DNA from: Stegostoma tigrinum
Lineage: Eukaryota
Reading direction: 5' to 3'
Assembly (NCBI RefSeq): GCF_030684315.1
Contig: NC_081371.1
Span: 24,609,440-24,673,439, forward strand
DNA: 64,000 nucleotides
Part shown: positions 1 to 64,000 of the stretch, piece by piece
Numbering within the stretch: the stretch's first letter is position 1
Layout: each line of letters starts with the position of its first letter
Notes under the pieces: model-generated
Database searches by the model: none
The model's input: only the letters and a program-made list of their open reading frames with translations
Told to the model about the DNA's origin: nothing
Made by a program: the position numbers and the translations under genes

Positions 1-1104
1 CTTTTTACGTCCACTTGTCAAGACCCCTGTATCTTGTATGTTTCAGTTGTTATTTCTTACTCTTCCAAATTCTAGGGACACAAGCCTAGCCTGTTCAACC
101 TTTCCTCATAAAACAATCCTTCCATTCTAGCTATTAATCTAGTAAACATTCTCTGAGCAGCTCCCAATGCATTTACATCCTTCCTTAACGACAGAGACCA
201 AAAATGTAATCAGGAATATGACACTTAGGAGCTGGTAAGTTAGTATATTTTCGTAACCTTCTCCCATTCCAGTGAGCTGTAGACTTTCAGCATTACAGAT
301 TTGCTAGACAAAGGTTAGCAGGTTTCCCAGTACATCACAACCTTACATGCTTGAGGATTGACCTGTAAACACAGTTTGAATTAGAAATGCAATTCTTGAG
401 TTTCCTGGAACTTTATTGAACATTTCATTACAAATTAATTGATTCCTCACAATGTTTGCACAGAGAATCAGCGTTAAAACTTCAGGCCATCATGGTGGTA
501 GGTCATCAACCTGAAACATTAACTCTGTTTCTCTTCACAGATGTGCCTAACTTGATGGATAGTCATTTGTGTAGGCCTGAGAAAATATACCAATAACAGA
601 TCCCAGATATCTCATAGTGATGTTGGATGTGATATAAACTGACCAGGATATCAGAAATCCCCTATACTGCGCCAAGCAAAAGTAACAGTATCTTATGCTT
701 ATTTGAGAGGGCAAACAAGTCCTCAATTTAAATCTCCTTCGAAAGACAGCAGCACCTCAATATCAACTTGGAACGTGGCTTGAACTATGGATCACATAAC
801 TTGGCTATCAAGCATCACTGGTTTTGCCTGTAAGGGAGCTCAGTGTGCACATAAAATGGGTGTGAAGTCCATCTCCATTGACTAGTGAAGGAGCCTGTGC
901 AGTTCATCATCTTGGGAAGCATGAGGCTGCAGGATTCTGTGTATGTGTGAGAAACAACAATGGGCTGATTACATCAGCTGCAGTTTCATCTGATCTGACA
1001 TGTTACTTAGACGTTGCAGGTGCTGTTCATGCTCTGTCTTAAACATGCACAGCTATGGGAAGCCCAAACAGTTCAAAAATAAATTAACACAGCTTCCAGG
1101 TAAG

Positions 1105-1273
1105 AGATAGTAAGAACTGCTGATGCTGGAGTAACGCAGTGTGGAGCTGAGTGAACACAGCAGGCCTGGCAGCATCAGAGGAGCAGGAAAGGTGAAGTTT
1201 TAGGTTGGGACCCTTCATCAGAAATTTCTGAAGCTTTCCTGCTCCTCTGATGATGCCTGGCCTGCTGTGTTCC
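1105..1273. mobile_element. Mini PLE hairpin insertion (inverted pLTR ends, degenerate HHR)
   Basis: Inverted arms gaacacagcaggcc..gcatcagaggagcaggaaag; TSD tccaggtaag at 1095-1104 and 1274-1283. Confidence 0.7.
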
Positions 1274-1399
1274 TCCAGGTAAGCCATTTTTCACTTTCAC
1301 TAACACTGCCCTGACGAAAGGGAGCATTACTTTGTGGTTGCAGATTGTGTTGGAATAAAATTCGGCTGCTGTTGATGTCCCACAATACCTCTATAAGAT

Positions 1400-2210
1400 C
1401 ATAAGTCATAGGAACATAAGTATGCCATTCAGTCCATCACGCCTGCTCTAGCACTCAAAAAGATCTTGGCTGATCTGATAACCCACAAATCCACTTTCCT
1501 GCCTTTTCCTCATGACCCTTGATTCCTTTACTGATCAGTTTTTTCAGCCTTGAAATTACTAATGACCCAACCTGTACAGCCTTCTTTCATAATGAATTCT
1601 ACAGATTCGCTACTTTCTGAAAGAAATTCCTTCTCATTAAATGTTCAATCCCTTATTCTGAGGTTATGCCTGCTTGTTGTAGACTCTCTGACAAGGGGAG
1701 ATAACTTTCCTATATCTGCCCCATCAAATCGCCTAAGAATCTTATATGTTTCAAAAAGGTTGTGTCTGATTTTTCTCAGCACCAATGAAGACAGGCTCAA
1801 CCTACTCAACGTCTCCTCATAAGACAATCCCTTCCATACCTGGTATCAGCCTAGTGAATCTTCCCTGAACTGCTTCTAGTGCTAGAATATCTTCCCTTAG
1901 AAAAGGAGAACAAAACTCTTCACAATATTCCAGCTGTGGCCTACTAGTTTCAGCAAAATCTCCAAATTTTTACATCCCATTTCCTTTGAAATAGCACTCC
2001 ATTGGCCTTCTATAATACCTGCTGAATTTGTTTGCAAGCTTTTTGTAGTTTGTGCACAAGAAGTCCTAAATCTCGCTGTGCTGTAACTTTCTGCATTTAA
2101 TTAATATTAAACTCCTCTATTCTTCCTACCAAAGTGCGTAGCCTCACATTTTCTTACATTATTCCTTCTGTCAAGTTTTTGCCTACTCACTTAACCTGTC
2201 TGTATCCCTC
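1400..2210 (-). mobile_element. CR1-group LINE 3' fragment
   Basis: MSYEETLSRLSLSSL..LFETYKILRRFD..TSRHNLRIR, typical CR1 ORF2 C-terminus. Confidence 0.75.
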
Positions 2211-2212
2211 TG

Positions 2213-2390
2213 GATAACAAAGTGTGAAACTGGATGAACACAGCAGGCCAAGCAGCATCTTAGGAGCACAAAAGCCTAGGCCCGAAACATCAGCTTTTGT
2301 GCTCCTAAGATGCTGCTTGGCCTGCTGTGTTCATCCAGCTTCACACTTTGTCATCTCAGATTCTCCAGCATCTGCAGTTCCCATTATTTC
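2213..2390. mobile_element. Mini PLE hairpin insertion
   Basis: ~60-bp inverted arms around ctaggcccgaaac; TSD tctgtatccct(c/g)tgga at 2199-2214 and 2389-2404. Confidence 0.8.
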
Positions 2391-2499
2391 TGTATCCCTG
2401 TGGAGTTTTTTTTGTGTAGTCCTCAGCACTTGCCTTCCAACATGCTTTTGTGTCACCTGCAAACTTGGTTAAAGCATGTTCATGTTCCTCATACAATTA

Positions 2500-3000
2500 A
2501 TTAATATTTTTCATGGATGCCTGCTTTTGAGTTGTTAGATCTATTGCATATGTACCCATTTAGCCAGATGATAGTGTCACATAACATGATGGAGGGCACT
2601 CTCAATTGAAGATGGGGTCCACGTGGACTGTTTTGGTGGTCACTCTTATTGATACTGTTATAAACAGTTATATCTGCAGCTGGCAGATTGTTGAGGATGA
2701 GATCAAGTGAATTTTGCCCTTTTGTTGATTCTTCCACGGTCTAGCAGCTATGTCTTTTAGGACTTGACCAGATCAGTCCGTAGTGTTGTTCCTGAGCTAC
2801 TCTTGATGATGTACATCAAGTCTCCCATCAACAGTACCTTGTGAGCCCTTGCCATCTCAGTACCTCCTCCAAATGTTGCTCAAGATCGAAGAGTCATTGG
2901 TTGATGTGGGCAGCAGTACATGAGGTAATCAGCCGGAGGTTTCCATGCCCACATTGGTTAACTAGTCCGCAGGCATTAATAAGGTCAACTTTGCAGAGTC
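2500..3000 (-). mobile_element. LINE endonuclease-region relic
   Basis: TKGQNSLDLIL...SDH motifs. Confidence 0.6.
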
Positions 3001-3519
3001 AACAGGTCTGTATTTGCTACTTTGTTTCCGGGACATAGGTTAACATGAAGTGGTCTAGTTTCATTCATTTCCCAAGATGTTGTAGCAGTTTGCTAGAACT
3101 GAATGGTTTTCTAGGCCATTTCAGAGGGCACATGAGATTGCTGTGGATCTGGAGTCACATGTAAGCCATGACAATTGGTAAAGAGGAAATATATATTATT
3201 TTGCATATTGCTCTTTTCATATTCTTCTACATGATGTTAGTGTCACCGGTAGGGTCAGCATTAATTTCCCATCTCTAATTCTCGTTGAGAAAGTGGTAGT
3301 GAGTTACCAAATTATTTTAAAAGTATTAAATTAATGTATCACTTACAGAGTCAATTTAATCTTTCAAGACATTCCTGGTAATTTGCTGAGGAAACAATCT
3401 AATCAGAGATGATTATTGTCTTGGTTATTGTCAATAAGCTATGTATAAAGTATCAGAGTGCTTTTATGGGTCATGTGAGACTGTGGTAACACTGTCACAA
3501 AATGTTTGCCATAGCAAAT

Positions 3520-4440
3520 AGATAAAGTACCCCTTGAATATTTCATTTGCTGCTACTATGTATTAGAGCATTCCAAATTCTGATAATTCTTTTAAATCCC
3601 CTCATTTCCCATTTAGATCTTTATCAAATTATTTTGAACTTATGATTTCTGGTTAATGACCTACTCAGCAGATGGTATAGTGTTTCTCTTTGCAGTCTAT
3701 CAAAAACTGTCAACATCTTGGTAACCTTGGCAACAACTTGATCTAAACATTAGGTCATCTTTTAATTACCATTGTCCCAAAGCCTGCAACATTCACAACT
3801 TTACAGCTTTTACTCGTAACTGAAATCCCTTATTCTTGGCAATGTATTGATAATACTCCTCTGTACTTTTTCTAAGGCTTTCACATCTTTCCTGAAGTGG
3901 GATACCCAGAATTATCTACAATATCCAGCTGAGGTTCAAACAATGATTAAGAAAATTTTACAATAAATGCAAATAACTCATTTGCTTTTATTAACCACTT
4001 TCTGAACCTGCAGCTATTTTTAAGGATTCGCATTTACACCAGAATTGTTCTGCTCATCTATACTTCAACATTATATCATTTACAGCCTATTGCCTTTCCA
4101 TATTAGTCATCTTAAAGTATACCACTTCATACTTCTCCACATTGAATTCTTTCAACCATTGTTCTGCTGATTTAACTCTCATTGCCTGTCTTTCTGAGAT
4201 CTATGACTATCCTTATCACTAACTACCACATTGCCAAGTAATGCAAAGCTTTAATGCTGCACCCTAAACTTGAGTCTAGGTTTTTTATAAAAATTGAAAT
4301 GAGTAATGGATCCAACACAGATCTTTGGGAAACAGCACTGCAAACCTCCCAGTCTGATAAACATTGATCTATAACCCCCTTCTGTTCCTGTTGCTGAGTG
4401 AATTCCGTATCCTTACTGCCATTCCAACCTTAAATTCCTA
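3520..4440 (-). mobile_element. Decayed CR1-group LINE fragment
   Basis: Resembles the other CR1 relics (VSQRSVLDPLL-like segment ~4300-4345); no open frame. Confidence 0.5.
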
Positions 4441-5479
4441 GGCTGCCATCATTTTTAGTTGGCCTGGTGGATTCTGGATTTAGTCTAAACATATTATTAT
4501 GAGAGAAAAGGAAAGGCAACCAAGGAAGATCTTGCTGGGTGATACAGGAGTAAGAGGAGTGAAACAATAAGGAGGGGTGAATGACAGATGTCACCTTGCT
4601 AATATGAGAAAGAATCAGGGTGAACATAAAAAGAGTAGAAAACTGTGAAAAGAAAGGCATGGAGGCCTAATGAGAATAAATTTGCAGCTAATATAACCCC
4701 AAATTCCGCGTTCTTTGACTGGAAAATTAACAGTAAAAGGCTTGTCAGAGAAGATGTTTGGGATGTAATGGAACTACTTCTTCCCATTTGCCACCACAGA
4801 GTGAGCTGCGTGCCAAATGGGCTTGTTTAATTATGGGAGAAATTGTACATCCTATCTTCATTGTTGACAAAGATGATCTCTCATTAAATCAGTGGTAGAA
4901 ATGGACCAGTGTGGGAAGTTAAGCTTGTCATCGAACATCCAAAGTTTCCATTATCCCTGAGCCCACTAGGATTTAATGGTGGCTCAAGGATCTTCTCAAA
5001 TTCATTAAAGTTTCCCATCCATCTTGAATGTAGCCTATAAACCACACAACCCCACCCCTGCCACAACACTGCATTGAGTTTGCTATTGCAGTCTTGTTGA
5101 GCAGTGTGGGATTTCCTCTTTCAAAGGCACAGTGCTTGATCAAGTGTCCTGCTATCAGAAATGGGTGCCTATTGAGAACCACCCTCATCCTTACATTCTG
5201 AACCTGCCTGCAGCTAACTGACTGATAAAAACCCTCCTTGTGACTCCAACTGTGATTGCAATCAACTGTCTCCAAGCCTAAGATCAGAAACAGATAAAAT
5301 AATGTAAAGTATGTGATAATACCGAGAGTTGATAAATCTGGTATACGCAAGAGGCAGCTTTCATTGATGAGGGAACAAAGTGTAGTTCCCATCCTTCTTT
5401 TACAGGCGGGCAGCCAAAGGACTGAAAGATTGAAAATATGTCATCCTTATTCAATAACTTGTTAAAGATAAGCTGTAGG

Positions 5480-6600
5480 TAGTCATTGGTGATGAAGCTT
5501 TTAGAACAAAATGTCCAGGAGAAAATTAACAGCCATTGAACAAATGTAGACTAATGATGGAGAAACAGCATGAAGTGAAAATCATAGTTGATGAATTTGA
5601 TTGACTATTTTGATATGAGAAGGTGGATGACAGTGAGGGTACATCGACTTCCTGTAGTACCACATTTCATGTTTCTTCACAAAATGTAAACCCACGAGAT
5701 AAAGAAGGGCAGCATAGCATGGATATAAAACTGACTGAGCATAGAAAGCAGAAAGTTGTTTTTGAAACTAGACAGTTGGAATGCAGTGGAGTTTCCCCAA
5801 GGTTTAGTACTTGGATCACAGCTGTGTTTAATATATATAAATATCTAGGTCTTGGACTGGTTGGGTGCAATTTCAAAACTTTCAAATTTCTGTCTCAAAA
5901 TTTTGAAGTGTAGTAAACAATTAGGAAGTTAGTGATAAACATCAAGGGGCTTTAGCACACTGGTGGAATTGATGGCAAAATGGTGAGTGGAATTTAATAT
6001 AGAAAGATGTGATGTGGTATATTTTGGTCAGACGACTAGGAGATGTGATCCACACAAAATTAAATAATTTTAAAGGTGGAACATTAAAATCTAGAGCATT
6101 TGTGCAAAAAATGTTTGAACGTGGCAGGACAAGTTGACAAAGCATGGGAGATCATAGCCTTTATGGATAAGAAGAAACCAGGATATTTTGGTAAACCTAG
6201 AGAGACACATGTCCGGCCCTAACTGGTAAATTGTGTTTTATTCTCAACACCACATTTTAAAGTGGCAAGTATGCTTTGGTTAAGTAAAGTTTTATAAGAA
6301 AGGTTTTGAAATAGAAGATTATTTTTACAGGGATAGACTGTGGATGTTGGGGTTAATGTTCTTTCTCACAGAGAAAATTAAGAGATTTCTACAGAAGATG
6401 TTTTAAACCATTAACAGTTTAGATCCAGTATTTTAAGAGAGAATGTTTCCAATTGCTTTTAAAAATGCAATACATGGGTAGTGTTTGGAATGCCCTGTCT
6501 ATTACAGTACCGAATGTGGTTTAATAGTTGTTTTCAAAAGAGAGCTAGATAAATACTTAACAGAGTAAATAACTAACAGCTAGTAATAATTAATTAACTG
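5480..6600 (+). mobile_element. Decayed CR1-group LINE fragment
   Basis: SGVSPRFSTW/GVPQG-like segment and CR1-like 3' region. Confidence 0.5.
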
Positions 6601-6738
6601 GATTTCCCTTTGGAAAAGTAATTCCCTGATTCCATAGCCCAAAGAATTGTTAATATCAGAAAGAAATCGAGGAAGTAGAATTTGCAAGAAAGAAATTATT
6701 TTCAAAAACATTGGTAAGAAAGATTTAACAAGGATTAC

Positions 6739-7346
6739 CCTTTGGAATGTCCTGGAGGGAGTATGTTACCATGGCTGTCAATTGGAGGCATTCTGCTCTC
6801 ACTCTTGATCTTTAACTTCCTGTTATGTTCTTGCTCTTTTTCCAATAATGCAATTGCTTTCTTCTTGCCCCGTAAGTCAATGTACAAATTTCCATGGGAC
6901 ACAAATTGCAGCCAGGTATTTTCTCCCATTTTTGAAGGTGGTGGAATGTTGATTGGATATAGAGAAGCTATCAGTTGGGAAACACGTGCTTGGCCTGTAC
7001 TAGAATGATGCTTGGAACCTTGGGAAATATAACATCTCCAGACCTTACTGTCAAACTCTCTGTCTGGCCTGTTAGAGAAGACAGGTGAAAACTTTCCGAC
7101 ATTCAGCCAATCATGATGTTTTAATGAGGGGCAGTGGTTCTGCAGAGATGCATGCAATCTTTGAAAGAACTCGTCCATCACGTTTTTGTGTGGGGGTGGG
7201 TGAAGAGCAAGCCTTTGCTGTACATTGGGTTGAAATCCAGTAAATCTTACATGTTTATCTTCCAGCAAAATTGCCCCATTTCCACTTGTAAACGGTTTTG
7301 AATCTGGTACAGCGTGCCTTTCAGGCCTCTCCCACAATGATTGGAT
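6739..7346 (-). CDS. TEX52: Testis-expressed protein 52, large internal coding exon (first and last exons not located)
   Basis: ORF 6735..7394 has blocks resembling mammalian TEX52 as recalled (FTGF..RLALHPPP, HDWLNVG..RPDREFDSKVWR, IPPPSKMGENTWLQF, KLKIKSESRMPPIDSHGNILPP). Acceptor ttacag| at 7346, donor GG|gtaat at 6739. Position downstream of FOXM1 on the same strand fits the recalled synteny. Confidence 0.8.
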
Positions 7347-8384
7347 CTGTAACCATTGGAAAAAGTTTTGTGTCAGCTTGTGTTTAAACATCAAACTTCA
7401 TGTAGGTACTTAACTACTTATTTGAGGACAGCAGTAAATATATTGCAGGAGATGTCAATGCCTGTGAGCTTATGGTGTCACACTTGATTGTGGTTCAGTT
7501 CTTCTGTTGAGAGGTATATGAATGTAAACATCTAATGAGCAGGATCAAGTGTGGTTATAATGAATAACATAGACAGATAAAGAATGGCTGCTTGGGAGAG
7601 GTATCAGAAGATTCATGAAATTATACTTCAACATGTCGTCAATGGTGTAATAACGTCAAATATAGCAGACAGGAAGTATGCACGCACTTCTGCTAGCAGT
7701 GCATCACTTTCCATATTATTCTGGGGAAAAAATTCAGATGTCCACAGTATATTCATAATACAACTGTTTACAAAATGCCAGTAGGGTGCCTATGTCCTGT
7801 TTGTCCCATTACATTTCAAGAGTGGTTTTCCCGGTGGCAGCTTGCCAGGAGGTTTATACACAGTAAAACAAGTATTTCAGACTGTCTACATATTATAGGA
7901 TATGTTTTTTTAACATTCACTTAAATTATGACACAAGAAAACAAGCCAAACTAAAATCAGACTCACTATCAAGGATTTGTAACACAATGAAATTAAAACA
8001 TTCAGTGACCCTCACAATTGCCCTACTGTCCTGAAGTAGTTTTTTAAAAAAAATAACAGCTATCAGAAATCATGGTTATAACTTGAACAAAAACTAATAA
8101 TTTATTATTAATGCTGCAACTTTAGCATAGCAAAGCTAAACCAAAAGTAATCCAATTAATGGTTTAAACCCAATCATTTTTTATTGTAATCCCACTCACA
8201 CACATAGACAGACACATTCAAAGGTTAAACTGAGAAAGAAGGCATGACTTGCCAGTTTAATAACTGTTTCAACGATGAGTACCAGGTTTTAATGGAATCT
8301 TTTAATGATGTGTTGTATTACAGGATTGTATCTTGCTTGAGTACAGCAGTCACTGATCAATACAAACAGCTTCCAACAGGGTCT

Positions 8385-8520
8385 AAGGAATAAAAACTGA
8401 AAGAACTGTGGATGCTGTAAATCAGAAACAGAAGTTGCTGGAAAAGCTCAGCAGGCCTGGCAACAACTGTGAAGAAAAATCAGAGTTAACGTTTCAGGTC
8501 AAGTGACTCTTCCTCAGAAT
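8385..8520 (-). mobile_element. Solo PLE-derived short repeat, second HHR family
   Basis: Minus strand ctgaggaagagtcacttgacctgaaacgttaactctg...cagcatc. Confidence 0.65.
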
Positions 8521-9918
8521 GATCTGAATATTAAATTATAGCATGCCAGTTCAGCAACTTCTGTACAAAAAACCCAGTCAAAATGAATTGAATTTGTGGT
8601 TCTTTCTTTACCAACATTTGCAGTGGCTCACTGTTCAGCACCGTCCCCCCAACTTGATTGAGCAATGCTGCCAGTAATAACACATAACACATCCTGGTGC
8701 TAAAGTATCTGCAGTGTTCTTAGAACAATAATGAAACTACAATTATCTTTCCAGGCCAGTTCTCATATTAAAACATCAGCTTGTTTGTTCTTTCTTCTTT
8801 TTTTAAAAGTGAAGTAGCTGTTCAAAGTTCAATTCATAACTTCAGCTCATAGTTACCCAATCAAAATTCAGAAAAATAAAAAAAAGTGGAGGTTTCAACA
8901 TTTTCTTGAACATGAACCAATAGGCAAGGGAAAGCTCTTTGCAGCTCTACATTTAATGAATATAGGCTGTCAGCCCACCTAATATAGATACTATTCTCAC
9001 TAATCCAACCTTCAGTTCCCTTACTGACATCTGATTGATAATCATTGCACTCTTCCCAATTTCCTAACATCCAAGCTTCATAATGTGAAGGCTGCAGTAT
9101 TGCAGCAATGCCCTGGGCTAAGCTTTCTCTTTGCAATCTAGCAAATCTGCCAAGCCGCCTTTTATGAAATATGACCTGATGACAAATCCTGGAGGTGCTT
9201 TGCACCTCTCTGTTTATGTGAAGGAAATTACCTCCAATTTTGGGTCATTGCCTTTGAGTTGGGAATAAGAGAGAAGGCTAGTCAAGTCAAAAACTACGTA
9301 GAACTGTTTTTGCTTTCTCACATCTTCTTAATAGAACAATTTATCTCTGTGTATGATGTTGTATAAATGCTGTGTCTAATCAAAAGCTTATAACAAGTGA
9401 ATTCTGAGTGCCAGGAGCATGGGATGGATGTCTGCTGATAATGTGAGAGAGAAACATTACATATCCTCCTGTAATGGCCTCAGGAGGTTAGTGGGCATGT
9501 TGGCCCCACCCCAGGCTGCGGCTCAACAGGAGCTCCAAGAGTTTGGGCTGTCTACTAGCAGACAACTACATAGGCACCAGTGGAGCCACAACCTGTAAAC
9601 TTTCAGGTGCATTGTCCATTGCACCAAGTATTTCAAAGCCATGAGCATTCTCTGAAACTTGACTCATTGGGACCCTCATCTGACTAATCTACAGCAAACT
9701 AAGATGTGACCTTGCCTCAACAAAGTGATACTTGTGGCTCCCCTTGACCTTGATGTGAAAAATTATCAATCTGGTCTCTAATAAGGCATCACATTTCAAA
9801 ATCCAGTGTGTGTGCTCAGGTGTAGTGAATGTCTTTATGGAGGGATCATGTGAAACATATGGACATTTCCAGTATGAACACAGTATACTTAAACATTTCT
9901 AAGGACACTGAAAACCAA

Positions 9919-10027
9919 CTGAGGAAGCGTCACTGGACCTGAAACGTTAACTCTGAGTTTTCTTCACAGATGCTGCCAGACCTTCTAAGCTTTTCCAGCA
10001 ACTTCTGTTTTTGTTCCTGATTTGCAG
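9919..10027 (+). mobile_element. Solo PLE-derived short repeat, second HHR family
   Basis: ctgaggaagcgtcactggacctgaaacgttaactctg...gatgctgccagacc...ttttccagcaacttctg. Confidence 0.65.
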
Positions 10028-12973
10028 AAAATAGAAGTTTATAGACAACCAATCCTGCTGGAACCTCTCTGTAATGTTCTGACTGAAAGTGTTTCCCTGC
10101 CTGATATTAACTTGTTCAGTTACCTAAAACAGTTAACAGTCCCAGCCGCATCTCTAGTCCAATTCATCAGCATGCTGTTATCAAGCTGTATAAATAGTTG
10201 TTTTCTTTCTAAATTTGGTTTTTCGTGCATTTCAGTTCTCTTGAGCGCAAGACAAAATGATTTGATGACACACATCATATAATTGGTGAATAGTTAAACT
10301 CCCAGCTTGAATATTGTAGACTATGGTGAAGTGTTGAGGAGGCAGTCAGTCTCTGCACTGTTATTATTTTCTGAGTAATTGCAAATTCTTATGGGTGAAT
10401 ACTTATGGATGTTTATTTGCATTTTTCTAATCAGTTTGCAACACTCAGTTGAGGTCAATGCCTTGGTCTGGAAGACCAACTAGTTTTGGGCTGACCAAAG
10501 CATGTCTTTCACCAATCAGATGTAATGGCAGTGCAGACCTTAAGTCTGATTCATTGGTTAAGAGATTGCTTAGCACTGGTGATTGCAGATATACCGTCAT
10601 ACACAGCCCATTGTTTATACTAATGTACATACATTGTCATACGTGTCCATTGTTTAGTCAGTATGACTTGTATTTCATTTTAATTATTCCTGTTTCATGC
10701 CCATTAGGGGGCTGGAAAACTCATGTTCAATCCTCTTGTAAGTTAGTGAGAAAATCAGTAATGCAGAAAAATTACCATGGTAAAGGTTCTCTTTTTCTCT
10801 ATTCCTCTCCAGTGAGGCTTTCGTTCCCTGTCAGCAGCATGATAACATTTTCCTTAGTCTTACATCATGTTTGATCTCCTTGGTGATGCAAATTACCAAG
10901 ATAATGTTGCTAAGTAATCCATTGTTGCTGGCTTTACTGGATGTTTATGATGTCACAGTAATGTTTCAGAGATCATACACTTTATCTTTTTCTGTCATTC
11001 ACATAGAACATCAAAGAAGTCACTGATGAGAACAGACAATATTCTCACATTGCTAGGGTCTTCCTCGTTGCCTGAACAGTACGCATCATTGGCACTTTTT
11101 AGGCTGGATTTCTTTCTTCTTTGCAGTGTAGCAAAATTTCCCAAATGTCCCAAACCCAAAGCTACATGGCTCTATTTCTCTAGATTGATGGTCAATTTCC
11201 AAACAGGGTACAGGGCTGGCAAGAAACCCAGCAGTAAGAGAAATCCACATTCCAAAACTACACATTAGGAGAAACAGACTGATCCAGGAAAAGGCAGAGG
11301 AATTCTGAAGTGTAAAAGATAAAAATGTCACTCGACAGCCAAAGCCAAGATCAAAGAAGACAAAGCTTCTAAGACACAGTAAAGTATGAAGAAGGTTGTA
11401 CCAAGCCTCCTCCCTGCTTTGGAAGCCTTGCTGATTGTTGTTATTACTAACCTACCTTTCACAAGACAGCTCGTGAACTGGTGGTGAGACTGACTGGATG
11501 GCGGAGAGTGTGCTTGGATGCCACAGCCTTTGTTAACTCGTCAATGTCATTCACAGGTGACGGTCAGGGAAATGGCAGCAGTAACAGTTGTGGTTGCAAA
11601 AAAAATCAAGGTCAAGATAAGACAGACTGGGAAACTGTTCCTGCCATTCTACTTCCTGAATAATGGAGAACTATCCTCCCAGTTTGATCATGATTTGTTC
11701 TGGGAAATCATGTTTATTTTTTATTTCTCACACAGGTTTTTTTTTAATCTATTCATGGGATGTTGGGCTTGCTGTCAATTGCCCATCCCTAGTCACCTCT
11801 GAGAAGCTGGTAGTGAGCTTCCTTCTTGAACTGCTGCAGTCCACATCTTCTAGATTGGCCCACAATGCATTAGAGAGGCAATGCCAGGATTTTGACACAG
11901 CCACAGTGAAGGAATAGTGACATATTTCCATTTCAGGATGGAAGGGAACTTAAAACTGATGGTGTTCCCACGTACCTGCTGCCTTTGTCCTTCTAGATGG
12001 TCATGCTTGTGGGTTTGGAAGGTGCTATCTAATGTGAGTTGGGGAAATTCTGCAGTGCATCTTGTAGGTGATATATAACTGCTGCTTCTGAGTGTTAGTG
12101 GTGGAAGTTGTGAACATTTGTGAATGTGGTGCCAATCAAGCAGGCCGTTATGTGTTGGATGGTGCGAAACTTCTTGAGTGTTTTTGGAGCTACATTCATC
12201 GAGGGAAGTGGTGACTTCTTTTTCCAGCAAACTCTTCACTTGCACCTTGTGGATCAGCTCTGGGGAATCAAGAGGTGAGTTACTTTCTGCATTATTCCTA
12301 GCCTCTGGCCTGTTCTTGTAGGCACTGTGATCATTTGGTGAATCCAGTCGAGCTTCTGGTCAATGATAACATCCAGCATGTTGATATTGGGGAATTCAGT
12401 GATGGTAATACCATTAAATGTCTAAGGGTAGTGGGTAGATTATCTCTTATTGGAAATGGTCATGACCTGGCATTTGTTTGACATGAATGTTACTTGCTAC
12501 TTTTCAGCCCATTATTCAGGTCTTGCTGCATTTAAAATGGACTGTTTCAATATTTGAGAAGAGCATTGAATATTGTGCAACCATGAGTGAACATTCCTAC
12601 TCCTGACCTTACAATGGAGAGAGGGTCACTGATGAAGCAGTTGTTTAGGCCATGGTTGGGCCTAAAACACTACCCAGAGGAACCCTTGCAAAGATATCCC
12701 AGAACTGAGAAGATTGACCTCTAACAATCACATCCATCTTCCTGAGTGCCAGGTATGACTCTAACCAGTGGAGAGCTTGTGCCCTGGTACCAGTTTTGCC
12801 AAGGCTCCTTGATGCCACACTCAATCAAATATGGCTTTGACATCAAGGACTGTCGCTCTTACCTCACCTCTGGAATTCAGCTCTTTTGTCCATGTTTGAA
12901 CCAAGGCTGTAATGAAGTTAGGAGCTGAGTGGCCTTGGTGGAACCCAAACTGGGCATCACTAAGGTTATTCTC

Positions 12974-13405
12974 ATAGAATCCCTACAGTATGGGAGCAGG
13001 CCATTTGGCCCCTCCCACCCAGACCCAACTCCCTACCCTATTCCTGTAACCCTGCATTTCTCCCATGTCTAACCCATCAAAAAGTCATTCAAAGATTTGT
13101 AGCTCATGTTGTGAATGTGGTTGTTGGCTCATTGTATGATAACCGGCCAGTTCGGCAAGCAAGCCAACAACATAACCCACTTGACCTATACACTCCCAGA
13201 CACTATGGACAATTTAGCATGGCCAATCCACCCAACCTGCACATCTTTAGACTGTGGGAAGAAATCAGAGCACCCAGGAAAAAAAACCCAGGCAGACATG
13301 GGGAGATTGTGCAATCTCCACGTAGACAGTTTAAGGGTGGAATTGAACCTGGGTTCCTGATGCTGTGAGGCAGCAGTGCTAACCATTGAGCCACTGTGCC
13401 ACCCC
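12974..13405 (-). mobile_element. tRNA-derived SINE nested in a LINE, itself interrupted at ~13080-13178
   Basis: A/B boxes at 13340-13400 (minus), tail at 12974-13075. Confidence 0.8.
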
Positions 13406-13501
13406 TCATTGCTGAGGAGGGGCTGCTTGATAGCACTGTTGATGACACCTTCCATCACTTTACTGATGGTTGAGAGTAGATTAATGGGACGGTAATTGGC
13501 T

Positions 13502-13605
13502 AGAACAAGAACAAAGTTGCTGGAAAAGCTCAGCAGGCCTGGCAGCATCTGTGAAGGTTAAAAACTGAATTAACATTTCGGGTCCAGTAACCCTTCCTCA
13601 GAACA
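13502..13605 (-). mobile_element. Solo PLE-derived short repeat nested in a LINE
   Basis: Minus strand ctgaggaagggttactggacccgaaatgttaa; TSD gtaattggct at 13492-13501 and 13606-13615. Confidence 0.7.
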
Positions 13606-16600
13606 GTAATTGGCTGGGTTGGATTAGTCCTGCTTTTTATGTACAGGACAAACTTGGGCAATTTTCCACCTTATCGGATAGATGCTAGTGCTGTTACAAA
13701 ACTGGACCTGCATGGCTAGGGGAGCAGCAAGTTCTGGAGCACAAGTTTTCAGTACAGTTGCCTGAATGTTATCAGGGCCAATGGCCTTTGCAGTATCCAG
13801 TGATTGTAACTGTATCTTGATAATCACATGGAGTAAATCAAATTGTCTGGAGACTGACATCCATGATGCTAGGACCACTAGAGGAGGCCGAAATGGATCA
13901 ACCACTTGACACTTCTGGCTGAAGATTGCTGCAACTGCTTTAGCCCGATCTTGTGTGTGCTGGGCTCCCCCCATCATGGAGGATGAGCTATTTGTTGAGC
14001 ATCTCTCCCAGTGTATATGGCATGACTGTAGAACGTAGATCTGATCCATTGGCTGTGGGATCCATTAGTTCTGTCAATCACTAGCTGTTTATGCTGCTTG
14101 GTACAGACAGTTCTGTTGTGCAGCTTCACTGAGTTGACACCTCATTTTAGGTTTGCCTGGTGTTCCTCCTGACATGTATATCTACGCTCTTCTTTGAATC
14201 AGGGTTGATCTCCTGGCTTGATGGTAATGATTGAGTAGGGGATATGCTAGCACTAATGTGTATCAGAGCTCATCTCATACAGAACTTATTTGAGATGCCT
14301 CAAAGCCTCTTGCATGAATCTTCTGACAAAAATATTTCCTTTGGAGTTTGCCGAATTTCAGGTCTGTTTTCACTTTGGGTTTTTACTTTATCTGTCTTTA
14401 GGAAACATTAGAGACCATCACCATGAACATGTTTCCTTTGAACCATGTCATATCTGTTAATAATGGCATTACCCAGGGGCCACTGGAATATAGGCCATTT
14501 TATAACATTAACAGTGTAAGGTACCTCATCGGGTTGTAATTAGACAAAAAAATGGCAGAAGCCAAAGAAATATATACCCTATGAGGATGTCTGATTGAAA
14601 AACCGTGTAAAACAAACAGCTTTAAAGGACTGTTTTAAAAGGGGAGGCAGGAAGGGGCAGAGGGATTTAGGGAGTGAATTCCTAGACCTTAGGATCTCAA
14701 AAGCTGAAAACATGACAGCTAATATCATGGCTAAGTAAGCATGGAGTGAACAATAAGCCAATATTAAAGCAATATGGAGCTACTGGATTCATGTCATGAT
14801 TTTATAGAATAGAAATAGGCCATTCAGCCCGACTGATTTATATTGATATTTATGTGATACAGAGATTGTTAGGCACATGCTTACACAAAGAGTGGCTGGG
14901 TTATCGAGTCCAATCAGTTAGTTTTATAGTACTGGTTTCTTGATATTAGAACCAGAATTAGGTGCCTTCCATGAACTTGAATCTGTGGGATCAGAACCTA
15001 ATTTCCAAATATTATCTTTAAGACCTTTGTAAAATATTTTACATTAACCATTGCATATAAATGAGTTATTTTTACTTAACTCTTGAATTTAATAAAGTCT
15101 TATTTGCAGGTCTTTAACCCATTCAGATTTCTTATTGTGGTAAACATTCCTGATGCTCACTTTGAATCAACTAACTATTCCTACCACCTTATAAAACTCT
15201 TGCCTATTAATGGACTCATTTACCAACAAAATATTTGCCTACCTGCCTTTTATCTATTCCCATTTAATGCTACTACCTACAGAGACCTATAATCATTCAG
15301 CCCTCACCAGTTTCTCCAGACTTTAACCTGTATTTGGAAAGTCAATTATATAATTGAACTACTAAAGTTCAATATTCAAATGAATAAATGTTTTTGCGTC
15401 CATGATCACACTATTCTGAATTATCTTCATACTTGTATATGATTTTATTATTATGAGCTAGTTTTAGCTAGATTGTTACAACAGTTTTGTGTCTTGTGGA
15501 AACAAAGTTTTTTATTCTTTCATGCAACCAAATATCATTGGCAAGGCCAGAATTTGTTTCCCATCCTTAACTGTCTTGCAGGGTTACTATGATAATTATA
15601 AAACTTCTCATCAACAATTCAGAGGCAACCACACTGCTGTGTACCTTGAGTCGCACATAGGTCTGACATGCTAGAGATAGCAGAGACCTTCCCCTAAAGG
15701 ATGGATGGGGGGAAACAGATGGAATTTTTCAAAGCGGTAATCAATGCTAAGTTTACCATCACTGAGACTAGCTTTTCCATTTTTTGTTTTATTATTGAAG
15801 TCAAATTCCAGGTGCTATGGTAAAATTGGAACAAATGTCCCAAGGGTATTAACTGGGTTTCTATTATTAGTCCACTGACATTAAAGGGAGATGTTGTTGA
15901 AAAAATAACCAGACATCCTACATCTAAAGGAGTACTGTTGCAATAAAGATATTAATTTCACCATAAATGTTTTGAGGACATGTCTTTTCTATAATGCAAT
16001 ATCTTTCTAGCTGACAGAAGTGAAATCCTCGCTGTACAGATGTAAAAAGGTACAGTACAATATAGCTACAGAAACTACTAAATCATTGATGTAATTGAAG
16101 TAAAGTTTTTATTTATTGACATTTGATCACTGTACAGTAGCCAATGTACCAAGCACACACAGTTTCACAATGGGCTGTTTATATTGAAATTATATGTCTG
16201 AGGCACAGATTGCGTTCTTTTTATTAAGGTGCATTAAGAAAATCTGGAGCATTTACAATTAGGTTATTTTGAAATATTTACATGAACTGCAAGCTGGAAA
16301 AACTGTATTGTTCATAATTTACAACTACTGTTGCTGTCGCATGATCTAGTGACTCAGCTGTGGGGATGTTTAGCTGCCAAACTAATAGCCATTACAAATT
16401 CAGGTTTGCGTGGAGTCAGAGAAAGCAGTTCCAGTAGTACACTGATAGGCCCGTTGTCGGAATGCAAAGCAGAAGCAGATCATAACTCTTTTTACAAAAA
16501 AACATAGTCCTTAAAAAATATAATTTCTATTGGTTAAGCACAGAGAACAATACATCTCTGACTGGCAGCAGTAAGGGGGCAACCAGTAGTCTCATCGGTC

Positions 16601-19600
16601 GTTGCAACCGACAACAATTTCAAAGTGGTTTTGATCCTGATGTCACTGACATGATCACACCACAAAAACCAAAAAAAATTAATGCCAAACTGTATTGAAA
16701 AGCCTCCAAAGCACCACACATGGAATAACAAAAAATTTAAAGATTACAAACTGTCTCGTCAGTTAATTATTTCTACAAGCATCATTGTAATTGAATCGCT
16801 TTGGCAAGAACTAAATGCTCCTCTTAACTAGTTGCCTAGTTAAGCATTTTAAAATGTCCCTGTACGAAAGGGAAGCTCATTGCTTACCTGCCCAGAAACT
16901 TCTGCACATGTCAATTTCTGAAAAGAAAACTTTTATCGGCTGAGCATTGGAGAATGCTTGGATAATCGGCAAATGCAATCTACAGCTCACACCCTTCCAA
17001 CAGGTTGTGCAGGGAAAACCATTCTTCCCAGGAATTTCAAACCGCCTCTTGATGCACAGGCCACCATTTCCTCAAAGGAAAAAAATGTAAATGAAAACAC
17101 TTAGAGAGCAACAAGAGAAGCAGGATATTTGGCCTAGCATTAATGACACATCAAACCAGAATGTGGAGTCTTTCAAAAGCCTGTCTCTCACCCTGACAAC
17201 TTACGCACAGGAAAATATGAGACTGAAAATAATTGCAGATTTACTGATAGAGTTTTTAATAGAATCGAAGCATGCAATAGCTGTTGTGAAATGATGCAGA
17301 AGGGAGGGAGAGCTTCAGATTCCCAAAGCACTGAGACCAATTTGGATATGAGCATCTTGCAGGAAAAAAAAAGACAGGTTGCATCTAATCAGGGTTGGGA
17401 TAATTATCCACAAAAGTAAGGTTAGTTTGTGTTGTGAGGTAAAGTCTTAAAACTTTATGGACAGGAAGAGGAACATCAGGGCAAAGCATCAAAGAAACAA
17501 GAAGCATTTACGACTGGTAAAAACAAACAGCATTATGACATAAATAATAATTCAGGAAAGGAGGAATCAAATCAGAGAGAAATGCAAAGTAGACAACCGC
17601 AGGATTGCATAAATACGGGGATTGAGAAAGAAGGTTGGTAAACTCCATGCACAACTTGTCAGAAGGAGATATGATGAGTGGCAATATGGAAGTCTTTCTT
17701 CTCAATTAAAGAAATTGGAAGCTACACATTCCGGCTACAAAAGTGAAACTTATCTACACAGTACATTCTTGGTCTCTGCTTCACAGAAGCATCTACATGT
17801 GACCATTTCATATACTCAAGCGGGATTGAGAATGAAAAAATACAGGATGGCAAAAATGGTATGACTAGTTCTGGGAAGGATGATGCAATAGACGACCTAA
17901 GAACAGCATTTTTTTGGGTGTATCCTGTGGAACAACAGATACTGGGGAAGAGATACAGGAGTAAATCTGCAGTAAATTTCAGCAAAGTTAAAAATATTAA
18001 AAGTAGTAATAGTTGGGAACTTCAGTTATCTCAGTACAGATGAGAAAAATAAAATCAAAGTGGGGAATGAGTAAAATCATAGGGAGCTCCTGCAGATTGG
18101 TTTCCCAGCTACAAGGAGGTGGGAAGCCAATTTGAATAAGTATTGTCCATTTCCAGCTGATTGAGGGCAGCCACCCAGTTGTAGCCTGGTGGGGATTGTT
18201 CTTTAGAACCTTAGAGGGAGCCATGGGCAGTCTTCACTATTTCCTCAAAGGCGTTTCCTTGAATCATCAAACATTTTTAAAACTATTTTTCAGAGTACCT
18301 CCTCAATGCTGCAAGGCTCCTGCATTGCCTCCTCATTGGTCACAATTCCTAACCGTGGGCTGTTGTGATTCCAGTTGGGTTCAGAAACCACTTATGAGCC
18401 GTCGCCCATAAAATTAGGAGAAAAGTTTCATTGGCTACCTACAAATGCATTTCTGATCGATGTGAGGATCTCCATTGTATTGGTAAAATCCTCCCCTTTA
18501 AATCTGACCCTCTCTCCACAGTTGCTGAGTTTTTCCAGGATTTGTTGTTCTTATTTCTCATTTCCAGCATTTTGTTTTTTGAATCAAATGAATAGTCAAG
18601 GTGAAGAAGACTACGTTTAGTGAGTTCGATCAGGAGACAGGAAGTCAATATTGGCAAAAATAAAACACTTAGTAAACAGTGGAATGCACGCCAAGTCATG
18701 GTACAGTTAAGATATTATATACATGAGAGAAAGAAAGGGTATCCAAATCAGACTGTAATAAAACTGATTAAAATATAAATAAGAGATTTATAATGAGCAA
18801 CAAATCCATAAAATAAAAATATTAAGCAGAATGCAAAACATGCAGAAAATAATTGCCAAGAAAATGAAACTGCACTAGAATAGAGTTCTTCAGCTGTGCA
18901 ACTTTCTGGTTACACCACATTTCTGGCCACCATACCGTGATATATATCACTGCGAGCAATGAGGCATAAGTTTATTGGAATGATACTGGAAAGTTAAATT
19001 ATGAGGAAAGATTGCACAAATCAGTCTCCAAATTCCAAAAGAACCCAAATGGGTGATTTGATTAATGCTTTCAAAGTATTAAGGGGAATAGATACAACAG
19101 ATAAACTAACTAAGATGGGGACCATAGTCTAAAGTTTAGAGACAAACTTTTCAGATATGAATTAGGAAAGAGACACTAGTACAACTTTGTTCTGTAAATA
19201 GCAATTGATGCTGGATTAATTGTTAAGTCTTAAACCTGACAATGACTGATGAGCAAAGAATCTGTTAAAGAATAGTGAATGAAGATAGAACCATTGGTGT
19301 TTCCTGAAGAAATGCATTCCTGCATCAGGATGCCAAACTATTAAATTATATAAATTTAATGATAAACCATCAACTATTCAAAAGTGGGTGACAGATGTGA
19401 TCAATGAACTGTGTTAAGGCCTTAGCTGAGAGATAATTTTCTTATTTGCTAAAGTAGGAAGTCAAGAGCAGGTAACTTGGAAGCACAAGGTGCAACCTAA
19501 GGCTCTTGGTTATTTTAAAACTGCAGTATAATATAGATTCCAAATTCTCATCTCAAAGACTATTTGTAGCTGCTATTCTAGAGTGCTGCATTACAAATTC

Positions 19601-19610
19601 TGTTGTTCAC

Positions 19611-19616
19611 TTTATT
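19611..19616 (-). terminator. Candidate FOXM1 polyadenylation signal
   Basis: AATAAA on the minus strand ~1.25 kb beyond the stop codon; not verified. Confidence 0.3.
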
Positions 19617-20493
19617 AAAGTATGTCACAGTAAGGGACTGTTCACCTTCAGTACCAATACCACATTTAATCTGGAATACATCATATGTTTAAAACACCAA
19701 ACCCAAACTTCGCACATTTAAGCGAGAATTTCAATATTTTTAACTAGATGATTTGCAACCTACATAGCAATACACAGAATAATGTGGTTACACCGGTCAG
19801 GTAGAAGGGGGCTTGATCCAGTGAGCAGATATCTGACAACAGAAAACAAAGCTGATACAGATACAAAGTGTTCCTTTCTTCCTGGGAATTGGAGTATATG
19901 AAGAAAAAACAAATTGCAAGAAGTAGAAAGCTGAAATAATGAAAAATCTGGAAAAATACTGTATCTTTGGCAGTTCTGATTACGTCCAAATTGTTAACTA
20001 GTCAGATACTGATAATTTCCAGCATTTTCTGTTTAAAAACTTTTGGGCTGGAACTGAATGCTGCCAGCTGCTGTATGAAATGCAACTTCTAATGTCAATC
20101 TCCGAGATACTAAGATGGACAATTTATATCAACACTGATCAACTATGACTTGCCTGCATTATCTCATATCTTATTAACTAGACAACAAGCTTCAGTTAAG
20201 ATCAGACCTTCACTGAAATTAAGAAAGTCACATTCTCCTCCCCCTATGCATTACAGGGCTCATATTCCCCTTCATAGTTTTCTCTTTACATTTTTAAAAA
20301 TATATTTACAAGTACAATATACAAAACTTTCTGACATTCCCTGAGAAGACACCAAGAAATAAGAAAATGTATAGTCAAAGTCAAGGAATTTGCTGACTAT
20401 CATCAGAAATGCAGTGCTAGGGAGGTCTCAAGGCCTTTAAAAGTGGCCCAATGTCCTGTATCCAGGAAGATAAAGGAGCAGCAAACACAGCAT

Positions 20494-20569
20494 GCGTGCG
20501 CGCACACACACACGCGCACACACACACGCGCACACACACACGCGCACACACACACGCGCACACACACAT
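20494..20569. repeat. Compound (CA)n/(CG)n microsatellite in the FOXM1 3' UTR region
   Basis: gcgtgcgcgcacacacacacgcgcacacac... about 75 bp. Confidence 0.9.
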
Positions 20570-20866
20570 ATCAAATCAATACAGAGTATGGCAGACACTC
20601 TCAGACAAGTGCAAAGGATAACAATGAACAGTGATTAATCTAGTTACAATAAGCATAGTCCAGTTGGGTGAGGAACTAAATACCTATAGATACAGACACT
20701 AGGAGCTGACGACTTCAAAAACAACCTGAAATATTGCCAAAGGCTTTAGTCCAAGAAGATTTTTCTAGTTCTGACTCAATAGCTACATCAGCTTGAACAT
20801 GAAATAGTTTTAATATCAAGAATAAAAATCATCTAAGCAGCAAAACTCCCCTCCTCACAAAGTGAA

Positions 20867-21730
20867 TTATCTCAGTTCTGGAATTAGTGTTGACCAACTC
20901 ATTTTCCCAAGTTCGTAGTCCTCATCCTCCAGGCCAGTGAAACTAATGTCCAGGAATATTTTACTAAGACTGTCATTGAGAGTGTCCAAGACCAAGCCTT
21001 CAGTCAAAGACTTGTTTGCTTTGGTGTTACAGTTCGTATGTATCTGAAGTTCTCGAGAACATCTTCTGGAATTGCCCTCTGAAAGAGGGGAGGATCCTGT
21101 GTCAGGCACAAGATCTTTAACTGGGGAGTTCAAGAGCTCACGTGGTGACTCAAAGAGAGCGAAGTCCTTAAATGGTGTACTACTAAAACTCAGGTTGCCT
21201 GTGTTATTACGCAGTGGTGTTAGGAAGGAACCACATGGTGTCCTCACAGGACTGAACTCAAATAGGCTGTCGTCTTTTTTCAAAGGGGTCAGCGCAATCT
21301 TCCAGCTGTTTGCTACAGTGACTGGCGAGCTCTCACTGGTGCCTTTACTCGGGGTGGAGGAGGCAGGTAGATCATGGGGCTTCTCTTTAATGGGGGTTTT
21401 GAAGTTATAATCTATGCTGGTGTTGGCAAAATCTGAGCATTGCTCCAGGGTTCTGGATTCATTGAAACCAGACACAAAACCCAAATCTGGTCCACACTCT
21501 GCAATGGGCTCACTGGCTTCTGGGAACAGAAGAACAGGCTCCTCAATAGGCTGAAGAACATGCCTCTGTTTTCGCCTGGAACTGCTCTCCTTGGAGACCT
21601 CGCAGGCTTTTGCTGTTGCAGAATTCTCTTGAATATCAGTAATTGGAGGGATTGTTGGAATCAGCATCAATTTCTCAGAATCCTTTATTGAGGTTACAGG
21701 ATGATTATAACTCAGACTCTCGCTTGGAAC
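20867..21730 (-). CDS. FOXM1: FOXM1 last coding exon (CDK sites and transactivation domain)
   Basis: [58 protein letters not shown]...[10 protein letters not shown]. Acceptor tttaag| at 21730. Confidence 0.95.
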   Translation of the reverse strand, partial: VPSESLSYNHPVTSIKDSEKLMLIPTIPPITDIQENSATAKACEVSKESSSRRKQRHVLQPIEEPVLLFPEASEPIAECGPDLGFVSGFNESRTLEQCSDFANTSIDYNFKTPIKEKPHDLPASSTPSKGTSESSPVTVANSWKIALTPLKKDDSLFEFSPVRTPCGSFLTPLRNNTGNLSFSSTPFKDFALFESPRELLNSPVKDLVPDTGSSPLSEGNSRRCSRELQIHTNCNTKANKSLTEGLVLDTLNDSLSKIFLDISFTGLEDEDYELGKMSWSTLIPELR

Positions 21731-24700
21731 CTTAAAAAAAACATAAAAGACTAAATACTTTGAAATCATCCACATTCAAGAACAGTGTTAAATCTTTTTC
21801 TGAAAAATAAGATCTTGCATTACATTTTCAGTTTTAATGTAAATAAACATCTCAGCACACTTCACAGGTATAATCAGATAAAAATTAACATTGAGTTACA
21901 GGTGGGTTAATGGGGGAAGTCGAAGGTAGTGTCCATTATTTTGGTGCTAAGGTGAATTTCAAAGCTGCAAACATAGAATGTTAGAGGGAGGGGACTAGGT
22001 AGTTAAAAACGCAGTGTGATAGTCCACGTGCCTGTGGGGAAAAATTGTCGTGTTTTACTTTGGGATAATCGTCCCTTCAAGAACTAGGTTTCCTGGTAAA
22101 GTTTCTGTATCAAAAGAGTGGGATGAGAGTAAGATTGAGCGAAAGAGATAAGTGAGAGGTGACAGACAGTGAGTGCGCGAGAGAGAGATACAGAGCAGGA
22201 GAGAGAGTTAAGAAATTATTAGTTGGCAAGAGAAAAGCTTAGGGTAAGGGAAAAAAAGAAGAGATCGCAGTTCAAAGGAGAGTTCTGATTCCACTGTGAA
22301 ATTTGATTCAAGTAAAAATCTTAATTTAACATGCCTAAATATACAGAGATGAAGGATATTTCACTCCATTTGGAAAGTTGGCTACGAAGTTGAAGTGCTA
22401 AAAGATGCTTAGTGTTTAATATTGCAGAATGCCCTAACAGGTACAGCTAAAAATGTGAACAGCAGTCTGGTCCCTGAAACTCAATGTAAATTTATGACTA
22501 TAAAGAAACCTAATCTAATCGAACATTTGTAGAGTATGCATGACAGAAAGAAATGCTGTAGGATCAGTGGTTTTAATGACTGGAGAAGAATTGTGTGTGT
22601 GAGGGAAATTATGATTACGGAAAATTCCCAAAATAGTATTTGAGCAACCTTTAAGACTTGTTTAGTGAAGTGTGATGTCAAAAATCCAAAGAGCAGCTGC
22701 TCTGGCGGTCAGCCATGATATCTCACACATTTGGGAAATTGCCATATGGGAATCTACGAGGAATCAGAGGAATAGAAAATATGGGTTGGAAACTGTATTA
22801 GTTTTAGGGAATAAATGGACACCAAAATAAGAAAAGGAGAAAGGTTAAAACTAAGAATTGATGTCAATTAAAGAATTTGCTTCCAATATAATAAGATTGG
22901 GCAAATTGAAGCTAATTGCTAGAAATTAAATGGGAGACGTATACAATTGTAGAAATGGCTAAGGAATTCTAAAAATACTGGGTATTAAACCTGTAGCAGT
23001 GGTACAGAGGACACATGCTCCCTCGGAACCTACAACAAATTGTGATATGGCTCAGGGTAGTCAAGAATTTTCCTTGATTATGCTAGAAAGTGTCAAATTA
23101 CTGGAGGTTCTGGCTATTTTAACTAGAATAAAGTGTTCCCTGGGTTTCCCAACAAAGTAAGTAAACTAAATTACAGAAGACTTTTTTTTTCCTGTAGAGG
23201 CATCCTTATGTCTCTGATCAGTAAGGCAAATTACAAAGATTGTACAGAAAATTTCATTTTCTGTATTTTTGAGTATAGACTAAAATTGAAAAAATCTGTT
23301 TCAAAAACAAGCATTGTCGACTGAATTGTTTACTTTTGAAGCAGGTTACTGAAACTCATTATGTGTGGTGTTGACACTACTCCTTTATTCAGGTGGCATG
23401 GTGGCTCAGTGGTTAGCACTGCTGCCTCACAGTGCCTGGGTCCCCCAGGTTCAATTCCATCCTTGGGTGACTGTCTGTGTACAGTCTGCACGTTCCCTCC
23501 ATGTCTGCGTGAGTTTGCTCTGGTTTCATCCCACAGTCCAAAAGATGTGCTAGGGCTAGGTGGATTGGCCATGGGAAATTGCCTTGTACTGTACAGGGAT
23601 GTGTAGATTAGGTGGGTTATATAGGGGGTTGGATCTGGGTGGGATGCTCTGAGAGTTGGTATGGACTTGTTGGGCTGAAGGGCCAGTTTCCACACTGGAT
23701 GGATTCTATGATTGAAGTGGAGGGGTGAAAGGGAGAAGGATGTTTAAAGGTTCTATGGAAGCGGTGAGCTGTGGATGGTAACATGTTGCTCACTGGTTTG
23801 TGCAACTGTGACCAACCATGGGTGCCAAAGATCATCAGCCTGACAACAGCCCCCCGATTGGCTCCTTAGCATATGAACAGCTTGTGGGTATGAAGATACA
23901 GAGAGGAGACTTTGGACTGTTGAATGTGAGGTTGTGTGTATGTGTCTCTCCCTTTGGAATAAAATATCTGAAGCCTGACAAGAGCCAGTTATTTTCTCTA
24001 GTTGCTGGAAGCTGTTGCTTTTGATAGTAACTAAGAGACTTTGTAGTGAGTCTACCAATCACCTTGTGCCTCCACAGCAACGAGATGAAAGAACCCAGAG
24101 AAAGGAGATTAAAGAACAGAAAGCCAAAGGAACATCTCAGTGAACCCTGTGAACTAGTACTACGGAACGGTGCTTCACATTTTGTCACTCTGCCAATCAA
24201 CCAATGTCTTTTTTGTATGTATGCCTTTGTGCAGTATGCATGTATGCAGGGCTTTATTAATAACATCTTCAAAAACGCCAACAAATTTGTCAAATGTGAT
24301 TTACGATTCGCAAATCCATTGCTGACAATGCCAATCAGATCATTATCAGCTGGATCTATTTATTGTATCCTTTATAAAAGATTCTAGCATTTTCTCTACT
24401 ACTAATGCAAGGCTAACAGGTTTAAGTTTATCTGTTCTCTTTCTCATTCCCTCCTCAAATAGTATGGTGACATTTATTACCTTGGAAACTGCAGGAATCA
24501 TTCCAGAATCTATTGAATTTTGGAAGATAATCACTAATGCATTGGCTATCTCAATAGCCACTTCCTTCAACATTCTGGTGTTTAGGCTATTAGGTTCTGG
24601 GGATTTATCAACTTTCATCCCATCAAGTTCTCATTTTTATGTTATCTATGAAAACTTTTACTTCCCATTTTAAGCTTTTACCAGATCACATTCACATTCT

Positions 24701-27700
24701 ATGCTCCCTTACCTTTCTAGTTTCTTGGTATTCCTTTACTGCATTCTAGAACCCTCAAAATCCTCAAAATTGTTGTTATTGCTGGCAACTTTGCAAAATT
24801 TTTCTTTTAGTCTTACACAATTCCGAACTTGCTTTGTAAGGCACAGTTGACTGACTGTTTTGAAAATTTGCAATTTGAAGGAGTGTATCGTTACTGCAAG
24901 TCATGTAACAAATCTTTAAAGACTATCCATTTGTATGTACAATCATGCCTTTTAATGCATTTTCCCAGTCCACCTCAGCAAATTCATGCTTCGCACCTTC
25001 ATAATTTCCCTTATTCAAATTTCACACCCTTGCTTCAGAATGAACTTCCTCACTTTCAAACATTATGTAAAATTGTATTATATTTTGGCTGCTAATCTCA
25101 GATTTTTTTACAAGATTATTAATTAGCCGATTTTCATTACTTAATATTAAATCTAAAATAGCAAGTCCTTTAGTGGGCTCAATACACTGCTCCAAAAAAC
25201 CATCCCTAAAACACTCCAGAAACTTGTCCTCCACAGCTTTGGTACTCAGTTGGTTTATCCAGTCCATATGCAGATTGAAGTCACCCATGATAACTTGTTG
25301 CCCAAGCTAAAGACTTTTCTCATCTCTTGATTAATACCAGACCCCACACTACCACTACAATTTGGTGGCCTATAAACAACTCCAACAAAGTCTGCTGCCA
25401 ACTACTGTTTCTTAGTTCCACCAAAACAAATTCCACATATTGTTCTTCAACGCAAGGTCCTTCCTTACTAATGTACTGATTCCATCTCTGATTATCATAG
25501 CAATGCCAACTCCTTTTCTTTCTTGTCCATCCTTCTTAAATGTCACATATTCTTGAAATCTTCAGATCCCAGTCTTGGTCTCATGCAGTCATATTTCTGT
25601 AATGGCAATTAGATTATTCCCATGTATTTCTTTTTGTGCATCTAGATTGTCTACCTTGCCGCAAATACTGTGTGCATTCAGGTAGGAATGGCTATGGCTG
25701 ACATGATGATTGCTCGAGTGCCCCAGAAGAATGAGCCATAGTAGAATGAAAATTACCTTTGGTGCTATCCGAACACGCTTGCGCTTCCTGGCCAACTCGC
25801 TACTGCTGCCAGTTGAGGAGCGGTGCCCCTGGATTGTTGGTAGGGTTATGTGAGGAGATGGCTGCAGGATGAGGGAAGAGTTGACCGGCAACTGAATGGG
25901 TACCAGGTAGGAGTCAGTCCGGGGCAACAGTGGCTTCATCTTTCTCAGATTAACTTCTGCACAAAAAAGCCATGAAAACAATTTATCCAGTAAGTTTATT
26001 GAAGGGTGACTCACCATCTCTGCTCTTGTGTTGAAAGTTATGAGATTTGATCCAATTCAGCTCCAAATCAGAAAATGACAATGGAAGCAGCAACTGAGCT
26101 CAAAAGGGTAAGGAACTGAAATGACATAATTAAACTGAAAATTGCATCACTGAGATGGGGACATGATTTAAACCCAAGAATCCATAAATATTGGTTGAAA
26201 CTTAATTCAAAATAGGTGGTTTGAACTCATACTAGAAATGCATGAAATCTGCAACAGAAGCTGAACTGTCCACTTCTAGTTTTAACAGAGTTGGAATGAG
26301 GGAGTGGATGAAAAATTGATTCTGGGGAAGCAAGTCAGTCATTTAAATATTACAACAATAATTAAATCAGTCATTACTCGATTCAGGTACACTGACAATG
26401 GAAAACTATGGTGCAGTGGCAGTGCCCCTACCTCAGAAGGTCTGGATTTAAGTCCCACCTGCCTGGAGATATGTAACATCATGTCTGATCAGGTTCAAAA
26501 AATAATTATAGTGGAAAACGGACCCCTTAAAATAGGTCGGTCTGTTCTATAGAATTTTAGCCTTACATGGGTGTTTGACAAAGCCAATAAAATGAGGTTA
26601 AGTGAAAACAATTCAGCTCTTTAACACAGAGCTAATGTCAGATGGCTCTGTCTTTTTAGCAGCAGCATGTACTTCCTCGAATTTAAGCTTACAACATAAC
26701 ACTGAAACCAAAGTATGTCAAAAGTTAAGTTCACCTTTATCAGAACTGCTACTTTTTCACGTACCTGTGCTGAGAGCGACATTACTCTTTGGCAGCTCAG
26801 CATTGCCAGTTCGCTTTTGTTGCTAAAATTGAACAGATTAAACCAAAAAATATTAAACCATGCATATTTTCATTATCTTGAGATTAGTAAATATGCACTG
26901 CACATTCCTTCTGCAGAGCCAGATGGCATACAATGATACAGAAACCCTTTCTTAAACTGTAAATATTTGATGCTACTGAACATTAATAGTTGAAGCCATG
27001 GTTTAGGTGCATCTGATCAATTCATTTTATAACATTGCAGTGTTCAGTTTACAGGCAGTAATTCATCAAACATCCACTAGCCTATATGTTTGCTTCAATG
27101 TATGAAATATAGCCCAAGGAATGTTCCAACTATTTTTCCTTGCTTAATATTATTTTTGTTTCTGTGATCTACACCCTCTACATCATTTCCACTGTGCTGT
27201 CTGGGTCCTTTCTGCAAGATTATATTTCCTGACTTTCATTTGTTTTATTTTGGAATATTTTAACCCATTATTTCCCTTCTCTTTTTATTCACTTAGCTTC
27301 TCTATTAATATTCTTTTCCGTTGATTCTTTCCCACCCAATTTCAGCTGGTGCTTTCATCTTATTATGTGGCATTTGTGTTTCCCAGGGAAGTCAGAGTCA
27401 AAGAACAGGCAAAATAATCCTGAGTGTGAAGTCAAGATCTACCTGTAAGAATGGATAAAGCATTGTTCAAAGCAACAATGGAAGAAAACCCAGAGTTTAA
27501 GAAAATTAATTAATATATTCAGTTTTAAAAATGGGATTCTGTCAAGAAAGAGAAATAACAGCTGAAATTATAGATATCCTGGTACAAATATCAACAATAG
27601 TAAAGCCTCCTTCTCCCTGGCGCAGCTAAATAGAGATCAGCACAAAAAGGTGACAAGATGCTGCCAAGAGCATATGGGTCTTACTTGTTGACAGACCAGC

Positions 27701-30700
27701 ACAGGCACTGCTTGGATCCAATGGGTTTGGTCAGTTGGGCTGTAATCCGATGACTGCATGAAACGTCAACCAAGAACGAGAAGCGAAGGTTAAAATGCAC
27801 ATATAATTTTTTAAAAATGCGTTGACATTGTGTTGGAATGAAGTGCCTCCCAGCAACTTTTTTACTGAGGTAAATAAATGCTGCATTCATAAATCTACCT
27901 CTATCTATAATGACCATCAAGAAGAACTGACATACAAATCTTTTCAAGTCCTCATGACATCCTTATTGCCTTAGAGCCAATGAAGTTCCTTTGAAGTGTA
28001 ATTACTGTTATCCTGCAGGTAAATACCATAGGGATTTATGAGAATAGTTTCAGGAATGAAGAACTTCAGGTACTTGGATAGACTGAAAAGCATGAGGTTG
28101 CTTTCATTCAATAAGATTAAGGGGATTTGAAAGAGGTGTTCAAAATAATGAGGGGGTCTGGACTGAGTAGATAGAGAAAAACTGTTCCCAATGCTCAAAG
28201 GACTGAGAACTGGAAGGCAGAGATTTCAGGTGCCATTGATTTAATGTGTTTTGCTAAAGAACCACTGGTGATATTAGGAAAAATCTTCATGGAGCAAGTG
28301 GTTAGGATGTGGGAATGGATTGCCTGACAGAGTATATTGAAGAATTAATTACAGCTTTCAAAAGCACCTGAAGGGAAAATATTTACTGGACTACAGGGCA
28401 AGGGCAGGGGAGTGGTACGAGTTAACTTGCTTTAGCAGAGAGATGCATGGACATGACAGACTGAATTTTTTTATATTCATTCATGGGACATGAATGGCTA
28501 GCATTTATTGCCCATCTCTACTTGTGCTTGAGAAGGTGTTGATGAGCTGCCTTCTTAAAATTCTGCAGTCCACATGCTGTAGGTTGACCCACAATAGCCT
28601 TAGGGAGGGAATGACCTTCTTCAGTGATGCAGTCATTCATCTGTCACCTACATCTGTCATGAGGTATTCACACAAAGCCACATTGATAACAAATCTGGGA
28701 TATTCAAATTCCAGAAATATGGAGCATTAAGTTGATATAACAGGAACATGGACAGAGTAACCTCCTTTACCGATTACACTGAATTGGCTTTACAGGTATT
28801 ATTTGCTTCAAGTATATTAGATAATAATAAAATGTGATTTCTTTTTGCAGAGAGGCTGGAATTGGAAGGAACAGTCAAAATAATCCTGATTATAAAGTCA
28901 TCTTTGACCTATGTTTGGATGGGTAAGCATGGCTCATAGGAGTATATTAATTAATGGATGTTTCTTCAAGTATGGGGGTCAAGCACTTCTTTTCCTGTTC
29001 TACTGCATTGTAATTAGCCTCTACTCTGAATTTTTAATGTCTTTATGTTAAAATTAAAATTCAAAAGGAAGAAGCCGTTCAACTCTTCTCCACAAGATAA
29101 TGGAGAAAATCTCCAGATATAGATCTGCTATTATTATCCTACATGGTGAAATAATCATTTGCTTTCAACAACGCAGAATATAAGACAAAATAATAAAAAA
29201 AAACTGTGAAGTGACTATTTGGAATAACTCAATCAAAATATTGAGAATATCAGAATAATCTGATATTTATCCTGTTCTTGACTAGTAACCATAAACCTAC
29301 ACAAAGGTTTATTTCTTAGAAAATGTACAGAGAACACACCTTAACAACCTGATCCAAGGTCAAAAAGCGGTTGGCTTCAGCACGGATTGTCCAGTGTGAT
29401 ATCTTGCCATTATGAGATGTCTGACGTATGAACATATCATGCAGAGACAAGTTGTGCCGAATAGAGTTCTGGAAGAGGGACACACAAGCTAGCTATCATG
29501 ACAACAATGCTTGTTAACCTGAAATGCTCAATGGTAAATAGTTAAAAAAAAACAAAAATTTGCATTTATATAGGACCTACTACATAACAAAATGTCCCAA
29601 AGTGCTTCGTAGGGGCAAAAATAAAATCTGGCATGAAGAAAATGGTTTATAGAACTATTTTTTTAAAAAAAGTCTTCTCCTGAAATAGAATACATATTGT
29701 TTCCAGCACAACAAAAAATATGATAAGTTATAAAAAAAATCAACCAACATAATTCTTCCTCCAGCAACAGTCACAACATAATTACTTAGGGATGCTGTGG
29801 CCTTTGCAACTTGCATTTTAGTTGTTTTGGAATCAACCTAAAGCAGAAAAAAAGTGACAGTTTGTTTTATTTCAGTCAGGTGGTAAAGCACACATCAAGT
29901 GCTAACATTTTTGAGAACTAACCTGAGATAATCCCACATTTTCAGTTTTTAAATTTCAGATCTTACAGCATATTTATCTAATACCCTCAAAACTGAAATA
30001 TTTTGATTTCAAGCCCTTATTAAAGACAGCTTTAATAAATTTGTTAATTTACTTTCATATACGCAGAAAAATGAAGACTCCTAAATCAGTGTTGCATAAA
30101 TTGTATTGTTAGCAACACATCAGAGGAAAGCACAAAGCAGAGATCAGGCAAATATCTATTGGGAGCCCTTCACCTCAGTCAGATCAGATAAAAACACTAT
30201 TCTGTCATTCAGGATAAGGACATAAGGTTGGTGAATTAGCAAATTATTGCTATCACCATTGACCAGAAACAAAACTGGGGCAACCATATAAATGTTGGTG
30301 ATACAACAACAGGTCTGAAGCTGTGTATCCTAGAACAAATAACTCACCTCCTAACCCCCTAAAGCCTGTCCACCATCTGGAAGACACGTGTTAGCATGTA
30401 ACGGAATACTTTCCATTTGCCTGGATAAGCGCAGCCCCAACCATGTTCAAGAGGCTCAACAGTATCCTGGTCAAAGCAGCCCAGTTGACTGACACCCCAT
30501 CCACCACCTTAAAGATTTACTCCCTCCTAGAGTGGGAGTAATGTGAATCTGACCTAAATACTGCAGCAACTAACCAAGGCTGTTTAGACAGAACCTTCCA
30601 AACTTCCACTGCTCAAAAGAACAAACAAGAGCAGCAGATGCACAAGGACACCATTGCCTGCAAGCTTCCTCCTAGCCATAAACCATCCTGACTTGACACT

Positions 30701-33700
30701 ATCTTACAGTTACTTCATTATAGCTGGGTCAAAATCCTGGAACTCTCTCCCTAACAGTACTGTGAGTGTCCCTACACCAAATGAACTGCAACTACTCAAG
30801 AAGGTAACTCACCACCACCTTACTGTGGGTAATTAGAGATGTACAAAAAATGCTGGTTGAGCAGCAATGATCATATACCATAACAGTATACGGAAAAAAA
30901 ATAAGTCAGTAAAGCATGCCTTCTAATTAGGTTAACTAGAAACAATAAAATCAGAGGGCAACTTAATCACAGATTAGAATATGAGGCACACTAAGTAGAC
31001 TTACCATCATAATAAACATTCTCCACCCTATATATTATTTTTGGTTAAATGTACTGGTTAAGTTCAGGGTGCCTTGCTGGTGATTAAATTACATTTTCTT
31101 TGTAATATAACCATTTTGTCAGGAAAAATAGAAAAAGATTAAATGGTGGGAAACTATTAAATATTGATGTTTACACGTAAAATACAAAAGTAACATACAA
31201 GTACAGAAAGCAATTAAGAAAGAAATAGTTCATCAGCTTTTATTGCAAGAGTGCTGAAGTACAAAAGAAAGGGATTTTTATGCAAACTCAGTGACAAATT
31301 CAGGGAGCAGTGTACAGTTTTGCTTTCTGTACTCATGGAAGCCTGGTTTGGGGTGGGGGCTGCAGTAAAAGTTTACCATTAATTGAGTTCTTTGCCTTTG
31401 AAGAAAGATTGATCAAAACTCTCCAGAGTTTATTAAAAATGGAAACATGCCCGATTCTGAATGAGGGGCAGTCTCAAAATAGATTGTTCTGGAGAAATGT
31501 CTTCGTCCAGAATCCTTGCAATTCGCTACCATAGCAGTTTGTAAATGCTCAAATTGTTGATTTTAATAGACATGGGATCAGACGGTAAAGTTAGTTATGG
31601 TGGTTCTGAGGAAGGGTCACCAGATCCGAAATGCAAACTTTGTTTTCTCCTTCACAGATGCTGCCAGACCTGCTGTGCTTTTCCAGGAACTTTGTTTTTG
31701 TCCCTGATTTTTGTTCCACTGTTCTTTCGGTTTTTAGTTATGGCGATGGTCACTCATGAATTTTTACAATGCATTGCAGCACTGAGTGACCTTTTGATTT
31801 ACTCCTTCACCTGTTTCATAAATTTTTACTTTTCATATTTGTTTGCATGGCAGTAAATCCATCTGGACGTAGATATTCTCCAACTCCTTGGACAATGCAA
31901 TGCAATAGATTTAGGTTAGATTCGCTACAGTGTTGAAACAGGCCCTTCGGCCCAACAAGTCCACACTACCCTTGAAGCATCCCACCCAGACCCATCCCCC
32001 ATAACCCACACACCCCTGAACACTACGGGCAATTTAGCATGGCCAATCCACCAAGCCTACACATCTTTGGACTGTGGGAGGAAACCGGAGCACCCGGAGG
32101 AAACCCACGCAGTCATGGGGATAATGTGCAAACTCCGCACAGACAATTGTCTGAGGCTGGAATCAAACCGGGGTCCCTGGCGCTGTGAGGCTGCAGTGCT
32201 AACCACTGAGCCACCGTGCTGCCCCAAATATTCTCCAACTCCTTGGACAATGCATGCTCTTTGGTCTCAACCTCCCCAAAATGATGTTCTGTGCCCTCTG
32301 CCCTACACAGCTCAAATTAGGAACTGGTAATAGATTTTAAGAGTGAACTGGACTTCCTCTATCCTGTGATGCATATTAGTGTTGATCCAAAGTTCAGTGG
32401 CAACCTTTACATTGCTATCTATTTAGATATTTTCATATTACCTTCCAACCCGGTTTGGCAACATGCTTGAAGTAGGGGAAATGATCCTCAATCCAGGTGT
32501 AGATTTCCTTCAGAGTCATCCTCTTGCTCTGGGTACTGTTTATTGCAAACTGAATCATGGCCATATAGGAATACGGAGGCCTTTCATGAACAGATTCTGG
32601 CTACAATAAGGAGACGGTTCAAAGTAAACAAACGCAAAATACTGTGGAAAAGTATAAAGAAAAGCTGCTTTTTGAAATATATATACTAGTTGACATAGAT
32701 TCACACAAGGTCTTTTACACTACTGAATTCTAATGTTAGTCAGGCGAGTCCTAGGACAACTACAGTAAGGATTGATTCATAGCAGGTCTTCTTTTAGACT
32801 GCCCCACCATTTGAACTTGGATAGAGTAAGCCAGTTACATATAGGCAAAGTTAATTTTACTTTCCTTATTTTTAATTAAACCGAGCAAAAGTGGGTCCAA
32901 TCAAAACAAAGATAAACAGAACATTTGTAAAACCTTCTACACTAATTCCTCATCACTTCTTTCAAATGAATTATTCACCACATTCTATTCACCTCTCGAT
33001 TCCATAAACATTGATCCCAGCTTTAACATATCTGGCCCACTCACTCACAGCTTGATTGAGTACAACTGATTTAAGTTTTAACATGCTGCAAATTCTTCAT
33101 ATTACTCCAAGATTACCCTAAAAAAATGAACGGACTGTGGTTCTGCCATAGCTAATTGCCCTGCTTCTTTCCCCTGCCTCTAGTCTCCAATACCCTGTAC
33201 AAAGATTTCTGATTTCTTAGTTTATACAACTGAGTTGATTGGTACAGTTGCCTCTGGCATCAGCAAGTCCATTCCTTACCATCACATTTTCACTATACTC
33301 TAATCCCATCCCTCTCCTTTCCAAACTTACCTGTTCAATGATATTTGCCCCCTGCTCGCTTTATACTCTGACCACCCACTTTTTAAAATCTCAGTTACTG
33401 CTTCTAGCCCCACTGCCTCCTCTCCATACTTGTATGTAAACTAAATGAATGAAATGACAAATACATTGAGATGATACAGCTTTTGAAATGCCTCAGGATT
33501 GAATACAGACAGGCAAGAACAGCACTCACAGTGGCACTTTCTGGTGGAGGCTCTTGGTTTTCTTTCTCAGCTTCATCTTTTACACTGCAAGCCCCTAGGC
33601 TATCCGTGCTCATTTTACCCAGCCATTGAATGTTGGTCAGACTGTCGTTCAGGAGAAGGCGCTCAGGAACTGTAGGAGCTAAGAGAAGGAAAATAATGGC

Positions 33701-36700
33701 AGAGATTTTGCGTAGAAAGTAGAAATCTTGCCTGTAGTAGGTCAGCCACTGTAAATCACTTTGAAGCATCTTTCTTGAGGTCAGATTCTGCCATCATGGC
33801 CTATTATGCAGTGCCATAATTCACTGCATCTCAGTTACATATTAGGTTGCAATTCCCAAAGTTCAGTCAATCGTTTCACTTTAACCGGGACACTGACAGA
33901 AATTCACCATAAAAACATAGCTTCCTCCTTGATAATTCTGTAATTGAATCAGTTTGGGGTAATTTGTGTTTGACACCAGTGGAAGCTGTCGCGGAACTCA
34001 CAACTTCTTACGAGTACCAAAATATCTCAACAATACAGCTGTTTTCAAGGGAGTTCCTAGTAATGCATGACAGTTAAGGGCTACTGTATGACTGCATCAT
34101 CTTCCAAACTTTTTGACTATGGAATCATCCACATCTGTCAACATTCATTGGTTGCAGAGTTTTACACCTCACTGAATGTTATAAAGTGGCTATTGTAAAA
34201 AGTAAATGGTACCGAATGGGTTAATGTTGGAGACTGCAATAAATTGCACCTAATCTGGTGATGTCATATGGGCCTGGAACAGGAGGAGATAGACCAGCTA
34301 AGAATTTTGTAGAATGAAGCCACATTTCTTAGGCCACCTTGTAGTCTTTGTAACAATGTCTAATAAATTAATGTAACTTATCATGCAACATACTACATCT
34401 TGATTAAGTGAAGAGCCTCTTTTTGTTAAGAGGCATTCAAGGTGTCCTAGTTTAACCTTGACCCATTTACCATTAGTTCCCCTGAATGGAAGTTATTGGG
34501 GCCTGTAATCCCATTGACTGGCACAAGATGTAGTTAAACATTGTTTACCTGACACAATTTGTGCCATTTTGGCACGGTCTTTCTCACTCTGACTTGAAGC
34601 TTCTCTAAGTGCCACACTTCTAACTGAGGTCTGCATCAAGTTGCCTTCATTCATCAGGTCCAGACTGCCTGCATGAATTGTCAGTCGTTCTGGTAAAGTT
34701 GTTCCGTTGCTGATAGCATCTATTTCAGAGACCACCTGATTTCCTGTATTTCTATAATAAATGCGTGTAATCCCTTGGATCCAGTCAAGGAAAGATGATG
34801 GTGGTAACAAATACCTCAACATTAAGCTGGTAATGTTTAGCTTTGGAGCACATTATTGGCATTATTGCTTATACCGCAAGGCAATGATGGTTACAAACTG
34901 CCTACAGACAAACTTGCGGCAACAACAACAAGTGAGAAACAGCACTCAATGGCATTTTTCTTCAAACTTGCTAACAAAAGTGCAGAAGAAAGTGTGAAAC
35001 AGAAGCTAGTTATATCTGTCAATTACAGATTCATTAGGGAATCAAAGATCTGTCAGAGCAGTCTCAATTCGAAGTGAAGCTAGAAAGCAAATGAATTGGA
35101 GCTCCACAAGTAAAGTTAAAAATCAATGTTGGGCCAGAGCAAAAACTTCAAATTAACATCATTGAACAGACTGAGAAGGCTTGAGCTTAAAAAAAATATT
35201 TCCAGCTCACACTAAGCTATCACTACAAGCAGACACCATAAGGCATAACTACAGTAAGGAAACTAAGGGCCACAGAAATAATTTAAACAGACATTGCAGC
35301 ACCAATAATGTCACGAAGCTAGAATTAACACAAAAAAGGAGAATTTAAAAGCGTAAAGTGACTGAGTTTAACAGAGGTAGTACAAAGACTAATGAGGCCA
35401 CAGGAATGAGAACGGGACATCCACAATTTCAGGTGTGAAGAATTTATGAAGACTTCAGGCACCTATTTTAGTTGGGTAAGTTGTGCCAAGGTATGGGCAA
35501 TTTCTTTTGGCCATGAAAGTTTGGAAATCACCCACTGCATCTGTGAAAAATTAGAAAACCTCTACTGTGCCCTGAGAAGACTGGTAAACCACCAGTTAGT
35601 ACAGAGATTATATTGCAAGGTTTAAAAGGAAAATGGAGCAAGATTACTATGTTGAAGTATTAACAACCTACTTGGGAAAGAGATTAAAATAACATTGATG
35701 CTGCAATATTACAAGCCTTTAAATTTAAGAAGTAAGGTAGCATTGCAATACTTTAAAGCTTTTTAACTCTGCAGTAAGAATAAGTAACATGAGAAATAAC
35801 ATTGTATGGCAAATTTAAATTCAGTGATCAACTAAATAGAACACAGGATTGGACATCTTGGAGAAAACCGCTATTAAGATACTGATTTGCTTCCAGGTTA
35901 GTCATTATCATAGAATTCCTACAGTGTGGAAGCAGGCCATTCAGCCCATTAGGTCCAGACTAATGCTCTGAAGAGCAAGACACCCAAGTCCATATATCGC
36001 TCCCTATCTCTGTAACTCTATATTTCCCATAGCTAATCCATCTATCCTGCACATCCCTGAACACTGTGGGAAATTTAGTACGGCCAATCCACCTAAACTG
36101 CACATCTTTGGATTATGGGAGGAAACCAGAGCACCCGGAGCAAGCCAACGCAGACACGGGGAGAATGTGCCAACTACACGCAGACAGTTGCTTGAGGCTG
36201 GAATCAAACTCAATTCCCTGTGATTCATTGTGTGATTTAATGAATCGCAAATTGAACAAGTAAACACTATATGGTATTCAATAAGACCTGCAATTGATGA
36301 CATTATAACTCATCAAGACATAAAAGAAAGTACAGATAACTTAAAGATGATCTATAACCTTTTCATGTTTTAATTGGAGAACAAACAAAACACTTGGAAA
36401 AGAACAGTTCAGATCAGCAATGTCCTGTACTTGCATATTTGGCATTACAGTCCACCCTGAATTTTAAGAGAGATTTTGAAGCTTCAAGGGTCCACTTACA
36501 AATGTTAAACCCACCTGTTTGGACATGTTATGACACACCTTTGTCCACTATCACATCCTAAATTGGAACTTGAACGCAGACTTTCTGATCCAGAGTTAGG
36601 GGTATCACTCCTGAGCTACAAATTCCGCTATGCTGATACCAATGGTACCTTATAACAAATTCTAAATGTTTAACACCTCTATCTGATCTCTCCTTTATGA

Positions 36701-38602
36701 AACCCATAAATCTGTGAGCTGGGTACTTGAATGGGAATAGTGACAGTCAGTGGGGCTGTTGCTTTGTGGTTTGTTGATAGGAAGGGAAGGAAAGAGAGAG
36801 GATGGTTGAGCTATTGACTGTCTCCTTCATAAGATGTTAAATATTGTGGAACTTTTTGTATCCTGCCAAAAAGGCTTATTTGTTACTTTGGAGAAAACAA
36901 CAGTATCCCAGTTGTCTCCAATGACGAAACTGATGAGTGTTAGATTTCTACTGAAAACAGGTATATGCCTCAAATTCAATAAACACTGAAAAAATTTTAA
37001 CACCAAACAAAGAGTCCAAAGAAGTTATAGTTTCTGCTTTGGTTTGCTTGAGGATTGGGGCTTGTGAGTTTGAGCACAGCCACATGTTTTCCCACCACAA
37101 CAGAGGACTCAGAATTCCTACAGTGTGGAAGCAGGCCATCCAGCTCATTTAGTCCACACCAACCCTCCTAACAGCATCCCACCCGGATGCAAGCCCTACC
37201 CTATTCCTGTAAGTTTACATCTCCCTTGGCTAATCGACTTAACCTCCACGTCCCTGGACACTATGGGCAATTTAGCATGGCCAATTCATCTAACTTGCAT
37301 ATCTTTGGATTGTGGGAGGGAACTGGATCACCCAGAGGAAACCCACACAGATACAAGAGAAAGTGCAAACTCCACACAGATGGTGGATTGGAACTGTGAG
37401 GAGGTAGTGCCAGCCACCAAGCCGTCCTAGAACCTCCACAGACAAACCTGCCTTGCACTTAGAAAAATCAGTTTGACAATTTAAACACATTCAAGAATAT
37501 AAGAAAGCAGTTATAAAGTGTAAACTGAAATTATTGACTACAGCTTAATTATGTGGATCATTTAAGAATACTAGCAAGAAAATGCTAAGTATCAATCCAT
37601 CTTCTGAGAAGAAATCATCTGTAAATTATTCATACAAACAGACTGCAAGAGCATGTAATTTTTGTCCTCTTTTGTCATCAGTAGCTGTTCTCAAACTGTC
37701 ATGATTATTCAATAATTATTTGAGCACATCAATACTGTGATGTAATTTGTAATACATAATCTAATTGTCTGGAAGTTACATGCACAGCTAGTAATTCCTT
37801 CATAGAGTAGAAAGGAAAAGAAAAATTATAAAATACCTCAAGACTAAAAACAAAACCATCTTAAAGAGAGCTCAACACAAAATGCTTTCTGTAAGGTATT
37901 TCATCTGAGGAAGATTGTTACTGAATAGTGTTTTGTTTAATGTTCCAACTTCTTTACAGGGGACCATTTCTTACCTGTACCAGCCTCTTGGTCATACAGA
38001 GATGAAGGAAATGATGTTTGAGGGACTTGAACTGGGAGATCATCCTCCTTTTTGATGCTGATATTACTTATGAAATCTGGTATGGCCACCTTGCCGCTTG
38101 AGTTAGCAACTGTTAAGCATGGATCCTCCTGTAATTCCATGAACTTTTTTCTCCTTTCCAGAAGTGGTGTACAAGGATCATTACTTCCCAAGGACTGGCT
38201 CTGGCGGGAGGAGGAAGGTGCATTACCACTCAAAAGAATAAATTTCTTGGGCCCATTGGAGCCACTCTCTTTCCCCTTTGCTGTGAGTGCTGCTATGATG
38301 CTTTGAAGATCTGCATTTTTAGGAATTAACACAACCTGAGTGTTGGGCAGTGAAGGATGGTTTACAATCCGAATCCTCTCAGGATACTTTTGAGTCTCAA
38401 TGGCTGTGTGTTTCCGAGAGTTTCCCAGGTCATCCTTTGTTGAACAAGTGCTCTCTGTGTCAAAATCTCTAGTCTCGGGTTTGTGTTTACTCCCATCATT
38501 CTTGTCTTCAGGAGGATTCTCCCTTATATCCACTGGATTATTGAATGTGAGGGGACGTTTCCTCCTTTTCAGAATCAGAGGCCTTCTTGGACTGGCCTTC
38601 AT
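20867..38602 (-). CDS. FOXM1: Forkhead box protein M1, spliced CDS join(38602-37975,33678-33530,32600-32442,29468-29340,26822-26765,25956-25757,21730-20867), 2187 nt, ~728 aa
   Basis: Seven exons with GT-AG boundaries and compatible phases (1,0,0,0,1,0). N-terminus [15 protein letters not shown], forkhead domain and C-terminal transactivation motif are all FOXM1-typical. Confidence 0.96.
23392..23712 (+). mobile_element. tRNA-derived SINE
   Basis: ggtggctcagtggttagcactgctgcctcacag...ggttcaattcc; tail ggattctatgatt. Confidence 0.85.
24260..25690 (-). mobile_element. CR1 LINE ORF2 relic (endonuclease to RT start) in the last FOXM1 intron
   Basis: YLNAHSI..IAITE; [18 protein letters not shown]; [33 protein letters not shown]. 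Confidence 0.8.
25757..25956 (-). CDS. FOXM1: FOXM1 coding exon 6
   Basis: [30 protein letters not shown]...[16 protein letters not shown]; 200 nt, donor AAG|gtaatt. Confidence 0.95.
26765..26822 (-). CDS. FOXM1: FOXM1 coding exon 5 (58 nt)
   Basis: ttttag|[19 protein letters not shown]|gtacgt, resembling mammalian QQKRPNPEL; phases match both neighbours. Confidence 0.85.
28020..28470 (+). mobile_element. CR1 LINE 3' relic
   Basis: ggggatttgaaagaggtgttcaaaataatgaggggtctggactgagtagatagagaaaaactgttccca, CR1 C-terminal coding remnant. Confidence 0.6.
29340..29468 (-). CDS. FOXM1: FOXM1 coding exon 4 (forkhead recognition helix)
   Basis: Manual translation [43 protein letters not shown]; 129 nt. 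Confidence 0.96.
30230..30880 (+). mobile_element. LINE 3' relic, same family as 11740-12400 in opposite orientation
   Basis: aactcacctcct..ccatttgcctggat..gggtcaaaatcctggaactc..ctcaccaccacct. Confidence 0.65.
31604..31712 (+). mobile_element. Solo PLE-derived short repeat, second HHR family
   Basis: ttctgaggaagggtcaccagatccgaaat...cagatgctgccagacctgctg. Confidence 0.65.
31905..32225 (-). mobile_element. tRNA-derived SINE with 27-bp TSD
   Basis: Same family as 39862; atattctccaactccttggacaatgca at 31873-31899 and 32228-32254. Confidence 0.88.
32442..32600 (-). CDS. FOXM1: FOXM1 coding exon 3 (forkhead domain, first half)
   Basis: Manual translation [53 protein letters not shown]; 159 nt, AG/GT flanked. 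Confidence 0.96.
33530..33678 (-). CDS. FOXM1: FOXM1 coding exon 2
   Basis: [15 protein letters not shown]...EKENQ (KEN box). Boundaries ttag| and |gtgagt; 149 nt. Confidence 0.93.
35907..36222 (-). mobile_element. tRNA-derived SINE, 5' truncated
   Basis: Homology by eye to the 39862 copy. Confidence 0.8.
37110..37426 (-). mobile_element. tRNA-derived SINE, diverged
   Basis: Homology by eye to the 39862 copy. Confidence 0.75.
37975..38602 (-). CDS. FOXM1: FOXM1 coding exon 1 (N-terminal repressor domain)
   Basis: [15 protein letters not shown]...[49 protein letters not shown]. Acceptor gttgcag| at 38643, donor CAG|gtaaga at 37975. Confidence 0.95.
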
Positions 38603-38784
38603 TATTGTGAGAGGAGCTTCTTCAGTAATACACCACACAGTGCCTGCAACAGTAGAATTTAATTAGAAATTCTCCACATAGCCAAAAATAAAATTAACAA
38701 ACAAATAACAGATTCAAATGTCAACTGTTAAATTCACCAGTTATGGGTTAGCTTTGTTTTGAATGACAATGACTTGCCAGTCTT

Positions 38785-39132
38785 GGGCTGTCGCGGTGGC
38801 TCAGTGGTCAGCACTGTGGCCTCACAGTGCCAAGGAACTGGGTTCAATTCAACCCTTGCATGACTGTGTAAACTCCATACAGATATGCATGGGTTTCTTC
38901 CAGGTGCTCCCGGTTTTCCAACCCACAGTCCAAAGATGCAGAGATTAGGTGGACCCATTATGTTAAATTGCCCATAGTGTTCAGGAATGTGCAGGCTAGG
39001 TGGGATTAGCCATGGGAAATGCAGGGTTACCAGGATAGGGTAGGGAGATAGGCCTGGTTGGCAGTGTCTTCAGAGTGTCTGTGATGACTTGATTAGCTGA
39101 ACGGCCTGCTTCCATACAGTAGGGATTCTATG
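38785..39132 (+). mobile_element. tRNA-derived SINE
   Basis: gcggtggctcagtggtcagcactg, gggttcaattc, tail gtagggattctatg. Confidence 0.82.
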
Positions 39133-39861
39133 CGATGTAATATTTTGATAAAACAATTTGCTTTTTCTATGTAACTAACTGATGTGTAAAGTGAGAAAAC
39201 AGATTCTTGCACCAATTTAGTGCTGGTCAGAATTCAGATGAGCATTATCAATGTTATCAAATTATACCAGAGAAATTGAAAAACAAGAACCCGTGACATC
39301 CAAATTGTTTGTACCAACTAAGCGTTCTCTTCAGTCCCAATTCTTATCTGCACTTCCATTTAGAATATTAAAATAACAATAATATTAATCTTAATCTGCA
39401 CAGATCATCACTGGTGACAAGACTCCAAGTACTCTCAACTTCTTGCACAGGGATTTCAATTTTCAACTGAGCATCACAATCAACATAAATTTCAGAAGAT
39501 TCATCCTTATAGTGAAATGTCTTATGCATTACCCAACCACTTTCTGATTGTCCCAACACATATCGACTTGGTTTTCCATAGCATTTGTCCCAGATGCAAG
39601 ATCTTTTGGAAAGTCATATTGTGTCATAAAAATGGCCTCTATCTAAGTAGTTATATAGTACATTCCCCATAACTCTTGTGCATCTTTCCTTTTACTGATT
39701 TGAAGCTAAGAGGCCTATAGTTTTTTTTCCTTTTTTTTTAAATATTGCAAGAATGTTAATTTCAAATCCCCAATTCTTACAAACAATTAAAGATTTGGGC
39801 CATCTGCTGATGCATTGTTCTATTAATTAAGTGGATAAATAAAAAAGTGAGCTGAAAAATT

Positions 39862-40185
39862 TGGGGCAGCATGGTGGCACAGTGGTTAGCACTGCAGCCT
39901 CACAGCACCAGGGACCCGGGTTCGATTCCAACCTCGGGCAACTGTCTGTGCGGAGTTTGCACATTCTCCCCGTGTCTGCGTGGGTTTCCTCCGGGTGCTC
40001 CGGTTTCCTCCCACAGTCCAAAGATGTGCAGGCTAGGTGGATCGATCATGCTAAATTGCCCGTAGTGTTCAGGGGTGTGTAGGTTATAGGGGGATGGGTT
40101 GGGGTGGGGTGCTTCAAGGGGCAGTGTGGACTTGTTGGGCCGAAGGGCCTGTTTCCACACTGTAGGGAATCTAAAGAATCTAAAA
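39862..40185 (+). mobile_element. tRNA-derived SINE (V-SINE/HE1-like), well preserved
   Basis: A box TGGCACAGTGG, B box GGTTCGATTCC, central ggagtttgcacattctccccgtgtctgcgtgggtttcctccggg domain, LINE-like tail ctgtagggaatcta. Confidence 0.88.
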
Positions 40186-41004
40186 AAAAAAATGAAAGGA
40201 TAAATAGAAAGTAATGATTTTATGGAAAACATTTGTTAGGCTACAATTAGAAAAGCTGTATGCAATGTTTGGGTGCTCATTATAGAACAAAAATATACAA
40301 TTCGGAATATTTCCAATGGTTAGGAAATAATTGTTGTAAGTGAAAAAAAACGAGTTGCTAGAACTAGTTCAGTTTGAGATGAATGAATGAATGTTTAATA
40401 AATTTATTTCCTTGTAAATCGAGAATGCTGAATGGATAGATATACTGAGGGATATGAAACCAGTAGAGATCAATTAAGACACAAGACTTAATGTCCTGAA
40501 GATTATATGTCCTTCAAAGGGACGGTAAGAGGTCTTCGTGGCTTGTTTACCCAGTATCTTCAGCAAAAGAACTGCATAAATGTCCTCTCCGGGACGAAGG
40601 TACCATCAATCTAATTGACAAACTGAAAGTACGAGTGTACAATGAGAAAGCGACGTGATGTTAACTGCAGCTTTGGAGTTAAGGTCAAGTATATTCTCCA
40701 GTGTTTCCTCATGACCGATCTTCCACTGTAATTATAAACATTGGATGTACCATAAGATGACTCTTTTAGTAATGGGCATCTGGTCACATTGCCAAGGCGA
40801 CAGACAGCGTTGGCTGGCGACGAACAAACGGCCGGATGGGGTGAGCTCTCAGCTGACACTCGACTCTGGAACCCGAGGCCGTTGTTACAGTTTATTTCAC
40901 CATGAAGCTAATGCGAATGACCGGGAAGGGATCAGGTACTGATCGGTTTTTGGGATATACTGTACCCCACCCCGGGTCCACCGTCCCTGCTCCCATTCAC
41001 TCAC

Positions 41005-41240
41005 CGGCATATTACCGGACTCCGCACGGCGGATCCAGCTACCTCTCCCGGTTCACAATCCCCCACCCTCCCTCGGCCTCTCCTGGTGATCGATATATCA
41101 AGGTCTCCGTCCCGGCCAGTTCCTGGTTTGGGTAAAGTTAGCGACTCTCTGACCTTTGGGCCGGATTTTGCAGCCTCTTTATCCGAGCCCCGGCCCCGGA
41201 ATCTGCTGAATTTTTTGTTACAGTTTGGAGCTAGTTGGAT
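41005..41240 (-). other. FOXM1: Probable non-coding first exon of FOXM1 (5' end approximate)
   Basis: CpG-rich segment ending at a strong donor CCG|gtgagt (41005), just downstream of the CCAAT cluster. TSS not determinable from sequence. Confidence 0.55.
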
Positions 41241-41530
41241 TTTTTTTGAATTTCCAGCGTTCTGTCAGCACAAACCAATCGAATCATGCCGTTGCGATCA
41301 GGTGGCACTGGGGAGTCCAATCAGCGAGCTTAACGCCCCTGGTTGGCGGAGACTTTAGAACGCAAATGTACCAATCAGTAGCAACAGTAAAATGTTGCCG
41401 TTTGGCGCCGGACAACCAATAAGAGCAGTGCAACCGTTTCCCTCAGCCAATAGGAGGGACGAAGCGGATCCGGAGAGTGGGGAAATTGAAAGTAGGATGC
41501 ATGAAGGTGGAAAGGGCCATTGAAATACGC
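41240..41530. promoter_or_regulatory. FOXM1/RHNO1 bidirectional cell-cycle promoter
   Basis: CCAAT at 41275, 41317, 41371, 41416 and 41447; E2F site TTTGGCGC 41401-41408; CHR TTTGAA 41245-41250 and CHR-like TTGAAA near 41486 and 41520. CpG-rich, between head-to-head genes. Confidence 0.85.
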
Positions 41531-42776
41531 CATCGGAGCAGCAGGTATACCGTAGATAGAAATAGGCAAGTGTGGCTAATGGGAGTCAGAGACTCGGGCT
41601 TTTAAGGAATGTGGAGAGAGCACCTTGTAACTGTATTTAAGGAGATCATAGTTCTAATACAGTGCAACTGGGATAGAGACAATACTGTATGCGTGGATCA
41701 ATAAAGATTTTGGGTGGTTACAGCTCGATTTAAAATATCGGTCACTACTGTCTCTGAGATAGAATTTAAAGCACAGAAACAACTCTTGTCCTTCAAAAAA
41801 TAGCTCTCTTTTTCAATAATAGTGTTATATCGTTTTGCTTTATCTCATCCTCCTAATCTTTCCCCCTTCATGTACTTGTACTTGTGTCCTTAAATGCACT
41901 GAATTCGTCGCAGCAAAATAATCTTTACCATGTAAGCTTATTCAACATTAGTTTAACACTAAAAGTCTTTTGATCATACATAGTTTGTAAAGTAATGCAT
42001 TGAGAGATGGAATATTTCATACATCATGCTCGTCTCCTTTTGGAATAGCACAATTACAAAGGACGATCGAGTTAGGATTAACACAGTGGAAGGGTATTAC
42101 AATGTAACACCATTCAGGTAATTACAAATGGACGTGAAACTACACACTTGAACTGTTTGGTACATTCAATACTTTTTAGAGCAATATGTGCTTCCTGGAT
42201 CTTCTATCTGTCAAGCCTAACCCATTCTGTCATTTAAGATTGTAGCATCTGCTGAAAGGATATGCTGCCTCACAGCTTAAAGCTCATTTTATTGTCATAG
42301 ATTGATGTTAGATTTCAGAAATTGAGACTCTGGTGTGTTTTTTTTAATATATAAACAACTCATTTTGATACAGCAACATGTTTAGAACATCAGAAAGTGA
42401 GAATACTGGTATTGCAACCAGTAATCAGAGTTGTTGAGACCCATACTTACAGTCAAGTAAACAAATGTTTGCTTATTTAAATAAGAACCTGACATTGGTG
42501 AGACAAATGATAATTATTCCTTGAAGTATTCCTTTGATATTGGTATTTACTGTCTTTGTTTGAACAATTAAAAATGTATTTTTACATCAAATCTGTAATA
42601 CTGGGGAAGAGGAACGTGCTAGTAAGAACTTAAACATATTCATGTTTTGATGGAACCCTTGTCCTCTGGCAAATCTCTTCAGATCGTACCTTTTAAATTG
42701 ACCTTGTTTTGTACCCCTTGAGGTTGAAGCCTCTTGGCAGTTACAAATTAACATTTTTCTAGAAGACTAAATGCAA

Positions 42777-43932
42777 ATATGTAAGGTTTTGGAGTAGATT
42801 TGTAGCTCGGGTTGTGGGTGTTGAGGTTGGTTGGCTCGCTGAGCTGGTTTCTTGTGGACAACACCTTTGTCATCATTAAACGGACCAAATTAGAGGAGAT
42901 ACACAAACATATAAACAACACACACCCCAGAATAAAATTCACCAGAGAGGAGGAAAAGAACAAACAGCTCCCATTCCTGAACATCATGGTAGAGCGCAAA
43001 ACAAATGGGGATCTGCAAATGAAAGTACACCGAAAAGGCACACACACAGACCAGGTAGTGAACTTCAACAGTATCCATCCCAGCACACACAAACGAAGCT
43101 GCGTGCGAACACTATTTTAAAAAAGGACAATAACACACTGCAGCAACACAGAACTGGGCCAACAGGAAGAGTACCTCTTCCAGGTTTTCAATGATAATGG
43201 ATATCCAAAAAACTGGGTCAAAAGATGCCTACACGAACAACATTAGAAAGATACCACACTCATCACACTACCCGACATCAAGAACACGTCAGAACTCACC
43301 ACAAGACTCCTACACCGCTAGGTACCAGAGTGGCAGGCAAGTCCACGTCAACCCTATGACAAGTGCTCACCTGAACTAAAAACCCACTCCCTGCCATGGA
43401 CAGGACCAATGTTATCTACAAGATCCCCTGCAGAGACTGTGAGAAACACTACATCGGACAACAGGAAGGAAACTAACAACAGAAGTATATGAACACCAAC
43501 TGACTACAAAAAGACACGACCAATACTCACTCATCTCAATCCACATAGATATGGAAAACCATGACTTCAACTGGGATAACTCAAAATCCTGCTCTTCTGC
43601 GGCTTCGTCTGCTGTGTTCATCCAGCTCTACACCTTATTGTACCAAAATCTTGGGACAAGCTAGGCAGAGACAGGTACAAGAATTCCCAGAAGCTTGGCA
43701 CTCCATGAAGCATGCTATCAATAAACATATTAAACTCGACCCCATATACGTTCCACTATGAAGGAAAATCGGAAATGAGGCAATTCATCTCAATGGACCC
43801 CAGAGTTTTAAAAACCAGGTGGGAGAACACACTGATGCTTCATTGGAGGCTGCAGTGAGGATGTTACCCAGCATGGTAATGAAACGTCTGTGATACAAGA
43901 AACTGGCTCGGCGAGCCAATCAACCTAAATAC
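42777..43932 (+). mobile_element. Decayed Penelope/Poseidon-type PLE fragment (RT C-terminus + GIY-YIG + pLTR with degenerate HHR, short inverted 5' tail) in RHNO1 intron 1
   Basis: VDNTFVII..HINNTHPRIKFTREEEKNKQLPFLNIMV..VHRKGTHTDQ; NVIYKIPCRDCEKHYIGQ near 43408-43460; gtgagga-t-gttacc..ggtaat-gaaacgtc 43854-43888; 42820-42850 is the inverse of 43900-43932. Confidence 0.85.
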
Positions 43933-45064
43933 AAATATGGTTCAGTTTCTCCCTTTCAGTGCTGAATACAATGTTCAGTGCTATAACTTTTAATTAAAAG
44001 GTAGCCAATGTAAATTACCTATTCCTGGGCCAAGAGTACTCTGTTTAGCATTTATTTTTATGGCACTATTGTACACAGTTAACAAAACAGTTTTCCAATA
44101 TGGGAGTATGTAGAATAGGTCGGAGTGGATAATTTGGGATTGCACAGTGCCAAGACATACAGAGATGCCTGTTAAGAAATGAAATCATCTGTCAGTGTTT
44201 ACATAACCAGATTGCTCTATTTGGGATGCAAGGCACTGATAACTCTGTGTGAGGAGAGGAGCACCTCTTGAATCACCACACTTTCTCCCTGGCTCCATGC
44301 CCAACTGGCCACTCCCTTCCTCAAACAGTCCAAAACATCATTCACTGTTCTTTTCAACACTATAATGCAGGATTAACAGCAATATCTCTTCTCAGAAGGC
44401 TAGTTCATGAAGGACAGAACAGGAGCCAATCTTCATATGTTCTAATAGGTATTTGTTTAGCCTTTATGCAATGGATCTCTAACCTCAACGACCTATTTCA
44501 GTTTGGCTATTTATAGAGGCACAATGATTGCCAATGAAAATCCTTTATTTTGCATTTAATTGTATGAAGACGAAATTAGAAAAGCATCTTGTGTGAACTG
44601 CAGTATTACAATCTTTCCTCTAATAAAGGGAGGGATATGATTGGATGGGATATGGTACCATGAACTCAAATGTTTCTTTTACGTTGTTAGGTTCTAGAAG
44701 AAGTGAAACGGATAATTTTCCCTGATGTTGGATATAGTTTGGCAGGCGGGATTTACAGTTCTTGTCTTTTAAAAGGCAATAGTACAACTTATGGCGACGA
44801 ACACTATTTAAAAGAAACTACTTTGCTCCCTGCTATAAGATGGCCAACTATGTTCTATGTTTATATTTTACCAGTAAACATAAGTTATGATTAGACACAG
44901 CTATCCATGCCAAAGCACTTCTATTAACTGAAATTTTCTAAATCAGCAGAGATTAGGGATCAACTTGTTCTTGCATGTTTTTCATGTATTTGTGCACTGA
45001 ACTATTTAGTGATTTAAAAAATTTCTATTCGAATTAATTCCAAGGTAAAGATGTAGGATGCTTG

Positions 45065-45229
45065 ATGCCCCGCAAGAAGAAGTCGACCCAATCCAAGAAG
45101 CCCCCTTTGCAGTTTTTAGAGACCCCACAAAAAGGAGAGAAGTGTATACAAGTCGTGCCTCATCAATCTGCGGTAAACCCGTGTCATGCATCTTGCGTAC
45201 CAGTGGACCAGAGATCGTCCTTTACTTGG
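45065..45229 (+). CDS. RHNO1: RHNO1 coding exon 1
   Basis: ATG at 45065, donor TGG|gtatgt; 55 codons. Confidence 0.88.
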
Positions 45230-46965
45230 GTATGTTGTTTTATTTTGCACTTTTTAACATGAGAATACATGACCGGTCTTGACTACAATTCACTCTGATC
45301 CCTTAGACATCTCCAGTGCCTTTACAGTTTCAGCTTTGATTGCCACATTATGACAGAGCATTTTGATGGGCACAGGCCTATGGTTTCAATTTTTGGTTAC
45401 TGTGTTCAGACCCACGTTGTCACATATTGAAATGAAGAAACCTGCTGTCCCAAATCTGTATTTAACAGCCAAATACTGTCAATTAAGTAAATGTTTGCCC
45501 CTTTCAAATCTATAAAGTAGGTGAGTGTGTGTGTGTGTGTGTCTGTCTGTCCGTCCATCCCCTGGACAAATGTAACTGAAGTTCTATGCTATTCGTTTGA
45601 AAATCCATGTTCCACAAGTATGTATTTGGATAATTTACTGTCCTTTTTTTAAAAATAATCATCCCGGGTGTAGTCTCTTTGAAGGTGAAACCTTTGCTAA
45701 CTGATATTAAGGTAAATTAGTTGCTTTGTGAGAGGGAAGGTACAAATGGTCCTAAAGTATTGTGTGATCCAACATCTGTGTTTCTTTTGAGTCTAATGCA
45801 TAATCAGTAGACTGCAAAATCAAGACTCTGTCTCTGGTGCACTGCTGTAGGAGTGGTGCAGTGTTCAAGGGTGGATGTAAAAATTTGCATTAGTCTATAG
45901 TGAAAAAGCAATTAAGTTATTCCCAGGACCCTAACCAATATTTACGTTCAATTGTCTCTCATATATCCTACAACAATGACTACATTTCAAAAGTAATTTC
46001 CTTGGCTGTAAAATGCTTTAAGGTGTTAGCTTAGTTATGAATTATGCTATATAGATTTTTTTTCTCTTATCTTTTTCCAGGTGTTACCACAATTTGAGAT
46101 TTTGGACACAACACGAGAACTACGCAAATGTAACAAATCCGATCGCACGACAAAACATAACCACAAGAAGAAGCAGAGTACTGCTCTGAAAGCAGGAGCT
46201 GAGAGAAAAGTGCATAATAACTTTGTGCCTTTGACCTTTCTGGGCTGTGGTGCATTGCCTGTTCAGAAGGAGAACCACAAAGTTCATTCTGGCATCTGTC
46301 AGGAAGTTGGAACTCCTGGACAAACTCGACTACCAACAGATAAAACTTCACTTAAAGGCATCACCTCGCCAGGATTTAACGATGACAGTCTCTTTGGAAG
46401 GGTTCAAAATATAGATGCCCTGGGTCAGAAGCTCAGATGTCACCATCGAGGATCTGTGGCAAAAGACTTGTTTGGCAAAATAAACAGTGTCAAAAGCTCA
46501 GTAGGGGACATGCCCCTCAGTTCACTGAAATGCTCCAGTTTCAGTTCTCCATTGTATTGTTTGGACCACCAAAGTCGTGCAGAGTTTGTTGGTAAGGAGC
46601 TCTCCCTTGCTGATCACTTTGCGCAATCAGCTGATGAGGATTTCATCCTGCCACAAGTTAGCACTCCCACAATTGATAGCTTACTTCCAGTGGGTAGTTT
46701 GAGAGGAAATGTTAATAGATTAAGGGACAGGACACCAGACATACCCAATAGGATCTCTTTCCAAAGCAGACCAGAGGACTGCTTACAAACAAATTATGGA
46801 TTAAGTGATTTTTCTGAAGTATGCCTACCTCCAGAGCTTTGGGTACAGGACACTCCAGAACATGAATATGGATTCAAAGCGACCTGGCGAAGACGGCCAC
46901 ACATTGTGCAGTATTTGAAAGATCGTGGAAAACTAACCAGTAGCGATTTGCTTGTTGGCAAATAA
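45065..46965 (+). CDS. RHNO1: RAD9-HUS1-RAD1 interacting nuclear orphan 1, join(45065-45229,46081-46965), ~349 aa
   Basis: N-terminus MPRKKK..KPPLQF; junction TW|VLPQF matches the SWVxPxF 9-1-1-binding motif; C-terminus VQDTPEHEYGFKATWRRRPHIVQYLKDRGKL is RHNO1-typical. Phase-0 GT-AG intron; head-to-head with FOXM1. Confidence 0.93.
45525..45556. repeat. (GT)n microsatellite in the RHNO1 intron
   Basis: gtgtgtgtgtgtgtgtgtctgtctgtccgtcc. Confidence 0.8.
46081..46965 (+). CDS. RHNO1: RHNO1 coding exon 2
   Basis: Pyrimidine tract tctttttccag|GTG; 294 codons to TAA. Confidence 0.92.
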   Translation: MLPQFEILDTTRELRKCNKSDRTTKHNHKKKQSTALKAGAERKVHNNFVPLTFLGCGALPVQKENHKVHSGICQEVGTPGQTRLPTDKTSLKGITSPGFNDDSLFGRVQNIDALGQKLRCHHRGSVAKDLFGKINSVKSSVGDMPLSSLKCSSFSSPLYCLDHQSRAEFVGKELSLADHFAQSADEDFILPQVSTPTIDSLLPVGSLRGNVNRLRDRTPDIPNRISFQSRPEDCLQTNYGLSDFSEVCLPPELWVQDTPEHEYGFKATWRRRPHIVQYLKDRGKLTSSDLLVGK

Positions 46966-47416
46966 AGAGGATATTTGACCGTTTTGGGAAAAAAAAGTGC
47001 AAATAGTAATGTTTTTCATTTTAAATGGTATTGTCACTTAATTTAGTTACTGTTGACTACTTATAAAGAATATCTGGGAAATTGGCTGGCCGAAGCTACC
47101 TGATAGCATTATCCTTTGATCTGTCCATGTTGCTATGTAGCTCATTGAGACTCAATTCTTTAACGCTTATTGAAATTTTATATTTTGAACTCAATCCTCA
47201 ACTGTGCCATCTTCTGTGTTAGTGCAACATTGGGTTCAGACTTCATTTAAGTATCTAAATGTAATATAGAGTCAGATGTGATTTTGTGGAAAAGAACTGT
47301 AATTGGCTCATGCCCACAACAACTATGCTGTATATCTTTCCGAGGAATGTGTTTCAACTGATCATCCCACTACGCAATTAACAACACCTTTTTTTGCTTT
47401 TGCTCCAGATTTTTAG

Positions 47417-47422
47417 AATAAA
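47417..47422 (+). terminator. Candidate RHNO1 polyadenylation signal
   Basis: AATAAA ~450 nt after the stop, with T/GT-rich sequence downstream. Confidence 0.45.
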
Positions 47423-47788
47423 AGTCACTACTGTCTGTAAACTATTAGAATTCTACCTCGTTGATTTGGTTGATTTCAGATGAGCCAATATTGATTTGAA
47501 GGTCATAGCATAAAATGACCTAGAGCCTGGCAAAAAAAAAACTTTGACAATTTGAATTCGGTTGAGTGGTTAATTCAAGAAATGTGAATAATTTACCTGA
47601 TAACTGTTAAGAAGGGAATATATGAAAAATATGTTCCTCTACATGAATCCCTCTATCTTTTCCTCTGCTCCATACTAGTAAAATGAAAAATGACAAGAAA
47701 AACTGGGAAATTAGCCATTTTAACTGGGAAAAACTAGCTATTTTAATGTTATGAATTTCTCTTTTTAAAACTGTGTTCAGGGTGGTGG

Positions 47789-49251
47789 GTGATGACTCCC
47801 CTGTAGTGCAGACAAACCTCCACCCTGCACTGCTCAACTATGTGGCCCCCTCTGCTTTCTAAACTTATGAGAATACAAACCATGTTCACGTGACCTGCAT
47901 TTTCTCATCCTGGTACGATTCTACTGAATTGACACTTCACCTCCTCCAAGGTCAGTGAATCTTTCCCTGAACTGACGTGGTCAAAATGGAGGACCATGTT
48001 TACAAACTTATTTTGATATTTTTAACTGGACATTTTAAGCTGTTTTATTATTATCTCCAAGTGTCCTGAAAAACCTTTTTCTTTATCTATGGTATTCAAT
48101 GTGAGGCTACCATCTCCGACCCTTAACCCAGGTCACTCCACCTATATGCACAAGGATTTCAGATTGCTGGTATGTCCTCTGAACCGGTTCACTTGGCAAT
48201 TTTGATAGTTTGTAGTTCTACTGCCTTTATGGAGGCAGAATTAATGTTAATACAGATTCTGAATTTCCACCTTTTTTAGAAACACTAATTATTAGGAATG
48301 TGGTGTTAAACTGTACACTTGTCTTTGTGTGGACTGGATGTTGCCAAAGGTTTGAATACTCTGCAACTAATAAATAGAAAATTCTTGAATAGAAAAGGAT
48401 TTTCTTCATTCCATTGCTACTTGGAGAAGTGCAGAGAAAGATTTTGGGACATATAGCAGGCCAGAACTGGAGTGTAAAGATTTCAGAGGGTAGTGGTTTT
48501 TGAAGGAAGTGATAGGGTTAAAAACAAAGCAGACACGTTTGAAACTGAGACATTGTTTTTAAGGTCTTATTGAAAATTTGTAGCTCAGATTGTGGATGCC
48601 GTTATTTGTTTGCTAGCCTCGGTTGTTCCATGTAGACGTTTCGTTATCATTTTAGGTAATGTCATCAGTGTGACCTCTAATCGAAGCTTTGGTGTTCTAC
48701 TCGGTTTCAAGTTCAGAAGATCCTCTACCATGGTTCGTCTTGTCACTTCTGGTTCTATTTTTTTTTAGCCGCCGCCTGTATATGGGGTCTATTTCAATGT
48801 GTTTGTTCATGGAGTCCCATATTGAGAACGAGGCCTCCAGAAATTTCCTTCTGTGTTGAACAAGTGAACAACAGACATGCAAGGGACCCAGACTATATTG
48901 ACTGAAGAGTGAAGTAACCCGCCATTCTCCATATAAGTTCCTGGAGCTACCTACAGTGATCATAAATTGTATGCAAGGAAATTAGTGTAACCGTAGGTAT
49001 GGGTAATGGACTTCATAATATCTCTAACCACAACAAATCCAGCACTATGCTATCCTCCATTTTGACCACGTCAGTTCAGGGAACGATTCACTGACCTTGT
49101 AGGAGGTGAAGTGTAAATTCAGTAGAATCGTACCTGAAAATGCAGGTCACGTGAACATGGTTTGTATTCTCATAAGTTTAGAAAGCAGAGGGGGCCACAT
49201 AGTTGAGCAGTGCAGGGTGGAGGTTTGTCTGCACTACAGGGGAGTCATCAC
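47789..49251. repeat. Inverted repeat, ~200-bp arms (47789-47993 and 49053-49251), ~1.06-kb spacer
   Basis: By eye the arms differ by a few substitutions and one ~6-nt indel. Confidence 0.9.
48577..48860 (-). mobile_element. Poseidon-type PLE 3' end with HHR core
   Basis: Minus strand encodes RKFLEA..SMNKHIEIDPIY; CUGAUGA..GAAACGUC at 48635-48668 (stem II partly mutated); terminal gagctacaaat shared with 42777. Confidence 0.75.
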
Positions 49252-49406
49252 AAACCAAGAGGATGCTGCTGAGTACATTGTCTGTATACTACCTAAACAT
49301 TATTTAGCGATTGGGATGATTCTAAGATTCAGGCTGTTGCAGAAAGGATGTGGCATTACCTTTTACTGAAGAAACTGCTCCAAAACAAGGCTTTAATTAG
49401 AATGGA

Positions 49407-50753
49407 GATAACAAGGTGTAGAGCTGGATGAACACAGCAGGCCAAGCAGCATCAGAGCACCAGGAAGGCTGACGTTTTGGGCCTAGACCCTTATTCAGAA
49501 ATGGGGGAGGGGAAGGGGATTCTGACATAGAATAGGGAGAGAGTGGGGAGGTTGATAGAAGATGGATAGAGGAGACTGGTCAAAGAGGTGGGGATGGAGC
49601 CAGTAAAGGTGAGCGTAGGTGTGGAGGGAGGGAGGAGTAGGTCAATCCAGAAAGGACGGACAGGTCAAGGGGACAGGATGAGGCTAGTAGGTAGAAGATG
49701 GGTAGGTAGTAGGGGGTGGGGTTTGAGGTCAGAGGTAGGGGATAGATGGGAGGAAGGAAAGGTTAGGGAGGCTGGGATGAGCTAGGCTGGTTTTGGGATG
49801 GGCAATTTTGAAGCTTGTGAAGTCCACTTGGGAACCCTGCAGCCCAATGGTATCAAAGTGGAATAGGAGTTACTGTTCTTGAAACCTTCGGGTGGCATCG
49901 TTGTGGCACTGCAGGAGGCCCAGGATGGATCTGTCATCTGAGGAATGGGAGGGGAAGTTGAAATGGTTCACGACTGTGAGGTGCAGTTGTTTCTTGTGAA
50001 CTGAGCGAAGGTGTTCTGCAAAGCAGTCCCCAAGCCTCCGCTTGGTTTCCCCGATGTAGAGGAGTCCACAACGGGAACAGGAGTTGCAGAATACCACCGC
50101 AGATGTGCAGGGTTCGCACTAAACAACGGCACTTCTCAGTCACAAACCATTTCAACTCACCCTCCCACTCCTCAGATGACATGTCCACCCTGGGCCTCCT
50201 GCAGTGGCGCAACGATGCCATCCGAACGTTGCAGGAACAGCAACTCATATTCCGCTTGGGAACCCTGCAGCCCAAAGGTATCAATGTGGATTTCACAAGC
50301 TTCAAAATCTCCTCTTTCCCCCTACCACATCCCAAAAGCAGCCCAGCTTGTCCCTACCTCCCTAACCCATCCTTCCTCCCACCTATCCCCTCCTCCCACC
50401 TCAAGCCCCATGCCCATCTCCTACCTACTAACTTCATCCTGCCCCCTTGACCTGTCCGTCCTCCCTGGACTGACCTATCTCCTCCCTACCTCCTCACCTA
50501 CACTCACCTTCACAGGCCCCATCCCCGCCTCTTTGACCTGTCTGTCTCCTCTCCACCTATCTTCTCCTCTATCCATCTTCTATACACATCTCCCTATTTA
50601 TTTCAAAATCCTCTTCCCCTCCCCCATTTCTGAGGAAGGGTCTAGGCCCGAAACGTCAGCTTTTGTGCTCCTTTGATACTGCTTGGCCTGCTGTGTTCAT
50701 TCAGCTCTACACCTTGTTAGCTCAGATTCTCCAGAATCTGCAGTTCCCAATGT
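49407..50753. mobile_element. Older 5'-truncated Neptune-type PLE with inverted 3' end (minus arm ~49407-50090, plus arm ~50110-50753)
   Basis: GIY-YIG fragments on both strands (ORFs 49870..50097 -, 50103..50450 +); pLTR at both ends; degenerate TSD ctttaat(t/g)agaa(t/a)gg. Confidence 0.85.
50624..50661 (+). ncRNA. Hammerhead ribozyme motif in older PLE pLTR
   Basis: ctgaggaagggtctaggcccgaaacgtc. Confidence 0.7.
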
Positions 50754-50768
50754 CTTTAATGAGAAAGG

Positions 50769-53630
50769 CCCTGGCTGAACACCCCACACACCACCCTCAC
50801 CGCAGCTGCTGCCGCCCACCCCGATCCTCCAACCGCCGACGGAACCCCGCCCACGGCCGACGACGACAGAACCCCGCCCACGGCCGACGGAAACCTGCCC
50901 ATGGCCGACGACCTCATCGCTCCGCCCACAACCTCCACAGCCAGCAACCCCAGAGAAGACAGCCACACTGAGCCCTGCCGCATCTTCACCATCCCCCCAG
51001 ACCTCCCACTGACTGAGGACGAACGGTCAGTCCTTAGCAAGGGGCTCACCTTTGTCCCCCTTACAACCACACATCAACGAATACCAGTCACGGTTGGACA
51101 TAGAGCAGTTTTTCCGCCGTCTTCGCCTCCATGCCTACTTCTTCAACCGGGAACCCAACCCTCCTTCCACTGACCCCTTCACCCGCTTCCAACACAAGTC
51201 CTCCTCCTGGACACCACCCCCAGGCCTCCTACCCTCCCTCGACCTCTTCATCGCCAACTGCCGTCGAGACATTAACCGCCTCAACCTCTCCACCCCTCTC
51301 ACCCACTCCAACCTCTCCCCCGCAGAACGGCAGCCCTCCGCTCCAACCCCAACCTCCCCATCAAACCCGCAGACAAGGGAGGCGCAGTGGTAGTATGGTG
51401 CACTGACCTCTACATCGCCGAGGCCAGACGCCAAATCTCCGACACCACCTCCTACCGCCTCCTCGATCATGACCCCACACCCGAGCACCAAACCATCATC
51501 TCCAACACCATTCACGACCTTATCACCTCAGGGGACCTCCCACCCACAGCCTCCAACCTCATTGTTCCCCAACCCCGCATGGCCCGTTTCTATCTCCTTC
51601 CCAAAATCCACAAACCTGCCTGCCCTGGCCGACCCATCGTCTCAGCCTGCTCCTGCCCCACCGAACTCATCTCCACCTATGTGGACTCCATTTTCTCCCC
51701 TTTGGTCCAGGAACTCCCCACCTACGTCCGTGACACCACCCACGCCCTCCACCTCCTCCAGGACTTCCAATTCCCTGGCCCCCAACACCTCATATTCACC
51801 ATGGACGTCCAGTCCCTGTACACCTGCATTCCGCATGGAGATGGCCTCAAGGCCCTCCGCTTCTTCCTGTCCCGCAGGCCCGACCAGTCCCCCTCCACCG
51901 ACACTCTCATCCGCCTAGCTGAACTCGTCCTCACACTCAACAACTTCTCTTTTGACTCCTCCCACTTCCTACAGACTAAGGGGGTGGCCATGGGCACCCG
52001 CATGGGCCCCAGCTATGCCTGCCTCTTTGTAGGTTACATGGAACAGTCCCTCTTCCGCACCTACACAGGCCCCAAACCCCACCTCTTCCTCCGGTACATT
52101 GATGACTGTATCGGCGCCACCTCTCGCTCCCCAGAGGAGCTCGAACAGTTCATCCACTTCACCAACACCTTCCACCCCAACCTTCAGTTCACCTGGGCCA
52201 TCTCCAGCACATCCCTCACCTTCCTGGACCTCTCAGTCTCCATCTCAGGCAACCAGCTTGTAACTGATGTCCATTTCAAGCCCACCGACTCGCACAGCTA
52301 CCTAGAATACACCTCCTCCCACACACCCTCCTGCAAAAATTCCATCCCCTATTCCCAATTCCTCCGCCTCCGCCGCATCTGCTCCCACGATAAGACATTC
52401 CACTCCCGCACATCCCAGATGTCCAAGTTCTTCAAGGACCGCAACTTTCCCCCCACAGTGATCAAGAACGCCATTGACCGCGTCTCCCGTATTTCCCGCA
52501 ACACATCCCTCACACCCCGCCCCCGCCACAACCGCCCCAAGAGGATCCCCCTCGTTCTCACACACCACCTTACCAACCTCCGGATACAACGCATTATCCT
52601 CCGACACTCCCGCCATTTACAATCCGACCCCACCACCCAAGACATTTTTCCATCCCCTCCCCTGTCTGCTTTCCGGAGCGACCACTCTCTCCGTGACTCC
52701 CTTGTTCGCTCCCCTGCCCTCCAACCCCACCACCTTCCCCTGCAACCGCAGGAAATGCTACACTTGTCCCCACACCTCCTCCCTCACCCCCATCCCAGGC
52801 CCCAAGATGACATTCCACATTAAGCAGAGGTTCACCTGCACATCTGCCAATGTGGTATACTGCATCCACTGCACCCGGTGCGGCTTCCTCTACATTGGGG
52901 AAATCAAGCGGAGGCTTGGGGACCGCTTTGCAGAACACCTCCGCTCAGTTCGCAACAAACAACTGCACCTCCCAGTCGCAAACCATTTCCACTCCCCCTC
53001 TCATTCTCTAGATGACATGTCCATCATGGGCCTCCTGCACTGCCACAATGATGCCACCCAAAGGTTGCAGGAACAGCAACTCATATTCCGCCTGGGAACC
53101 CTGCAGCCATATGGTATCAATGTGGACTTCACCAGTTTCAAAATCTCCCCTTCCCCTACTGCATCCCTAAACCAGCCCAGTTCGTCCCCTCCCCCCACTG
53201 CACCACACAACCAGCCCAGCTCTTCCCCCCCACCCACTGCATCCCAAAACCAGTCCAACCTGTCTCTGCCTCCCTAACCGGTTCTTCCTCTCACCCATCC
53301 CTTCCTCCCACCCCAAGCCGCACCCCCATCTACCTACTAACCTCATCCCACCTCCTTGACCTGTCCGTCTTCCCTGGACTGACCTATCCCCTCCCTACCT
53401 CCCCACCTACACCCTCTCCACCTATCTTCTTTACTCTCCATCTTCGGTCCGCCTCCCCCTCTCTCCCTATTTATTCCAGTTCCCTCTCCCCACCCCCCTC
53501 TCTGAGGAAGGGTCTAGGCCCGAAACGTCAGCTTTTGTGCTCCTGAGATGCTGCTTGGCCTGCTGCGTTCATCCAGCCTCACATTTTATTATCTTGGATT
53601 CTCCAGCATCTGCAGTTCCCATTATCTCTG
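50769..53630 (+). mobile_element. Penelope-like element, Neptune-type, near full length: RT + Cys linker + GIY-YIG endonuclease + 3' pLTR; frameshifted
   Basis: SVLSKGLTFVP, FYLLPKIHK, GRPIVS, MDVQSLYT, GVAMGTRMGPSYA, RYIDD, CNRRKCYTC, NVVYCIHCTRCGFLYIGE..RFAEH. Frame breaks near 51060, 51330 and 52710. Confidence 0.93.
53496..53533 (+). ncRNA. Minimal type I hammerhead ribozyme motif in PLE pLTR
   Basis: CUGAGGA-A-GGGU-CUAG-GCCC-GAAAC-GUC; palindromic ACGU in place of a full stem III. Confidence 0.75.
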
Positions 53631-53644
53631 ATACTATCGGCTGA

Positions 53645-53808
53645 ATGGAGTGACGTGTCGAGGTGGGGGAGCGGCGGGAGGACCAATGGGAATGGTTTTT
53701 GTTGGAGGGTACGTTGCTAGGGGCCTTGGCTCCGGGAGGGAGTGAAAGTGACGGAGCTGGCGCGGGAGACAGCAGCGGCCGCTAGCACCATAGCAACGGT
53801 GCCCAAAG
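53645..53808 (+). promoter_or_regulatory. CpG-rich promoter/5'UTR with RFX X-box-like motifs (putative TULP3)
   Basis: GTGACGTG ~53650, CCAAT ~53683, GTTGCTAGG 53713-53721, CCATAGCAAC 53788-53797 (reverse of GTTGCTATGG). Confidence 0.6.
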
Positions 53809-53828
53809 ATGTCCTATTACAGTATCAG
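53809..53828 (+). CDS. TULP3: Putative first coding exon of a tubby-family gene (MSYYSI.., phase 2); remainder lies beyond the window
   Basis: aagATG TCC TAT TAC AGT ATC AG|gtagag in a CpG island. Identity inferred only from recalled synteny (RHNO1-TULP3), the short phase-2 first exon and X-boxes typical of ciliary genes. Confidence 0.5.
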
Positions 53829-55739
53829 GTAGAGAAAGAGTTGCTTGGTGGCCGGGAGGGTGAGAGGAGGGGAGTGGGTAGTGAAGGGGAAGGGCAGGCT
53901 GTTAATGGCTGTGTATCCGGCACACTCGACAGCTCTGCACTGAACTCGCCCTTGCATTGGGCATCGCTAAAACTTGGCTATGCAGGAGTTTCAATCCAGT
54001 ACTCCCCAGTGGTCAGCAGCATTTCGAGCAAAATCCGCTCCTGATCTCCAGATGCGTGCACTTATCCACTCTGCGATGTTCGAGACTGTCACTTTAACAC
54101 ATCAGAAGGCACAGCGCTTTTCAGTACAACAGTCCTTTTTAAATACGGCTGCTTTTTAAAATCTAATTTTGATGTGTATAGTTTTTAATCGTCGGCACAT
54201 AAATCCTGCATAACAATCTGATAGTCTGAAGATGGGACATTTTCTCCTTTTTTCAATTATCTTTGTTGTTTTACTAGGAGCAAAGTTCCTTTGTACAACA
54301 CTTCTGCAGCTGTGTTACGTAGATTTTTAAAAAATCTTCTGTACTGAGTTTAAATAAGACATTTAACGAATCTATTTGTAATGTGCTCTAAATGGCTTGT
54401 AAATATTAATCTCCTTTTTGTACCGAGTTATTTTAACTAGTATAATTTTCAAATGGTGAATAGGTACAACTCATCGTCAAAGCTGAGAGTTTATTTTGGT
54501 TCTTACGCTCTGTGAGGAATCGCTCATTTTGCCCGTCTGTTTTTGAACTTTCAAATTTTGTCTCCTTCATTGTTCACCTTTTGATGTTGCTCGCTAATAG
54601 TTTTCACTCTGTTTCTGTCAATGGAAATTGTTGAATATGATGTACCCTATTCATGTTGATATACGTCAAGTTCATGGTCTTGTGGCTCAGCTGCTGTTCT
54701 TGGAGATTACTGTGTATTGTAGCGCCATTATTCATGTTTAAGATTTTGTTACCTACATTGTAGAAACAAAAATTGAACTTTTTGTTTTTATACTATTTCC
54801 AAGGATAGACAGCTGCAGAATATTTCAGATAGTTGTTATAATAATTGACAATTTTGGGTTATGTTCAGTTTCAACATGCCAAAATAAATTGGAGCTGACC
54901 ACAGATATTTTATTGTGGAAGGATGTGCTTCCATTTGTAATATTTCCATTCTACAATTATTGATTTATTATGACATTGTTATTGTTGCAAATGCTTTACA
55001 TCATAAATGTATCCCTAGTAATGTCACTTATTGTGATGCTGTAACCTGTACTGTACAAGGTATTAAGTGTATTTCCTGTATAAATAAGCACACAAATTGT
55101 TTGCTTCATAATATGAGAAGAATGGCAAATGTCACAATGGTTTCAAAGCTCTGATACTTTGTGAATTCATGAAGCAGCTTTCAACATGGAGATAAAAACA
55201 GAGGAACTCATGTTTACAGTATTATAGTGATCATGCTCAGTACAAGCATCTTCAAGCCCTGTAATCTAACCTTTCACTCTTGCGTTCTTATCTGTTTATT
55301 TCTTTAAATATATCTATATTATTAAACTAACTCCTTGTTCTACCTAAAGATTTAATTTGGGACTGGCACAACAATAGTTTACATCTGCATTGTATATTTA
55401 ACATAACTTACCAAGGTGTTTCATATGACCGTTTTAAAATTAAGTAAGATACTTGGTCATGTAAGCATATATTTGTTTTGATGACCAAAACGTTATTCAA
55501 ATACATTGGCTTCAAGAAGGTTCACATAGGAGGAAAGTGAAGTGTAGAGGTTTAGTGAAATCCGGACCTTGCTAACTGAAGGTGTGGCTGTCAGTGACAG
55601 AGCAATTATTGTGGAAAATTTAACAGAAGAACGTACAAGGTAGATGCAAGGTAGAAGGTAACACCCTTATGGACATCTTCACAGAGATAATACAAATCTG
55701 TTTATCCCAGATTTAAATATATTCGACTGTGCAAAATCC

Positions 55740-56350
55740 ACAACTGTCCAGTGCAGAGAATTTCAAAGATGTGTTAAGCCTTTGAGAGAAGAGATTTCTT
55801 CATTTCTTTTTCTTAAATGATTGACTCCTTATCTTGAAACTCTGACCCCCTTGCTTTTGTTTTCCCAGCTGGCAGTTCAAATGTAGTGTCCACCCTATTG
55901 AGCACCTTAAATCTTAGATATTTCAAAACAATCGGCTCTCCTTTTGTTAATTCTGGAGAATATAGGGTCAATTCAGTTAGCCTGTTATTCTACAACAACT
56001 CAACGACAACCCTAGGGACAATCTAGTGAACCTTTTACTGCCTCCACTGCATATGTATTTCTTTAATGGTGAGAATGAAGGTGCAGAAAGTATTACGGAT
56101 GTGGTCTCACCAAAGCTCTGTGCAATTGTAGCAAGATATCTTTAGTGTAAGGGGGTTGTAGTACAAGAATAAAGACCATTTGCTTTCTAGATTGCATGCT
56201 AACTTTGTTCCTTGTATACACATAATATTAACACATTTTGCAGTTATTAGAAATGCAGTGCCTTTTTTCAACCAAGGTGAATAACCCCACACTTCCCATA
56301 TTAAATTCCATCCATCTCCATGTTGCTACTCCCTTAACCTGTCTATTCTC
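55740..56350 (-). mobile_element. Decayed CR1 3' fragment
   Basis: Similar to 1550-2200; WRWMEFNMGS-like remnant. Confidence 0.5.
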
Positions 56351-56644
56351 TTGCCTCTGAGTCATCGTCAAAACTTGTAGTCTTATTGCAATGATGATAA
56401 GAAAAACCAAGTCTTAAAATCTCATCAACAGATACCAAAATCCACAGTTTTTCTTTAAAAAGAGAAAAACAGTGAGCTACGACATCTTAAAACGGTTGCC
56501 AAACTCTCAGAGGATATAAAGGGAGTATCTACATCTGGACATTAAAACCCATCTTCTGGAATGTATATCTCACAATGAGACATTCAATTGTTTTTGCATG
56601 TTTTCATCTGCAGGTATTGCCTGTATTACAGGTATTACCACCTG

Positions 56645-56936
56645 TGGTTCAATTTCAGCCTTTGGTGACTGTCTGTGTGGAATTTGCACGTTTTCACTGT
56701 GTCTACGTAGGTTTCCACTGGGTGCTCCGGTTTCCTCCTGTAGTCCAAAGATGTGCAAGTTAGGTGGATTGGTCATGCTAAATTGCCCTGTAATGTCCAG
56801 GGATGTGTGGGTGTGGTGCATTAGCCATGGTTAATGTGGGGCTATGAGGATGGAGTGGGTCTGGGTGGGATGCTCTTGGAACGGTTAGATTTGATGAGCT
56901 GATGGCCTCTGTCTGCATTGTAGAGATCCTATGATT
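56645..56936 (+). mobile_element. tRNA-derived SINE lacking the A box
   Basis: Starts at B box ggttcaatttc; central domain and tail present. Confidence 0.78.
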
Positions 56937-59900
56937 ACTGGAACGAAGACTTGATGTGTTAATGGCTAGCTTTTTTGAGGAGATGGTTAATGACAACGGA
57001 GTTAAAGGGGATATGGACTTGGATGATTGGAGAGAGGACTCTTTATGGTCCTTTATCAGCTTGAATGATGGCCAGTTTAGTCTGAATTAGATGAAGAGAG
57101 CAGAAGTTGATCTCATAAACAGCATTTAGTCAAAGAGGATATTGCAGGAGATAGAGAGAAAAACTGGAGAAAGAACCCAGTTCAGGGTTTTGGGCAAAGA
57201 GTAGAGTTTGAGACAGATTTTCCGGTGGATTCCTGGAAAGGAGGGAACTGGTAGAGCTTTCTGATTGAATAGTCTCCAATTCAGTATTAGAGAAGCCCAT
57301 GAGCTCCTTGCACTTTTTTTGTTGGCAGCATGGGTAGAGCAAAGTTTTAGGAGATCATCTGCAGTCGAGAAAAGAAACTGGGAGTTATCCAGGGTGATCC
57401 TAGAATTGTGAACAATTTTTAAAAACCCTGCCAGGTCTGGTAGTGTTGTGTGGCCGTGTCCTTTCAAATATACCTCCCTTTGACTTAAGAGATGAGGGTA
57501 AGACAGCATAAACAGCTGAGGGGCTGGAGGCTAGCACATCAAAGATAGATAGAGGTGATGGCATTGGTCAGTAAACTAGTTGCTGTCGAAATGTGATATA
57601 TGGAAGACCAAAGCTAAACAGAAAGTGCAATTATAGTAATTAGAAGATAGCTTTTTCCAAGTGTAGACATTGGAAGGAAGTAGCATTAGGGTTTATGGGT
57701 TTTGAGTGATATAAGTAACTGATCAGAAATGGCCTTACCTGTGACTGCAACTGAGTGACCATGTGAGATGGCAAGGTCAAGGGAGCCATGATATAGGTTG
57801 GGGACTCTAGAGGGTGAGATTTTGGAAGGATAAGAGGACCGTGAACTTGAAGGAAAGAGAATGATGAGTTGAGTTGGAGGCTTGACTAAAACATATATTT
57901 ATCAGTCTTATTCATTTATTTTATTGAATTTGTCATTTGCAAGGATAAATCTTTAAAACACACAATGCCATTGTGTTAAACCAGACCATGTGTATAATCT
58001 TAAAATTTGAAACAAAATTTCAATGCGCAAAGGATAGAAGAAAATAACCAGGTTCCTGTTGGTGTTGATTAATTGTGTGGATTTCTGTAAGTTACTGTTA
58101 AATTGTAAAGGCTATTGTGATAGTAGATGTTATTTGTGCATTGTAAATGCTGCACAGAAATTGCCATGTCTAGCAATGTACTATTGAAAGTTAGTTACCC
58201 AGTCTGGCTGATTTGAGACTTATTGTATCACTGTGGACTGCCACAGCATGCTTTTTTCCAATCCGTTTTCCGAAGTGTTCTTAAATTCTACGTTAATTGA
58301 CTTTGATTTCATGTTTTAAGATGCATATATTTTTCAGTTGTGGAAATTGGAATCAAAAATAAAGTATTTCCAATGGTACTTTCCTGCAGATTTTACTTAT
58401 ATAGTCGTCCATTAAGTAATGTCCATGACATTGTTGCCTAATGTGGATCATTGGCTGATGGTACTCCATGTGTGGATTTTCATTTTGTTGTGTCTTTGCA
58501 GCATCTGCCTCAAAGACTAATTGTAAGTTTTAGCCACCTTGCTCCCTTTCTTGCTTACTAAAGCACTAGGAATATATGAACTTTAGCAGCTCATGGAGAG
58601 AAAACGCTGAGCAATACATCAAACGGCTTCTGCTTCTCTGCTGCATTTTATGGATGATTGCCAAATTATAACCTGAACAAAACTGCTTTATTAGGTGCCA
58701 ATGTCAATAAGCCAACAAACATGTAAATGGAAGAGTAAAGAGGAACCTGGCAAGCTCGCTGCCACTGGCTGTTTCACATGCCAATCAAATGAAAAATCAA
58801 AGAATGCTAAGCAGGTTTTGTTTAATTTTTTTTCATAGGACGTCAGTGTCATTTGCTAGGCCAGCATTTATTGCTTAATTAAGCCAAAATTCCCAAAAGG
58901 CAGCTCAGAGTCACCCTGATTGCTGTGGATTAGGAGTTCCATGTCATCCAAATCAGGTAACAATGGCAGATTTCCGTCTTTTAAGACATTGGTGAACCAA
59001 ATGGCTTTTTATGACGATTGATGATGATTAACTGGTTTCCACTATGCTAGCATTTAATTCCAGATTTTTATCAAATTCATATTTTACCATCAATCACAAT
59101 GAAATTCAAACTCATATCCCCGGAACATTAGTCTGGGTTTCTAGATTACTGTTCCGGTGACAACCAGTACACCACTGCATGAGGTTAACAAAGCAAGCTG
59201 CAACAGGACATGCGACATCTATGCCAATTGATACAATGGCACAATTAAGTGCTACTACACATCCCAAAATGAGCCTGTAGTTGGGAACAACCTAGAACTG
59301 TAAGAAGGAACTTGTCAGTAGTGTGGGTGGCATGAGTTTTGGAATTAAGATTTTGTGAAGGAGAAACTGCACATTGTAAATTGTAACAGCAGCAGCTGCC
59401 CTGAATGAGATCTTTCATTTTGAAGTATGCAGGAGAACTTGTCTTTTTATATCAGCATAATAATCACAGTTTTTCCAACACATTTTCAGTGCACTATGGC
59501 ATGCTGCATAAGGGGTAATGCCAATAAATTGTATGTCCCTTTTAAGTTAGCTTTAATTTGTTCAATTTCATGTTTTTCCAGCCTTTTGTAAAAACTGAGC
59601 CCTCAAATGCTAAATAGCATCATGATGTTATGAGCAGACCGGAATGTGTTCTGGATCTGAGCACAAGCATCTTCAAATAACTATTTTGAATATTTACTCA
59701 CCTGTTTATCTATCTATTTGTTCAGGTATATTGTTGTTATGCAACAGCAACAAATGAAGCATTGGTGATTTTAACATGATATTTGAGAGTGCAACAGCAG
59801 CTGTGTGAAGCCCCAGTTAAATTTCGTTATTTCCATCTGTGTTGCTTTATTGTGTTTTTTTTGCAGTTTTTCCTAATTTCTTCCTTTATCTGTGGAATGA

Positions 59901-61029
59901 CATGGGTCTCAGAGTCACTGACTTGAGGGATGCTAAGGAGTGTAAATCAGTTTTTAGCCATGGGTATGGAGGAAATCCCCTAAAGCTTCAGAAATTCATA
60001 TTTTCTATGTACTATTGCAATAATTTTCTTGAATGTCAAATTTAAGTTGTTTGAAGTTTAATTATGATCTTTGTTTTAGCTTTCAGTGTAATTTGCTCCA
60101 TATTTCCTTTTTGTCTGTTTTGTATTATGTCTTCTATCATCCCTTTGCTATACACTCTTGTTGCCCTCAGCAAGCAGTGTAGAAGTTGAAAGTATATGTA
60201 GGCATGGATGAGCAAAAGAAAGACGTTAAAGGTTTCTGAGAATATTGTCAGTTAGCAGTCTTGCTTTGTTTTTATAAATCTAATGTTTTTCATGATATAT
60301 AATTTCAACTTTGCTAATATAAAGATGTTTTAAATGTATTGGAAAAGATAGATATCATCTGAGTAGTAAAATCTTGTTTTGTGCTTTGCAAATATGTGCA
60401 AAATATTTTCATTGCAGAGGAAATACAAATAATTTAATAGCTATAATGTACTCTTCAATATGAAGACTTTTGTGTAATGCCCAAAAATGATGGTGTTTGC
60501 ATCTGGGTAGACTTTGGGACTAATTGTTTAAATTGTATGCTTCAACTTAAAGGTTAAGAAAAGTAATGTAGCAGTCTACTTGTAGCTCATCAGTCTTGTA
60601 TTATTATTGTTCTGTGGCTCATGTGAAGATTGTCTTATAGAGCTCCATGGATTATTTCTCAATCTTCACAAGTTAATTGGATTATTGACAATAGTTCATG
60701 TTTAGTATTAGTGACGTTAACCAAATGTTGTGTAATTTGTTATATTTGAGCTTGTTAACTGTCGCATTCTTTTGTGGTTCAATTTTTACATTTAATAGAT
60801 TTGTACTATAGTTTGTACCATATTCTTTTTTGGGATCGTTAGTTGGCTTGCAATCAATGAGGGGCATACAGAAGATCATTAATTTATTTGTAGCAAATAA
60901 TTTCTGGTGCTCCAAAAGCATGTTGTCCAATTTAGAGATAATGGGAACTGCAGATGCTGGAGATTCCAAGATAATAAAATGTGAGGCTGGATGAACACAG
61001 CAGGCCAAGCAGCATCTCAGGAGCACAAA

Positions 61030-61067
61030 AGCTGACGTTTCGGGCCTGGACCCTTCATCAGAGAGGG
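61030..61067 (-). ncRNA. Hammerhead ribozyme motif, inverted copy
   Basis: Reverse complement of the 62557-62594 motif. Confidence 0.75.
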
Positions 61068-62556
61068 GGATGGGGGGAGGGAACTGGAATAAATAGGGAG
61101 AGAGGGGGAGGCGGACCGAAGATGGAGAGTAAAGAAGATAGGTGGAGAGGGTGTAGGTGGGGAGGTAGGGAGGGGATAGGTCAGTCCAGGGAAGACGGAC
61201 AGGTCAAGGAGGTGGGATGAGGTTAGTAGGTAGCTGGGGGTGCGGCTTGGGGTGGGAGGAAGGGATGGGTGAGAGGAAGAACCGGTTAGGGAGGCAGAGA
61301 CAGGTTGGACTGGTTTTGGGATGCAGTGGGTGGGGGGGAAGGGCTGGGCTGGTTGTGTGGTGCAGTGGGGGGAGGGGATGAACTGGGCTGGTTTAGGGAT
61401 GCAGTGGGGGAAGGGGAGATTTTGAAACTGGTGAAGTCCACATTGATACCATATGGCTGCAGGGTTCCCAGGCGGAATATGAGTTGCTGTTCCTGCAACC
61501 TTCGGGTGGCATCATTGTGGCAGTGCAGGAGGCCCATGATGGACATGTCATCAAGAGAATGGGAGGGGGAGTGGAAATGGGAGAGGAAAAGAGGATCCCC
61601 CTCGTTCTCACACACCACCCTACCAACCTCCGGATACAACGCATTATCCTCCGACACTTCCGCCACTTACAATCCGACCCCACCACCCAAGACATTTTTC
61701 CATCCCCACCCCTGTCTGCTTTCCGGAGAGACCACTCTCTCCGTGACTCCCTTGTTCGCTCCACACTGCCCTCCAACCCCACCACACCCGGCACCTTCCC
61801 CTGCAACCGCAGGAAATGCTACACTTGTCCCCACACCTCCTCCCTCACCCCCATCCCAGGCCCCAAGATGACATTCCACATTAAGCAGAGGTTCACCTGC
61901 ACATCTGCCAATGTGATATACTGCATCCACTGTACCCGGTGCGGCTTTCTCTACATTGGGGAAACCAAGCGGAGGCTTGGGGACCGCTTTGCAGAACACC
62001 TCCGCTCAGTTCGCAACAAACAACTGCACCTCCCAGTCGCAAACCATTTCCACTCCCCCTCCCATTCTCTTGATGACATGTCCATCATGGGCCTCCTGCA
62101 CTGCCACAATGATGCCACCCGAAGGTTGCAGGAACAGCAACTCATATTCCGCCTGGGAACCCTGCAGCCATATGGTATCAATGTGGACTTCACCAGTTTC
62201 AAAATCTCCCCTTCCCCCACTGCATCCCTAAACCAGCCCAGTTCATCCCCTCCCCCCACTGCACCACACAACCAGCCCAGCCCTTCCCCCCCACCCACTG
62301 CATCCCAAAACCAGTCCAACCTGTCTCTGCCTCCCTAACCGGTTCTTCCTCTCACCCATCCCTTCCTCCCACCCCAAGCCGCACCCCCAGCTACCTACTA
62401 ACCTCATCCCACCTCCTTGACCTGTCCGTCTTCCCTGGACTGACCTATCCCCTCCCTACCTCCCCACCTACACCCTCTCCACCTATCTTCTTTACTCTCC
62501 ATCTTCGGTCCGCCTCCCCCTCTCTCCCTATTTATTCCAGTTCCCTCCCCCCATCC

Positions 62557-62594
62557 CCCTCTCTGATGAAGGGTCCAGGCCCGAAACGTCAGCT
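62557..62594 (+). ncRNA. Minimal type I hammerhead ribozyme motif (canonical CUGAUGA core)
   Basis: CUGAUGA 62563-62569, stem II GGGU/GCCC, GAAAC-GUC 62583-62590. Confidence 0.78.
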
Positions 62595-63867
62595 TTTGTG
62601 CTCCTGAGATGCTGCTTGGCCTGCTGTGTTCATCCAGCCTCACATTTTATTATCTTGTCCAATTTAGATTTTCTTTTACTGAACTTGAGCCATCATTAGC
62701 GGAGGATTGCATTATTCCAGTTGCGCCATTATAACTTATGTTTCTAGTTGAGCACAAATGGCAGTGAACCTATGCAGTTGCCATGTGATAGAATCTGCAG
62801 AATAAAGTCATCAGATTACAAACTCAGGCATTGTTCACGGAGATTGTCCTCTGAATAATCCCCGATAATTATTAGCCTGCTTTCATAGTGCCTGGTAACT
62901 AGCTGGAACCACAACAGTAAACATAGATACCTAGAAGTTAAGTGGCCCTTGTGCTCTTACAAATCTTACAATGAAACATCAAATAGATGTCATTTTGAAA
63001 ACTATTTTGGCTCTGCCTAAACTAATTTTCATATTTGATTTTTTTTTAAACAATAACTGTTTAAATGCCTTATTCTTATCTTAATTGTATGAGGATATTT
63101 AATGACGGCAGTTGGTGTGTTGAAGAACATTTTAAGGATTAAGCATTCCTTATTTTCACAACTTGATAAATCAGTTTCATTTGTATTTACTGGAACCCAA
63201 TCAGATGTACATTACGGTGCTTTTTGATCAGTTTACATACATCACAGTGTTAGTTTTGGCTAACATGGCTCATTGTTGGGGACTAGATGTGAGATGCTGT
63301 AAATGTTCAGCATTACATTGTCAATACAGATATGGCAGGATCTTGGGCTGGGATATTTGACTTCCTGATGCTGATGCTCAAACCAAGTTCTGCAGTGATA
63401 GAGAATATGCATTTCTGCATGTGAAGTTATTCCTCAGTGTGGAATATTTGTATGAGATTGTTAGTATAAGCTTCCTAATGAAGACTTGATTGCCTTTGTC
63501 TTGGGGAAGCAGGGCTGGACAACTTTCAAAATCAAAAATAAATGCTGCTAGCATTGGATCTGCACTAAATACTTGTTCAACACCTCAATGAGTATCTTCT
63601 CCATCTCTCGGTCTCTATTTCCCCCACCTTTTTCCCCATTAAAAAATTTCCCCCTATCCACTAGAGGGTAACTTTAACATTACCAATTATTCTGCTTGCT
63701 GCCACTTTAAAGTAAGTTATAACAGCAAAGCTACTTTCTGCAAATTATCTTAACTCTGGTTATCTGTGACTTTATTCACCAAAATAAAAAGATTAGTAAT
63801 ATTTTCAATGTTTGAAATTGAGATGTTTTCTCAAATTCTTGAACAGTGCTAGTAGCATTTCTGTATT

Positions 63868-63990
63868 AGAGATAATGGGAACTGCAGATGCTGGAGAATC
63901 CGAGACAACAAAGTGTGGAGCTGGATGAACACAGCAGGCCAAGCAGCATCTTAGGAACACAAAAGCTGACATTTTGGGCCTAAGAAGAAA
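63868..63990 (-). mobile_element. Neptune-type pLTR end (may continue beyond the window)
   Basis: agagataatgggaactgcagatgctggagaatcc...gctggatgaacacagcaggccaagcagc, same tail as 60934. Confidence 0.8.
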
Positions 63991-64000
63991 AAGGGGCTGG

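Follow-up and report, generated by a model that had tools for sequence, protein, structure and literature searches.

How do two copies of one retrotransposon end come to lie head to head inside a single duplicated target site, and can the smallest of these structures multiply by themselves? The question is raised by the 64-kb window (the whole stretch of shark DNA that was analysed), which contains four complete inverted insertions flanked by target site duplications (TSDs) and a fifth that runs beyond the window end. A preliminary description had reported the four as head-to-head copies of a pLTR; they are indeed present, with TSDs of 10, 16, 15, and 14 bp, and in three of them (2213, 49407, and 60934) one end is tailed and the other short, as it had stated. 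The first is a mini-hairpin of an old subfamily at 1105-1273 (1095..1283 with its TSD; no strand is assigned to any complete pair), with an exact 10-bp TSD (1095-1104/1274-1283) and its tailed arm on the left; its right arm ends ~17 nt before the short site, within a 5-nt overlap with its own TSD. The mini-hairpin at 2213-2390 (2199..2404) is short on the left and tailed on the right, with a TSD of 16 bp that has 1 mismatch (2199-2214/2389-2404). The same orientation is seen in an old insertion at 49406-50755 (49391..50768; TSD of 15 bp with 2 mismatches, 49391-49405/50754-50768), whose arms are 78% identical and are unlike at 4 of 12 subfamily-diagnostic sites. A young insertion at 60934-62657 (60923..62668) is tailed on the left and short on the right; its TSD is 14 bp and exact (60923-60936/62655-62668), microhomology is 3 nt at both ends, and the arms are 100% identical across 607-614 bp. 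The fifth insertion contributes a tailed left arm (63854..64000, minus strand) that starts at 63868 after a TSD copy at 63854-63867; the insertion closes ~830 bp past the window, with a short end on the right and the other TSD copy (14 bp, 1 mismatch).

Two single-arm copies, both on the plus strand, are also present. One is a short-ended pLTR stub (43582..43653) with a possible 10-bp TSD that has 1 mismatch and is under the TSD threshold used. The other is a 5'-truncated copy of a Penelope-like element (PLE) at 50778..53638 with a broken ORF (a reverse transcriptase (RT) piece at 51276-52823, and the endonuclease (EN) in a different frame), a long end that overshoots the tail by ~9 nt, and a possible 7-bp TSD (50773-50779/53639-53645). 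The insertions are assigned to an abundant EN+ PLE, with a linker and EN of Neptune/Nematis-type architecture, which accounts for at least 7.5% of the sampled genome bases. The element has a single ORF, with RT followed by a C-terminal GIY-YIG endonuclease with a CCHH motif; partial tandems form a pLTR upstream of the ORF (pLTR plus tail in the same orientation in L165, L168, L169, and L186), and there are inverted, 5'-truncated copies with a TSD and an optional 30-40-nt tail. The CX4CXXC linker and GIY-YIG-type EN lie at 52729..53121 (plus strand). A zinc-finger-like CX2-5CXXC linker between RT and EN defines Neptune/Nematis (PMC8557442), and the CX4CXXC linker is absent from Penelope and Poseidon. 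Between its GIY and YIG positions the EN domain carries two cysteines, and its match to PF01541 (E 0.015) is below the cut-off.

The ends of the inverted insertions follow a rule that is near absolute across samples: one is long and the other is short. An unbiased genome sample of 1.34 Mb yielded 73 inverted insertions, which comprised 63 short/long pairs, 1 short/short pair, no long/long pair, and 9 with an atypical end (p 3.5e-18 for the short/long excess among the 64 typed pairs). In a second set, 27 of 35 pairs were short/long, including 21 of the 25 that bear a TSD; none of these 25 was long/long or short/short, and the 2 long/long pairs of the set both lack a TSD. Short ends fall in a window at the first TTATCT (53589..53599, plus strand), and long ends in the region of the tail, the second TTATCT, and a few nt of downstream leader (53595..53638, plus strand). 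The median positions, as window equivalents, are 53593 and 53629, ~36 nt apart. It had been proposed that priming occurs on the RNA 3' end at two fixed TTATCT registers. Neither element of this proposal holds: the ends occupy windows (SD 2.3 and 4.1 nt), and because tandem copies extend beyond the tail into the 5' region of the ORF, the tail end is not the RNA 3' end. No correlation of short and long positions within an insertion was found (rho -0.10, p 0.40, n 67), nor was a fixed short-to-long spacing or a link of this spacing to TSD length. RNA folding of the pLTR plus tail gave z near 0 in 4/4 stretches and so did not reveal any special structure where priming occurs.

TSDs, mostly 13-16 bp, are found in most of the inverted copies sampled and exceed chance: a TSD score of at least 8 was reached by 59 of 77 contiguous pairs versus 2 of 300 shuffled pairings. 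The 2-4 nt of microhomology that the preliminary description gave for the ends is not typical: 1 nt is the most frequent value, and the means of 1.72 nt at short ends (null 0.80) and 1.60 nt at long ends (null 0.72) compare with 0.7-0.8 nt by chance, with 0 of 2000 permutations reaching the observed mean; microhomology of at least 2 nt is present at 20/53 short and 20/47 long clean junctions, after 14/67 short and 20/67 long ends with non-templated or mutated bases were set aside. At each nick, A is found at -8 and -7 in 81/134 and 72/134 cases versus a 30% background. Priming by each of the two target strands, at sites separated by ~36 nt, is the part of the earlier interpretation that survives. 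It is supported by the end rule, by the equal microhomology excess and shared A-rich target signature of short and long ends, and by Poseidon biochemistry, for which PMC11167929 describes two internal starts, nicking and extension of both strands, and a predicted dimer.

The inner breakpoints show where copying stopped. Arm starts have a 5' wall at 53494..53502 (plus strand; mode 53499): of 298 arm starts, 107 are placed 70-84 nt above the anchor, whereas the adjoining interval of 85-94 nt holds a single one, and the wall is also seen in single-arm copies. A conserved TATA-like box (53468..53474, plus strand) sits 31 nt upstream of the modal breakpoint; among 68 copies, 65 have the AT box, in 56 cases at -35/-34 from the hammerhead core. 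Because of this box and the Penelope precedent, in which transcription begins within the upstream pLTR (PMC2377424), the wall at ~53499 is likely to be the transcription start of the element RNA, although it could instead be a fixed RT stop.

Just downstream lies a putative minimal hammerhead motif (53502..53533, plus strand), identified by sequence, motif scan, and a fold of stem II. Its CUGAnGA core, stem II, and GAAAC-GUC are present; an Rfam scan gave no match at the gathering score and, by E-value, chance matches only, with no hammerhead. Cleavage is predicted after 53529, which would leave a 5' end beginning with the palindrome AGCU. When junctions were counted in the genome with exact patterns, 783 symmetric hairpins were centred on AGCT, and 71, 148, and 24 on the neighbouring palindromes ACGT (4 nt away), CTAG, and GGCC. 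The 20 of these 783 loci that were sampled cover several subfamilies and have variable ends, and one insertion, L275, has two restarts at AGCT. The excess is mostly symmetric (61 among the first 100 matches listed); one-sided starts at the cut are ~1.2-fold over control by a hand count of the first 100 matches listed per set, and the peak is small in the local sample (6 of 86 arm starts at 46-49). Such hairpins hint at hammerhead cleavage in vivo and at the use of cut RNA as template. Against this, no RNA-seq reads of Poseidon terminated at the cut site, and cleavage was not required in vitro (PMC11167929).

These results have led to a model, to which we assign a probability of roughly two in three, in which staggered nicks are made in the two target strands, ~13-14 bp from each other, and each nick primes RT on the same RNA. 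The element protein would make the nicks; one would prime at the short site and the other at the long site, ~36 nt further downstream on that RNA, both internally. What the data show is the insertion layout, the end rule, the presence of TSDs, a weak microhomology excess, and how the breakpoints are distributed; we infer in addition that the two cDNAs would extend towards the RNA 5' end and then join head to head. With an mRNA started in the pLTR as template, both would stop within ~100-135 nt, giving a dead mini-hairpin; with a hammerhead-cut RNA, both would stop at the cut and could anneal via the terminal AGCT; read-through transcripts would give long arms. It counts against the model that in PMC11167929 the RT start is not homologous to the cut DNA.

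Whether one RNA or two served as template bears on the likeness of the arms. Of 562 diagnostic sites, 67 (12%) distinguish the two arms of a pair, versus 49% in random pairs. Private variants and private tandem junctions are common to both arms (L257 and L273; L041 and L082). Against a single template, the arms are mutually closest among sampled copies in only 11 of 20 long pairs, with 3 ties and 6 in which they are not. Arm identity can, however, come from a single source locus or from gene conversion instead. If each subunit of an asymmetric dimer carried its own RNA, transcribed from the same source locus or from co-active ones, strand displacement would be unnecessary, and the lack of correlation between short and long positions, which might not be expected if a rigid dimer used a single RNA, would be accommodated. 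So would the few pairs with discordant arms (7/10 sites in L031:806, 5/11 in L052:4615, and the 4/12 of the window insertion at 49407) and L265, a long/long pair with different variants in its arms; these, and the 2/35 long/long pairs without a TSD, count against a single RNA. Such a two-RNA origin is nonetheless unlikely given the shared private tandem junctions and the mostly symmetric cut-site excess, since, cut RNA being scarce, independent templates for the two arms would seldom both have been cleaved.

Long palindromes are unstable, and mini-hairpins might be long inverted insertions whose centres were later deleted at short repeats, as the 1-6 nt of microhomology or small filler at many inner junctions would allow. 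This is improbable to a greater degree: it leaves the sharp wall shared with single-arm copies unexplained, and it predicts that symmetric junctions at CTAG and ACGT, nearer the centre, should be at least as common as those at AGCT, whereas they are 5- and 11-fold rarer. Snap-back self-priming, suggested in PMC3846280 and PMC8557442, in which one target-primed cDNA folds and copies itself and endonuclease resolution leaves the tail, accounts for identical arms and palindromic centres, and 8 of 43 clean inner junctions are symmetric within 3 nt. However, shuffles give 5.2 (p 0.13), so that an overall surplus of symmetric hairpins was not found among these junctions; the tailed arm, predicted always to reach at least as far 5', is longer in 17 and the short arm in 21; and neither microhomology nor the target signature sets the two ends apart. 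This route is disfavoured and, in our estimate, slightly less credible still.

The preliminary description had also suggested that the smallest hairpins are self-propagating, MITE-like or retrozyme-like units. Their abundance is in keeping with this: mini forms are 52 of the 73 inverted pairs, the commonest inverted form is ~110-270 bp without an ORF, at an estimated copy number of at least 100,000, and a single junction recurs 783 times. However, all 43 clean inner junctions are distinct; the exact 2213 junction occurs in 12 genome copies across subfamilies, with the tail on the left in 6 and on the right in 6; the junction with 783 copies is found in several subfamilies and with varying ends (20 loci sampled); and the hairpins lack the downstream ORF region that the anole element needs for protein binding (PMC11167929). 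Internal structure shared by descent, as in MITEs, was not seen, and the arms are head-to-head, not the head-to-tail tandems with a hammerhead per unit of retrozymes. Self-propagation is thus largely refuted, and we consider it scarcely credible. True tandem units exist apart from the mini-hairpins (L041 and L082); the L082 unit was rejected as a spreading retrozyme family, with 5 matches at 2 loci.

The layout itself, in which an inverted pLTR is accompanied by a TSD and one of the ends bears a 30-40-nt tail, has already been published for PLEs. In L1 twin priming, reportedly described by Ostertag and Kazazian in 2001, both target strands are said to prime one RNA and to produce an inversion with junction microhomology. 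The shark PLE is probably alike in all three respects, but its cDNAs would copy the same stretch from sites 36 nt apart whereas those of L1 cover different parts of the RNA, and inversion is its majority outcome, unlike in L1. The work on Adineta Pen2a (PMC3846280), the PLE overview (PMC8557442), and the work on D. virilis Penelope (PMC2377424) describe the same inverted, 5'-truncated copies with TSDs, a 30-40-nt tail that is frequently confined to one end, palindromic inner junctions, and a pLTR hammerhead, of which the shark family has a putative counterpart. The shark family differs in its short, ORF-less commonest form, in having its tail rule, wall, and cut peak counted, and in its TSDs, which measure 13-16 bp where those of the Adineta examples measure 8-10 bp. 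The Poseidon element of Anolis carolinensis (PMC11167929) has two internal RT starts that bound the tail, which was tied to them there, and a hammerhead just upstream, but its ORF starts inside the hammerhead rather than after the tail, and the weak microhomology excess is a shark feature; that study left later insertion steps unvalidated. Non-LTR retrozymes (PMC7229834; bioRxiv 10.64898/2026.07.22.740005) are, like the mini-hairpins with their putative hammerhead, non-coding, hammerhead-bearing, and PLE-derived with long TSDs, but they are tandem units from circular RNA, whereas mini-hairpins are one-off products. A literature search, with most subscription papers outside its scope, found no report of PLE mini-hairpins, a counted one-tail rule, or hammerhead-cut breakpoints.

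The family supplies hundreds of thousands of junctions that bear on how PLE insertion is completed and on whether minimal hammerheads act in vivo. It makes base-level predictions, namely an RNA start near 53499, a cut at 53529/53530, priming windows 36 nt apart, and a 13-14-bp stagger. Genome annotation could also mistake its mini-hairpins for MITEs. The chances seem even that the junctions are a genome-scale fossil record in which one PLE RNA was primed twice by both strands, most insertions being run-off copies of the mRNA 5' end, and in which the minimal hammerhead would cleave in the germ line, with the cut product reverse transcribed and inserted.

The long copy of this Penelope-like element (PLE) encodes a reverse transcriptase (RT; PF00078, E 4.5e-6), a GIY-YIG-type endonuclease (E 0.015), and a CX4CXXC linker, a type given for Neptune and Nematis PLEs in PMC8557442. 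A short repeat of variable number in the ORF N-terminal region (window 50840-50910 and sampled loci L165-L194) encodes a Thr/Ala/Asp/Pro-rich linker. Across the 3.2-Gb genome, one 27-nt word of the pLTR is matched exactly 234,483 times; 134 unbiased 10-kb stretches hold 302 pLTR ends and at least 7.5% element bases, and the extrapolated genome total is ~700,000 pLTR ends.

In the window, the four inverted insertions and their target-site duplications (TSDs) were re-read at the positions given in the preliminary description (1105-1273, 2213-2390, 49407-50753, and 60934-62657). The pairing of one tailed (long) with one short end, the termini lying ~36 nt apart, was borne out in three of the four but not in 1105-1273, where the right arm ends ~17 nt early. 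A fifth insertion, starting at 63868 and closing beyond the window, has the same layout, and a single-arm copy (50778-53638) adjoins the 49406-50755 element and is the younger. The window also carries a 211-bp inverted repeat unrelated to the PLE (47783-47993 and 49053-49257; 94% identical, ~1.06 kb apart), possibly a DNA transposon or local inversion-duplication, and a dispersed family of ~150-320 bp (65-92% identical; 13172-13405, 23392-23708, 31916-32232, 35909-36220, 37111-37380, 38794-39132, 39856-40174, and 56646-56859), probably a SINE or LINE end.

End calls are bimodal, and the one-tail rule is near-absolute. From 91 adjacent outward-facing pairs (4 in the window), the 77 with contiguous element sequence were kept and 14 dropped; outside the window, 63 of 73 are short/long, 1 is short/short, none is long/long, and 9 have one atypical end. 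Short/long pairs make up 51 of the 56 with a TSD in this set and 27 of 35 (21 of 25 with a TSD) in a second, drawn from 200 kb of unbiased sequence plus pattern-picked loci biased to young copies; its two long/long pairs both lack a TSD. TSDs measure 13-16 bp in 54 of 67 cases (range 10-19). A TSD also lies near the 5' boundary of 36 of 140 testable unpaired ends; by eye, about a dozen of these also have an opposite arm, very short and of the complementary type, the remainder being single-arm insertions terminating at either site.

Tandem copies run beyond the tail into the leader and ORF start, and therefore both termini are internal RNA positions, contrary to the proposed priming at the RNA 3' end. 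Nor are the termini two fixed registers: they are windows (SD 2.3 nt, short; 4.1 nt, long). At both ends microhomology indeed runs to about twice the chance level, with a mode of 1 nt rather than 2-4. An A is enriched 7-8 nt outside the TSD at both nicks; thus, target preference is weak and symmetric. Both ends are treated equally.

Anchors (the pLTR reference points) lie at most 200 bp apart in 52 of 73 pairs, extrapolating to ~120,000 mini-hairpins per genome. Junctions are clean in 43 of 63 examined and all 43 are distinct. The exact 2213-2390 junction occurs 12 times genome-wide, in several subfamilies, and these copies split evenly into 6 right-tailed and 6 left-tailed. Consequently, mini-hairpins are repeated one-off products rather than the self-propagating units once suggested.

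For an anole PLE, PMC11167929 describes nicking and extension of both strands in vitro, RT starts at two internal sites bounding the tail, and a predicted dimer. Here, one RNA template would be copied from two primers, the trailing RT would displace the leading cDNA, and the cDNAs would be joined head-to-head. The arms come mostly from one source (discordance at diagnostic sites 12% versus 49%, and 6% at invariant sites). Against a single RNA, short- and long-end positions are uncorrelated, a few pairs are discordant, including that at 49407, and arm-identity results are mixed. Snap-back was rejected on arm lengths: of 43 junctions, the short-ended arm reaches farther in 21 and the tailed arm in 17. 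Two head-to-head pairs (L171/L172 and L174/L175) are near full-length, each arm extending to the ORF 5' region. Two inverted insertions (L041:6765-8434 and L082:4984-6183) have arms made of head-to-tail repeats (443 and 301 bp) that take in the pLTR, the hammerhead, the tail, and the ORF leader; in each insertion both arms carry the same private junction, which for L082 is confined to 2 loci. These were likely copied from circular RNA and so would be retrozyme-like.

Arm starts meet a 5' wall: 107 of 298 fall 70-84 nt above the anchor and 1 at 85-94, the mode lying 3 nt before the hammerhead core. A TATA-like box, its conservation partly due to descent, lies 31 nt upstream of the mode in 65 of the 68 copies with enough upstream sequence, the usual TATA-to-start spacing. 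The Penelope transcript begins in the upstream pLTR (PMC2377424). The wall would then represent run-off at the mRNA 5' end, although a fixed RT stop may account for it instead. Single-arm stubs of a second hammerhead-bearing pLTR family (~100-130 bp; 8391-8519, 9919-10023, 13503-13604, and 31604-31736) share this wall, all four starting just 5' of the core; 10-bp direct repeats edge two of them, by eye.

Perfect hairpins centered on the 4-nt palindrome that begins at the predicted hammerhead cut number 783 genome-wide, versus 71 (4 nt upstream), 148 (stem II), and 24 (downstream) for neighboring palindromes, all patterns being 22 nt with unequal subfamily coverage. The 20 read individually span several subfamilies with variable outer ends; 14 have an exact TSD of at least 8 nt, 1 (L265) is long/long, 1 has a very short second arm, and 1 (L275) restarts twice at the cut. 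One-sided starts at the cut only modestly exceed a control position (hand count, first 100 rows each). Such a pattern would be expected if both primers copied a single cut RNA. By exact match, these hairpins form a small class that makes up well under 1% of inverted insertions. The second restart in L275 falls in the right arm, exactly at the predicted cut, and is likely a template jump; the L265 hairpin has different variants in its arms and no TSD found, a possible two-template product.

The original observation is real and the architecture mostly known: inverted pLTRs, TSD, and one-sided tail (PMC3846280 and PMC8557442) and the origin of the tail (PMC11167929) are already described, while the counted one-tail rule, wall, and cut-site excess were not found in the literature searched. 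We give roughly even odds (about 0.5) that these junctions are a genome-scale fossil record in which one PLE RNA is primed twice by both target strands, most insertions are run-off copies of the mRNA 5' end, and the hammerhead cleaves in the germ line, the cut product being reverse transcribed and inserted. As genomic inferences, the counted one-tail rule, the wall, and the cut-site excess make open mechanistic questions testable.
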